Positions 1 to 60,525 of a stretch of 60,525 nucleotides of DNA are shown here, one piece after another. Source of the stretch: an uncultured virus (IMG/VR IMGVR_UViG_3300022753_000048) (taxonomy: Duplodnaviria > Heunggongvirae > Uroviricota > Caudoviricetes). The notes below the pieces were generated by a model, which saw only the letters and a program-made list of their open reading frames with translations, was not told where the DNA came from and made no database searches. The DNA lies in the IMG/VR virus record IMGVR_UViG_3300022753_000048, positions 62,001 through 122,525 of that record. One strand, 5' to 3'. The translations under genes and the position numbers were made by a program. Position 1 is the first letter of the stretch; each line of letters opens with the position of its first letter.

Positions 1-53
1 GCTTCATTTAGACGTAACACATCTAAATAAAAATTGAGAAAACAAATGGGTGA

Positions 54-386
54 TTATCTCACCCATTTGCCAGTTTTTGCAAAAATTGCGGCATCTTGTA
101 CGCATCTTTTTCCAGAACTTGTCTTTTCTCTCAAAAGTCTAAGTCTTTCCTGTACTTTGACCACCTCACTATGAGGATAGATTTCTTCCTGTCTGCGGGC
201 AACTCTTTCCATAAGCATGGAAACAGAACTTTCATGAATGATAATATATTTTACAGTACCATTACCACGATTGGATAAACGTCTTTTGTGTTCTCTTGCT
301 TCCTCAATAGTGGGAGCATTGCGCTGACAGTGGCAAATAACCTCACCACTTTTCATGTTTTCTCTGTAACTATAAACTTTATACAT
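54..386 (-). CDS. hypothetical early-region protein
   Basis: 110 aa ORF with GAAAGGAG RBS and TAA stop; no recognisable motif. Confidence 0.7.
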   Translation of the reverse strand: MYKVYSYRENMKSGEVICHCQRNAPTIEEAREHKRRLSNRGNGTVKYIIIHESSVSMLMERVARRQEEIYPHSEVVKVQERLRLLREKTSSGKRCVQDAAIFAKTGKWVR

Positions 387-415
387 ATTATTCTCCTTTC
401 AAAATGTGAGGGCGA

Positions 416-664
416 TTACTCGCCCTCGTCCTCAGCTTCCATGTCTTCGCGCTCATCCAGCATCTTGCCGATAAGGGTCTTGGCGCGCTCAACGTAGTCT
501 TCCATCAGCTCGCAGGTGCGGTAGCACACTTCCAGTTCTTCGGTGCTTGCTTCCAGTCTCACGCCCTCGCCCAGGCGGTCACTCTTCAGCATGGCAGCAT
601 CGCTCTCCAGCAGGAACAGTAGGTCATGGATGCGCTTGATAGTCTTCTCGTTGTTGTACTCCAT
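416..664 (-). CDS. hypothetical acidic protein (MEYNNEK...)
   Basis: Start moved to the ATG at 664, which follows a TTGAAAGGAG RBS; TAA stop. Confidence 0.7.
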   Translation of the reverse strand: MEYNNEKTIKRIHDLLFLLESDAAMLKSDRLGEGVRLEASTEELEVCYRTCELMEDYVERAKTLIGKMLDEREDMEAEDEGE

Positions 665-689
665 TGTTATACTCCTTTCAATGGGGCTG

Positions 690-989
690 TTAAAACAGCC
701 CCTCTTCCTTTCTTTCATCATACAGCATATCACCGAGGACTTCCATTGCTTCCTCGTAGCTCAGCGGCTCGTCATCCAGCTCAAGCAGGTGGCGCATATC
801 AGCTTCATACTCTGCGTAGTCAACTTCAGCTGCGGCCATAGCTTCTTCAGCAGTTTCGTAGCCATCAAAGCCATCCTGGGTCATGATGTGCTCGTAATAC
901 CAGCCGTTCTCGTCTTCAGCCACACGATACACATAGGTGTCATCGTCAAAGCCCAGGTGCTTTCCATTTTCTTCATACCATTTCAGCAT
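690..989 (-). CDS. hypothetical highly acidic protein (MLKWYEENG...)
   Basis: ATG at 989 after TTGAAAGGAG RBS; very D/E-rich; TAA stop. Confidence 0.7.
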   Translation of the reverse strand: MLKWYEENGKHLGFDDDTYVYRVAEDENGWYYEHIMTQDGFDGYETAEEAMAAAEVDYAEYEADMRHLLELDDEPLSYEEAMEVLGDMLYDERKEEGLF

Positions 990-1023
990 AATAAAACTCC
1001 TTTCAAAGTGGAAAGTCTGGAGC

Positions 1024-1581
1024 TTACAGCTCCAGACCCTCGAACATCCAGTCCTCGTAATCAGCTTCGGGAGAGAATTCCATATCGGGGAAGTTCTCAG
1101 CATAGGCAATCAGTCGCTCAAACATCCGCTTGGAGCTGGGCTGGATTGCAATGCCGTCTACCTCGCCATTGTGGCGGACTTCCTTGATTGCGTTGCAATC
1201 AATCAGCATAGCGGTGAACAGGTTAGTAGGAATCAACAGGGCAGGGGTGGAGCGGATCTCTTCCCATGCTTCCGCTTTCTTGGTTGCCTTGTGCTTCTGA
1301 ACGAAGTCCAACTTGTAAATCACGAAGCGGGACTTGTTAGAGCCGTCAAGCAGGTCATTGACTCGTCCGCCATTGGTCTTGCACTCAGCGGGCAGGTACT
1401 TGGCTTTGCCATTGACAACCACACGGACAGACACATCGGTCTTGCCTTGCTTAGCAACAGCGACTTTGCGGCTCTTTTCACGGGCGCACATCAGCTCGAA
1501 AGCTCGACCCCTTGCGCCTTGATTAGTGGTATTGCTCAGCTCATACTGAATAGCGGAAATGCGTCTTTCTTTAATAGTCAT
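1024..1581 (-). CDS. PD-(D/E)xK nuclease-fold protein
   Basis: ATG at 1581 after GAAAGGA. Motifs GRAFE...KTD...AECKT match the E...D...ExK restriction-endonuclease-like pattern. Confidence 0.55.
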   Translation of the reverse strand: MTIKERRISAIQYELSNTTNQGARGRAFELMCAREKSRKVAVAKQGKTDVSVRVVVNGKAKYLPAECKTNGGRVNDLLDGSNKSRFVIYKLDFVQKHKATKKAEAWEEIRSTPALLIPTNLFTAMLIDCNAIKEVRHNGEVDGIAIQPSSKRMFERLIAYAENFPDMEFSPEADYEDWMFEGLEL

Positions 1582-1803
1582 AAAATCAAATCCTTTCAAA
1601 ATTAAATTGTTTTTTGTGTATGCTTTTATGCGTCTAAACTCTAGCTTTTTATCGGTGAAACTGCCTTGCTACCATCCGCAACTATCCGACACATACACGC
1701 ACAACGGATACCGCACGACCCCACAAGGGTTGAAACCATTTATTTAGTTTTGCTATCGACCGAGGGAAACTTGCGTTGGTGTCTTGTGTTCCCCTGTGTC
1801 TAT

Positions 1804-1832
1804 ATACTATCACAGCATAGCACGGAAGTCAA
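1804..1832 (-). promoter_or_regulatory. sigmaA-like promoter for the leftward early genes
   Basis: TTGACT-17 nt-TAGTAT with extended -10 TG, minus strand. Confidence 0.6.
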
Positions 1833-1969
1833 GAAAAACTTGCATTTTTTCGTTCGTCAAAATGCACAAAGATGGGGGTGGGGTTTTGGGAATTTTGACA
1901 AATCGCACAATCCAAATCTCCCGGCCCTGGAAACAAAAAACACAGAAATAAAAAACTGGTGGAAACGCA

Positions 1970-2467
1970 TTACACGTATTCCACCAGCTTATATTTGCCT
2001 TCATAACTTCTTTGTTTGTTGGCCCATCTAGATATCGTTCCTTTCGCCACTCCCATTTCCTTTGCCGCAGCAGTTACTGTATCATAGAATAATTCTTCTC
2101 CGTTTAATTTAATTATATGTACTTTCTAAGCAGCATTACCCGTTTTTAAAATTTCTCTAGAATATTTAGTATTTTCAGATTGAGTCATCCATTCCAAATT
2201 TTCTAAATTATTATTCAAACAATTACCATCTATATGATTAACGGTTAAAGTTTCCCATCCTTCTACGGGCGCGAAAGTAGACAATACAATACGATGCACT
2301 AAACCATAGTAGCTTTTTCCATCTTTGCGAAAATCAATTCCAGCATATCCAGCACTAATCTTGGGTTTTAAAATGCGTCCTTCTTTTGATTGCTTAAAAC
2401 TTTTTATCTAACCTTGGTTTGAAACCTAATATCCTGGATATTGTTCTATATCTCTCCAAATTTCCAT
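1970..2467 (-). CDS. NUMOD4-HNH homing endonuclease (3 in-frame TAG read as Gln)
   Basis: Missing from the ORF track. AAGGAGG RBS; MEIWRDIEQYPGY*VSNQG*IKS (NUMOD4), VHRIVL, VNHIDGNCLNNNLENLEW (HNH), C-terminal HTH-like segment. TAG at 2426, 2408 and 2126; ends TAA. Confidence 0.85.
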
Positions 2468-2498
2468 TTTATTCCTCCTTGCTTGTTCTAAATGTAAG

Positions 2499-2545
2499 TG
2501 GAAACATATACGAAAAACTATATAATTTTGGAAACATCTACGAAA
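2499..2545. repeat. 17-bp direct repeat, two copies at 30-bp spacing
   Basis: TGGAAACATATACGAAA (2499-2515) and TGGAAACATCTACGAAA (2529-2545) in the divergent intergenic region. Confidence 0.7.
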
Positions 2546-2599
2546 CGAATTTTTCAAAATCGTCTACCACCCCGGGGTATCCTTTCAGTATTTTCAAAT

Positions 2600-2629
2600 T
2601 TGACAACCAATTAACAAATATGATATAAT
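2600..2629 (+). promoter_or_regulatory. sigmaA-like promoter upstream of the packaging/structural region
   Basis: TTGACA-18 nt-TATAAT with extended -10 TG. Confidence 0.7.
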
Positions 2630-2701
2630 ATAAGTATAAAAAGCGGATAGCTTGCGAGTTATCGCGCAATCAATCACTAAAAAGGAGTTTTAAGCTTACA
2701 A

Positions 2702-4036
2702 ATGGCAAACCGATTACACTTGGATTTTTCAATCCAATCTACCGATGGGCGCAGTGACTTTGTAAATGAATATGTACAGCAACCTTAGTTTTAGCGTACT
2801 CCTCTTACAAGTGACGAATTAGAAACCATCGCTAACTACATTTTATGGGGCAAGGACCCGGATGGTCTAAATGTGACCTAGCGTGGTGAAATTTAGATTG
2901 AAACCCGTAACAAAACATGGCAACGAGATGATACGGAATCCCTTGATGCCCTGATGGAGTCTCCCACATTTTCTGAGGCCAGTTTACGTCGCCCCACCGA
3001 AGCGCGCACACGTGTTGCCCGCGAAGTCTTCGACCGCAAAAAGACCTTGAGTGAATGTCCTGCACACTTAGTCCCCGTATTCGAAGACCTCTTCAAACGA
3101 ATCGACACAATCGAACTCATGCTCAACTACTACGAATTTTCGCACGGGCGCCGTAAAGAGCCACCTCGTGCTGCCCTTTTAAAACGTTTTTCACAAGAGG
3201 AACTCACCAATGCTGAAACAACTGCTTCCAAATGGAACCAATTCAAATATCTCAAATAGCGCCATCTCATCGTCGAATTGCGCCGAGAGCAATTCACATT
3301 GCGCGACACCTACATAGAGAAACATATCCGTCATACTCCTATTGAACCAGAGATTGACCCAGTCGACCCCGACTTTGATGCAGAAATTCCGGTATTTCCC
3401 TTGGGACTTAAAACTGGCTCAATTGGCGCCCTGTTGTTCAAAGCAGAACGAGATTTAAACCCTTCTACTTATAATGAGTCAGACCTACAAAAAGTTTTAT
3501 AGTTCTATTGGTCCAAAAAGTCCGAATCGCGCCCTGCAATTTTCTTCGACTTTGGAAATCTTGAGCACATATATGAACTATTCGGCCAACTCAATGAACT
3601 CGAAGAATCAATCAGCGCCCTGCCCGTTAACTCAAATCTTAGCAAACTTTTGGACACTCTAAAATATTATATCGAGATGACCGACTTAACTGAAGCCTAG
3701 CGTGAAATCCTCGACTTGAAAATCAACAAAACAAAAAATCAAGACATAGCGGACATTATAAACAAGAAATACGACAAGTCCTACACGGCTAATTATATTA
3801 GCACCATCTTCCGTCAAAAGATAATTCCGCGCATCAATGAAACAGCTGAGTTCCATGCGAAGATTATAGAGAATCTAAGTTTTCCAGAGAATTTCAAAAA
3901 ATGCACAGGATGCGGAAAGGTCTTGTTGATTGATCCGGACAAATTTGTCCGAAAATCCCGTTCAAAAGATGGCTTCTCAACTCGTTGTAAAATCTGTGAT
4001 AGAAATGACCGCTAGAAAAAGAAGGTGAACAAATGA
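2702..4036 (+). CDS. putative transcription regulator with sigma region-4-like HTH and C-terminal CxxC..CxxC Zn finger (8 TAG)
   Basis: AAGGAG RBS. Fragments 2954, 3278 and 3716 share one frame and are separated only by TAG. LTEA*REILDLKINKTKNQDIADII resembles a sigma4/LuxR HTH; CTGC...CKIC. Readthrough ends at a TGA overlapping the next ATG (ATGA). Confidence 0.7.
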
Positions 4037-4359
4037 AAATTTTTGAAAAGAGAATCGAATCTGATTTCGAGTTTTTTGTAAAAAGCTTGCCTGCGCTGGA
4101 GCCGGTGGAATTTTTGGGATTGGCAAAGGTGCTATGCGTTCCTACTTCGCACGAAGGTGAACTTGTAGAAATTGATAAGAAGCTGATTGATGAAAGCGCT
4201 GGTGATGAAGAAAAGCAAAAAGTCATGGCTGAAGTTATGATTCCTGCTGATGAAATCTTGGAAGCTATGATGGATAAGTATTTGACCTTGAGCAAGAAGC
4301 GCAGAGGAGAAATCAATCAAATCCTAAAAGAAATCAAAAAATCCAAGAAGGTGAGATAA
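4033..4359 (+). CDS. hypothetical protein
   Basis: 108 aa, translationally coupled on both sides. Confidence 0.75.
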   Translation: MKIFEKRIESDFEFFVKSLPALEPVEFLGLAKVLCVPTSHEGELVEIDKKLIDESAGDEEKQKVMAEVMIPADEILEAMMDKYLTLSKKRRGEINQILKEIKKSKKVR

Positions 4360-5351
4360 TGGGACTACAACCGAACATTGCGCGACGCCGTAATTTTGCT
4401 ATAAAGTAGTGCAATCGATGTGGTAATTCTTTCGCGCCTTCTAATTTTGCGATGACCAAATCAATTTTTTATCCAGATGGCTCTCTTCCTATGTGTAATG
4501 ATTGTGTTGAATTATATTTGATTGATGTTGATTTCGATTGGCGCGAAGTGAATAAATTATGCCAATATGCCGACATTCCTTTTGTTCCTAAGGAATGGGA
4601 GAGAATGCGCGAAATGAATGGTGACAAAGCTTTTCCCAAATACGCTGAAGTTTTCGCTCAATCTGAATATGAAGACTTGGGTTGGCATGACTACTTTGAG
4701 GCTTATTAGAAGTTAAAAGCTTCAGGTGAACTAGATGATGAATTACCTGGTATTGCAGACCAAAAGCGTCGTAAACTTTAGGAGCGCTGGGGCGCCAATT
4801 ATGATGATGAAGCCCTTCGCTATCTTGAAAATCTTTACAATGGTTTGATGACTACTCAGAATGTCAATGGCGCCCTGTAGGTCGACCAAGCTTTGAAGAT
4901 TTGTAAAATGTCTTATGAGATTGACTGTCGTATTCGTGAAGGTGTAGATTTTGATAAAATCTTGGCTTCTTATGACAAGCTGGTTAAGACTGCGGAATTC
5001 ACTCCTAAAAATGTTAAAAACATCAATGACTTTGACTCTGTGGGTGAATTAATCAAATGGCTAGAAAAGAGAGGTTGGAAGAACACTTTCTATGATGATG
5101 TTCCTCGGGACATTGTTGACGAAACAATGCAAAACTTCCAAGCTTTTAACCAGCGTCTTTATACTAATGAGTCTGGTATTGGTGAACAAATCACAGAACG
5201 TCTAAACAACTTGAAGAACGTTGCGCTGATTGAACAAGAATCTTACTATGGTACTAATGCAGAATATGATTTAGACGCCTATGAAAATGAAGGTTATAGT
5301 CAGTTGGTTCTTGAAGAAGAATTTGACCCTGGTGTTCCGGAGGAAGATTAA
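4359..5351 (+). CDS. probable terminase small subunit with N-terminal Zn finger (4 TAG)
   Basis: TAATG coupling at 4359 and 5351; CNRC...CNDC; fragments 4452 and 4893 in frame; directly upstream of TerL. Confidence 0.55.
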
Positions 5352-7153
5352 TGGCTAAAAAGATTTTATTACCTGCAGAAAGATTGATTGACTCAAACAT
5401 CAAAATTGGTTAGCGCGATGGTACTATTATTGAGAAAGGTGTTATTCTAAACGAGAATTATTTGGAAGCAAATTTGGAAAAGATTGGCAATGTTATGTCA
5501 ATCTTTTCCGCTTATCCAGATATTTATCTTGATGTTATAAAACCATAGGAATCATCATTTACTCTATTCTTTTACCAGAGAATTACATTGCGCGCACTGA
5601 TGCGTTTTAAAGATGTTTTCGGCACGGCGCCTCGTGCGTTCTCTAAATCTTTTATTACTATTTTAGCAATGATGCTTCAATGCATCTTCATTCCTGGTAC
5701 AAAGCGATTTATTTGCGCTCCTAATAAAACTCAGGCCGCGCAGATTGCAAAAGAAAAAATCGTCGAAATTTATGACCGATGGCCCCTACTTCGCAAAGAA
5801 GTTTTGGGAGGGGAAATCAGTGATACACCCGGCAACTTTGGTAAAGACTATGTTACCCTCAAATTCCGCAATGGCTCACAATTTGACGTTGTTGGCGCCC
5901 TGGACTCTCAGCGTGGTGGTCGTCGACATGGCGGCCTAATTGATGAGGTGCGTGACCATGATGAAACTCCTATCAATGAAGTTGTTCTTCCTCTAATGAA
6001 CGTTTCGCGCCGACTGCCCGATAACACAGTAAATGAAAAAGAGCCAAATCAGCAGCGAATATTCATGACATCTGCGGGCGTAAAAACATCGTTCGCATAT
6101 GACCTTTTAATTGACGACTTTATTGACTCAATCATTCACCCAAAATCAACTTTTGTTTTTGGTTGTGATTATCGTGTTCCAGTTATTCATGGCCTACTTG
6201 ACAAAACCTATATCAACAAACTTAAAACATCTTCTTCCTTTAAAGAAGAATCTTTTGCCCGAGAGTATGCATCACTTTGGTCAGGTTCTTCAGAAGAAGC
6301 ATGGTTTAATTTTGATAAATTAACCAAATATAGAAAGATAAAAAACCCAGAAACGTCCGCAAAATTTAGAGCTAACTCTAACCAGTTCTACTTATTATCA
6401 GTAGACGTTGGTAGATTGAATGACCAAACTGTCTGTTGTGTTTTTAGAGTTAACGTATCTGGCGAGGGCAAATATTTTGCTACTCTTGTAAACCTATACG
6501 TCCTAGGCCGTCAGGCTGAGACAAAAACTTTTAATCGACAAGCAATCGAACTCAAACGCATCATCAAAAAATTCAATCCTCTAGAAGTTGTTATCGATAC
6601 CAACGGTCTAGGTATTGGTTTTGCTGATGAAATGATTCGTGAACAAGTCGATGAATTCGGAAACATTTACGAGCCTCTAGGTTTCAAAAATGATGACGAA
6701 TTCCTAAAAGTTCAACCAAAAGATGCAATGTGCATCCTGTATGGTATCAAAGCCAATGGACCTCTTAACTCCAAAATCCACGGTAATGCTTACACCCGCA
6801 TAAATGGCGGCCTTGTTCGCTTCCTCATAAAAGAACAAGAAGCAAAGAATGCTCTATTATCTACCAAGGTCGGTCAGAAAATGACGGTCAAGCAACGCGT
6901 ACAGCGTCTAATGCCGCATGAAATGACCACAAAACTTTTTGAAGAAATGGCTAACCTAAGACTACGCCGCACCGGTGTTTCTCTTGATATTGTCCTCGAA
7001 CAAATTAATCCACGTTATCCAAAAGATAAATATTCAGCATTTGCTTATGGATTATGGCGTATTAAGGAACTCGAAGAAGAACAAAACAAGAGACGGCGCC
7101 GTCGTGGTATGTTCGACAAACGTTAGCTAGTTTTCTGTACTGGAGGAGTCTAA
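5351..7153 (+). CDS. terL: terminase large subunit (3 TAG)
   Basis: Walker A-like APRAFSKS, Walker B GLIDE, nuclease motifs SVDVGR, IDTNGLG and KDKYSA. Readthrough gives a coupled start at 5351 and TAA at 7151-7153. Confidence 0.9.
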
Positions 7154-7156
7154 GAT

Positions 7157-8662
7157 ATGAGCGATACTAATAACATGGAACGACTTCATAACTTTGACCT
7201 CGCTTCTTTCCGGAAAGCTCAGGATGCTATGATTGCGACCAGCGCTAACTCCTATGGTAGTTATCGTGGTCACGAATATCGCGATAGAGTCCGAGACTAC
7301 ACAGAAGAAGAAGTAAAGAAAATAATTGAGAGTGGTTCGCTGTTTGCGCAGCAAGCTTTATCTCGTAATTATTTCAAAAAAGATGGTTTTTATAAATAGT
7401 TGATTCTACATTATGCAACCTTGCTAAAATACATTGGAATTTTAATTCCTAATCCAACACCGGGTAAGAGTCTCTCCACATCTCATATCTCAAAAAGATA
7501 TTTTCAAGCGTTGGATTTTGTAGATAAGATGAATTTACAAACTGTCTTAGTTGATTGGGCTTAGAAGATATTGGTTAATGGATGTTACTATGGCATCTTG
7601 GTCAATAATGATAAGCTGAACTTCTGCGTCTTAGACTTGCCCGTCGCTTACTGTACAACCAGATTTAAAGATTATGCTGGCAATGATATTATTGAATTTG
7701 ATGTTTCTTATTTCAATAGTTTAGACAAAGACTCGAAGAAAGCAGCGCTAGCTGCTTATCCCGACTTTATTGTCAAAGCCTATCGCCGCTGGAATGTTGG
7801 CAAGTTGAAATCAAAATGGGTGGTTATTCCTTCTGATATTGGAATTTGCTTCCCTATGTTTGATGGTTGCCCATTCTTCATTCATGTTATTCCTTCTATA
7901 ATTAAATATGGTGAAACAGTAGAAACTGAGCAGGAAAGAGACAAAGAGGAAATCAGAAAAGTTATAGTTCAAAAGATACCTCATTTAACTGATGGCCGCT
8001 TGCTATTTGAACCAGATGAGGCTGTTGAAATTCACAATGGCGCAGTTGGTATGGTAAGAAATAATAAGAATACCAGTGTGTTAACTACTTATGCTGATGT
8101 GGATGCAATAGTGTCTAAAGCTTCTTCAGAAAATAGTGGCACTGTGTTAGAAAAAATGCAACAAAACATTTACAGTTAGGCTGGAATCAGCAGCGAGATA
8201 TTCGCAGCTACGGGCGGCAACACGACCGAAACGTCATTGAACTTCGACACTGCTGTAATGATGAATTTGGCAAATAAGTTTGCTAAGTTTGTAACTAATA
8301 TAGTAAATGTTGAGTTTGCGAACTCTAATATCAATTTCAAATATACCATCTTACCAATTACCCACCATAATGAAACCAAGTATATTGATAATAGCTATAA
8401 GTTAGCAACTGCTGGCTATAGTTTAATTGTCCCAGCTCTCGCGCAAGGGCTTACTCAGCGCGACTTGGTAAATGTTAAGGATTTGGAGAATGATGTTTTG
8501 AAGTTAACCGAGAAACTAATTCCTCCTATTACTGCTTTTACACAAGATGGTGAAAGTGGAGGTAATGGGCGCCCCACCAAAGAAACTGGTGAGAAAAAGG
8601 ATAAGACCCTTGAGAACGAAAAGTCTATAGAAAAGTCAAAAACGCAAGGAGGCTCTGAATAA
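7157..8662 (+). CDS. portal protein (3 TAG)
   Basis: Fragments 7157, 7571 and 8237 join in one frame to 501 aa; lies after TerL; C-terminal GRP motif is typical of portals. Confidence 0.75.
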
Positions 8663-10113
8663 TGTTTGATGAAAACATTGGTTTAGAATTTCCCGTAACT
8701 GTTTATGGCAATTTAGAAAAATATAATGAGACCATTTCTAAAGGACGTTGCCGCATTTTTTATAAGTACGGCAACCGAAATGGTACTTATATAACCGATG
8801 AGTTTGCAGAAAAATTGCTTTCAACCGTTCCTTATGCGCCCGTTAAGGGTATTTATGAGGGAGATGAGGGTGATTACACCGACCATGGTAAAGCTCGCAG
8901 TCAAGGTAGAATTTATGGTATTGTTCCAGAAAATCCTAACCTCAGCTGGGAGGACCATGAAGATGAAGATGGCGTTGTAAGAACTTATGCTTGCGTCGAC
9001 GTTTTGATTTTCACTGGTTTATATACCGAGGCTAATGCAATCGTTGGCAAATCTCAATCTATGGAAATTTATCCTCCATCTATTAAGGGTGCTTGGAAAA
9101 TTATCAATGGTAAAAAATATTATGTTTTTGAGGAAGGTCATTTTTTAGGACTTTAGGTTCTGGGTGATGCAGTTGAACCTTGCTTTGAAGGCGCTGCTTT
9201 CTTCGCCTTGTATCAAGACCTAAAGAGAATGGTTGACCAAATTCAAGAATACAATCTAAATGGACATAACGGAGGGAATACTAAGATGCTTAATTATAAG
9301 TTATCTGATAACGCCAAGTTTAATGCTCTGTGGAGTCTGCTAAACGTCAACTACACTGAAGCTAATAATTGGCTGATTGAATATGATATTTGCGAAATCT
9401 ATGATGACTATGCAGTCGTGAGAAATTATTCCGAAGGTTGCTTCGAGAGAGTTTATTACACTAAGAACGACGAAACTGATTCAGTAGAGTTGGGAGAGCG
9501 CGTTCGCTGCTACATTATGGATGTAAGCGAAGCTGAAAAGAATGCTCTAGATGCTCTTCATGCTATGAACGAAGGCACCTACGAGAAGGTAGATGAAAAC
9601 TACCAGGCCGCTAAGGATGCTGCTGAAACTGCCGCTAATGACTTGGCTGCTAAGGTTGAAGAGTACAACGTCCTATCTGGAACTGTTGAAACTCTAACAA
9701 CTGAAAAATCAAATTTTGAAACCAAAATTGGAGAGTTGGAAGAAAGCATCTCCACTTTAACTACAGAGAGAAATGATGCGCAGACTCAGCTAGATGCTGC
9801 TAATAACACTATTACCACTCTGACTGAGGAAAATGCTTCTTTGAATTCTTTCAAAACAGAGATTGAAAAAGAGCAAAAGCAGGCTGTCATTAGTAAGTAT
9901 AGTGAACTGTTGGATGAAGATGTGTTGAACACTTATTCTGAAAATCTAGACAACTACACCGCTAAGGACTTGGATAAGGAACTGGCTTATGAGCTTGTTA
10001 CTGCAAATCAATCTGTATTTACTAATGGCAGCAAGGGCCAGGCATACATTCCTAAGGAAGAGCCTGCCATGAGCGGCCTAGAAGAAATTCTATCTAAGTA
10101 TAAGAAGAACTAA
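8662..10113 (+). CDS. prohead protease-scaffold fusion (single TAG at 9154)
   Basis: N-terminal NRNGT..., QSMEI and FLGL*VLGDAVEPCFEGA are protease-like motifs; C-terminal acidic coiled coil; lies between portal and capsid genes. Confidence 0.75.
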
Positions 10114-10127
10114 TTGGAGGTTTTACA

Positions 10128-10706
10128 ATGGCTCTAAAGAGATTTATTATCGATGGATTCGGCCAGCTGGAATTGAACCAGGTTGCCTTCCCTCGTGATG
10201 GTCGTATCGAAGCACAGTGTGCTTTGGGCGAAGATTTCGCAGAAGTACCCGCTGAGAACGGTATGCTTCTAGCTGTTGACAATATCAATCGTATTGTCAA
10301 GTTCCCTGTTGCCGGTGAAAAGTTCCCTATTGCTTTGAACTACAGCACCGAGCATATGTATGATGAAAGATACCAGTCTTTGAAGAACTTCAACATCAAG
10401 AAGGACGAAAAGTTTGGTTATTTCTATCCCCGTATGGGTTATCTATCTGTACAGGATAAGTTCACCACCAACTGCCTATGCTTCGACACCGACGAGTTCG
10501 CTGATGAAGAGGCACTGATGGAAGCTTATAAGCCTGAGAATTTGAAGGCTGCTCCTCTGTATGGTGGTATCTCCGAAATGGGCGCTATCAAGGTTTCTAA
10601 GACTGCTCCTACTGAGGGTCCTGTTCTGATGGCTGCTCTAGGCACTGGCGCCGGCTCTATGCCTGATGGTCAGTTCGCTATCAAGTTCCATGTTGTTGCA
10701 GACTAA
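10128..10706 (+). CDS. head decoration/minor capsid protein
   Basis: 192 aa, GGAGG RBS, high-expression codon bias, between scaffold and capsid; no TAG. Confidence 0.55.
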   Translation: MALKRFIIDGFGQLELNQVAFPRDGRIEAQCALGEDFAEVPAENGMLLAVDNINRIVKFPVAGEKFPIALNYSTEHMYDERYQSLKNFNIKKDEKFGYFYPRMGYLSVQDKFTTNCLCFDTDEFADEEALMEAYKPENLKAAPLYGGISEMGAIKVSKTAPTEGPVLMAALGTGAGSMPDGQFAIKFHVVAD

Positions 10707-10724
10707 TCAAGGAGGTATTGTGTA

Positions 10725-11777
10725 ATGGCTACTATTAAAGAACTAAAAGAGTTGGCTCTGCACGCTGTCCGTGGTACTGCTCCTGCTAACTACACTGCTG
10801 AGACCGTTGATGAGGCTCTGCGCGGCGAACTAGCTGCTATGTGTGATTCCATCAACAACTTCCAGCGCAATAAATATGATATTTTTGAAATTTTGATTAC
10901 CGCTGCTGATGAAGTCGTTCCTAAGAAGGCTTTTGAGGTTATGGGTATGTTTGCTGAGATCAAGAACGTTCCTCAGGGTCAGAAGGCTCTGTTCCGTGTA
11001 AAGGGTCTAGGCAAGGACCGTGCAAAGAAGTTCCTAACTCGCGTTGGTCTATCTGGTCTTTACGAGACCTTCCGTCTAGATAACGAGACCTTCGAACTAG
11101 GCGCATACGCAATTGGTGGAGCTGCTAGAATTGACTTCGAGCGTTTCCTAGATGGCGCTGATAACATGGCTGACCTGATGGAAATCGTTACCGAAGGTTT
11201 GACCGACGCTGTATTCGGTGAAGTTCAGAAGGCTTTGATTGCTGCTAAGGATGCTGTTGGTCGTCCTGATGCTAACAAGGTTATTTCCGATAAATTCGAG
11301 AGCGACAAGATGTTCAAGCTGGTAAGTGTAGTTAAGGCTTACGGTGGTGCTGCTGTTATCTTCGCTCCTCCTGAGTTCGTTGGTGAAATGGGTCCCGATG
11401 CTATAGTTCCTGTTAGTGTTGCTGGCCAGCAGGCTGTTTACCATCCTAACGACATTGAGGCTATCTATAGAACTGGTTATGTGAATGTCTTCCGTGGCAC
11501 TCCTATCGTTCAGATTCCTCAGTCCTTCATTGACCAGAAGAACGACAGAACTTGGATTAATCCTCAGTTTGCTTACGTTCTACCTGCTGGTAAAGAGAAG
11601 GTTGTTAAGATTGTCTTCGAAGGCGCTACTCAGATGTGGGATTTCATCAACCGTGACCAGTCTATCGAAATCCACACCTACAAGAAGATGGGTGCTGCTA
11701 TCATGACCCACCACAATTGGGGTATCTATCAGAATACCAGCATTCCTGACACTTCCGATTTCCCCTACGGTATCTAA
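10725..11777 (+). CDS. major capsid protein
   Basis: 350 aa, AAGGAGG RBS, strong codon bias, followed by a terminator; position in the head module; no TAG. Confidence 0.8.
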   Translation: MATIKELKELALHAVRGTAPANYTAETVDEALRGELAAMCDSINNFQRNKYDIFEILITAADEVVPKKAFEVMGMFAEIKNVPQGQKALFRVKGLGKDRAKKFLTRVGLSGLYETFRLDNETFELGAYAIGGAARIDFERFLDGADNMADLMEIVTEGLTDAVFGEVQKALIAAKDAVGRPDANKVISDKFESDKMFKLVSVVKAYGGAAVIFAPPEFVGEMGPDAIVPVSVAGQQAVYHPNDIEAIYRTGYVNVFRGTPIVQIPQSFIDQKNDRTWINPQFAYVLPAGKEKVVKIVFEGATQMWDFINRDQSIEIHTYKKMGAAIMTHHNWGIYQNTSIPDTSDFPYGI

Positions 11778-11785
11778 GTTTTTTC

Positions 11786-11816
11786 AAGGGGTGAGTTTAC
11801 TCACCCCTTTTATTTT
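11786..11816 (+). terminator. rho-independent terminator after the capsid gene
   Basis: AAGGGGTGAG-TTTA-CTCACCCCTT followed by TTATTTT. Confidence 0.8.
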
Positions 11817-11843
11817 AATTTGAGTTAAAAGGAGAGTTCTATA

Positions 11844-12308
11844 ATGAATGATAAAGTAATGGTTACAAGTATGGTCGGTGGCACTGTTAGCGCTTCTTCT
11901 CTGGAGCACAGAGTTTGGAATAAGAAGGGTCAGAAGTTACCTGTAAGTAAAGATGTTCTGCGCGAAGCTATTTACGAGCCTGGCGTAGAATATATGTTTA
12001 AGAATGGTATTCTATATATTGATGATATGGAGTTCAAGATTGAACTTGGCTTGGAAGCACCTGGTACTGAAACTCCCACTGAAGTTTTACCTGTTGATGA
12101 CAAGTATTTAAATCGTGTCTTGAAGTTAATGCCAGTATCTGAAATGAAGGCCTCTATCGATAAAATGAGTATTGTTCAGAAGCAAGAATTAGTTGATTAT
12201 GCTTCCAAGCAGAATGACATCTAGCTAGACCGTCTAGCTATTGTTTCTGAAAAATGTGGTGTTGATGTTTTAAAAACTATTGAATTGAACAGACAGAAGG
12301 AGGTATAA
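11844..12308 (+). CDS. hypothetical virion-module protein (1 TAG)
   Basis: Reading through TAG at 12222 ends at TAA 12306-12308, just before the next ATG. Confidence 0.7.
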
Positions 12309-12309
12309 T

Positions 12310-12738
12310 ATGACTCCTTTTAGTAAGGTTTATGATGCTTTCTTGTCAAGAATCCTTGAGGATGAGTGGTAGCATTGGATGATGGAAGAAGCCAAACAAG
12401 ATTGGTTTCAAATTATGACCAACGCTTTATCTTGGTTTAAATTTCCAAGAGTTTCTTTAGAATACGATGAAGAAGGTTTTGTAGACGATTTAAACAATGA
12501 AGAAATCCAAATTATAGCTGATTTTATGAAGTGTGAATGGTTGAATCGCTGTATCATGACCTGGGAAAATGTTAAGCCCTTATATGAAGAAAGAGACTTT
12601 TCTTAGGCTAATTTGCTTGATAAATTAAATAGTCTTTATAAGGCTCAAGAGGAGAAAGCGCGTTGGCGCGAAGCGACTTATTATCGCTCTAGAAAGGGTA
12701 AACCTTTCGATTTCTCTAAGTTGGCAGGTGGTAATTAA
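12310..12738 (+). CDS. putative head-tail adaptor (2 TAG)
   Basis: MTPFSKVYDAFLSRI...ERDFS*ANLLDKL; GGAGG RBS; TAATG coupling; neck position. Confidence 0.55.
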
Positions 12739-12992
12739 TGGATAAGCAGATTAAAGAGGCTTATAACAACAAACTAAAAAGCAAACTATTCGGTTTGCTC
12801 TGTGAGAGAGAGAAGGGGCGCGATTGGGAGAAATTTCTCGATTCAATCTTGATTGAACTTATGGGATATAGCGAAGAAGAAAAGACCATCAACTACTACA
12901 CTTTATATCACAAGTTATCTACTTTGAAATATTTAAGATACGAATATTTCAGAGGAGTTATTTTTGATTGTATGGATTTGATTTCAAAATGA
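12738..12992 (+). CDS. hypothetical neck-region protein
   Basis: 84 aa, coupled on both sides. Confidence 0.7.
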   Translation: MDKQIKEAYNNKLKSKLFGLLCEREKGRDWEKFLDSILIELMGYSEEEKTINYYTLYHKLSTLKYLRYEYFRGVIFDCMDLISK

Positions 12993-13714
12993 ATTATTTT
13001 GAAGATGTTTATTTAAAGCGTTTAAATCGTTATGGATATGATTACCAAAGTCGTGTTCAAGCATAGCGCGAGTAGGTTTTTGAAGGCTTGTTATTAAAGA
13101 GCATTTATAGAGTGGATTTTGTTTATGATAATGAAATGCATCCTGGCCTATTAGAAAGATACAAGCAAGATGAAACTGAAACTATGCAATATTTGCTCAC
13201 TAGAGTGGGCCTTAATATGCCTAGCGGGACTGTATTAATGATTCCCGATAAAGATATGAAAGAATAGCCTTGGCTTGTTTATTGGTTGGAATCCATTAAA
13301 GCTAGTGGATATAATCGATATATCGTTTTAAAAATGACACATTTTATTACTTGGCGCGATCGTAGTGATATCGAGCGTTCTACTTGGTGTTATCTATATG
13401 GCCAAGAAGATAATATGTTAAAAGACGAAATCAGGTCAAGAAGTCGCTCTGACGTTATCTATGCTGAAAATTTAAAATCTAGTTTCTTTGTATGTCCTAC
13501 GAATGAATTTATTCGTAAAGATGATTATATGGAAATTGGAGTTGGTACATTAAAAGAAGCTTATCGAGTAACAGGCTATGATATTATTTCAACTCCTGGA
13601 ATTGAATATGTCACTGTAGACCCTGTTTATTTGAGAGACCACTCTGAGCCACCAATATAGAAAGAAGGAGACGACCCGGCTGCATTCTTCTGGTTAAATG
13701 GAGGCGTTGAATAA
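12989..13714 (+). CDS. putative head closure/neck protein (4 TAG)
   Basis: ATGA start and TAATG end once TAG is read through; neck position. Confidence 0.55.
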
Positions 13715-14205
13715 TGGGCGTTAGAAATTGTCGAGAAATAGGTGAAAACTTATAGAAAATAGTCCAGCGACTTATGGCCAATGATAGATTAGTAAATTTA
13801 TTATACTATACCGACAAAGACCCTCTAAGTCAGCCACATTTAACTTAGGAGCAGAAAAAAGAACTAATCTTTGAAAAATTGATAAAACTGACTCCAAGAA
13901 TTGGTCCAAAGGAAGATGCAAAATCCATTATAGTGATTAAAGCAGTTAGGGCTAACAAATTAAATAGTAATACTGAATTTAAGGACGTAAAGATTCAAGT
14001 TGAGGTAATAGTGCCGTTAACTCAGTGGTTTATTAAAGATGTTAATTTGCGCCCATATCTTATTTTAGGTGAAATAGAAGAATCATTAAATGGAAAAACA
14101 GTAAATGGTTTAGGAAAAATGACTGGCGGAGATTTTGATACAAACTTTTTTACTGATGAAGTAAGCGATTTCGAACAAACCTTTTGGATAACTTCTTATG
14201 AGTAA
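13714..14205 (+). CDS. putative tail completion/terminator protein (2 TAG)
   Basis: Coupled start at 13714 in frame with fragment 13879; position before the tail tube gene. Confidence 0.5.
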
Positions 14206-14947
14206 AGAATTATTTTTTATTGGCGCGCCGGTCCAATTCAAAACTGGTGTTTAGATATATCCGCCAACATTGAAAGAAGTTATAACAAACTAGGGATATG
14301 GAAATTATTTAAGAGTATTGACTTACTCTCAAGAAGAAATAGAAGATATTTTTGTTAAAGAGAAAAAGGATTTGTCTAGCTTTCCAACTCCAATTGAGTT
14401 TTTATTGAATAATTGTTACCATAATGCAGATTATGAAAGAATTTGCAAAGAAGCTTTTAAGTTTTTCTTAAAAACAGATGTTGACTTTTTGTATGATAAA
14501 AAACTTATTTTAATTGGTAAGATAGAAGATGTTCTTAAAAACATTCGATCCTTAAATGACTTAGTTGTAATATCCGAAGCTGAGTTCTTTGATTTTTAGA
14601 ATCTAATTCGTTTAGCTACTGATTAGAAACCAGTTGAGCCGCCTAATCCGAATGAACATCCTAGAATTAAAGCAATGAAAGCTAAAGCTCGTTACAGAGA
14701 TAAGATTAAAGCTAAACAAGCAGCTAAAACTGGAATTACACTTTTTAGTACAATGGCTTCAATTTGCTGTATGGGCATTGGATTGACTCCACTTAATATC
14801 GGAGAGATAAGTTATGTGTCCATGTAGGCTATTTTGAATCAATATCAGACTAAAGAAAAGTATGAGATTGATATTGATAGTTTACTTGCTGGCGCAGACT
14901 CAAAAAAGATTAAACCCAAATATTGGATTAGAAATTTGGAAGAATAA
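14198..14947 (+). CDS. tail-module protein, possible tail assembly chaperone (5 TAG)
   Basis: Continuous frame with only TAG interruptions; ends ...LLAGADSKKIKPKYWIRNLEE then TAA. Confidence 0.5.
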
Positions 14948-14963
14948 AATAGGAGGCTTTTAA

Positions 14964-15824
14964 ATGGCTAATATTCTTGATAGATATGGCATTAAGGAAG
15001 TTGCTGACGTAACCTTCTACGAGCTAAGCAACACTGGTATGCCTACTCATCCAGTTCTATACCTGGATACCTTGAAAGTTTCTACCATTGAGCAGACTGC
15101 TGAAGAAGCCGAAGCTCGCGGTGGTAAGGGTAACGCTGCTCTAATCGCTTGGGACTACGGTAAGGAAATCAACGTCACTCTGGAAGACGCTCTGTTCTCT
15201 GCTAAGTCCATGGCTATTATGTTCGGTAATGGTACTGTTAAGGATTTTGATTCTAGCAAAAATACTGAAACCGACGCTAATGCTGACTTCATTATGAAAA
15301 CTATTCAGATTGTTCCTACTGAGAAGGGTAAGGACCCTAACGCTGATGCAGATGGTAAGTCTTGGTGGATTGGTCCTGACGGCAAGAAGTATGAAATGCT
15401 AAATGCAAAGTATTATGATGCAAAGGGCACTGCTATTGCAGCAACTGCAATGGAAGTTGGTCAGAGATATCTATGCACTTTTGACTTGAAGGCTACTGGT
15501 GCAGTTATCGAAGTTTCTGGTAACAGTTTCCCTGGCACCTATTATGTTGTTGGTGATACTTTCGCTCGTTCCGAAGCTTCTGGTAACGACGAAATGTTCC
15601 AGTTCATCATTCCTAAGGCTAAGGTTACTTCTGAGAATACTATCACTCTAGAGGCTGAAGGCGATCCTTCTGTCTTTAATATGAGTTTGAAGGTTTTGCG
15701 TCCTGCTGACGGTATTATGATGAAGCTGATTAAGTATGAGCTAAGTGGTGGCGATGATGTTGCTACTGATGCAGCTGCTAAGTTGGTTCACAACCACGTT
15801 TTGACTGAAGTAGCTGCTGGCTAA
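14964..15824 (+). CDS. major tail tube protein
   Basis: 286 aa, AGGAGG RBS, strong codon bias, followed by a terminator, upstream of the tape measure gene; no TAG. Confidence 0.75.
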   Translation: MANILDRYGIKEVADVTFYELSNTGMPTHPVLYLDTLKVSTIEQTAEEAEARGGKGNAALIAWDYGKEINVTLEDALFSAKSMAIMFGNGTVKDFDSSKNTETDANADFIMKTIQIVPTEKGKDPNADADGKSWWIGPDGKKYEMLNAKYYDAKGTAIAATAMEVGQRYLCTFDLKATGAVIEVSGNSFPGTYYVVGDTFARSEASGNDEMFQFIIPKAKVTSENTITLEAEGDPSVFNMSLKVLRPADGIMMKLIKYELSGGDDVATDAAAKLVHNHVLTEVAAG

Positions 15825-15841
15825 TAAGTAAATAAGAATTT

Positions 15842-15876
15842 AGGAGGATGGCAGGTGTCATCCTCCTTTTCTTTTT
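15842..15876 (+). terminator. rho-independent terminator
   Basis: AGGAGGATGGC-AGGT-GTCATCCTCCT followed by TTTCTTTTT. Confidence 0.75.
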
Positions 15877-15946
15877 AAGGAGAAATTTGGTATGAAAGTT
15901 TTATATTTATAATTTATTCTTTTTACTTAAATATAGAGGTGAGAGA

Positions 15947-16624
15947 ATGATTGGTTTTATTTATAAATACACAAGTCCTAGTGGGAAATCATATATAGGA
16001 CAAACAATAAAAACGGTTGAACAAAGAGCTAAATATACTGGAGAAGGATATAAAAAATGCCCAGTTTTTTATCAAGCAATTTTAAAATATGGTTTTGAAA
16101 ATTTTACTTGTGAAATTTTAGAGTAGATAGAGGCACAAACTAAACAAGAACTAAAAGAAAAATTAAATATATTAGAGCAAAAATATATAATTCAATATAG
16201 AACCTTGGCGCCATTAGGTTATAACATTCGCTCGGGTGGAGAATCAGATTCTTGTTTTTCTAAAGAATCTAAGGTATGCGCTACGGGTTCTTAGCATTTT
16301 AATTGGCGTTCTGATTTAGACGAAGAAAAAATACGTCAATTATATGAATCTGGTTTAACTTTAAAGAATATTTCTGAATATACTGGTATATCAAAAGGAA
16401 CAATTAAGCGTCATATATAGGATATGGGCATTTTAAAAGAAAAAAAATATAATCAACCAGTAGTAAAAATAGATAAAAATGGTAATATTTTAAAGAGGTG
16501 GGAATCAGCTTCTGAGGCAGAACGCGATGAAGGCAAAGGTAAAAATTCTATCGGAAGATGCTGCCGAGAACGGAGACGCCCATATAAAGGTATTACTTAT
16601 CGTTTTGAAGGAGAGAGTTTGTAA
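15947..16624 (+). CDS. free-standing GIY-YIG homing endonuclease (3 TAG)
   Basis: MIGFIYKYTSPSGKSYIGQT, KYGFENF, GYNIRSGG, HTH and NUMOD1-like C-terminus (WESASEA); in frame with fragment 16424. Confidence 0.85.
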
Positions 16625-17418
16625 TGGATAATAATGAGTTTGGCTTAAAAGAGTTGACTGACATCACCTTAAAAGCTACTTATCCTATAGAAATGGCTGG
16701 TCGAAAATTCGAGCCAGGTGAGGTTGTGGCGCGATTTGATAAAATTCAAATTGCTAACTTCAAAGAAATTACTTCAAGAGTTAGCGCCAATGGTGGTTAT
16801 GATAATCGCGCTCATGTGATTTGGGAGGACCCAAAAGAAATTCAATTAAATTTTACCCAAGGAATTTTTTCTGCTCGTTAGTTTGCACTATTGTGCAATT
16901 CGCGCCTTGTATATTAGCATCCAGAAGAATGTATATTAGTACCAGTTCATTTTAAAGGTGAAACTAATGAACATGGTTTAATTGAAGTGGGTAAGACTAA
17001 CATTTCAAATGTTTTTGTATATGATGCAAAAACTTTTGAGAGAATTATTCCAACAGCAATTGATTTGGAAAAAGGCAAAATTATGGTTGAGCGACCTTTC
17101 ACAGATATAGAAGTTGATTTTGATTATTGTTATCAAAATGGAGGAACTTCTTGTTATCTTGGCCGCAAACTGATTGAGGGTTATCTTCAACTTGAAGGTA
17201 AATCAAGAGTAAAAGATGATATAACTGGTAAAACTCGCACTGCGATTTTACGAATCCCACGATTAAAGTTAGTATCTGATTTAACAATGCGTCTAGGACG
17301 TGAGGCTACTCCGGTATTGGCGAATTTCAATGCCATTGGTTTACCTGTGGGTGGAAAAGGAAGCAAAAAGATTATGGAATTGCTTTTTCTAAACGATGAT
17401 ATAGATGCAGATATGTAA
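16624..17418 (+). CDS. tail tube paralogue / minor tail protein (2 TAG)
   Basis: Fragments 16624 and 16987 are in frame. N-terminal FGLKELTDITL and C-terminal RIPRLKLVSDLTMRL..PVLANF resemble the 14964 protein. Confidence 0.6.
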
Positions 17419-17420
17419 GT

Positions 17421-17460
17421 AAGTCAGTATTAGCTCTTGTGGGCTAATACTGATTTTTTG
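17421..17460 (+). terminator. rho-independent terminator
   Basis: AGTCAGTATTAGCTC/GGGCTAATACTGATT stem followed by a T run. Confidence 0.7.
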
Positions 17461-17479
17461 TTTATGTGAGGTGTAGTGA

Positions 17480-20400
17480 ATGGCTGACAAAAAGATAAAC
17501 TTGGAGTTTTAGGCTAAGGTTTCAACTGATGTTGGCAATGTAAAAACAATTATAGCTAATCTAAAAAATGAATTAGGAAAACTTTAGATTCCTGCTGGCG
17601 CGACTAAGGGATTTGAGCATAGTTTAAATAATTTAAACAGAGAAGTGCAAGAATTTGAAGCTTTATTGGCTGGCGGAGTTAGTTCTTTAAATGATACTCG
17701 CAAATTAGAAACTTCTTGGAAAAGAGTTACTACTATTTTAGATACCATTGGTGTTTAGATTAAGGATTTAGGACTGGCAGGCGATAAAATTTTCCCCAAG
17801 TCTGTAACCACTAATATTGAAAAAGCCAATAAAGCTATGACTGCATATCAGCAAAAAGTGGCTGCTATTAGAGAAACTCAAGAGTTCAAAGATAAGTAGG
17901 CAGGTCAAAGCGAAGCAGTAACCAAGCGTAATTAGGCTCAAGCTAATTTAGCCAGAGAAGAAAAAAGACTAAGAGATTTGTAGGTAGAATATGATTCAAA
18001 GAAGGCGGCCTGGGATAAAAACCGTGCAACGGAATATGCTGCATAGCAAAGTGAGATTGCTGAATTAACTACCAAAATAAATTAGTAGACTGCTGCGCTT
18101 GAATAGCAAAAAGAAGTTCAAAAGCAACTTGCTCAGCAAGGAGTTGTGACCCAAAAGGGCGAAATAACTGATAGACATTCTAAAGCATTTCCAAAAGTAG
18201 ACGCTGAAATTGCTAGACTTAAGGAAGCAAAAAGAGTCGCAGATGAAGCTAAAAAGGCGGCTGAAGCTGAAGAAGAAGCAGCTAAAAAGGCTTAGTCTGT
18301 AGCACGCGGAAAAGTCACTAAAGCAAAGAATAAGCATGGCGAAAACAGTAAGGAAGTAAAAGAGGCCGGTGCTGCAAAAGTAGAAGCTGAAAATCGTTAT
18401 GCTGAAGCTCACAAAAAGACCCTTGAAGCTATTACTTAGGTAGAGCAGGCAGAAAAGGACCTATAGACTGCTCAACAAACAAAAGCTGATTTATAGAAAA
18501 AGTCTTAGGAAGCCGAAAATAGCAAATCTTAGGTAGACGCTATTACCAAATAGAAAGAAGCCTTAGAAAAGCAAAGAGATGCTTTATAGACTAGCACCCA
18601 AGAGCATGAGAGATACAAGGCAAGTTTGGATAGAACTGAAAGTGCGCTAGAAGATTAGAAAACTAAGGTTGAAACTTATCGAACAGCGCTTAGTACTGCT
18701 ACCACAGAAGTGCAGCGTTTTGACGCCGAATTAGAACAATTAGAATTAGATGGCTCCAAAACAGAATGGGAAGAGATAGTCCGAGTAGTAAAGGAATTTA
18801 CTGGCGTTGACCTATCTGGATTCCAAGGAGATATGTCTAAAGTAACTTCCATACTTGAGCAATATAAGATGGGAGAGATTTAGAAATCTCCTGAAACTAT
18901 GAAGAGACTTGCGGCGGAACTGCAAAAAGTTATTGCTCCTGCTTAGGGTACTAAGCAAGCGATAAATGGGCTTTCTGAAGAATTTAAAGAGCTTAATCGC
19001 GCAGAATAGGACATGGAGAGATTGAAGAACTAGGTTCTTGATTTCTTCTCTTTAAGTAATGCCATTCAGATTTTCAAAAATGCCATTCGTGATGCTTTTG
19101 AAACTGTTAAAGAACTTGATGCAGCTATGACTGAAACTGCGGTAGTTACCGATTTCTCTGTTGGAGATATGTGGGATAAACTACCAGAGTATTCTGAATA
19201 GGCTACTTAGTTGGGTACTTCTATTAAGAGTTTATATGAAGCAACCACACTTTACTATCAGCAGGGCTTGAAAACCGAAGCAGCTATGGGCGTTGGTATT
19301 GAAACCATGAAGATGGCGCGAATTGCCAATATGGATGCTGCGGCAGCAACTGAGGCTATGACTGCAGCATTGCGTGGTTTCAACATGGAAATCAATGAAA
19401 CTAGTGCAACTCGTATTAACGATGTTTATTCTGAGCTGGCAGCTATTACTGCTTCTGACACAGAGCAAATTGCAACTGCTATGTCCAAGACTGCTTCCAT
19501 TGCAGCATCTGCTAACATGGAATTTGAGACTACTGCGGCTTTACTAGCACAAATTATTGAAACCACTCAGGAAGCACCAGAAACTGCTGGTACTGCAATG
19601 AAGACTATTATTGCTCGTTTTACTGAGGTTAAGCAATTATTTAGTGAAGGTATGCTAACTGGTGAAGACGGTGAAGGCGAAGAGATTAATATCAATAAGA
19701 TTGATGCTGCTTTAAAGACTGTTGGTATTTCTCTAAAAGACTTCTTAAATGGCACTAAAGGTATTGATGATATTTTCTTAGAACTAGCTTCTAAATGGAA
19801 TAGTCTTGACCTAGCAACTTAGCGTTATATTGCTACTACTGCGGCTGGTTCTCGTCAACAGTCCCGTTTTATTGCTATGATGAGTAATTATGACCGTACC
19901 ATGGAACTTGTTGAGGCTGCTAATAATAGCGCTGGAGCAAGTTCTGAGCAATTTGGTAAAACACTAGAAAGTTTAGACGCCAAGTTACAGAAATTACAAA
20001 ATGCTTGGGATACATTTACTATGGGTTTGGCTAATAACCAAGCTATTAAAATTGCGGTTGATATGCTAACTGGCTTATTAAATATTGTTAATGACCTAAC
20101 TGGCGCTTTGGGCAATGGCATTAGTGCGATATTAAAATTAGGCGCTGCTTTCGGCGCAATGAAGCTAGGTAAATCCTTCCTAGGTGCCTTGACCATTGGT
20201 TTAAATCCTAAAAATGATACTTCTACTCTACAAGCTTTGGGTATGGAGTATACGAATTTAGGAAAAGCAGCAACAGAAACTTGGGAAAAGATGAAGGCTA
20301 ATAAGATAGGTAATTGGACTTCTGGTATTAGCGCCATGATTGGTCTTGTTGCAAAATTAACGGCGGAAGTTGGTAAACAAGCTGGATGGAATAAGCAATG

Positions 20401-23400
20401 GACTAATAGCCTAGAAACTGTTGCTACTGCCGCATCTACAGCAGCAGTTGCAATTCAATTCCTAAATATGGTAGGCTTGTCTAATCCATATTTTGCTATC
20501 GCGACGGCAATACTAGCTCTTGGTTATGCCATTTATAAAATAACTAGTGATATTAGCCATGCAAAATCTATTGAAGGTTAGATTGAAGCAGCAGAAGAAC
20601 AAACTAGAGCTGCTGAATCTGCGGCTAATGATGCGCGAGAAGCCTATATGAATTTATTCAATATGGGCAATAGCTATACAGATACTCAGGAGAGATTGGC
20701 TGAATTAACTGAGGGTACTGAAGAATATACAAGAGCTTTAATAGACGCCAATAATCAAGTTTTAGCTATGATAGAAGCATATCCCGGCTTGTAGAAATAT
20801 TTGAGAATGACTAATGGTGTGCTTTCTTTCGATGAGAGGGGCTACCAACAATACCTGGCTGACTTGGAGTCTGGAACTGTAAAAACACAAACAGCTACAA
20901 TTGCAGCTAGAGCCAGTGAGGCTCAATTAAGATATAAAGAGAAATAGCAAGAAATTAGCATTGATTTTACTAATTGGATTAGTAATGAAAGCAACCATTC
21001 AGTCGAAGATTTAGATAAGATATTTGAGTTTTTTAGCTATGGAGCTATAGGTTTGGATTATGGCTCTTCTATTTTGGCGCTTCGTCTTTAGGAAGCTGGC
21101 AACTTAGAGGGAGGTCTGGCCGCCTATGCAAATCAATTTAACATTCCAGAAGAAACTTTACAATAGTTTAGCAGCTTTATTACTGAAAAATGGACTCAAT
21201 CTGCAGAAGGATAGAGCTATTTTAGCAGATTGGAAGAATCACGATACAATGTAGATTCTTTGAATAATTAGATGGCTCGAGATATCGTTGATAACAGCAT
21301 TATTTCAGACGAAGGAACTGAAAGTGTTATTGCAAAAATAATAGCAGATAAAATTGCTGTTGGCGATGAAGTTTAGTCCGAAGTCGACCTTATTAAAGAT
21401 AAAAACTTAGAACAATTACAAGAAATGTATAAAGAAGTCTTTGGTATTGATTTTAGCTTAGTTGCTGATTCTTATATGACCGATGGAGAAGTTGATAGAG
21501 AAAAAGTAATAAATGCTATAGCGACAGAGCGTGCGCGGTCTACTTACGCTAATCAGGCTAAAGACTTAGAAGCTGGAATAGAATAGTATTTCAAAGCTAA
21601 TCCAGACAATTCTGATACTTTTAAAGCTTTGCTAGCTGGCGAAACCAATGATGGAAATATCATTGATAAAATTCTACAGATGGGCGGAGATTCTGGAAAG
21701 CTTTCTGTAGAAAAAATCTTGGGTGAATTTGATATAGATGCTTTAGCTGAGATTTTAGATACGGATGCTGAAAATATAAAAACTTAGCTTACTGTATCCT
21801 TAAATAAATTTGCTAAAATGAGAGTTTAGCTAGTTCAAGATGTGGCTGGCAAACTTGCTGAAGGCGGATTGTAGAGAGACGCTGCTTTGCAATATGCGAA
21901 TAAGCTTACCTTTGAAAATGCTACTTACTTAAACGAAGTTGCTTCAGCTTTGTAGCAAGGTTTAGGTGAAGGTGGATTAACCGCACTTAATACTATGTTG
22001 CAAGAGGGATTAAGCGAACATTTCTTTGCTAATCAAAAAGAAATTTCTGAAGTAATAAATAGCATCAATTTTAACAATCCTATTCAAGCAGTTGGATAGC
22101 TAACGAGAGCATTTGAAAATGGTTCTGATACCATGAAAACTTTCGTTAATAACATTCTAGCTATTAATCAAAGTACCTTAGGTCTTAGCGCACAATTTAA
22201 ATATTTACTAACTACTGCTGAATTTGGTGAAATCAAAGATGACATTGCTGATATGGTTAAAGAAACCGGCCGTGTCGATGCCAAGGGTATTACCGAGTTG
22301 GCTGAAGAATGTGATTATTTAAATGATATTATGGAACAAACTGGTATAACTGCTGAAGGCATGGCCAAAGCTCTAACTATGTTAGAAGATGGCACTTTAG
22401 AGGTTAATCAATTAACAGACGCAGTTTTGGCTAGTTTTAAGGCTTTTGATGGTCTTGAATCTATAATTTCTAGTGTTCATTCAAAGTTTGAAGATTTTGA
22501 CACCACTGATCGGCAAGGCGAAATTCAAGATTTCGTAAATAGTGCGGCAGAATAGGTTAAAGAAAGCGTTGAGATGGGCGCTTGGGGTAATGAGTTAACT
22601 TTTGACTATTTAGCTGAGCTATTTGGTACCGACTTTGTTGACGCTGCAGCAGATGATTTACGTGGTGCTATTGAAAAATATAATGCCGTTCTTTAGGAAT
22701 TAGGAACTGGCAGTATGTCTGCTGTTTTTGAACGATTAGCAAGAGGCAAAGACGTTTTAGGTAATACTATTAAGGGTGCTACTGGCAGTTTGCAAGAAGG
22801 ATATACTTACACAGATGAAAATGGTAAATCTTTCTCTATGCAGGAAACTGAAGGTATGTTAACTTTAGATGGTTATCAAAACTTCTCTTCTTCTGTTGAA
22901 TTCGTTGACTTTTTAGCCAATACCGCTGGAATGAGTGAAGCAGGTGCAAAAGCTGCTCTTGCATGGTGGAGCAATTATTCTACTGATATGAGAGAATATT
23001 TTGCTAAAGCTGACGAGCAAATAGCAAGAACAGAATTTATTGAAGCTTTAGGCGGTGTAGTTGACCAAAGTGAAATTGATGCTTATGCTAGTATTTGGAA
23101 TTTAACAACTGAATAGGTAGAAGCATTAAATGCAGAACTGGCTGAGGCATAGATTAGAGTTACCGATTTTTATGAAGAAAGTGGAAAGTTAAAAAAGACT
23201 GAAGATATTATGAGTTCTGTCGCCGAAGCCATGGCCGAGGATGGCCGCTACGGTGGCTTGGAAAGAGTAGTAGGTGCCGCTTATAAAAAGGTTGACGGAA
23301 TAACTCAAATTGGAGAAAATATTTAGCTTCTCAATTTAGATAGTTTGTTTAACTATTTGAGAGAATATAAAGTGCCAGAAGGTGCTTGGGATGGAATCAT

Positions 23401-26002
23401 TGAATAGTTAGCAGAAGGCGCTGATTAGGTTACTCAAACAATTTAGGGACATCCTATTACAGTAGATATTACTCCAGATATGTCTGTAGCAGATATCAAT
23501 GCTGAATTACAGAACGAGCTACAAAGATAGTTATGGAGAGAATAGGCAGAAATTCAGGCTTAGGTTTATGGTGAATTGGAAGTCGCGCCAACATTAGACG
23601 AAACTGCTTATAATTCAGTTCAATCTTCAATTGATAAATTAACTACAACTCGCTATGCGAAAGTTGTTGTTAATGAAGTATGGGGAAGTCGTGTTGATAG
23701 AACAAGTACAACAACCACTACAGTTACTGTCCCAGCAGGAAATAGTGGATATAGTTCTACCGCTTAGAAATATTTATCAGATAGAGGATATATTTCTGTG
23801 GCATCTGGTACTAAAAGTGCGAAAGGCGGAATTTCTCTGCTGAGTGAAGAAGGAGTAGAAATTGTTTGGAACAAAGAAAAAGGCTATTCTTATATTACCG
23901 GTCAGAATGGGCCCGAATTCTAGCGTCTGAATCCTGGCGATCAAGTTTTCAACGCCAAAGACACAAAAAAGATTCTCAAAAATGGAATTAATCCAACTTA
24001 TGCTAGTCATGCTTCTGGAACCTTCCAAAGCAATGCAACTTCAGTACCAGTTGGTGCGGGTAAAAACCCAATTTCAGGCGGCTCAGGTGGTAACGCATCT
24101 GAGAAGGAAGAAGACAAGTGGGAAAATCCGTTCGACAAACTCTATAATCTAGTCCGCAAAATCGACGAAGAGCTTCGTCAGCGCGAGCGCATCGAACGCC
24201 GCTACGAAAAGCTTCTCGAAGACATTGGTGTAAGCGCCAACAAAATCGTAGCAGTTACGGCAGAAGAACTGGTCCAGCTAGAGCGCGAGCGTATGCTGCA
24301 AGAGCAACTTATCTCTGGTCGTAGATATCAAATCCAGCAATTCCAAAATGAAAACCCAGACCTGACAGGCTACGCCAACGTCGTTCAAAATGAACGTGGC
24401 GAAGACGTCCTGCGTATCAACTGGGACCTGATTAATGGTATAACAGACCCAGATCAAGGTCAGCGTATCGAAGACTATGTAAGTCAGCTTGAGGAATGGT
24501 TTGATGATTTGCAAGAAGCCGAGGACGCTCTGTGGGACATTGAAGATGCCGTAGATGAAATCAAAGAGCGCGGCAAAGACTAGTACTTCGAGTTGGAAGA
24601 CATGATAAAGGATGCTTTAACATAGAGTTATCAAGAGTAGATTGATACATTGACTGAAATCAACAACTCCATTAATGACACAAATGCCTCTCTGTTAGAT
24701 GCAATTCAAAAATCTGTTGACAAGCAGCGCCAAGACCGTGAGAATGAGCGCACTGAAGATGAGCTTGCTGAAAAGCAACGTCGTTTGATGTATCTACAAC
24801 AAGACACATCCGGCGCGAATGCAATGGAAATTTTGAGATTGCAAGATGAAATTGCACAAGGTCAAGAAGACTACACTGATACTTTGATTGACCAAAAGAT
24901 TTCTGAACTACAAGACCAAAATGATGCGGCCGCAGAACAACGCGACAAGCAAATCACTCTGGCACAGGCTCAGCTAGACCATTATATTGAAACTGGTAGA
25001 ATCTGGCAAGAAGTTCAGGCTCTGATGGATGAAGGACTTGACAAGGACAACGGCTTAATTCGTGGCACTCGTCTGGAAACTATTTTGAAAAATGCCGCCA
25101 ATTTCAAAGGATTGTCTGACTTAGCAAAGGTCGAATGGATTAATGATACTAATCAGTTAATTGCTGAAGCTTTGGCATATTTGGATATTGGCGAGAAGCT
25201 GGATGAAATCATCGGAAAGATAGATGCTCCTACAGTTGAGGGTCCTGCTTCTGGTGGTACTATGGGTCCTCCTAGTAGTGGCGGTTCTGGTGGTTCTGGT
25301 GGTTCTGGAAGCTCAGGTGGAGGCGGAGGTTCTGGTGGCTCAGGCGGAAGCGGAACGATTACTGTTACTTATGGTAATGGTAATAAAGTTACCTATGATA
25401 AAAATGCGCCCAATCTTGATAGTATTATCGCTTATTGGGAGAGTCAATGGGGAGAATCTGATTACAATGGAGGAACTCCCACACCACCTTCTAACAATGG
25501 AAATTCTAATGGAACAGGTAGTTCCAATACTGGGAATAACGGAGACACTCAGACTGAAAAGAAGCCTAAGTAGGTAGTTGTTACTTATGGTAACGGCAAA
25601 GTAGTTACTTATAATTATCCAGAACCCACTAGTACGGTTGCATATTGGGAAGGTTAGTGGGGTAAGGTTAAAAATAGAGTTTATAAATACAAACAAGGTG
25701 GCTTAGCCGATTTCACAGGTCCTGCATGGCTTGACGGCACCAAAGCTCGTCCTGAGCTAGTTCTAAATGCCCGCGACACTCAAAACTTTATCCAGTTGAA
25801 AGACATTCTAGCTTCCTTAATGAACGGTTCTATCAACAACACCTCTACTGAAAATAATGGAGATATCATCTATGATATTGACATTAATGTAGAAAGTATT
25901 AACAGTGATTACGATGTGGAGCAAGTAGCTAATAAGGTCAAATCCTTGATTAACGAAGATGCTCATTACCGTAATAATAACACTGTAAGTTTAAAGAGAT
26001 AA
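17480..26002 (+). CDS. tape measure protein, about 2840 aa (dozens of TAG)
   Basis: GAGGTG RBS. Fragments 19211, 19877, 22133, 22715, 23576, 24293, 24650 and 25796 share one frame. I counted 25 TAG and no TAA/TGA in the first ~580 codons. TP901-type core (ELDAAMTETAVVT...ETAGTAMKTIIARF), hydrophobic segments, C-terminal GGLADFTGPAWLDG..PELVLN. Confidence 0.9.
25355..25663 (+). repeat. internal peptide duplication in the tape measure protein
   Basis: VTYGNGNKVTY...AYWESQWG (25355-25453) and VTYGNGKVVTY...AYWEG*WG (25574-25663). Confidence 0.75.
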
Positions 26003-26015
26003 AAGGAGGATTAGA

Positions 26016-26939
26016 ATGAGCGATTTGAATATTTATGGAGTTGGAGATTCTCAATATAGCTCTGACTACATTGGATTCACCTTTAATGGAGTTCATTCTG
26101 ACACCCTAGGCATTAAACGTACAAGTGAAGGAAGTAGGTTCAATGAGAACCTACTTCCCACTATTTAGGACAAGACAGTTCAAGTGCCTGGTGGAGATGG
26201 AATGTATTTGTTTGGAAGTTATTATACGCAAAGATAGTTTAATATTTCTTATGCGTTTGACGCTTTGGAAGAAGATGACCTTGCTAAAATCAAGGAACTC
26301 TTTGGCGATAAAAAGATACATGAATTGATTTTTGATGAAGCGCCTTATAAGGTATATCAGGCTAAAGTAACTGGTGCTGCTTCGATTAAACATATCCCAT
26401 TTGGGGAGGGAGAACATAATCGAATTTACAAGGGAGAAGGTAATATTCAGTTTACTGCTTATGACCCCTATGCGCGCAGTGTTCATAAGTATTTGGATTA
26501 GTATGTCAATTCTAATAAAGAAGAATGGAAATTGGCCGCTGATTTGTTGCCTACTTAGGGCAATTATGATAAAATCACTAATAATAGAGAAATCAGATTA
26601 TACAACCCTGGTGTGAAAGAAACTGATTTTATTATTACTTTTAATTTTGCAAATGGTGTGATTCCTAATGGTGGCATTATTCTTGATGCTGACCATCAGC
26701 TTCATTTTAATCGTATGGAAAGTCAAGATGGTGACGACCAAATCAGAATCAATACTAAATTGAATTTGATTGAAGGTTATAAAAACGGAAAGAAGAGCGG
26801 AAAAATTTATAATCGCTATATTAAGAGCGGTTTCTTCTTTAAGATTCCTGTAACAAAAACAGCTATATTAACCATTGACAACACAAGTACTTTGCCCAGT
26901 TGTTTTGCTGGTATTGATTATGATTACATTTACTTTTAA
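26016..26939 (+). CDS. distal tail protein (Dit-like; TAG-recoded)
   Basis: GFTFNGVHSDTLGI, VPGGDG and IQFTAYDPY motifs; directly after the tape measure gene; fragments 26265 and 26613 in frame. Confidence 0.75.
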
Positions 26940-26950
26940 GGAGGTATTTA

Positions 26951-29900
26951 ATGGGAATTATTAAAAAACCATATGAAATATCTCTTTGGGAAGATATACT
27001 TACTTTTAAGTATGAAGATGGCACTGAAACAGAAGGTGTGATTGAAAACGGACACGGTCCTGTGGTTCACCAATACTACAAGGAAAGAAAAATTTGTATT
27101 ATTGGCTCAGATATTATGGATACACCCATTCGTGCGACATCGCCGAAGTTAGTTTCAAAAGTTAATGGTGAAAACATATTAACATTTAATATGTATTCTC
27201 ATTATTACGATACAGACGCTAATGAGTATTTCGTCAATCCTTTCATTGGTTTAATAGTCAATGAAAGAAAGATAAAATTACGTTATGGAGCACTTGGCGC
27301 CGAAAGTACAAAATGGTATGATTTTGTAATCAAGAATATTCAAGAGAATTCTGATACCAAAACTTATTCTTATACTGCTAAGGATTTATTCGTAAATGAG
27401 CTTTCTAAGTCTGGTTTCAACCTAGAGTTTGCCGCAGAGTTAGAAAATAACATGGGCAATATAAATACTTTGGCTGAACGTGTTCTTGATGAAAGTGACT
27501 GGAAGCTACGCGATTCTGGCGAAATTTTAAAATAGACTATTGAAGAACCCTTATATCAAATTCAGTTATCAAAAGACGTAACCTTAACAAACATGGAAGA
27601 TTCAAGCGATACGCTCACACTAGCTGCCAACAAGTTTGTTTATGCGTTCTATAATAACATAGTGAATGAACAACCATATGTTCAGTTCCTATATGCTGAA
27701 GAATATGAAGTGGATGACGACCATATTATTACTAACAGCCCGAATTGGTTCTTAGATGGCGTAACTTATAGTAGTGATGGCAAACCAGATTTCGCTGCTT
27801 CTATGGCTATTTCTGATATTTACCGCGGCCGGCGCCTTGTACGAAAAGTCAGAACTAAATTTGACGCTACTATTAACAAATATATTAATGTATATAAAGA
27901 GTCAATTGGCAATGGCCAATATAGAGAAATCTATGGTTATACCGAGAGTGATTATACTTCACCTGGTATTATTTAGTCTTATGTAACCAATCCAAATAAC
28001 TATGATAGTTACACTGGATGGGAGACTGGTTGCTCCAGCGAAGGAAACTTCCCTGAGCTAAACCTTGTTTCTGTGCCAGATATTAGAGATGTAAATCCTG
28101 ATACTGTTTTAGATGGCACAGCCTCTTTTGAATCTTGCTTGAAATTTGAGGTTATTGATACCGAGCAATTGTTGTTTAACTCTGGTGTTGTTGATATGCG
28201 ACATCATATTGACGGTTTTGTTAAAGATGAAAAATATATATTTAGAGTTAAATACGGACGGGCCGGAGTAGCAGGAGAACATGGCGCGAAAACATTACTT
28301 GGTAGTGATATAAGTTTAATATTAAAAGTTAGTGAATATACACTTGAAAATGGTAAATATACTTTAACTGGTACTCCTTATTTTGAATGTGAGTTAGGTA
28401 CTTCTAACACCAGCTCAGTGCCCGACTATCTTGTTTCTAATCCTATTGCTTGCACTTAGGCTTTATCATATAAAGAAATGATAGAGATGAGTCATTCATT
28501 AGGTATGTTTATTCAGCTGAAGACTCCTGGTACTATTTACATTTAGGATGTCCAATTCTTCCCTTATGTTGACAATAATGGTGAGGTTTTATTACCTGAC
28601 GAAATTTAGCAAGGTAAAGTTCGTACTCTTTATTATTATTATGTTCCCAGTGATGAATACAAGAGTATTGATGATGTTAAGCCTATTTATAAGGGAGAAA
28701 CTCCTTCTCCCGCATATGAGGAAGCCTATAATGAAAATAGCTATGAAAAAATTCGTAGTATTACAGCTTCTGAATCAAATAGATTTAATTTACTGCAAGA
28801 GCTTTGTGAAATTTTTGAATGCTGGGTAAAATTTGAGATAGACCATGACCCACAGACAGGCATGATTCTAATGGACGAAGAATATCGTCAAAGAAAGTGG
28901 GTTAGTTTTCATGAATATATTGGAAACGAAAATTACTCTGGCTTTAAATATGGTGTTAATTTAAAGAACATTTAGCGTACAATTGATTCTGAAGCAATAG
29001 TTTCTAAATTGATTGTAAAGAATAATTCTAACGAATTTGCAGAAGATGGTTTCTGTTCAATCGCACGAGCTGATGAAAGTCCTAATGGTGAAAACTTTAT
29101 TTTAGACTTTAGTTATTATATTCAACATGGTATGTTGGGTATGAGTGAAGTTACTAATGATTTATATTTAGGACCTAACATTAGCAGTGGATGGCTTGGT
29201 TATTACAAAGAATTAAAACGCATCAATGATTTGCGTGATAAATATATCAAAGAGCAGAGCGGTTTGCTTGTTGATATAACTGAATATTAGGCTTCTTACC
29301 AGACTTATCATTTATCTTCTTAGGAAGCGGCCAAGCAGTAGGGCGATAAGTTAAATTATCTCGAATCTTTAACTGGCTATACCTTTACTTAGTTAATTAG
29401 TGCAGATAGTGATACAACTATTGATTCTAATGAAAGAGAAAAAAGAAAAGAATGGCTAGAGAACGACCAAGTTTTGGCCACCTTAGCATCTATTGCTCGT
29501 TTAGATACGGTATATAAAAATCATAGTGATTTGGCATTTAAAGCAAAAACTAATTTAGATAATGCTCAAGCGAGATATGATGAAATAAATCGTATTTTAG
29601 CAAGCAGAAAAGAAGAAGATGCCGAAATTAGCTTGTTGATTCAAAAAGAAGTATTGCATCGCGCCTTCTATAAAAAATATTCTCGTTTCTTACAAGAAGG
29701 CTCTTGGATTTCAGAAGATTATATTGATGACAATCTTTACTTCTTAGACGCGCAAAGCACTTTAGCAACTTCTTCTAAACCTAAGATTACTTACAATATT
29801 TCTGTTTTGGAATTAAGCCAATTAGAAGGTTATGAAAATTATACCTTTGCGCTGGGCGACAAAACAACAATTGAAGATACCGAGTTCTTTGGTTGGGTTT

Positions 29901-31378
29901 GGATTGATGGAGTTTAGACTCCCTATCGAGAGGAAATCGTTGTTACTGAGCTAACTATTATGTTAGATTAGCCAGAACAAAATCAAATTAAAGTTTAGAA
30001 CTATAAAACTCAATTTGAAGATTTGTTCCAGCGTATGGCGGCGACTACTCAATCTGTTGAATACAGCACTGGCAAGTATATGAAAGTTGCTGGTATTGTT
30101 CAGCAAGACGGTACTATTAATATTACCACTTTATAGAACTCTATTGCTAATAATGCTTTAACTCTGCAAAACGCTAAAGACCAATCTGTAGTTTGGGACG
30201 AAACTGGTATTACTACAACCAGCATGAAGAATCCTGCAGAAATTTTGAGAATTGTTAGTGGCGGTGTATTCTTGTCTGTTGATGGTGGTGTTACTTGGAA
30301 TACTGGTATTACTGGTAGAGGTATTAACGCAAGTTATATTACTAGCGGTCAAATGAATGTTGAAGAAGTCAATATTCTAAATGGCTCATTTCCTTCTTTT
30401 AGATGGGATAAGACGGGTATCAGTGCTTATGAGTTTACTATAAATGAATAGACTGGTGCGGCGTAGAATTTTAACTTCAGTAAATTTGTTCGTTTAGATC
30501 AATATGGATTGTACGGTATAAATGGATATACCGACTTTAATTCTACTGTTAAAGATCCTGAAACTGGTAAGATAGGTGAAGATAGAATTTGGGATAGAGC
30601 TAATTTTGCCTTAACTTGGCGTGGTTTCCAAATTCGTTCTAAAAAGTTTGGTTTAGATGGCTATATAAGGATTACTGAGGAAGATGACATTTAGTTAATA
30701 AACAAAGTAGTCTTGAATGGTAAAACTATTGAAATAGACCAAGTTAAAATTGGTTTGTTGGATAAAAAGGGTGATGAAGCCATCTATGGTTTGCGTCTAA
30801 AAGACCATTTAAATCAAGTTGTACTAGAATAGTCATCTCAAGGTAAGGTGTGGATTCGAGATGAACTAAAAATTGGTACTGCCGACACATCTACTGTAAG
30901 TCTGGGTTATTTAAAGAAATATCGCAATGATGAAACTGCCATAAAGGATGAAGAAGGTAATATTATTGGCGGTGTTAGCTAGGTAATTCGCGCTGGAGAC
31001 TCTGGAACAAAACAAGAATTTATTGTTTATGAGGATGGTCGTTTGGAAGCCACTGGTGGATATTTTAAAGGCGAAATTCATGCTGATTCTGGCACCATTG
31101 GTGGAGTTAGTATTCAAACTATTCTTGGTGCAGAATACGAGGTTCTAATTGAGGTTACTAAAGGAACCGTATTTAAAGATGAAACTGAAGTAAAAACTTT
31201 AACTGCACGATTATATAAAAATAGAGAAGAAATTTCTTCTTCAGAAATAACTGGCTATAAATGGTATTTAGACGGTTAGTTGCTATCGGCGACAACTCAA
31301 TCAATAGATGTAGTCGCTTCAGATTTTGATGGAAATGCAGAATATATCTGCGAAATTGAGTATGGTTCAGATGAGTGA
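26951..31378 (+). CDS. Tal-like baseplate hub/tail spike, about 1475 aa (TAG-recoded)
   Basis: Eight ORF fragments in one frame ending at TGA 31376-31378; SVDGGVTWNTGITGRGINASYITSG motif; follows Dit. Confidence 0.7.
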
Positions 31379-31386
31379 GGTGGATA

Positions 31387-34167
31387 ATGGCTAAATATAC
31401 TGGTAGCATTAGTTTGGTTGATATGAGTGATATTACTGCTACTGCAGGAGTTGGTATTTCTCACACCAAAGTTTTATATGCTTTAAGTAGTACTGGTGAC
31501 CTTCCACCGGACTTAGAAGGGGCCAGTTTAAAAATTAATGGAGTGGATGGTGCCCTAAGTTTTAGTGACTTAGGGACCAGTTTCCACGTTGAAAATGGTA
31601 TCTTATATGCTTATTATAACGATGCTAAAGTTGAATTAAAAGTCGATGGTGGGAATAATATTACTGGCACAGAAGGATGGCTTTCCACTGTCCCAACTGT
31701 AGGACCTGGTCAATATTTATGGACTAAAACAATTTATTATTACACAAATAATAATGAAACAGTTGTTTATGGAGTTTATAGATGGGGCGAGAATGGTGAA
31801 GAAGGTAAGCAAGGTCCTCCTGGTACTTCTTCTTCTAGCTATAGAATTAGTGCCAATCAAACTGAAATTTTAAAGTTTGTTAGCTTAGACGGAAATACAG
31901 TTACCTTTAGCCCAGAAAACTTACAATTTGCAGTTTATAAAGACTAGGCGGCGCCAGGTAGTGGTTTGTATTATGAACAAGTTAGGGGATTATCAAAAGA
32001 AAAATTCTCTATTTCTGTTTATGATATAAATTCTAATCAATATATAGACATATCACCAGATTTTATAAATTTTGATGAAACTTAGGATACTTTTAATATT
32101 GACTTATACAACTTAAGTAGAGATGCTCTTGCTTTCAGAATTTTATTGGATGAAGAATGTTTAGTTAGATATACCTATCTTTTAGAAAATGAAGAAGGTA
32201 ATTTTAATTTAATTGACTATTTAAATGTCCGATATGGTATAAAAAAAGATATGGCTGCCTTATCTGTCGAAGCAGGGAAAATTGTACAGTCAATATAGGA
32301 TTCTTACTTAACTTTTTCGGCAACAGGTTTGACCATTTAGAATGGTGGCTTTTAGATTCTTAATAGAAATGGTGAATAGGTATTATGGTCTTCTGCAGAC
32401 ACTGGCAATCTTACTATTACTGGTACTATTAATGCAAACAATGGTTATTTTGCTGGTGAATTAAGAAGTAAGTCAGGTTATTTTGAAGGTTCAATTACCG
32501 CAAAAAGTGGTAAGATTGGAGGCTTTAATATTCTAGAGGATAAGTTAACCTCCGAAAAAATTTATATTAAAGTCGTTGACGGACAGGAGACCTATTTACC
32601 AAATATCACTTTAGATGGTACAACTGGTTAGATTATTGCACACGATATCATATTAGGCGCGGGCGCAGTAATTGAAGATTATATTAAAATAGGTAATGCC
32701 TTTATTTATAATCCAACTAATCACAGAGATAAGTTTATTGAAGCCGGTAATATCAATCTGAACCAAACAGGTATTTTAAATTTAGGTTCTATTGAGATGC
32801 ATGGTGGAGATGATACCACTCAAGCATATATGAAATCTGAAAACGGCAATTGGCTAATTCGTGAAGATGGCGTAGCTATTTTTAATGATATTTATGCTGA
32901 TAATGTTCATTTACAAGATACAATTCTTGAAATTGGCACTGTGCAAGCTATGGGTAGTTTAATGGTATTTAAGGATAGCTGGAGTATAACAAGTGCTAAT
33001 AATAATATTATTGTAGTAAGTGGTTTGACTAATTTAAGCGCAAATGATTGGATTTATTCTGGCAAGAATATTTACAAAGTAGTTAGTTTAACTCAAAATG
33101 ACACTACCACAACTATTACGCTAAATAAATCCTATATTTTAGATGATGGTTTAATTATCACTAAATTTGGTAAAACTTCTGATTCTCAAGTACCTGGTTT
33201 TATTTTATCTATACTTGGTGAATAGGCTATTATAAATGATAACAGAGCCTTTGCCTCTGGTAATGCCTTAACAATCAGTGATTTTGTAGAGGAAAATGGC
33301 GCGTTAACCTATACTAAGAGATTGGTTTTAGGTTAGCTGGATGGCGCAGTGGATAAAAATATTACCGGTCTTGGCCTATATGCAGATAACGTTTTCTTAA
33401 ATGGTTCTTTAACGACTAAAGTAGACGATGATAGTTATGCAGGTATAAACACCATTGGTGAAGCAACCGCCACTGTCTTTGGTAATAAAGATAACTCTAG
33501 AATTATTTTCTGGGCTGGCTCTGCTTCTAGTACTAATATAGATATTCAAGAGTCTCCTTTTTAGGTTACTGAAATGGGTTCAATATATGCAAGAAAAGGC
33601 ATCTTTAGAGATTCCATTATTTCTGATAGTATAATTTAGGGCGCTGATATTTATGCTGCTCGAATTCATGGTGGTACTACTAGTTAGTCCAATTCATTAA
33701 CTATTTATGATACCTCTATGGGTATTATATTTAAAGAGGGTTATCAAACTACAGAAAAAGAAGTATTTGCCATTCGGGCAGATGGATTACAATAGAATAA
33801 TGATTATTTTATCGAAATTAAAAATGATAAGATCGGTTTTTATGGAGATAGTTTTGTAATTGATACAAAAGAAGAAAATTATTTAGAAATTGTTTCTAAT
33901 ACTATAAATGGTGTAGACCTATCTATGAAAATTATTTCTGATGGCTTATCAAGTGAAAGAAGCTACTAGAATTTTACCAATGATAAAATAAGTTTTGGTT
34001 TTAATTAGGGATCTGGTAGGGAAGATAGTATAATTATTAATAAAGACAAAAGTTAGATAAAATCTTTGGCAACATGGTTGGAAAAAGATGTTTATTTTGG
34101 TTCTGGCACTTCTTATATGTAGTATAAGAAGGCAGAAGAAGGTTATGATTTATTTATAAATGAGTAA
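31387..34167 (+). CDS. tail fibre/host-specificity protein, about 926 aa (TAG-recoded)
   Basis: WLSTVPTVGPGQYLWTKTIYYY motif, short collagen-like GENGEEGKQGPPG, and G.F.G.I.A.SG.IGG repeats; fragments 31375, 32797 and 33349 in frame. Confidence 0.7.
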
Positions 34168-34182
34168 AAAGGAGGAAAGTAA

Positions 34183-37100
34183 ATGGCTAGTAGCGGCTCT
34201 GTAAAAGCTTATCATCCTAATAATGGAGCTTATTGGTCTTTTGAGTGGACGGCTAAGGCTACCTCAACTAAAGGACAAACAAAAGTTAGTTATGATATTT
34301 ACAAAAGAGGACGTAGTAGCTCTCCCACGTGGTTAGCTACTGATTGTGATATATCGGTATATTACAACGGGTCTTGGCATGATATATTGAGCACTGGTAG
34401 AAGGGTACCAGGTTCTAGTGATAATGGCTGTAGCTTTGCCAACGATTTTGAAGATGACGGTAGTTTTACAGTAGTTCACTCTTCAGACGGTTCTGGTAGT
34501 TTTATAGTAAGTATTTCTGCATATATTGATAGTGGTTATAACTGGGAACATAACGCTTCAGCATATGAAACTTGCACTTTGAATACAAACTTAGCCTATT
34601 CTAATTGTTATGCACCAACTTCGGTAACAGCTTCCGGTTTGGTCGCACCTAATGGGGAAGTTACAGTGTCTTGGTCTGGCGCAAGTGGTGGCACAAGTAA
34701 TTCAATAAACGGATATGATATTTATTGGAGAATTACTTCCGAAGGTTCTGCACCTTCAACTAGCACTTATACAACCAAAACTAGTATATCTTCTACAAGT
34801 AGTTCTGGTAGCGCAAAAATAAATATAGGTAATGCCACTCGTGGACATACGGTTGTTTTTGGAGTGGTAACTAAGGGTTCGGCTGGTTCTTCTTACTATT
34901 CTGGAATAACAACTGGCGGCAGCGTAAAAATTAATAACTTACCTACCAGACCTTTGGGAGGAACGGTTTCGCCCACTTTAGTGCCAGCTTCTGGTGGCAC
35001 CGTTACTTTTAATATAACTCCTGGTACAGATTCTGATGGGCAAACAGTTGGCTTAAAATATGCAACTTCTGCAACTGGCACAAAAACTGCTTGCGCTTCT
35101 TCTTTTTCTTTATCAGGGGTTGGCGCAGGAACTTATTATTTTTGGTCGAATGATGGTTTAGAAGACAGTGCTGACTACTACACGGTATCTGTCTCAAGCA
35201 ATACGAAACCAACTGTTACAATAAAAGTGACAGGAACTTAGTTGGAAACAGTTAATACCTTGAGTGGTGCGACTTATATTCTAAATCCTACAATTACTTT
35301 AACCAAAGGTAATAATGGTTAGTAGGATAATAATACGTATAATTATTATATACATTATAGTACCGATAATAGCTCTTGGACTAAAAAAACACTTTGGGAA
35401 AACGATTCATCTTTAACAAAAACAATTGATGATGTTCGTGCCTTAGGCTATTTTACTAATTTGGCTACAACAAGCTATTACTATTATTTTTCAGCTACTA
35501 GAAATGATGGAATGGATACTTCTAATGCTGTTAATACTTCTAGTACAAAATATTATGCGTCAAAACGTCCTAGTTTATTAGGTATGTATAATACTCAAAA
35601 TTATTAGAATATTAATTTATCAGAATTTTAGGGATATTTTTCCAAAGCCCTTTCTTTTAAATTCTAGAGAGATACTGGATATAATAGTTTAAAAATTTTT
35701 AATGGGACAACTCAGGTTGGTACAATTTCCCTAACTGCCGCGTCAGATGGTTTAAGAGGATAGTGGTTAGGTATTAATCTTACCAAGGGTTCTTATACTT
35801 TTACTGGTGAATTAGGCCATGCCGCAAATAACTTTTATACATCAAAATTAAACTTAGGCTCCTCTTATAAAATTGAAAATTTAGAAGCTAAAAATTTAAC
35901 AGCTTCTTCTGATTTTTAGGTTTATACTTCTGGAGTAACTTATGATTTTAGTATATATAATACCTTTAATGTCTCTTATTCAGAACTAACGCCGAGTAAA
36001 TATAAGGAATATGGTATTTCAGATATCTCAAGTAGTTTTTATGCAAAATTAACTGTCGATTCTGCAACAGGCAAATCATAGTCTTTAACAATAGTTTAGA
36101 AAACAGTTAATGGCAATTCAACAACAAATGATACCTTATATTTTAGCTTAACTGCTGCTCAATTATATGCCATGCTACCTACCGTATCTAATAAAAATAA
36201 AACTTATCAAGGAACCTTAACCGTTGGTTTTACAGATGTTTTTGGAACTGACACAAGCACTTCTATAAATTATGTGGTTAATTATGGTGTAATTCCTTAG
36301 GTTACTTCTTGTTCTATTAAAATAAATAATAGTAAAGAAATAAATACTTGGGAGTATCTAAAAGAAGGTATGCCATTAACCGTTAATGGAACTGTAAAAT
36401 CTTATAATACTAATCCAAAAATTCAGATTTAGATTAATCGTATTAAAAATGGAGTAGAATCTGGGTATGTTAATTTTGGTAATCCTATAGATTTAGCATC
36501 TAAATCTTCTTCTATTTCTAATACAACACCTTCTCAAGGAACTCCCACCACCTATACTTTTTCTAACTAGAAGATTATCACTGTTGGTGAACTAATTGAA
36601 TTGGATTATTAGGTTAATTTTAGAATTAAGGTTATAACTGATGCAGATAGCAAATATCATTATACTGGTTCTAAATTATATGCTGGAAATGTAAAAGTGT
36701 GCGGTCATACCTCTTAGGGTGCGGTAACTTTAAATGAAGCTGATTATAGCTCTACTGAGGTCACTAGAGCTACCTCTTATTTAAATTATCGTTATACCAA
36801 CAATCATCCTGGCGCATTAACCATAACCGATAATAGTAATTATTCTTTAACATTGACTGCAAAATTAGAATATAGAAATATTGCAAATATCGATTGGAAT
36901 GGTGCAAGTTCAGTTGACATTGGTATTAATTCTCTTGCCTCTTTCTTATCTTATTCTGGAACAAGACGTAGTGTTATTTTTGTTTTCTCCGAGGGTGCAG
37001 ATGCATTTGTGTGCCGTTTAGTTTTAACCACAACGCAAACAGTAACTAACGGAACTGAAAAATATACTACCACTAAAACAGTATACACCAATGAGCAGGC

Positions 37101-37311
37101 TGTATATAATGTTTTACCAACTGTTTCTTATCGTAAGAATTTATTGGGAATCAATGCTTCTAATTTAAATAATTATGAAAATGCTGTTATTGTTGTTGGT
37201 GAACATAGCTCAAAAAATATAATTTATTTAGTTTCTTCTACTGGAGTTAAATAGATAAATACTTCTACTGGTGCGTTAGATGGTTTTATGATAGATGGCG
37301 GTAAATGGTAA
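34183..37311 (+). CDS. Ser/Thr-rich tail fibre/receptor-binding protein, about 1042 aa (TAG-recoded)
   Basis: AGGAGG RBS; beta-rich FN3/Ig-like segments (APTSVT..VTVSWSGA); in frame with fragment 36853; ends IDGGKW then TAA. Confidence 0.65.
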
Positions 37312-37314
37312 AAT

Positions 37315-37343
37315 TTGATTTTCTTATATTTTTATGTTATAAT
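37315..37343 (+). promoter_or_regulatory. sigmaA-like promoter
   Basis: TTGATT-17 nt-TATAAT with extended -10 TG. Confidence 0.65.
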
Positions 37344-37371
37344 AATTATAAAGAAAAATGGAGGAAATTAA

Positions 37372-37746
37372 ATGAAACTTTATGAAGTCTTATCAATTCA
37401 AAACTTTTACAACTTAATCATAAATGCGAAGCTTCCCATTAAAACCACCTACAAGTTAACTCGTTTAATGCGCCGGGTTGAAGAGGAAACTCAATTCTAT
37501 CAGACTGAGTTTGCAAAAATTGTAGATGAATATGCTCTCAAAGAAAATGGTCAGCTTGTTTATTCTGAAGACATGACTTCCATTAAAATTATTGAAGGCA
37601 AGGAAGATGAGTGCAGTGCAAAGATCGCCGAACTTAAAAATCTTGAAATTGATTTAAGTGAGTTCAAATTTTCTATTGAAGAATTTGAAAAGCTCGAGCT
37701 GTCTGTAAGTGATATGTACGGAATTTTACCTCTAATCACCGACTAA
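37372..37746 (+). CDS. hypothetical protein, of the type often found after fibre genes
   Basis: 124 aa, GGAGG RBS, own promoter and terminator, no TAG. Confidence 0.75.
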   Translation: MKLYEVLSIQNFYNLIINAKLPIKTTYKLTRLMRRVEEETQFYQTEFAKIVDEYALKENGQLVYSEDMTSIKIIEGKEDECSAKIAELKNLEIDLSEFKFSIEEFEKLELSVSDMYGILPLITD

Positions 37747-37763
37747 AACAAAATAAACAAAAA

Positions 37764-37801
37764 CTCCCTAATGCTTTTTGTGCATTAGGGAGATTCTTTT
37801 T
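37764..37801 (+). terminator. rho-independent terminator
   Basis: CTCCCTAATGC/GCATTAGGGAG stem followed by ATTCTTTTT. Confidence 0.75.
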
Positions 37802-37876
37802 GTCCATCAGTGAAAAACAATTATCCATAGCCTTCTAGCCTAACTTATAGTCAGAAGGGTAAGAGGAGGTAAGAAA

Positions 37877-38311
37877 ATGAATCCAGTAAATAATAACAAT
37901 TATATGAATTTCAATCAACCTGCTAACTTTCAGCCATATCAAATGACACAATACTTCCCACAACCATAGGGCAGTATTTACATGATAGGTAATTCAAGTG
38001 AGGTGGCTAATGTTCCAGTGGGTGTTGGATTATCTGCTGCTATTTGTTTGCGCGAAGGACTAATATATTTAAAGACAATTCAAAATGGTAGTCCAATGCT
38101 ACTAAGTTATAAGCTAAGTCCTTTAGAAAACAATACACTAATCCAAGAAAAAATAATTCAAAATCCTAACCCAACTGATGCTCCGGTATCGGCACCGGAG
38201 ACATCAATTGAACAAAGAATTTTAAACGTTCTGGAAGAATTTGATGCTAGATTGAAAAAGCTAGAAACTCCAGAAAAATCAAAGGGAGGAAGTGAAAAAT
38301 GGTAGCTATGA
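37877..38311 (+). CDS. hypothetical protein with N/Q/Y/P-rich N-terminus (2 TAG); gene 1 of the Cys-rich operon
   Basis: GAGGAGG RBS; MNPVNNNNYMNFNQPANFQPYQMTQYFPQP*GSIY joins fragment 37982; ends TAG CTA TGA. Confidence 0.75.
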
Positions 38312-38541
38312 ATCCAATGAATTTAATGATGATGTTAAAGCAAGGCAACCCTCGGCAAGTTGCTATGCAAATCATCCAAAATAACTATCCCAATGACCCG
38401 CGCATGAGTCAATTGGTTCAAATGGCGGAAAGAGGAGACGTTCAAGGATTGCAAAGAATTGCTGAAGAGACTTTTGGTATGCAAGGTAAAAATTTTTCGG
38501 CCGAAATGAGTAACCTACTGCAAAGCATAAGAAACTTCTAA
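38299..38541 (+). CDS. small Met/Gln/Asn-rich helical protein; gene 2 of the operon
   Basis: GGAGG RBS; alternative start at 38308. Confidence 0.75.
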   Translation: MVAMNPMNLMMMLKQGNPRQVAMQIIQNNYPNDPRMSQLVQMAERGDVQGLQRIAEETFGMQGKNFSAEMSNLLQSIRNF

Positions 38542-38582
38542 GCAATTTATATAAATAAAAAACCTTTAAGGGAGGTACAAAA

Positions 38583-39365
38583 ATGATGGGTAATGAAGGA
38601 ATCTCTGTAGCTGATGCTTTGGCGCTTCGTGGTAATGGTGGCTATAATGGCGGCTCCGGCTTTGGTGGTTGGGGCGGCGATGGCGCATGGTGGATTATTA
38701 TTCTAATTCTACTGTTCGGCGCAGGTGGCTGGAATCGTGGCGGTTTCGGCGGCAATGGCAACGGTGGAGGCGGTGCTTGTTGCACTCCTGCAACTGCTCA
38801 GGGCTTAGCCGACGCTTTCAATTTCAACCAGTTAGACAACAGCCTAAGAGGCTTAGAGAGAGGTCTATGTGATGGCTTCTACAACAACGCTCAGCAAGTA
38901 AACTCTGTTCTAGCAGCTTTGCAGAATTGCTGCTGCGACACAAAGATGGCTATGATGACTGGCTTTAATGGTGTTAACCAGGGTATTTGCAACCTAGGTT
39001 ATAATATACAAGCTGGCTTCAATGGCGTAACTAATCAACTAGCTTCTTGCTGCTGCGACATCGAGCGCGGCCAGGATGCTATAAAGTATGAAATCGCTAA
39101 CGTAGCTAACAACTTGCTAGTTGCTGGCGATAAGAATACTGACCGTATTATCAATTATCTAAATCAGACTGAAATGGATAAACTGCGTACTGAACTACAG
39201 TCCGCTCAGTTCCAGCTATCTCAGCTATCTCAGACTGATAATATCATCAATCGTCTAATGCCTGTGGCAAAGCCTGCCTATCTGACTTGCTCTCCTTATG
39301 CTTCTGCATTTGGTTTGAATCAGAATTTCGGTTTCGGTTTTAACAATGGTTGCGGTTGCTGCTAA
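38583..39365 (+). CDS. Gly-rich, Cys-cluster coiled-coil protein with one hydrophobic segment; gene 3 of the operon
   Basis: GGAGG RBS; GGWGGDGAWWIIILILLFG, ACC, GLCDGFY, two CCC motifs, C-terminal GCGCC; no TAG. Confidence 0.8.
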   Translation: MMGNEGISVADALALRGNGGYNGGSGFGGWGGDGAWWIIILILLFGAGGWNRGGFGGNGNGGGGACCTPATAQGLADAFNFNQLDNSLRGLERGLCDGFYNNAQQVNSVLAALQNCCCDTKMAMMTGFNGVNQGICNLGYNIQAGFNGVTNQLASCCCDIERGQDAIKYEIANVANNLLVAGDKNTDRIINYLNQTEMDKLRTELQSAQFQLSQLSQTDNIINRLMPVAKPAYLTCSPYASAFGLNQNFGFGFNNGCGCC

Positions 39366-39391
39366 TCAACTACTCCGCTAATGCGTGATTC

Positions 39392-39415
39392 TGGCGGGCG
39401 CTTCGGCGCCCTCCA
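39392..39415 (+). other. C(UUCG)G tetraloop hairpin between operon genes 3 and 4
   Basis: GGGCGC-TTCG-GCGCCC core with no U tract; probably an mRNA stability or step-down element. Confidence 0.55.
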
Positions 39416-39432
39416 TTGAGAGGTGAAAAGAA

Positions 39433-39825
39433 TTGAGTTGTCCTAATGTAAGACGTCTATGCAAAAATCTGGTAATTTCTACCGCAGTTACTTTTGCAGA
39501 TGGCACTTTAACTATTAACATTCCTGCTGGAAATTACGGAAATGGATGTAAGTATTGTCTGGTGGTGGCACAGGCTATTCCAGCAGAAACAACTATTACA
39601 GCTCCAGTAGTAATTACTATTGGTGATGGAACAACTGAATACGACCTAGTAGGATGTGATTGCAGTCCAATAACCGCTTGCTCTATTAATACTAGAACAA
39701 GATACAGCACTATTGTTAGCACCAATACTACAACCGGCGTATTCAAACTTTTAGGAAAGCTACCTTGCTCTCGCTGCACTGAAAACTTAGCTTCTCTACC
39801 AGTAGCAGAAGCGCCAACTCCTTAA
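39433..39825 (+). CDS. Cys-rich beta-strand protein; gene 4 of the operon
   Basis: GAGGTG RBS, TTG start; Thr/Val/Ile-rich with many Cys. Confidence 0.75.
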   Translation: MSCPNVRRLCKNLVISTAVTFADGTLTINIPAGNYGNGCKYCLVVAQAIPAETTITAPVVITIGDGTTEYDLVGCDCSPITACSINTRTRYSTIVSTNTTTGVFKLLGKLPCSRCTENLASLPVAEAPTP

Positions 39826-39840
39826 TGTGAGGTGACGTCG

Positions 39841-40320
39841 ATGCATAAACTGATGGAACAAATCAAAAAAGAGCTTGTAGAGATTGAACAGAAAGGAGTC
39901 AATGCTAGCAATTTAGAGCTAATCGGCAAACTCGCTGATATCTACAAGGATTTAAGCGAAATCGAAAATATGGATAAGGGAGGTCAAGGAATGATGGAAT
40001 ATGGCAGATATCGCGAAAACTATCGCGATGGAGGCTACAACGCTCGAGGCAATTATCGTGACGGAGGTTATAATGATGGCTATGGCCGCCGTTACAGTCG
40101 TATGAGAGACTATATGGACCGCATGGTAGATGGTATGGACCAGTATGAATATGGTAAAGAGCGTTATATGCACGGTGGTGATGATGGCCGTGTCATGGAA
40201 GGTCTCGAAAAGCTAATGTATGCTATGTGTATGTTTGTTGAATCAGCCATGGACTTTGCTGAGACTCCACAGGAAAAAGAGATTATTAGAAAACATCTTC
40301 ATAAAATTAGTCAACTATGA
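39841..40320 (+). CDS. helical protein with Tyr/Arg/Gly repeats (NYRDGGYN x2); gene 5 of the operon
   Basis: GAGGTG RBS before ATG 39841; ATGA coupling to the next gene. Confidence 0.75.
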   Translation: MHKLMEQIKKELVEIEQKGVNASNLELIGKLADIYKDLSEIENMDKGGQGMMEYGRYRENYRDGGYNARGNYRDGGYNDGYGRRYSRMRDYMDRMVDGMDQYEYGKERYMHGGDDGRVMEGLEKLMYAMCMFVESAMDFAETPQEKEIIRKHLHKISQL

Positions 40321-40697
40321 TGTTCTGTTTTTATAATGCGAATCCTCGTGGACGTCATGTAAATGATTGCACTGTCCGTGCGATATCCAAAGCAACAAAC
40401 AGAAGCTGGGATGAAAACTACCGAGAGCTAAGTCATTATGCTTAGTTACTATGTATAATGCCTGATGATGTAACCTATATAGATGAATATCTAGATACAC
40501 ACTTTGAAAAAATATATTTATGCAAGAAATGTCGTCTAACGATAAGAGAGTTTGTGGAACACAACCCACTTGGAACCTTCTTGATAACGATGAACGGTCA
40601 TATAACTTGCGTTATTGACGGAGTGATATATGATACCTTCGACCCTTCTAATAGGTTCATTTGGGGTGTTTATAAAGTAAAAGAGGGAGTCTTATGA
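40317..40697 (+). CDS. papain-like (C39-like) cysteine peptidase (1 TAG); gene 6 of the operon
   Basis: YNANPRGRHVNDCTVRAIS...YA*LLC...GHITCVIDGVIYDTFD gives Cys-His-Asp in catalytic order; ATGA-coupled start; TAG at 40443. Confidence 0.65.
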
Positions 40698-40712
40698 CTC
40701 CCTCAATTTTTA
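40683..40712. terminator. terminator at the convergence of the plus and minus arms
   Basis: GAGGGAGTC-TTAT-GACTCCCTC with A and T runs on the flanks. Confidence 0.7.
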
Positions 40713-41438
40713 TTCCCAATTTACAACTTCTATATTGTATAAATCGGCAACATATTTGCCTATACCAATTGCGTCCGCTTCGTCATCACTTACTGTGATA
40801 TCATGCCATTCTTTGGCTTTATTTTGCATTGAGCGTTTCTTATCGATGCGAGTTCTTCCTGTAACGCCACAGTGGTGGCGCCAGGTATTGGTTGGGCAAA
40901 CTGTGTATTCTATTTTCTTTTCGTAACAGGTTTCCATTAAGATTCCCTGTAAACGAGCCAATGCTTGGAATACAGTGACTGAGGCTTTTTGTCCAGATAC
41001 CTCGTCTTGATATTGGATTCCTTCCAGTCCAATAGCGTCTGGCTACCAGCTTTCAATCATTGATAACATCCAATTTTTTATTGTGCTATCGCGTGCGATT
41101 TCATCTTTTAGATTAGTAGTAAAAGTTCCATATCGTATCAGTTTATTTCCATCATATATAGACCAGCCACAGGTATGTGTTGCCTAGTCAATAGCTAAGA
41201 TTCGTTTCTTTCCTTTAGGTTTTGATTCTACAGTTAATACTTTTTCTTTTAGCTTGTTGTCTTTACATCTTGGGCATTCGCGCTTTGAGCGTATCTTTTT
41301 CCATGTTGCTTGAATAGTATGACCTTCATCACATTCAAATTCAAGTGGTGTATCGAGATTTTGATAAGTTTCGGAGACACATTTCCAACCGGTTTCTTTT
41401 AATTCTTCATTGATAGATTCAATGGTTATGCGAGCCAT
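40710..41438 (-). CDS. RuvC-like Holliday junction resolvase with N-terminal Zn-binding domain (2 TAG)
   Basis: Fragments 41184-41438 and 40710-40961 fuse: ILAID*ATHTCGWS, IGLEGI, LARLQG, DDEADAIGIG; N-terminal CDEGH...CPRC. Confidence 0.85.
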
Positions 41439-41755
41439 TAATCCACCACCTTGACGCCAAACATTTTTTCTATATCTGCTTTTTTAACTTTTGGTTCTGA
41501 TTTACCTAAAGCTATAATATAGAACAAGACATCTCCTTCCTTAGTAAGAGATTGGTTAAGTTTAACTTCTCTTACAGTATAGGGTTTGTCGCACCAAAGC
41601 AGATAAGGATTATAGCTTTCTTCATCAATACTAATTGCAGTCGTAGCTCTTGGGCAATAAATCAGATAGGGCTTATCTTCATCAGTACGAACAAAAACTG
41701 CGGTAGTAAAGTAACCTTTATCAGTAGGATGCGGCCATGTAAAAGCTGCATCCAC
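41438..41755 (-). CDS. hypothetical protein
   Basis: Probable GTG start at 41755, just after the dUTPase stop (ORF track start 41815 overlaps dut); TAATG coupling to the resolvase. Confidence 0.6.
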   Translation of the reverse strand: MDAAFTWPHPTDKGYFTTAVFVRTDEDKPYLIYCPRATTAISIDEESYNPYLLWCDKPYTVREVKLNQSLTKEGDVLFYIIALGKSEPKVKKADIEKMFGVKVVD

Positions 41756-41759
41756 TTTC

Positions 41760-42701
41760 TTAATTCTTTCCTGAACTTCCAAAGCCGCCACCTCTGTCTT
41801 CACCAATTCCATCAACAGATTGGACTTGATAGAAATTTACAGTTGGAACTTCGACCAAACGCATCTGCGCAAAACGTTCACCTTTTCCTATATAGTATGG
41901 CTTACCATGCTCAATAGATGTAATAACGGGGCGGCCTCTATCATCAAATTCATAAGAAATGTCTTTGATAGGAGGCTCAATATTTTCAACAATGACACCA
42001 ATGACACCTTTGTACTGAGAGTCTACAAGTCCAATGGAGTTTGCAACTCTGAGCTTTGTCTTAGCGCTGGTTCCGCTGCGAGGATGGATAAGAAAGGCAT
42101 AACCATAAGGTAAAGCTACTTTTATATCACAAGGAATAATAACGGTCTCACCAGGATTGATAGTATAATCTGCAGGAGAATATAGGTCAACTGCGCCATC
42201 TCCCAAATGAGCGTATTTAGGCATCTTTGCATTTTCGCTTGTTAATTCGATAGGAACGTTAATTACTCTTTTTGCAATTCCTTCTGCATCGGCAATACAA
42301 TTATAAGTAATACCAAGCATCTGTTTTAAGAAATCGCGCTTAGGAGCAGAAAGAACTTCGGCAAACTGTTTGTCAATATTTTCAATCAACTTCATATATG
42401 CTTCTTGCAATTCTTCCAACTTTGTACCATTTAAATTCATTGCTTGAACCAATAGCAACTTGTCGTCAATATTATTCATTGACTTTTGCATCTCATCTAA
42501 GAAGATTGGCGCGATAAGAGCAAAGTGCTCATCGGGCATTGCTAACAAAGCGCCAAGTTCCTCGAAGCCACCGAGAGAAGGATTGATTTTTTCAATCTCA
42601 TTCATTAGTGCTTCAAAGGTACTTTTTCTTTCTTGAGATGCTTCTTGCATTTTATTTGTCATTTCTGCCGCAGCTTTTTGTGCTGCGGCAGGGGTATTCA
42701 T
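41760..42701 (-). CDS. dut: trimeric dUTPase with long N-terminal extension
   Basis: Motifs GAVDL, PRSG, GLVDSQYKG, RFAQ and RGGGFGSSG. Confidence 0.9.
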   Translation of the reverse strand: MNTPAAAQKAAAEMTNKMQEASQERKSTFEALMNEIEKINPSLGGFEELGALLAMPDEHFALIAPIFLDEMQKSMNNIDDKLLLVQAMNLNGTKLEELQEAYMKLIENIDKQFAEVLSAPKRDFLKQMLGITYNCIADAEGIAKRVINVPIELTSENAKMPKYAHLGDGAVDLYSPADYTINPGETVIIPCDIKVALPYGYAFLIHPRSGTSAKTKLRVANSIGLVDSQYKGVIGVIVENIEPPIKDISYEFDDRGRPVITSIEHGKPYYIGKGERFAQMRLVEVPTVNFYQVQSVDGIGEDRGGGFGSSGKN

Positions 42702-42702
42702 A

Positions 42703-42927
42703 TTAATTATCTAGGCCATCCCAGAAACCTCCATAAACTTTGACGACTTTCACAAGATAGCCGTCGTCAATTATGTCTCCTTTAGACTTCTTTTCCTTTT
42801 TAGTATAAGCGAAAGAATTAAGAATGTAGCCTTGTTTTCTTGCTTCTTCCTTGAAGTCTTCATTCATTTGCTTTGCTTCTTCCTCAGATTCCGCACGGTA
42901 TTCTGCGGTGACTTTTAATAATCTCAT
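42703..42927 (-). CDS. hypothetical protein
   Basis: 74 aa, ATGA-coupled. Confidence 0.7.
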   Translation of the reverse strand: MRLLKVTAEYRAESEEEAKQMNEDFKEEARKQGYILNSFAYTKKEKKSKGDIIDDGYLVKVVKVYGGFWDGLDN

Positions 42928-43541
42928 ATACCGCGCAACTCCTTTGCTAGATTAGTGAAAGGAGTATCTTCAACAGCCTTCTTTGCGCCATTTACATTGG
43001 TGCTACTAATGGGATTGGTAAACATAGAAACAGGGTCAAACTTACCATTTAGAATAGCGTCAACAGTTTTTGCCAGTTCGTCCAGGTTAAAGACCATTCC
43101 ATTGCTTTCGCAAGTTTTAGCGGGAGCTTCCTTAGATGCTACTTTTTCAGTTTCAGTTTCAGTTTCAGAGGCCTTGTCTGCACTAGAACAAACATCAACC
43201 TTGATTACATTGGAGGGAGCAATCGCGGCTTTGGCTGATGTAGCAATACTGTTATCGCAGACACCAGTGATAGAAGTACTATCACAAAGGGTTGCAGTGC
43301 TGGCAATACCATCCACGGTATTGGAGCGCAGAAGACTACCGTTATCGCAGGTCACGGTACCATAATAGGGGGTATTGGTAACAGTAATACTAGGAGAGGT
43401 CCAAGTCCAATAATTGCTCTTGGCATGGTTTTCACCATCAGTATAACCTTCACGATAAGTTTCGTTCAACAGCTTTTCCAGTTCACAACGAGTGAACTCA
43501 ATCTTACCTGCTCTGTTAGTTTTAAATACTTTTACACTCAT
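42924..43541 (-). CDS. hypothetical protein with Ser/Thr-rich low-complexity centre
   Basis: 205 aa, AAGGAG RBS. Confidence 0.7.
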   Translation of the reverse strand: MSVKVFKTNRAGKIEFTRCELEKLLNETYREGYTDGENHAKSNYWTWTSPSITVTNTPYYGTVTCDNGSLLRSNTVDGIASTATLCDSTSITGVCDNSIATSAKAAIAPSNVIKVDVCSSADKASETETETEKVASKEAPAKTCESNGMVFNLDELAKTVDAILNGKFDPVSMFTNPISSTNVNGAKKAVEDTPFTNLAKELRGI

Positions 43542-43546
43542 TTTAA

Positions 43547-44224
43547 TTACTCCTTTGCTTCGTCAGCTTTTTCTTCATAACAAATCAGTTCTTTTGCATA
43601 GGGAAGAGTTTCAATCCACTTACAGAAAGCTCTCCATTCAGGAAGACGATGATTACGTCTCTGGCGCCAGATATTCTTTAGACAACGATAATTAGTTGTC
43701 AGACGGGCAGTTAGCATAAAGCCCGCAGGATTAGAATATAGAATCTCAAGATATTTCTGAGTAATTAGCTTCTTTAGACGCTCTCTATTGTATTCATCAT
43801 CAATAGGAGTTTGCGCTAATTCAGCAAGTAGCTTATTATGCTGAACTACCTTTTCCTCCATAATCTCAATGATTCGAGGGTCAACATACTCATTATACTG
43901 ATTACGCAAGTCAAACTTGGTAATACGATGCATGGTAGACTGACTAGAAACAAATTCCAAGAATCTGTAACGCTCTGCTTCTACCCAAGCCTTATTAGTA
44001 AAGGTTAGGTCAAAAGAAACTCGAATACCAGTTAGGAACTGGTCATGTGCGCCCTGCCAATCAGCGGCATGGGAAAGATTGGTACCACGCTTTAATTCTG
44101 ACTCACGAGTTTCTTCCCATTCAGTAGAAGTTCTCATGGGATAGCCAGCAGCGTGGAAGCACTCATCCAAATCATAAATTCTTATGTTGGAAACAATATT
44201 GTTAGAAGGTAATTTTAGTTCCAT
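43547..44224 (-). CDS. ThyX/Thy1-like protein
   Basis: AWVEAERYRF..VSSQSTMH and NYRCLKNIWRQRRNHRLPEW resemble divergent phage Thy1-fold proteins; nucleotide-metabolism context; RBS favours ATG 44224. Confidence 0.6.
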   Translation of the reverse strand: MELKLPSNNIVSNIRIYDLDECFHAAGYPMRTSTEWEETRESELKRGTNLSHAADWQGAHDQFLTGIRVSFDLTFTNKAWVEAERYRFLEFVSSQSTMHRITKFDLRNQYNEYVDPRIIEIMEEKVVQHNKLLAELAQTPIDDEYNRERLKKLITQKYLEILYSNPAGFMLTARLTTNYRCLKNIWRQRRNHRLPEWRAFCKWIETLPYAKELICYEEKADEAKE

Positions 44225-44256
44225 TAAATTCTCCTTTTCTCTCATTTTCTATATAT

Positions 44257-44285
44257 ATTATATCATAAATTTACCACTTTTTCAA
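44257..44285 (-). promoter_or_regulatory. sigmaA-like promoter
   Basis: TTGAAA-17 nt-TATAAT with extended -10 TG. Confidence 0.7.
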
Positions 44286-44288
44286 ATT

Positions 44289-44543
44289 TTAATCACAGAA
44301 ACATTCGGCATCATCTTCAGCGTTATTTGTATTGTAAGCCTCCCTCATGCCGGCAATATATCCTAAAGTATACTGATGCTTTAAAGCATCTTGCACATTA
44401 TTCCAACAGGTTGGAAAAAAGGCGGTCAGAATAAATTCAAAACTTAAATCTACGTCAGTGTCGCCTACATTTTTCTTTACAGAAGCAACCATTCTTTCAA
44501 CATCTGAAAGTTTAATTGGCTCAATAGCGATTTTCTGTTCCAT
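44289..44543 (-). CDS. hypothetical protein
   Basis: 84 aa, coupled to nrdG. Confidence 0.7.
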   Translation of the reverse strand: MEQKIAIEPIKLSDVERMVASVKKNVGDTDVDLSFEFILTAFFPTCWNNVQDALKHQYTLGYIAGMREAYNTNNAEDDAECFCD

Positions 44544-45022
44544 TAGTTCTCCTTTAGATTGATAATATTTTGATTAGAGCTTCCGCGCATTTTAAGAGTT
44601 ATATCTCTTAAAGGTTTAACAAAAGGACCATCAATTAAAACATCAACTTCTTTTAAAATCAAAGGTATTTTAGGATCCGGTGATTTTAATAATTCTTCAT
44701 GATAGTAACCAGTCCAAAGATAAATTTTTACTTCTGGTAAATGCTGTTTCACATATTGAATAGTCATTAAAGTTAATAAAGTATTTTGTTCGCATAGCGG
44801 CTCTCCACCCATAATACAAAAACTTCGTTTAATACCATTCTTAGTAAGACCAGCTACTATTTTTCTTAGCACTTCTGGAGTAAATTCCTTACCACCATCA
44901 AAATCCCATGTTTCTGGATTATGACATCCTTCGCAGTGGTGCGGGCACCCCTGTGTGAATAAGGTTACAGACACACCGGGCGCCGCACACATATCATTAT
45001 AATTTATTCCTGCATATCTCAT
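44543..45022 (-). CDS. nrdG: anaerobic ribonucleotide reductase activating enzyme
   Basis: QGCPHHCEGCHNPETW radical-SAM motif, GGEP, DGPF, RGSSNQ; adjacent to nrdD. Confidence 0.95.
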   Translation of the reverse strand: MRYAGINYNDMCAAPGVSVTLFTQGCPHHCEGCHNPETWDFDGGKEFTPEVLRKIVAGLTKNGIKRSFCIMGGEPLCEQNTLLTLMTIQYVKQHLPEVKIYLWTGYYHEELLKSPDPKIPLILKEVDVLIDGPFVKPLRDITLKMRGSSNQNIINLKEN

Positions 45023-47271
45023 TTATGTTTCACCCTATATTTTACTTCATCTTGCTTGCCACGATTGAAAGCGGTGGTATAATTACCAGTTAAATATCCA
45101 GTAACTCTACGTAATTGTTGGATATGTTCACTGCCACACTCGGGACAATGATCATTAAACTCATCGCAATATCCGCACTCTAAACAAGTATCATTAGGAA
45201 CATTTACTGCGAAATAGGGAATATCTTTGTCCATTGCATAGTTAACTAAAGTTTCAAGAGCTTCTAGATTATTTTTAATACCACTATCTAACTCAACATA
45301 GGTAATACAACCAGCAGAAGAATAACCAGTTAACTGTGATTCAATATCAATCTTTTCAAAGGGATTCATTTCCTTCCATACAGGAACGTGCATGGAGTTA
45401 GTAAAGAATTCCTTGTCACTAACATTCTTGATAACACCATAACGCGCCTTGAACTTTTTTAGAGCAGTATGGCAAAGATTTTCTGCAGGAGTGTAATAAA
45501 CACCAAAATTTAGTTTATATTCTTCTTTAAATTCAGCACAACGTTTCTTGAACAAAGCTTCGATTCTTTTTGCTAATTCCATACCCTTTTCTTCAGTATG
45601 GTCGCATCCAATAAGAATCTGTAAAGCTTCAGCCAATCCTAGCTGACCCATTGCAAGAGTACCATGCTTTAAGGCAGAACGAATACCTTCTTCTGGTACA
45701 TAGCCAGCCATTAGACCATTCTCATACATAAAACGAGCGGAGGCAGGATTCTGAGAGCAAATCCAATTAAAACGTTCAATTAACATATCTTTGGCTTCGT
45801 GGATTTTTTCATTTAGAATGGCTAAGAAAATATCTTCAACACTTTCGCCCTGCCCCTCAGCTAACCACTCTTCCTTAGCCATCATGGCCAAAGTAGGCAA
45901 AATAATGGTTACTGGACAGATATTTCCTCGTCCATCCTTTCGCTGACCGAGGCCGTTAATATCGTATCCATTGGCAGTTCTACATCCCATCGTACTGAAA
46001 TAGGTACAGGGGTCATTGATGTCGTATCCATCATTGCCAGTCCAGTCAACATTTGCGTAGTTGGGATACAATCTTTGGGCGGTTGAGCGTAATGCGAGTT
46101 TAAATAAATCGTAATTTGGGTCTTCGGGTTCACGGTTTACTCCTTTCATACACTGGAAGATTCCACATGGGAAAATAGATGTTTTGTGTAATTTACCAAT
46201 ACCTTTAATAGAAACATCAAGTAAAGCCTTGGTAATCATTCTACCTTCTGGCAAAGTACAGGTTCCATAGTTTATAGATGTAAATGGAAGCTGATTACCA
46301 CTACGTGATTGTAAGGTGTTAAGATTGTGGTACATAGCTTCAACTGCTTGATATACTTCACGTTCAGTCATTTCAAGAGCATAGGTCCAAGCTTGTGGAT
46401 GAAGGTCTTTAAATTCGGTATTATTGAAGCAAATGACACCATTTTCACAACCTTCTTTGGTATTTTTTAACCATCTGTCAAAACGTTCTAGTTTATATTC
46501 AGATTTTCCTTCACAATATCTCATGCCATCTTTTAAATGTTTGGTAAAGCTCTTTCTAACATAAGGAACCATAGTCCAATCTAAGTGAGTTGCACTAACT
46601 CCGCCAAACTGCTGTAAGGATTGCAACTGGAAGATAACAGCAACTAACTGGAAAGCTGTACTTATGGATTGAGCTGGACGTACATCAGTCTGTCTTGTAT
46701 TGAAACCTTTAGCCAATAAATCATCAAAGGGAATAGATAAGCAATTATGAGAACCAACGGCATAATGGTCTAAATCATGAATATAAATCATGTTATTCAA
46801 GTGATTTTCTTTAGCCATAGGACTTACAATATAATCAAGCGCATATTTACGTGCAACTGCGCTATTCATTTCACCCATACGGCCACCAAATGAATGTTCA
46901 TCGACATTTGCATTTTGATTCTGAACATTTGCTGCACTTAATTTTTCACCAATGGTGTCCATCAATTCCTTGTAATTATGGCGAGCCATTTCACGCTTAT
47001 AGCGATAACGAATATAAGCTTTCGCCAAATCTGGTTTGGGACCATTGATTAGATTCCATTCTACTAAATCTTGAATCTCTTCAACTGTAATACATTCTAC
47101 AGTATGATATTCAAAATAGTTTTCAATACTTGTAGCAACATTTTCAGAAATATACTTAGAGTAAATATTACCATCTACTTCAAGTAACGCCTTATTGATT
47201 GCACAAATAATTTTATTTCTGTCATAAGGAACTTGAGTTCCATCTCTTTTTACTACAATTACGTTAGTCAT
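45019..47271 (-). CDS. nrdD: class III anaerobic ribonucleoside-triphosphate reductase
   Basis: ATP cone VVKRDG, IYIHDLD, TMGCRT, TPAENL, CxxC..CxxC and RRVTGYL; GGAGG RBS favours ATG 47271; no TAG. Confidence 0.95.
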   Translation of the reverse strand: MTNVIVVKRDGTQVPYDRNKIICAINKALLEVDGNIYSKYISENVATSIENYFEYHTVECITVEEIQDLVEWNLINGPKPDLAKAYIRYRYKREMARHNYKELMDTIGEKLSAANVQNQNANVDEHSFGGRMGEMNSAVARKYALDYIVSPMAKENHLNNMIYIHDLDHYAVGSHNCLSIPFDDLLAKGFNTRQTDVRPAQSISTAFQLVAVIFQLQSLQQFGGVSATHLDWTMVPYVRKSFTKHLKDGMRYCEGKSEYKLERFDRWLKNTKEGCENGVICFNNTEFKDLHPQAWTYALEMTEREVYQAVEAMYHNLNTLQSRSGNQLPFTSINYGTCTLPEGRMITKALLDVSIKGIGKLHKTSIFPCGIFQCMKGVNREPEDPNYDLFKLALRSTAQRLYPNYANVDWTGNDGYDINDPCTYFSTMGCRTANGYDINGLGQRKDGRGNICPVTIILPTLAMMAKEEWLAEGQGESVEDIFLAILNEKIHEAKDMLIERFNWICSQNPASARFMYENGLMAGYVPEEGIRSALKHGTLAMGQLGLAEALQILIGCDHTEEKGMELAKRIEALFKKRCAEFKEEYKLNFGVYYTPAENLCHTALKKFKARYGVIKNVSDKEFFTNSMHVPVWKEMNPFEKIDIESQLTGYSSAGCITYVELDSGIKNNLEALETLVNYAMDKDIPYFAVNVPNDTCLECGYCDEFNDHCPECGSEHIQQLRRVTGYLTGNYTTAFNRGKQDEVKYRVKHK

Positions 47272-47461
47272 TAACATCCTCCAAATGATAGCAGAATTCA
47301 CATTGTCCCTCTACATAATGATGATTACATTTCTTCTGCAAAGATTCAATTTCATTATTAATTCTGACTACTTCTGGATTTAATGTAAACATACCTGGCA
47401 CAGTAGCTTCTTCAAGCTACCAGCGCAATTCATCAATTTTTGCTTTAATCTCTTTTGACAT
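47264..47461 (-). CDS. small Zn-ribbon-like protein (1 TAG), absent from the ORF track
   Basis: GGAGG RBS; MSKEIKAKIDELRW*LEE...KCNHHYVEGQCEFCYH; fills the intergenic gap. Confidence 0.7.
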
Positions 47462-47463
47462 TT

Positions 47464-48594
47464 TCAACCCTCCATCTTGTTGATATAAAATTCATAAAAA
47501 TCTTCAAAGAGTTCAGGTTTCTCTTCTCTGACAAAAGCAAACAGTTCTCGTATTTCTTGTCTGGTCATGGCTTTAGCATAATAGGTTGGCAAGTCATCAT
47601 AAGTAGCTCGCGCGAAGTCAAATAAAGTGTCCTCTCCAATACGCTTAAAATAAGTTGATTGTGGAAGACACCGCATACTATTATGATAAAAATTGAACAA
47701 ATCTAAGACTTTTTCCCATCTACTGTCGATAAAGAAATTTTCCTCATATTTAAGTGAAAAGAAAACCCTATAGCTACGTGCTTTTACAACCTGATGAAAA
47801 ATCCGAACAATATATTTATCAAGAAACTCCTGCTGATTAGCAGAAGAAGCAGTGACATAATAATCTAACTGTTTGTAAACGGCCTTTTCTCTTATATAGC
47901 CGACGAAATCATCGAAAGCATCGTCATCAATAACTCCGTCATATCTAAGAGAATAAAATGTACTATTTGGGCGCAATGAAATCCAATTCAATAAGTCTTG
48001 TCCTTGAGTAACAGTAGGAGGAAATTTCATTCCCACTCTTGTTGCCCAGCCATCAGTTCTGGCGCGAGCCAACAACTTTTTAACTTCTTCAAAACTGCCT
48101 TCGATTTTTCCTAAATCAAAGTCATGTAACATCAAGTTACGAGCAGTTTTTAGAAACTTAAATTGTCTTGGGTAATCTTCCCAAATTGTCTTCCCATCTA
48201 ATGACAATCGGCAATGCTCAGCTTCCATCATGTTTTGAAAAATTTTCTTCTGATCGCGCCCTTTAGAAGCCATAATAGTCTTTTCCATATTTTCATATAT
48301 AGAAGTGTCTGGATGCATAATTTCTATTTCTCTTGGTAGTGGTGCATATATTCCATCTGTAAATGCATAACCACCGTACTCAAGATTGGGAATATTTTCA
48401 AGTCCCATTATAAAGTTTCCATCATCATAGTCTTTTCTTAAAAAGAATTTCTGATGTCGCTCTGGCGTGAAGTAGGGAGATAGTACAACTACCTCCCTCT
48501 TTTTCTTGTAGTAAGCAGAGAGTTTCATCAGTTCTAGATTGAATGGAACTAAAGTATAAGTTGCCATGTCCTAATCATATAAACCAATACTCAT
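47464..48594 (-). CDS. degenerate radical-SAM-related protein (TAG at codon 8)
   Basis: ATGA-coupled to dnaE; MSIGLYD*DMATYTLVPFNLELMKLSAYYK, YGGYAF and LPREIEIMHPDTSIY; no CxxxCxxC. Confidence 0.5.
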
Positions 48595-51500
48595 TCTGCT
48601 GCCTCCATTCTTTCGCCCTTGGTGTATAACCAACCATCTTCGGTAACTTCGGTAATAAGCTCAACCAGATGATAAGGAGTCTTATTATATTTCTTTGCTA
48701 AGAAACCATCAGACTGCTTAATACCAGTTACAATAATCTTATTACCACGAGCCAGCCAAGACTTTTCAATAACGTGCTTCTTTCCATCTGCACCTTTTTC
48801 GGAAATTTGCTTGTCATAATGAGAAAATACTTGGCCAAAAATCTTAACAGTTACAACTCCGCTTGTAGTTAGAAGTGTAACAGTTTTCTTGTTCTTATCT
48901 TTATCCAAAATTGTACCTGCAATTCGATACAATTTGAAAATAGGGATTTGGCGCCCTTTAATTGGAATGATTCTTTCAACTACAGGAGTTTCCGGAATCT
49001 TGTCAAAATCAGTAATGTCATAAGCTCTTGTATTTACATGGGCCAATTCATGCTCGTGAGAATAGAAAGATACTGCATCCATTTCCCACTTACTCAAACT
49101 ACCTTGGCAATACTTATTCCACATATCGCTTGTCAAGCGATTATTTACTTCCTCAAGCAAAGTTGCAGAATTTTCTTTTACCCAAGGACGAATCTTATCC
49201 ATATGGCTCTGATAAATCTTATCCCAAACTGTTTGCTTGATTAAGAAACCGCTTTCAGACATTTCACTAGGAATTAAATTATCCATATCAAAATGCTTCT
49301 CATAGAAATTAAAAGCGATATTATCAAGAGCATAATAAGTTTCCCACTTTAACTTCTTTACATACTTGTTAAAGTTATAAACTCTACGCTGCATATCATA
49401 CTTATCTGGAATCAAACCAAAATCAATTAACATCTTCATATTCTGAAGAGTAATTCGCTGCTTTGTATCAGAGACACTATTGATGTACTGTCGCATGATT
49501 TGCACGCGGTCTCCAAAGCTATCAAAAGCTCCGGACTTGATAAGATTAATGACTTGAGCCTTGTTGATTTTAACTCTAGAGGTAAGGTCGGCCACAGAAG
49601 TGTAAGGACGTCCATCCATAATTGCCTTGACGAGGTCTTCACCAACTTTTGTAATTCCGCTAAGTCCATATCTAATTGTATTACTCTCTACATCGGGATA
49701 GAAGGTAAAACTGGACTTGTTGATATCAGGTGGGGCCACATCAACTCCGCTTGACTTGATTTTACCAATAGCCGTTGCGATTTTACCATAATTGGCGGAT
49801 TTTGTTTTCTTTTTCTTTTTAGTAGCTGCTGATACTGTCTCTTCATCTTCGTCTTCGTTTTCATCTTCATCCTCTTCCGCGCCGAAATCTTCAAAAGAAG
49901 AATATTCGACTTCTTCATATACATTATCTACTTCTTCTACTTCTTCTTCGTCGTCGTTTTCAGCGCCACCACTATCAGAAATCAAACACGCACAATTCCA
50001 GAACATGATGGGATAATTATATCCTAAGTTCATTTCTTGTAGTGCAATCAAAGAATAAGCAAGAGTGTGAGAAGCATTAAAACCATAACCACGAGAAGTT
50101 GCAACTAGAACATTCCATACATAATTGCATAGATTTTTACTCAAGCCTTTCTTTTCTACAGTTTCAAAATATTCCTTCTGCAACTCTTCATAAGCCGCAG
50201 GATTCTTTTTAGCGATTGACTTACGCAGTTTATCTGCCCAAGTCAGGTCAAAGCCACCACATTCAGGCATCTGCACCAACTGCATAAACTTTTCCTGGGA
50301 CTCAGAAATACCATAAGATAGCTTAACAACTGGCTCAAGCAATTTCTGCTCTTCTTTGGTTAGCCCATACTTATCCATTTCATCATACCATAACTGAATA
50401 TCATTCTTAAAACGAGCGAACTTATTCAGCGGCTGCTCAGCGCCTTTCTCCTGCGCCATCAATCGAATAACAGAGTTAAGAACCGCAAGGTCATCAACAC
50501 TTTGAGGATGGGTTAAAGCAATACCCTGAATACCAGATTGCTTTTCCATCTGGAACAAAGAATGAATCTCATGGTTCCAAACCATCTGCCACATCTGAGG
50601 TGCTTCACGCACCAAATTATAAATACCGATAACACTTTCATAAGTGTCTCTCAAAGTTTCTTTCTTTTCAATGTAATTCTGTTCACAAAGCAAATCAAGA
50701 CAAATATGAATTTTATCCATTGCCTCGACAGAAAGTAAGTCGTACTTAATCAGAGAACAATCTTCACAATCATGCAGGTCAAACTGAGTCATAATATCAC
50801 CATTAGGTGCGCGCATTAAAGCGGTGGAATTTTCAAAGTCCTCATCAACAAAGATAACGCCACCTGCGTGTTCACCTAAACGACAAACCAGACCTTCAAT
50901 CTTTTTTGCAACCTGCCAAACTTCGGGATAGTTTTCTGTCATTTCATATACAAACTGCTTATTTGGCGCGAAGTCACTTTCTTCATCGCCATAGAATGTT
51001 TGGTCGAGAGTTCTTAACATACCACGGTCAGAAGCAATCATAGAAGCTAGATACTGTGCAATATCAACATCAATACCCAAACCACGGCAAGCAGTCAAAA
51101 CCGCAGACTTAGATTTTTCAGTACCAAAGGTTGCAACGTTAGCAACTCTATCTTCCCCATAGACTTTTCTTAGATGGTCCAAAACCTGCTTACGGCGCCC
51201 GCCTTCAATATCAACGTCAACGTCAAGAACAGATACACGAGCAGGATTAAGAAAACGCCAGGCAAAAGTTTTGGTCGTTTCCCATTGAGGATTAATTTGG
51301 GTAATTCCCAAAAGGTATAGCAGTATGAAACCAACACCAGAACCACGGCCACAGCCTACAAGAGTTCCTGCATTCCAACACTCCTCAATAATCTTTTGTA
51401 GATTTAGATAATATGCAGACCAATGAGTTTTGTTGACTTCGGAAGAAATCCAAGTCATTTCAAGACATTCATTGATTGCGTCATAGATTTCTTGAGTTTG

Positions 51501-52580
51501 TAATTTCTTGTCTTTGGACAGAGCTAAAGAAATAGCATCACATAAATGATGGTCACCTACATAATCAGACCCCATAAAGGTTTTCATATAAGGAATCTTA
51601 TCAAACCATTTATAAGGTGCAGGTGCGCCAAAAGGTTCACTCCAAGGAAGCTGAGGAATTTTTAGAGGCTTCATCAAGCTATAATCTTCACACATTTCTT
51701 TAATATGATGAATATTATTATATGCTTCAGTTAATTCTTCTCTGGTCAAACCCATAAAAGATTCAAGCTCTTCAGTATTCATCATATAAGTAGTTGCATA
51801 GAAATCATCAACTTCTCGATCACCATTCTGAGAGTTCAGATATGCCTTATGAATGGGTTTATCTTCTTTCTTCAAATAATGACTATCAGTTGTAATGATA
51901 TAGGGGAAATGGTAAGTATTCGCAATATCAATCAGCGCTCTATTAACATAACGCTGGTCACGGTTTGCTGCAGGTTGAAGTTCTAGATAAAAATTACCAG
52001 GTCCAAAAATCCATTCCATCTGCTCGCACCAAGCGATGATTCTTTCATATAGTTCTTGACTACCAGAATCTCTATGTCTCAGAAGCTGAGTAGGGAGGGC
52101 GCCACCAAGACAAGCAGTAGTTCCAATAACATGACCTCGATTTTCACCAATGACATCGATTAAATCTTGATAGTAAGTGGGAACTCTACGCATACCTCGT
52201 GCCATATAACTGCGATGCCAAGCTCTAGTAGAAATCTCACGAATTTGTTTATGACCAATTGCATCCTTTGCTAAAAGAACAAAGTGATAATATCTATCAT
52301 ACTCACGATTGAAATTGTTTGCATTTAGTCCATTACGACAAAGATAAATCTCATTACCAAGAATTACCTTAAAGTCTGGATGTTCTTTTTTTATTTTTTT
52401 GTAAATCTTTTCGACCTTAACTGCGTTGCATACAGCTTCATGGTCTGTTACTGCCACAACTTCATGACCAAGTTCTACGGCATATTCAATCAAATCTTTT
52501 TCTTTGATGATACAGTCACGCAAACGTAAGTTAGAATATTGGGTGTGATTATGTAGTGAACCAGGAAAATTTGTCACCAC
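48591..52580 (-). CDS. dnaE: DNA polymerase III alpha subunit (C family)
   Basis: PHP motifs (LHNHT, TDH, GNE, TDSHY), GRGSG, FLNPAR, DVDVD, HAGG, KYDLL, YGFNASH and C-terminal OB fold; no TAG in 1329 codons. Confidence 0.95.
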   Translation of the reverse strand: MVTNFPGSLHNHTQYSNLRLRDCIIKEKDLIEYAVELGHEVVAVTDHEAVCNAVKVEKIYKKIKKEHPDFKVILGNEIYLCRNGLNANNFNREYDRYYHFVLLAKDAIGHKQIREISTRAWHRSYMARGMRRVPTYYQDLIDVIGENRGHVIGTTACLGGALPTQLLRHRDSGSQELYERIIAWCEQMEWIFGPGNFYLELQPAANRDQRYVNRALIDIANTYHFPYIITTDSHYLKKEDKPIHKAYLNSQNGDREVDDFYATTYMMNTEELESFMGLTREELTEAYNNIHHIKEMCEDYSLMKPLKIPQLPWSEPFGAPAPYKWFDKIPYMKTFMGSDYVGDHHLCDAISLALSKDKKLQTQEIYDAINECLEMTWISSEVNKTHWSAYYLNLQKIIEECWNAGTLVGCGRGSGVGFILLYLLGITQINPQWETTKTFAWRFLNPARVSVLDVDVDIEGGRRKQVLDHLRKVYGEDRVANVATFGTEKSKSAVLTACRGLGIDVDIAQYLASMIASDRGMLRTLDQTFYGDEESDFAPNKQFVYEMTENYPEVWQVAKKIEGLVCRLGEHAGGVIFVDEDFENSTALMRAPNGDIMTQFDLHDCEDCSLIKYDLLSVEAMDKIHICLDLLCEQNYIEKKETLRDTYESVIGIYNLVREAPQMWQMVWNHEIHSLFQMEKQSGIQGIALTHPQSVDDLAVLNSVIRLMAQEKGAEQPLNKFARFKNDIQLWYDEMDKYGLTKEEQKLLEPVVKLSYGISESQEKFMQLVQMPECGGFDLTWADKLRKSIAKKNPAAYEELQKEYFETVEKKGLSKNLCNYVWNVLVATSRGYGFNASHTLAYSLIALQEMNLGYNYPIMFWNCACLISDSGGAENDDEEEVEEVDNVYEEVEYSSFEDFGAEEDEDENEDEDEETVSAATKKKKKTKSANYGKIATAIGKIKSSGVDVAPPDINKSSFTFYPDVESNTIRYGLSGITKVGEDLVKAIMDGRPYTSVADLTSRVKINKAQVINLIKSGAFDSFGDRVQIMRQYINSVSDTKQRITLQNMKMLIDFGLIPDKYDMQRRVYNFNKYVKKLKWETYYALDNIAFNFYEKHFDMDNLIPSEMSESGFLIKQTVWDKIYQSHMDKIRPWVKENSATLLEEVNNRLTSDMWNKYCQGSLSKWEMDAVSFYSHEHELAHVNTRAYDITDFDKIPETPVVERIIPIKGRQIPIFKLYRIAGTILDKDKNKKTVTLLTTSGVVTVKIFGQVFSHYDKQISEKGADGKKHVIEKSWLARGNKIIVTGIKQSDGFLAKKYNKTPYHLVELITEVTEDGWLYTKGERMEAAE

Positions 52581-52609
52581 GCATCTACCTCCTCTCAGTT
52601 TATATAAAT

Positions 52610-52638
52610 ATTATATCATAAATTTATATTTTTGTCAA
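52610..52638 (-). promoter_or_regulatory. consensus sigmaA promoter of dnaE
   Basis: TTGACA-17 nt-TATAAT with extended -10 TG. Confidence 0.85.
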
Positions 52639-52922
52639 TTATTGAGCAGTTCGTCTAAACCATGGTTAATTATTCTTTGCTTAATAGTTGGCATGAGAAC
52701 TTCATAGAAAGTTTTTTCATCAAGTTGTTTATCCAAGATTACGTGTGCATAAGCTGCTCCACGTCTAGACTCGGGAAATCCACTTCGAATATGGAATATG
52801 AATAGCTTATTACGTATTTCAGTATATTCTTTTGTCTGGATAGTAGTATCAACTTCCATCATATTGATAATTGTGTGATACCATCTAGTAATTCTATCTG
52901 TTATAATCAATATCTTAATCAT
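52635..52922 (-). CDS. hypothetical protein
   Basis: 95 aa ORF within the replication arm. Confidence 0.6.
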   Translation of the reverse strand: MIKILIITDRITRWYHTIINMMEVDTTIQTKEYTEIRNKLFIFHIRSGFPESRRGAAYAHVILDKQLDEKTFYEVLMPTIKQRIINHGLDELLNN

Positions 52923-53075
52923 TCAGACTCCCATTATTTTAACGGCTCGTTCTATATGCCAAATCGTATAGAGATACCACATTCCATCTTTATCTGCAAT
53001 AAGAGGGATAATAGGAAAGGGGCTTTCTGCTATTACTTTAGGTATATCATATATGTAATTAGAATCCAAGCGCAT
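52923..53075 (-). CDS. small hypothetical protein (50 aa)
   Basis: MRLDSNYIYDIPKVIAESPF...KIMGV fills the gap between the RecJ-like gene and the 52922 ORF; GAGGTG upstream. Confidence 0.4.
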   Translation of the reverse strand: MRLDSNYIYDIPKVIAESPFPIIPLIADKDGMWYLYTIWHIERAVKIMGV

Positions 53076-54816
53076 TATCCTTCACCTCAATATCTTCAAT
53101 AAAAATCTGAGGAGTTACTCTTCCGCCCCATTCATTCAAATTGGCACGACCAACAACTTCTATCTTCATGTCGGGATGCTTATTTAATTCTTCAATCAAA
53201 TCTTTTGCATGGAACTTCATATAAGCGATACCAAATTTCTCAAATTTTACAGTATCCTTATTTTTACCCATAATTTGAACATCACTTGCAGAAATGTTAA
53301 TATCTGTTACATGGATCAAAGGTTCTGGATTTTGCTGCCCCCAAATGCCACCATGTGCCCCAATATCATGAATAATATCTGCTAAATCATCATCAGCGGC
53401 AATTCTATCAAAATTTACATCATAGCAGTTTTCACCAAAATCAATTCCAATAAGAGCCTCATTTGCCCACTTGTGGAAATCAGTTAAATGAGAATTAGGG
53501 ATAGAACAACCAGCCGCATTGTCATGACCTTGGACATATTCAAACATTCCGCTTTCAGTTAAGAAATCTTTAAAAGAAACCAATTCACTTTGATTCAATC
53601 CGCGCATAGACCCACGATTAAAGCCTTGCTCATTCAGTCGTGCAACAATAGTGGGACGCTTGAATTTGGCGCTTAACTTCATAGCTAGTAGACCATTTAA
53701 TTCCGAGGGGAATGTATCTTCTTCGTCCAGACGAACAAACAAAATTCTGTTTTCCAACAAATCATACTTATGAATTTTGATTTCAGTTCTATCCATAGCG
53801 GTTTCCAAAGATTTATTTTGACGATTGCGCGCGTTGCTACATTCACGTGCGGCTTCAACACCAGCTCTTTCCATAGTTCCCTTCGCTCCACGCTTGCCAC
53901 TAGGAATCATTTTATCGCCATCTAAGAAAGCTTCAAACAGTCGACACTTTTCATCCATGGTGCCAACACGAATCATCGCATTGACCAGAGGGACAATGTA
54001 AAAAGCTACGCTAATGGGATTCATAGCGTCAATCAGCTGTTGTTTGCTAGGACTCATCGCACCAGTAATAGAATAAGCCTGCTTCTCCATGAGCGCCCAT
54101 AGCAACTTGTTATTAATATTCTTTAATCCTTCCTTTACGATATAACGATTTTCCAACTCAAGCATAGAACCCATATCGCCAATGATACCCCAGGCTGCTA
54201 AGTCCATATACTTGTCAGCAAAAGACTTGCCCAACTTTAAATCAAGATAACGGCAGAACTGATATACAACTCCTGCGCCGGTCAATTCCTTGTTCTTATA
54301 TCGAGGAGAAAGCTGGTTGTTAATAACTACGGCATTTTCACTTAGTTCTGTATCTGTAATGTGATGGTCAAGAACTAAAACAGAAGTACCCAAGTCACTC
54401 AATTGTTCATGATAAACATAATCATTACTAGAAGAGTCGGGTAGAATGATTAACCCGTAATGTTCTCCGCCCTCTGTTAAATTCTTAATATGATCTTGCA
54501 GGCCATGCTATTTACCTTCATGTAAAATATAATCAATCTTGCAATCGGGCATTAAATCTCTCAGATAATTATACATGATAGTAGCAGAAGTAAAACCATC
54601 ATTATCAGAGTCAACAACAATCAGAATTTTCTCATCCTGCGCAAGTACTCCTATGAGCAGGTTGGCGCCTCGCTCTACATTTTCTAAATCAGTGGGAGGT
54701 TGTAGGAACTCTCTGCCAGGATTGTAATAATCTTCTGGATTTTCAATACCACGAGCCTTCAAAAGTGAATCTACATAATCTTTCTTAAAGTTTGTGTTAA
54801 TCAGTTTGGTCTTCAT
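53059..54816 (-). CDS. recJ: RecJ-like DHH ssDNA exonuclease (single TAG at 54508-54510)
   Basis: Fragments fuse: VDSDNDG, HEGK*HGL, LPDS, LDHH, GAGV, RGSMR and GHDNAAG; 585 aa. Confidence 0.88.
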
Positions 54817-55865
54817 TTAACAATTACCCTCTTATCTAATAGTTTCAAGAAAATTTCTTCTCCTTTATCTGTAGGAGAATCCTTTAAATCAAGCAAACCT
54901 TCCCTATCATAGATAAAAGAGAAGTTGCAATAATTTTTATATTTTTGACAGATATTCCATAATTTGTTGAAATACTTATCCTCTCCAGGAAGCTCTTCTT
55001 TATCAAAGCACAAAACAATATGCGCTGGATGGCAATGCCTCATAAGAATGTTTAATTGATATTTATTAAAATTACTTCCACATACTGCCGCAGAACAATT
55101 TGGTATTGAGAAGCCTTCCATCTGTAAAACAGACTTTTCACTTTCAAATAAAAAACAAATTCCGCTTTCTTTAATATCAAATTCTGTCATATGTAAGCCA
55201 TAAAGGTTCATAGAAAGTGGATGTTTGTACCAAGTATTTTCAATGCGTATTGGTGCATACTTACCAACATTTTCTACTTCCCACTCATTCAATGCGCGAC
55301 CTCTAATTCCAACAAGACGGCCATCAATATCATAATGAGGAATAATAATTTTATTCTGAGAAATAGAATAGGAAATATCAAAATCATCCATAGCTTCTTT
55401 TGTTATACCATCGTTCAACCATTCTGGAGGATAATATTTAACAAAACAATCTAACACATTTGGCGAATATTCTGGAAGTTGAACTTCTTTTCGTACGACA
55501 GAATAGCGCTCTTTTAAACTCTTATAAACTGGTTTAATAAATCCTTCTTTTTGCTTAAAAGAAGAACAATTACAAACCACTTCATAGATATCTTGATACC
55601 AGTCGTATTCTATCTGCCTTTCTTCGTAATAAGTACGAAGAAATTTAAAAATAGACATACTTCCACATTCTGTATAACAAACGAACATCTTGTTCTTTTT
55701 GTAAAAATATAATTTCATTGACGCTTCACTAGATTCCAAATTATGACAGATGGTGGGAAAGATTACAAAATCTTCCCTATCATCGTACCTGTCGGCGCCA
55801 AGTTCTGTCATCAAATGAATTATAGAATCGGTATTTAAATTAGAGATTATCTCAGCATAATCCAT
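54813..55865 (-). CDS. DNA primase (Zn-binding domain plus TOPRIM)
   Basis: ICHN...CYTEC, IIIPH..GIRGR, LFESEKS, LCFD and KDSP. Confidence 0.85.
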   Translation of the reverse strand: MDYAEIISNLNTDSIIHLMTELGADRYDDREDFVIFPTICHNLESSEASMKLYFYKKNKMFVCYTECGSMSIFKFLRTYYEERQIEYDWYQDIYEVVCNCSSFKQKEGFIKPVYKSLKERYSVVRKEVQLPEYSPNVLDCFVKYYPPEWLNDGITKEAMDDFDISYSISQNKIIIPHYDIDGRLVGIRGRALNEWEVENVGKYAPIRIENTWYKHPLSMNLYGLHMTEFDIKESGICFLFESEKSVLQMEGFSIPNCSAAVCGSNFNKYQLNILMRHCHPAHIVLCFDKEELPGEDKYFNKLWNICQKYKNYCNFSFIYDREGLLDLKDSPTDKGEEIFLKLLDKRVIVK

Positions 55866-57411
55866 TTAGCCAATCAACCTTTCTTTTAATTTCAATCAGT
55901 TCATCGCTTTCAAAATCACTGATATTATATTCATCACCAGTACTAAAATCATTGATAACAACCAAACGAGAATCAGTTAAAAACAAATCATCTCGCTTCA
56001 TTGTACCCAAATCAACAATAGACCAAATACGTACTTGTGTCCACTCACCACTTCGAACTTTAAAAATATCAGTTACCAGATTTGGCTTACCATGAACAGC
56101 AATAATTGGTTCGAGAGTTTCTAACTCTTCCTTAGTAGGACGAGCCATAATCGCACCATTATCTGCTTTGTTAATTGTTGAACGACCACCGGCCAGAGAA
56201 GATTCATTCCTAATATTTATGTTATTATCCACATTTGCATTAACCTGTGTAGAAGTAAAAACACAGACATCCAATTCAACAGCCAAATCCTTTAAGGCGG
56301 TTGCCATCATCAATAGAACTTCATCATTACGGACACCAAAACCACGGAACTCGTTAAGAAGCGCAGGTCCAATAAAGATGTAGTCATAAAATACATAACC
56401 AATATCATGCAACAAAACTTTTTCGCGTACTTTGGTTTTTACTAAATCAATAGTTGGATTAGGAATACGAATCAGAATAAAATTATCTGCATAATCCTTC
56501 ATAATCTGTTTACCTTGCGCGATTCGTTTCTTTTCTTCTTCAGTAAAACGTCCGTACTTAAACTTAGATTCATTTATATCAGTTAAGTATGCCAAAATCA
56601 TTTTTTTAATCTGAATATCAGTCTGCTCTGTGATAATAAACAAAATTCGCTGATTGTTGCCTTTTTGTTCCCAAGAAGCAGTTTTGCTATTGTATCTTAT
56701 AGGAAAAGCAAGAATACAAGCGTCTGCTACAGCATTTCTTGTTTTACCAGTACCACTCGCACCAGAGCGAATGGTCAGACAAGAACGCTGTGCTCCATCA
56801 ATAATTCTACTGAAAATAAAACCTTGAATTGGAAGTCCAACACTTCCTTCTGCGCCGAAAGATTCGACAAGCTCGTCAATATCATCACCGATATTCCATT
56901 CTTGAACTTCTTCAGTGCCCGCATAATCAGATTCCAAAACCAACAATCTCTTCTTAACCGCAGTAATAATATCGCTGATGGTTAGTTCTTCAAACCGCTG
57001 ATTAATTTCCATTGCATTCGCCGCAGTTAAATCTTCTTGATAAAATTCACTTACGGGAAAGTTCTGTTTCTTTAAATCCCTGAGCAAATTCAGTTTCTTT
57101 AGTTTGGTATAATAATAAGGAAAGTTCTCTATATTAGAGAACTCTTCAATATCTTGCAAATACTCAAGACCATTCTGCTGTTCATATAATTTCTTTGCCG
57201 CATCATTAGCTTCAAGATAACTTTCAATATCTAAAGCCGTAATCTTTTGCGCGCCACTACGCCATAAACCATTTATAGCATTGAAAATATATTTCTCGAA
57301 CTTAGTTGAAAAGTCTGAGATAGACAAGCTATACTTATCAACCTCACTTAAAAACTGAGGGTGTTTCATCAGAGAACCAAGAACCTGCTGAATGGTTCCC
57401 TTGTTTGTCAT
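55852..57411 (-). CDS. replicative DnaB-like helicase
   Basis: Walker A GASGTGKT, ITEQ, FYDYI, STQVN, KAD and KVR. Confidence 0.88.
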   Translation of the reverse strand: MTNKGTIQQVLGSLMKHPQFLSEVDKYSLSISDFSTKFEKYIFNAINGLWRSGAQKITALDIESYLEANDAAKKLYEQQNGLEYLQDIEEFSNIENFPYYYTKLKKLNLLRDLKKQNFPVSEFYQEDLTAANAMEINQRFEELTISDIITAVKKRLLVLESDYAGTEEVQEWNIGDDIDELVESFGAEGSVGLPIQGFIFSRIIDGAQRSCLTIRSGASGTGKTRNAVADACILAFPIRYNSKTASWEQKGNNQRILFIITEQTDIQIKKMILAYLTDINESKFKYGRFTEEEKKRIAQGKQIMKDYADNFILIRIPNPTIDLVKTKVREKVLLHDIGYVFYDYIFIGPALLNEFRGFGVRNDEVLLMMATALKDLAVELDVCVFTSTQVNANVDNNINIRNESSLAGGRSTINKADNGAIMARPTKEELETLEPIIAVHGKPNLVTDIFKVRSGEWTQVRIWSIVDLGTMKRDDLFLTDSRLVVINDFSTGDEYNISDFESDELIEIKRKVDWLNGLC

Positions 57412-57995
57412 TCATCGTCCTCCATATCTACTTCTGCTAACATCTCTGCCGCAGTTTTTACTTGCCGCTTTTTTCTCTTCATCTTTACTTCAATAATATT
57501 TTGGTTCTGAAATTGACGAATCTGTTCTTCAATTGCGGCAACGATATTCTTATCTCTTTGGTTTCTTTCTCCCCAATAAGCTGTTGCATCTTCATATATA
57601 TGTGGAACAATTCCAATGCCGCCTTCGCTCTTGTCGACTAAGCCACCACATATTTCATAAAAATATCTAACAGTAAAATAGATACCTTTGGGTGTACGTC
57701 CATCCCTTTCTACAAATTTCTTCCACTGAGAATTAAATCTTTTATAATCAAGACTAATTTTTAAATCTCTTTTAAGATAATCTTGTACAGCAGTTTTCCA
57801 TACAACTTCATCTGCCTCAAGTTCTATTCCCTCTTTTCCAATTTGTCCTTTTTTCTTAGCAAAATCTTCATAGCATTTTTTATGGTAATAGAATCTTTTA
57901 ACTGGTTGTACCCAATAAACTCCTTCTACTAAATCTGGGTCCAATCTGTTAAATTTTTGTTTACAAACTCGACACTCAACCATAGCTTTTGCCAT
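57408..57995 (-). CDS. Zn-binding protein upstream of the helicase (possible loader/initiator)
   Basis: CRVC...HKKC; ATGA-coupled to the helicase; own promoter. Confidence 0.5.
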   Translation of the reverse strand: MAKAMVECRVCKQKFNRLDPDLVEGVYWVQPVKRFYYHKKCYEDFAKKKGQIGKEGIELEADEVVWKTAVQDYLKRDLKISLDYKRFNSQWKKFVERDGRTPKGIYFTVRYFYEICGGLVDKSEGGIGIVPHIYEDATAYWGERNQRDKNIVAAIEEQIRQFQNQNIIEVKMKRKKRQVKTAAEMLAEVDMEDDE

Positions 57996-58034
57996 TAATC
58001 GCACCACCTTTTCTAGCCTTATTTTCCTACATAT

Positions 58035-58063
58035 ATTATATCATATTTTTTGTAAAAAGTCAA
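58035..58063 (-). promoter_or_regulatory. sigmaA-like promoter of the helicase-primase operon
   Basis: TTGACT-17 nt-TATAAT with extended -10 TG. Confidence 0.75.
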
Positions 58064-58068
58064 ATTAG

Positions 58069-58097
58069 AAAAAGCCACCCTTGAAACCAAGGGTGGC
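58069..58097 (-). terminator. rho-independent terminator
   Basis: GCCACCCTTG/CAAGGGTGGC stem followed by TTTTT on the minus strand. Confidence 0.75.
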
Positions 58098-58110
58098 GTA
58101 ATTAAAAGGA

Positions 58111-59073
58111 TTAGTCCTTTAACATATCTCTCATATCAAGAACAACAAGGTTAAACAAATCAACCTGGTCTTCTGTGATTTCAGACAGCTTCATGGGACG
58201 ACCAAAAATAATCTCAACCTTTTTCAAGATAACAGGAGCATTTTCGGGGTCTTTCTCCACAAGGACAGTCCACAATTCAGAGGCTTCCGCGCGAATTGCT
58301 TTATAATCCAATTTCTCAAATGTATCAAGAGGTGCTGTATCAGTAACAACTGCGCCATTTTCTTGCTCTTTATCGATTGCTTGGCCCAGAGCCTCTAAGA
58401 ACTCATTATAGCCAAATGGAATTCGAGGAGCAAGATATTTATATCTGGAACCTGCAACAATGGTGGGAGTAGAACGAGTCTGAATCCAACGATGACTTTC
58501 ACCATGCTCATCCCAAGTCTGAGTGATGACACCGATAATATCAACCAGGCCATTAACAATCTTTAAGCAACGATTGTTTAAGTCAGGCTTATATCCAGTG
58601 ATTTCACCATTCTCGTCAGAACTTTCCTTTAAGTGGCAAGTCATAATTAGGCCATAACCCATCATAGTAATCTTGCGGAGCGCGCTATCAAATTCCTTGG
58701 ATAGAGCAGCATAACCGCCACCATAAGGGATGTCACCAATCTTTTGCACACCATTCTGGGCGCAAATAAATTGTTCACACAGGTCGTAAGCAATTGCAAC
58801 TGTATCAACACAGATGGTTGAGAACTTGGCTTTTGCTTCTGGTTTTTCCAACTGACGAAGAACTAACTTGAATGTACTCCAAGTATCAATCTTCTGAATC
58901 ATGGCGCCAGGTCTTGCATTGGTACCAATCTCAAATGCCAACACTAAAGCATCAGGCGCCATAGTACAAAATTCAGTTTTACCAATCTTAGGTGCGCCAG
59001 CCAGGAGCAGGTATTTCGAGCGTAAATCTCTCGAAATAACCTACGGCTGAATGGCTAAAATATCAATAGCCAT
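58111..59073 (-). CDS. Sak4-like (AAA_24) ATPase/recombinase (TAG at codon 11)
   Basis: GGAGG RBS then MAIDILAIQP*VISRDLRSKYLLLAGAPKIGKT restores the Walker A motif missing from the ORF-track call; ICVDT Walker B; adjacent to SSB. Confidence 0.8.
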
Positions 59074-59087
59074 TTACGTTACCTCCA

Positions 59088-59999
59088 TTAGAAGCCCAGG
59101 TCAGCCATAGACTTCTTTGCGGCCTTAGGAGCAGTCTTGCTTTCCTTAGCCTTCTGCTTTGCCTTCAGTTCAGCCAAACGAGCCTGACGATCTTCCAAAG
59201 CGCTATGGATTTCATCCATATCAAAGGCAAAGTCACCCTCCAAAGGAGTCTGAGAACCACCAGTGATAATCAGCTCGCTGACAGAAATAGTCTTTCTCTC
59301 AATACGAGGCTCACCGAAGTCGACCTCAACCATCTTCTCCTCAGTCTTAGAGGTAAAGTTCAGCTTACCATTAATCTTAACGGTATCGCCCTGCTCCCAG
59401 TAAGAAGAAACAGCATCAATAACGTTAGGACTGGTAGCGAAGAAATCAATTACATCAACGATACCGCCGTACTGAGGCATGATACCACGAATCTTATAGC
59501 GATTGGGAATTTCCACGCCATCCTTATCGGTTTCATAACCCATGCTACCAACTGCAAAAATAACAGAGAAAGTAGCTTCAGGGGTGAACTTACTCAAATC
59601 GGTAATCTTGGTTACGAAAGAAGCATTGATACGGGGGTAAGAGTTCAGATTACCAGTCTGGCCGTAATATTCATTCATACGAATCTGCGCGCCAGTAATA
59701 CGAACACGGTCTGCGGCATCGATACCAACTGCAGCGATACTCTTATACTCGTTCATTACGCGCTCAATAGAAGCGTAAGCAGGATTAGCAGTACCCTTAT
59801 TAGTCAGCTTATTGGCAAACATATATACAGGGATATCCAGTTCGGATTCCTCGCCATTCAGCATCTGAGTAACACGAACCTTGATGGAACCGCCAATCTT
59901 TTCGACAGACTTACCATCTTTCATATAACTACCTGTCTCCAGGTCAATCTCGGACAGAATACCCTCAATCTTTACAGAATTTTCCTTAGACTCTAGCAT
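59088..59999 (-). CDS. single-stranded DNA-binding protein (OB-fold type)
   Basis: ENSVKIEGIL start, GDTVKINGKL, C-terminal DLGF tail, strong codon bias, next to the Sak4-like gene. Confidence 0.6.
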   Translation of the reverse strand: MLESKENSVKIEGILSEIDLETGSYMKDGKSVEKIGGSIKVRVTQMLNGEESELDIPVYMFANKLTNKGTANPAYASIERVMNEYKSIAAVGIDAADRVRITGAQIRMNEYYGQTGNLNSYPRINASFVTKITDLSKFTPEATFSVIFAVGSMGYETDKDGVEIPNRYKIRGIMPQYGGIVDVIDFFATSPNVIDAVSSYWEQGDTVKINGKLNFTSKTEEKMVEVDFGEPRIERKTISVSELIITGGSQTPLEGDFAFDMDEIHSALEDRQARLAELKAKQKAKESKTAPKAAKKSMADLGF

Positions 60000-60053
60000 T
60001 AAGTTTATCTCCTTGTTTTGTTTAAAGTTTCATTTAAAGTTTCATTTGCTGAT

Positions 60054-60078
60054 AAAAATGTGGGGCTTAAAGCCCCAC
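60054..60078 (-). terminator. terminator-like hairpin
   Basis: GTGGGGCTT/AAGCCCCAC stem followed by ATTTTT on the minus strand. Confidence 0.6.
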
Positions 60079-60086
60079 TATTAAAA

Positions 60087-60341
60087 TCAGTCCTCAGAGG
60101 GAACAAAGGTCTTGCCGGCTTCGGTCAGAACAACATAGGTGATGTCCTTTGCATCCTCGCCTTCACCCTTAACCTTCTCACGCATAGCCAGGCCCTTCTT
60201 CTCAGAGCACAGGTCGGTAACGTTAGCGTTAACAGAACGAGGGGTACGGTTCAGACCAGCAGCCAGTTCCTCGATGGAAACACGACCACCGTTCTCCTTG
60301 ATGTAATTGTAGACTTCCATAGACTTTTCAGTTAGCTTCAT
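60087..60341 (-). CDS. winged helix-turn-helix DNA-binding protein
   Basis: LTEKSMEVYNYIKE..SIEELAAGLNRTPRSVNANVTDL...LTEAG. Confidence 0.7.
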   Translation of the reverse strand: MKLTEKSMEVYNYIKENGGRVSIEELAAGLNRTPRSVNANVTDLCSEKKGLAMREKVKGEGEDAKDITYVVLTEAGKTFVPSED

Positions 60342-60422
60342 TGTGATTTTCTCCTTGTCAATTCGACTTTTTGTTTTGTTTTAATTTATTTAGAAGCGAG
60401 TTATCTCTCACTTTCTATAAAT

Positions 60423-60451
60423 ATTATACCAGAAAATCTTTTTATTTTCAA
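60423..60451 (-). promoter_or_regulatory. sigmaA-like promoter
   Basis: TTGAAA-17 nt-TATAAT with extended -10 TG. Confidence 0.7.
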
Positions 60452-60525
60452 ATTTTCTGAGCCAATAATTTTGAGAAAGAAAATTTACTAGGCCGTTCAA
60501 TCATAGAGGAGGTTCAACTTTCTTT

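Follow-up and report, generated by a model that had tools for sequence, protein, structure and literature searches.

The phage studied here, a gut phage with a genome of 122.5 kb, reads the stop codon TAG as Gln, and the minus-strand arm of the window (the whole stretch of 60,525 nucleotides that was analysed) raises the question of why neighbouring genes differ in whether they carry TAG at all. The arm has 20 open reading frames when TAG is read as Gln, and 0 of the 20 terminate at TAG. The Gln reading is shown by alignment: of 52 distinct TAG sites in relatives, 22 match a Gln of this phage, where the background is 3.4%. A tRNA(CUA), or tRNA(cta), is encoded by the phage itself (contig 15442-15516). 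The arm serves this TAG=Gln phage as its module for replication and nucleotide metabolism. A first-pass annotation had proposed that its core replication genes can be read in the host code, while gate-like TAG codons hold back the recombination genes until the code changes.

TAG-bearing and TAG-free genes of the replication arm

The gene names were checked against Pfam, PHROG, NCBIfam and by PDB sequence search, and DnaE, NrdD, NrdG, DnaB, primase, dUTPase, RecJ-like, Sak4-like and RuvC-like were upheld. The genes and their in-frame TAG codons are as follows.

40710..41438, minus strand: RuvC-like resolvase of Holliday junctions that has a Zn-ribbon domain at its N-terminus and closes its predicted operon (PHROG 159/827, E 1e-20; NCBIfam RuvC 34.6 bits, under the cut-off of 163); TAG at codon 85 (41184-41186, immediately behind the GAC of Asp84) and codon 132 (41043-41045)
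41760..42701, minus strand: dUTPase, TAG-free here (Pfam dUTPase 62 bits, PHROG 135); ATG start, with the TAG of a longer frame upstream
43547..44245, minus strand: 232-aa protein, TAG-free (PHROG 6721 only, without annotated function)
44543..45022, minus strand: NrdG activase, TAG-free (Pfam Fer4_12, 132 bits)
45019..47271, minus strand: NrdD anaerobic ribonucleotide reductase, TAG-free (Pfam NRDD, 495 bits); ATG start with GGAGG upstream
47264..47461, minus strand: 65-aa Cys/His-rich open reading frame with a ribosome-binding site and no family match in Pfam, PHROG or NCBIfam; TAG at codon 15 (47417-47419)
47464..48594, minus strand: 376-aa protein with a predicted radical-SAM/B12-like fold (AF2 model, pLDDT 88.6); TAG at codon 8 (48571-48573)
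48591..52580, minus strand: alpha subunit of DNA polymerase III, DnaE type, TAG-free over its 1329 codons (Pfam and PHROG matches)
53059..54816, minus strand: RecJ-like DHH exonuclease (PHROG 2484, E 7e-152; cut-off passed for Pfam DHH and RecJ_OB), with no large gene after it in its predicted operon; TAG at codon 103 (54508-54510)
54813..55865, minus strand: DNA primase, TAG-free (PHROG 47)
55852..57411, minus strand: DnaB-like helicase, TAG-free (Pfam DnaB_C and DnaB)
57408..58007, minus strand: 199-aa protein (u199), TAG-free, first in its operon (PHROG 4680, without annotated function)
58111..59073, minus strand: Sak4-like ATPase (Pfam AAA_24, 126 bits; PHROG 124); TAG at codon 11 (59041-59043), upstream of the Walker A motif GAPKIGKT
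59088..59999, minus strand: 303-aa protein, TAG-free (PHROG 2367, without annotated function)
60087-60341: 84-aa winged-helix gene at the arm head
2702..4036, plus strand: sigma-factor-like gene with 8 in-frame TAGs, head of the structural arm (PHROG 5767 only, E 2.5e-14; no Pfam or NCBIfam match)

The replication arm holds 6 in-frame TAGs in 5 genes, and the verified plus-strand coordinates confirmed every codon that the first-pass annotation had listed. Its TAG-free core was likewise correct for DnaE, NrdD, NrdG, the helicase, primase and dUTPase, but the names attached to two other TAG-free genes were not supported: the 232-aa protein proposed as ThyX-like had no Pfam match above cut-off and no NCBIfam or PDB match, and nothing in Pfam, NCBIfam or PDB identified the 303-aa protein as SSB. 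The TAG of the RecJ-like gene does precede D150-H151-H152, as had been noted, but it follows the first DHH-family motif, DSDNDG. The model of the 376-aa protein aligned by VIA-align with RimO (Z 11.4) and MiaB (Z 11.0); the cluster cysteines are absent and no Cys is invariant, and the term radical-SAM-like is valid for its modelled fold only.

The early TAGs of the Sak4-like and 376-aa genes lie inside the genes, because the N-termini of both are kept across the family. Two extra TAGs in the longest frames of the nrdD and dUTPase genes fall upstream of the real starts, which were called from the presence of a ribosome-binding site and agreement with the starts of homologues. Identical TAGs were found at loci L001, L035, L040 and L041 of other metagenome records (99-100% identity over the compared genes) and are therefore not assembly errors.

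When TAG was counted against CAA/CAG, the TAG-bearing genes gave 6/50 and the rest of the arm 0/159 (Fisher p = 0.00025, with a post hoc grouping), and the classes of the first-pass annotation gave 4/36 and 0/138 (p = 0.0023). One account is that six TAGs happened to miss the replisome genes here by chance, and the classes were indeed picked after looking; from the codon counts, DnaE alone would be missed by all six with a chance of about 0.2. The chance that all the named replisome and dNTP genes are empty is only about 0.004, and four further recoded genomes, as well as phAss-1, show the split again, so that chance is refuted by the relatives and has next to no credibility left. Because DnaE could so readily be empty in a single genome, the strong support comes from these relatives.

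The split in recoded relatives

An out-of-sample comparison set the TAG carriers of this genome (RuvC, RecJ, Sak4, 376-aa and 65-aa) against the TAG-free genes of the arm, again as TAG against CAA/CAG. The values were 18/30 versus 5/114 in G006 (Fisher p 1.4e-7), 9/50 versus 1/103 in G007 (p 5e-4), 15/38 versus 1/88 in G011 (p 1.1e-6) and 11/43 versus 0/108 in G012 (p 2.7e-6), and 6/44 versus 1/112 (p 0.0036) in the distant phAss-1 (31% RecJ identity). Over ten recoded genomes or fragments the carriers gave 18/32 for RuvC, 18/122 for RecJ, 11/36 for the 376-aa gene and 9/76 for Sak4, and the TAG-poor genes 0/217 for DnaE, 0/54 for NrdD (three recoded genomes), 0/58 for u199, 2/143 for DnaB and 1/79 for primase (seven recoded genomes). 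A count of DnaE in 8 recoded genomes or fragments gave 0 TAG against 286 CAA/CAG, and phAss-1 DnaE gave 0 against 59. The split is conserved gene by gene in every recoded relative examined, and also in the lineage of phAss-1.

The steadiest carriers are RuvC, whose 7 orthologues in recoded genomes all have TAG, and the 376-aa protein with the radical-SAM fold (6 of 6, with up to 10 TAGs per gene). RecJ carries TAG in 8 of 10 recoded orthologues, the exceptions being L004 and G012, and has 6 TAGs in phAss-1. Sak4 is without TAG in 3 of 9 recoded relatives (G007, G011, G012) and in phAss-1, where the RuvC-like gene is also TAG-free. The dUTPase gene has TAG in G006 (2) and L043 (4), the 65-aa orthologues of L004 and G007 have none, and one or two relatives have a TAG in each of DnaB, primase and the 303-aa protein. 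Outside the arm, the genes for DNA ligase and RNase H also lack TAG. Homing endonucleases and a reverse transcriptase are TAG-rich. Recombination therefore proved too narrow a name for the TAG-bearing class.

Timing as the only cause was not supported either. The genes for the likely major capsid protein, the adjacent 192-aa protein and the major tail protein are late, yet none of them has TAG in any of 5 recoded genomes, so TAG avoidance also tracks something besides timing; a demand for high yield is the simplest candidate. The sigma-like gene has 8, 2, 4, 8 and 9 TAGs across five recoded genomes. The TAG fraction of the TAG-bearing set in relatives was 0.15-0.38, not significantly different from late genes in 3 of 4 genomes.

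The split does not follow from relaxed constraint, since RecJ (mean identity 57%) is about as conserved as DnaE (62%) and the least conserved gene, u199 (36-37%), is TAG-free; TAG and gene conservation were not significantly correlated (Spearman rho -0.32, p 0.34). The recoded genomes fall in at least three places of the DnaE tree, a single clade being rejected by the AU test (p 0.00046), and the terminases of the sister lineages G016 and G017 are TAG-free. Because the TAG sites mostly differ between lineages, the pattern has been renewed and not simply inherited.

Position of the TAG codons within genes

Whether the TAGs act as purposely placed gates was judged from their positions. On such a reading, single TAGs would hold RecJ (resection), Sak4 (annealing) and RuvC (resolution) as one set, and the code change would switch origin-driven to recombination-dependent replication. 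The three recombination-type genes here do have one or two early TAGs each; the 6 TAGs of this genome lie at a mean relative position of 0.227 (P = 0.0024 by permutation among the genes' own Gln sites). All 5 near-clade genomes compared (G000, L003, L004, L005, L013) have a Sak4 TAG at one of two sites, codon 11 or codon 9, and 5 of 7 RuvC orthologues have TAG at codon 85, beside the catalytic Asp. The early bias disappears, however, over 58 distinct TAG sites of ten recoded genomes or fragments (mean 0.476, KS p = 0.74), and the frequency at RuvC codon 85 does not exceed the TAG fraction of the gene as a whole, 0.46 (binomial estimate about 0.2). The sites are mostly unshared among relatives; those of RecJ vary, with up to 6 per gene instead of one. 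The genes do not behave as a set, given the TAG-free Sak4, RecJ and RuvC-like genes described above, the most TAG-rich gene after RuvC is the 376-aa gene, which has no known link to recombination, and the placing of RecJ in recombination and not at the fork is an assumption. We therefore consider purposely placed gates unlikely, and the wording gate-like was not borne out.

Given the gene-wide TAG fraction, placement is consistent with randomness among Gln sites. This turnover would also be expected under neutral tolerance, with a suppressor active from the start of infection and TAG drifting in from CAG/CAA in low-demand or dispensable genes, purged elsewhere and without regulatory use. The late-gene level reached by the TAG fractions of relatives, the loss or lack of TAG in RecJ or Sak4 of some lineages, the tRNA array under an early promoter class and the TAG-free abundant virion proteins, as a cost-of-yield model predicts, agree with it. 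Against it, DnaE, primase and u199, called strictly TAG-free (primase having its single TAG), are not obviously in high demand, RecJ and RuvC equal the replisome genes in conservation and are thus not decaying accessory genes, and the same split recurs in lineages set apart by the DnaE tree. Neutral tolerance is a serious possibility, if clearly the lesser one; by a modest margin over even chances, we favour selection that works on gene class and not on particular gate codons.

Operons, promoters and translational timing

The promoter scan found 26 sites that match the consensus at 11/12 positions or more, where shuffles gave 4.8 ± 1.9; with TG included, the numbers were 16 and 0.33. Such promoters, with one extended sequence in common, stand ahead of each arm operon and of the tRNA array, and their places are kept among the relatives checked. 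The elements are listed below.

60423..60451, minus strand: same-class promoter at the arm head, before the 84-aa winged-helix gene
58074-58097: terminator-like hairpin, directly before the next promoter
58035..58063, minus strand: strong sigma-A-type promoter (11/12, TG-extended -10) heading the operon u199-DnaB-primase-RecJ; all 6 relatives checked have it at this position
52610..52638, minus strand: consensus promoter (12/12, TG-extended) ahead of dnaE; 12/12 in L003, L004, L005 and L013, 11/12 in G006, no strong site in G007
44257..44285, minus strand: same-class promoter heading the operon whose final genes are those for dUTPase and RuvC; L043 and G007 have equivalents
40683..40704, unstranded: two-way terminator-like hairpin that separates the RuvC gene end from the structural arm
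2600-2629: promoter (12/12) ahead of the sigma-like gene

The arm consists of about four tightly packed operons, predicted from consensus scans only, in which most gene junctions overlap or lie a few bases apart. TAG-bearing and TAG-free genes sit together in the same operons behind one strong host-type promoter class, which leaves translation as the step at which they must come to differ if they differ in timing or amount.

Operon layout also offers an explanation in which functional class is incidental: TAG may be allowed only in the last genes, where early termination would starve no downstream gene. No sizeable gene follows Sak4, RecJ or RuvC in its predicted operon; a terminator-like hairpin comes after Sak4 and RuvC and a promoter after RecJ, and the gene order is common to standard-code relatives and therefore older than recoding. 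Against this avoidance of polarity stand the 376-aa gene and 65-aa frame, which carry TAG upstream of nrdD/nrdG in the same predicted operon, and the sigma-like gene, first behind its promoter; the reading was made post hoc on four operons whose borders come from the scans. It is quite improbable.

As a whole, selection by gene class with a translational split of early operons is the explanation to which we lean, though not far beyond an even chance. Selection would bar TAG from genes that need unmodified host translation (DnaE, DnaB, primase, NrdD/G, the 199-aa and 303-aa proteins), and a second class would tolerate it (RuvC-like, RecJ-like, the protein with the radical-SAM fold and, with less constancy, Sak4 and dUTPase). 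Where both classes share an mRNA, host RF1 would stop ribosomes at TAG early in infection until phage tRNA(CUA) accumulates, suppression rising with time; proteins of the second class would be made later, or less, than the replisome, a delay or lower dose that would have to matter to the phage. An early operon would in this way be divided at the level of translation.

Several observations weigh against this account. The class is not fixed, RecJ, Sak4 and the RuvC-like gene being TAG-free in some lineages. The tRNA array is preceded by the promoter class of the replication operons too, so suppression may set in with hardly any lag, leaving perhaps only a brief delay. Early termination in the 376-aa and 65-aa genes should weaken translational coupling to the TAG-free nrdD/nrdG downstream, and an in-frame ATG at codon 10 of the 376-aa gene, just past its TAG, could permit re-initiation and make the block leak.

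The conserved gene-level split supports the proposal that replisome and dNTP genes are readable in the host code, while a DNA-processing set of the same arm needs TAG suppression, and this part of the first-pass annotation was upheld. The code change probably delays or lowers the TAG-bearing proteins relative to those of the copying genes. That recoding gates late genes is a known idea; what is added here is a conserved TAG split inside the replication operons themselves.

Genetic code and gene content of the replication arm

The window is the right half (62001–122525) of a single viral contig of 122,525 bp. Its plus-strand arm was fragmented under the standard code and gave long genes once TAG was read through, and the terminase, portal, tape measure, RecJ, RuvC and Sak4 genes produced full-length family matches only in that reading. 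The matches in the plus-strand arm were as follows.

Large terminase, plus-strand arm: 3 TAG, family match with TAG read through
Portal, plus-strand arm: 3 TAG, family match with TAG read through
Tape measure protein (2840 aa), plus-strand arm: 58 TAG, family match with TAG read through
Dit and tail proteins, plus-strand arm: family matches with TAG read through

The per-gene counts of the structural arm (2702–37311) sum to about 153 TAG against 331 CAA/CAG. When the relatives were aligned with the genome under study (G000), their TAGs fell on Gln of G000 at 22 of 52 distinct sites against a Gln background of 3.4%, and the next commonest residues opposite them were Glu, Lys and Asp. ARAGORN found 36 tRNA genes on the contig, every one outside the window, including a suppressor tRNA(cta) with the anticodon CUA (contig 15442–15516). 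Its amino-acid identity could not be decided from likeness to the phage's own tRNAs, as it shared 49 of 75 bases with tRNA-Gln(UUG) and 52 with tRNA-Leu(UAA). The TAG read-through, the suppressor tRNA and the TAG–Gln alignment together show that this is a recoded phage of code 15 (TAG = Gln). No ORF ended in TAG, neither among the 20 of the minus-strand arm (40710–59999) nor among 167 called greedily on the contig; by construction, these calls can stop only at TAA or TGA, but the gene ends agree with those of homologues. A PHROG scan of 69 left-arm ORFs of at least 95 aa showed no release factor or aminoacyl-tRNA synthetase. The tRNA array also contained ROOL (296 bits), GOLLD (152.8 bits, gathering score 150) and drum RNAs, at contig 21328–21999, 26039–26550 and 16311–16437, respectively (locus L065), and two promoter-led, G+C-rich, ORF-free stretches upstream of it (contig 14484–15146) had no Rfam match.

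The first-pass annotation had described six in-frame TAGs in the minus-strand arm, and all of them were located exactly as it stated, with none in the replisome and dNTP genes.

RuvC-like gene, minus strand: codons 85 and 132 are TAG, codon 85 directly after GAC (Asp84)
RecJ-like gene, minus strand: codon 103 is TAG
Sak4-like gene, minus strand: codon 11 is TAG
47464–48594, minus strand, gene of a 376-aa protein: codon 8 is TAG
47264–47461, minus strand, 65-aa Cys-rich ORF: codon 15 is TAG

The N-terminal sequences MAIDIL... of Sak4 and MS[IY]GLYD... of the 376-aa protein were kept family-wide, standard-code members included, and their TAGs are therefore internal to the genes. The longest ORFs of nrdD and dUTPase contained two more TAGs, both upstream of the true starts. 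Family searches backed the names RuvC-like resolvase, dUTPase, NrdG, NrdD, DnaE, RecJ-like exonuclease, primase, DnaB-like helicase and Sak4-like ATPase. The names “SSB” for a 303-aa protein (59088–59999, minus strand) and “ThyX-like” for a 232-aa protein (43547–44245, minus strand) found no match in Pfam (E 0.1), NCBIfam (0.01), PHROG functional families or PDB sequences (E 1). The RecJ-like protein matched DHH (54 bits, cut-off 28) and RecJ_OB (44 bits, cut-off 27), with DHHA1 at 19 bits below its cut-off of 25.9, and its D150-H151-H152 was invariant in the RecJ alignment. The Sak4-like protein matched AAA_24 (126 bits, cut-off 27) and PHROG 124 (E 4e-44), and a Walker A motif, GAPKIGKT, was readable in its sequence. 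The RuvC-like protein matched PHROG 159/827 (E 1e-20) and, at 34.6 bits, fell below the cut-off of 163 for the NCBIfam RuvC equivalog, with no Pfam match; its Asp84 (motif LAIDQ) was conserved in all five aligned genomes. It carries an N-terminal Zn-ribbon domain (residues 6–68) resembling the N-termini of HNH endonuclease PHROGs. TAG85 stands at the start of the RuvC core, so that reading in the standard code ends there and gives an 84-aa Zn-ribbon protein of its own (41184–41438, minus strand), a predicted table-11 ORF.

The 376-aa protein had been called radical-SAM-like. Its model (pLDDT 88.6) was compared by VIA-align, and all the top seven matches of the predicted structure were radical SAM enzymes, including RimO (Z 11.4 over 263 aligned residues, rmsd 4.9), MiaB (Z 11.0), MgmA (10.4) and AprD4 (9.8). 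Foldseek returned nothing at E ≤ 1e-3, a profile search against PDB sequences gave nothing significant and the Pfam Radical_SAM family did not match. The 4Fe-4S motif CxxxCxxC was absent; the protein has two isolated Cys, and no Cys occurred among the 38 invariant and 18 nearly invariant columns of a 15-sequence alignment. Thus, the name held for a partial TIM-barrel fold of the superfamily and failed for the cluster motif, so that by the defining motif this is not a radical SAM enzyme. The modelled fold appears to be that of B12-type or methylthiotransferase-type radical SAM enzymes. The protein is conserved, its gene immediately follows dnaE in every case, and few genes of the module are richer in TAG (10 in the relative G011).

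Distribution of TAG among genes of the phage and its relatives

In G000 alone, the TAG-bearing genes had 6 TAG against 50 CAA+CAG and the TAG-free arm genes 0 against 159 (Fisher p 0.00025), and the classes of the first-pass annotation gave p 0.0023, both groupings having been picked post hoc on data already seen. The probability that DnaE alone received none of the six TAGs was about 0.2. The evidence from this genome alone that the split exceeds chance is therefore moderate.

The relatives comprised 39 loci from a RecJ scan of viral contigs, 4 from a RuvC scan and 45 further loci from a RecJ-alignment scan, taken from the best 80 of 200 confirmed stretches. The code of 19 parent records was judged by a terminase search. 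In-frame terminase TAGs marked G006 (12), G007 (4), G011 (14) and G012 (8) as recoded; ten records had a terminase without in-frame stop (G001–G003, G008–G010, G013, G016, G017 and G019), G005, G015 and G018 had genes interrupted by inserts that are bordered by TGA or TAA, and the terminase search found no match in G004 and G014. In addition, the fragments L002–L005, L013, L042 and L043 belong to the near clade of G000 (66–92% identity) and have in-frame TAGs. L001, L035, L040 and L041 were left out as copies, being 99–100% identical over the genes compared.

TAG against CAA+CAG codons in the arm genes of ten recoded genomes and fragments
RuvC: 18/32
376-aa protein: 11/36
RecJ: 18/122
Sak4: 9/76
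dUTPase: 6/50, TAG in G006 and L043 only
DnaE: 0/217
NrdD: 0/54
199-aa protein u199 (57408–58007, minus strand): 0/58
DnaB: 2/143
Primase: 1/79
303-aa protein: 1/41

TAG against CAA+CAG codons in five whole or long genomes
RuvC: G000 2/8, G006 5/5, G007 4/5, G011 4/6, G012 7/2
376-aa protein: G000 1/12, G006 6/4, G007 3/9, G011 10/5, G012 4/10
RecJ: G000 1/17, G006 6/11, G007 2/20, G011 1/18, G012 0/20
Sak4 (TAG only): G000 1, G006 1, G007 0, G011 0, G012 0
DnaE: G000 0/50, G006 0/49, G007 0/42, G011 0/28, G012 0/41

When the classes set in G000 were tested in the four other genomes, p was 1.4e-7 for G006, 5e-4 for G007, 1.1e-6 for G011 and 2.7e-6 for G012. The relatives carry TAG in the same genes and not in different random ones. 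Single TAGs in DnaE, Sak4 or RecJ of the loci L071, L078, L093, L101 and L104 were found to be standard-code gene ends or insert borders and not recoding. Similarly, TGA recoding, suspected in L039 of G005 from a TGA inside the terminase match, was rejected, as RecJ, Sak4 and terminase are split there by inserts and the pieces have no in-frame TGA. RecJ, Sak4, DnaE or terminase are present as two ORFs in several standard-code relatives (L039 and L088 of G005, L093, L104, G015 and G018), with all of RecJ, Sak4 and terminase split in G005. The inserts are about 0.9–1 kb and are introns, inteins or homing-endonuclease inserts.

A tree built from RecJ for the first 34 full-length loci had all 8 recoded ones on one side of a 99% branch. 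In a DnaE tree of 49 loci, recoded genomes were interspersed with standard-code genomes at three or more places, and the AU test rejected a single clade (p 0.00046); G016 and G017, sisters of the clade of G000, have TAG-free terminases. The two trees disagree, and recoding may have arisen once or several times. The recoded lineages are deep (about 50–60% protein identity) and their TAG sites have turned over. The split survives this turnover and recurs in lineages separated by the polymerase tree, as selection on translational class would produce.

Megablast found no close DNA relatives among deposited phages, and near-identical DNA was present in animal faeces and sheep metagenome runs. Contigs of four runs were compared with the arm, giving near-identical copies in three and a mosaic, more divergent strain in the fourth. 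In the sheep-metagenome strain of run X11, parts of 56216–58978 and 42905–46373 were nearly identical (4–6 differences in 1.3–1.9 kb) and other parts 4–7% different, which suggests mosaic exchange within the module.

The single TAGs had been taken for gates that together form a timer for recombination-dependent replication. In G000, the six TAGs are indeed placed towards the starts of their genes (mean relative position 0.227; P = 0.0024 when permuted among the Gln sites of each gene), but this did not extend to the family, where 58 distinct sites had a mean relative position of 0.476 with no departure from uniform (KS p 0.74). Each lineage had its own set of RecJ TAG codons (103; 514; 157 and 494; 263...570; 333; 28 and 295; 34...570; 52), and relatives had up to 6–10 TAGs per gene and not single ones. 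Codon 85 of RuvC was TAG in five of seven orthologues, which is no excess given the gene-wide TAG fraction of 0.46 at Gln sites. Sak4, the only suggestive case, had a TAG at codon 11 or 9 in all five near-clade genomes (G000, L003, L004, L005 and L013), none in G007, G011 and G012, and only one, at codon 303, in G006. Thus, the TAG sites are mostly not gates, and a timer built of such codons fits G000 and does not fit the family, in which the sites are mostly not shared and have no 5′ bias.

Promoters, operons and other correlates of TAG

Consensus sigma-70-type sites scoring at least 11/12 numbered 26 on the contig against 4.8 ± 1.9 in dinucleotide-preserving shuffles, and 16 of the 26 had a TG-extended −10 against 0.33 in shuffles. 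The class shares the sequence TTGAAA/TTGACA, 17 nt, TGnTATAAT and then an A/T-rich run. The sites in the arm were as follows, the four on the minus strand each heading a predicted operon.

60451–60423, minus strand: promoter at the head of the arm
58063–58035, minus strand: promoter directly after a terminator-like hairpin behind Sak4
52638–52610, minus strand: 12/12 promoter before dnaE
44285–44257, minus strand: promoter heading the operon that ends in the dUTPase and RuvC genes
45056–45083, strand opposite to the arm genes: 11/12 site inside nrdD

The promoter behind Sak4 was kept in its place in all six relatives checked and that before dnaE in five of six. The class recurs twice in front of the tRNA array (contig 14455 and 14681), and the coding strand of the structural arm had none of these sites. 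Most gene junctions of the arm overlap or leave few bases. Given the shared promoters and the tight packing, genes of both classes, and with them the suppressor tRNA, are very probably transcribed jointly from host-type promoters, promoters and operons being taken here from consensus scans and not from mapped transcripts. With both classes on the same mRNAs, any difference in output must arise at translation. Metagenome contigs were seen to break or join at promoter copies (joints 44272 to 52599 and 44272 to 58031), which suggests that the copies are repeats of a length that misleads assembly.

At the head of the structural arm, behind a 12/12 TG-extended promoter, lies a sigma-factor-like gene (2600–4036 including the promoter, plus strand) with eight in-frame TAGs, which matched PHROG 5767 only (E 2.5e-14). 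Its orthologues had 2, 4, 8 and 9 TAGs in the four other recoded genomes, and codon 333 was TAG in four of five. This gene may couple the code switch to late transcription. The structural arm offers only 8 intergenic gaps of at least 25 nt, too few for a late-promoter motif search.

Elsewhere on the contig, TAG was dense in a reverse transcriptase outside the window (contig 1138–2331, 12 TAG), in GIY-YIG and HNH homing endonucleases (7, 5, 4 and 8) and in tail-fibre-like genes. The GIY-YIG genes form a paralogue family at several left-arm sites outside the window, and most of them are TAG-rich (7, 5 and 4), with one TAG-free copy (contig 17742–18485). The DNA ligase, RNase H, dNMP kinase, Ro-like RNA-binding protein and NMN adenylyltransferase genes were TAG-free. 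The likely major capsid protein (10725–11777), the 192-aa protein just before it and the major tail protein (14964–15824) were TAG-free in all five recoded genomes. These three genes (10128–11777 and 14964–15824, plus strand) sit amid TAG-dense late genes, and a G+C-rich hairpin with a T run follows both the capsid gene (11778–11843) and the tail gene (15825–15946). As these late proteins are TAG-free, avoidance of TAG cannot be put down to timing alone, and the simplest further cause is that high yield is needed. Nor is the split accounted for by protein conservation, since TAG fraction and conservation did not correlate (rho −0.32, p 0.34): identity was 57% for RecJ and 54% for RuvC, close to DnaB and the 303-aa protein (both 54%), and the least conserved protein, u199 (36%), is TAG-free.

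A proposed translational class and comparison with other recoded phages

Stop-codon recoding in phages is thought to restrain late and lysis genes, an idea based on coarse whole-module maps. In G000, the split separates genes that are neighbours within one operon and in many cases overlap. The best reading of these sequences is a selected translational class. Genes needed in the unmodified host, or in bulk, would be kept TAG-free, and a second class, mainly DNA-cutting and DNA-processing enzymes, would tolerate TAG; its products would come later, or in lower amounts, off the shared mRNAs as long as tRNA(CUA) does not out-compete RF1. The sequences show the conserved split, the promoters common to both classes, the code and the tRNA, and we infer early termination by RF1, rising suppression and a benefit to the phage. 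The effect may be a delay or a lower dose, and TAG in these genes may be useful or merely tolerated. The interpretation of the first-pass annotation thus stands in part, for a conserved split at gene level, and not for gate codons or a family-wide recombination timer.

A further, rather unlikely reading would make the code switch the master clock of the phage, the number of TAGs per gene setting its turn-on time. At injection, a single class of host-type promoters would set off all early operons along with the tRNA array and the gene of the sigma-like factor. With tRNA(CUA) accumulating, those genes that have one or two TAGs (Sak4, RecJ, the 376-aa protein and RuvC) would reach useful output first, as a “middle” class made purely by translation inside early mRNAs. 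The sigma-like factor, needing eight read-throughs, would appear last and turn on late transcription in the structural arm, where strong host-type promoters are absent. The RuvC TAG after Asp84 would give two products, the full resolvase once the code has switched and, under the host code, an 84-aa Zn-ribbon protein.

A selected translational class agrees in part with the model of Borges et al. (10.1101/2021.08.26.457843). The available text of that work describes suppressor-tRNA phages in a standard-code host with in-frame stops dense in structural and lysis genes, proposes that standard-code genes come first and recoded ones after the switch, and reports replication machinery as standard-code or “variably” recoded and integrases as avoiding recoding. 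As in that model, the replication genes of G000 are readable in the standard code and its structural genes are recoded, and the homing endonucleases, preferentially recoded there, are TAG-rich here. Unlike in that account, whose available text has 0 mentions of recombination, RecJ or resolvase, the replication module of G000 is split gene by gene within shared operons, the split is conserved across relatives and the most abundant virion proteins are TAG-free.

The gut phage phAss-1 (OQ749652.1; locus L064) is assigned code 15 and a proposed Phassvirus group in the accessible text of PMC10607447, which draws no contrast between replisome and DNA processing. It resembles G000 in size (136 kb vs 122.5 kb), in its 36 tRNA genes, tRNA-Sup-CTA and TAG = Gln, and in having DnaE, NrdD/G, RecJ and Sak4 replication genes, whereas protein identity is only 31–39% and the gene order differs. 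Its counts were 6/19 for RecJ, 0/59 for DnaE, 0/28 for NrdD, 0/17 for Sak4 and 0/8 for the RuvC-like gene, with one TAG in NrdG, and the class contrast gave p = 0.0036. Two tRNA-Sup-CTA genes of phAss-1 (L064 15009–15174) lie directly upstream of nrdD, within the replication and nucleotide-metabolism module.

Among named relatives, the RecJ-like protein came closest to that of Geobacillus virus E3 (37%) and to the SPbeta-group YorK (35%), over 98–99% of its length, with phAss-1 at 31.6%. In the SPbeta-type module of Bacillus phages, the YorK RecJ-like exonuclease lies beside other yor genes. Unlike the RecJ gene of G000, the E3 and YorK matches showed no sign of in-frame stops, each being a single tblastn piece and several carrying one named exonuclease CDS. 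The RecJ-like relatives and the TG-extended −10 promoters point to a probable host among Bacillota.

A study of theta ribozymes adjoining phage suppressor tRNAs (PMC10879173) proposed that the code switch is timed by the concentration of mature tRNA-Sup, and a rising suppressor concentration is likewise required by the explanation for G000. That study, in the text available, concerns late lysis and structural genes with 0 mentions of “replication”, unlike the replication module considered here. In full-text searches of main texts, with Borges et al. covered as a preprint, no paper was found that describes replication modules with such a conserved internal split.

Since genes of both classes lie on one mRNA, a difference between their outputs cannot come from transcription, which gives a clean experimental handle. 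If the split reflects timing or dose, DNA-cutting enzymes in particular would be kept low as replication starts. The TAG-free genes of recoded phages become candidates for functions “needed at once or in bulk”, and the 376-aa protein, like other TAG-rich proteins without an assigned function, becomes a candidate for a late role. If the split reflects timing or dose, recoding would be not merely an on/off lock on lysis but a general way to sub-divide operons.
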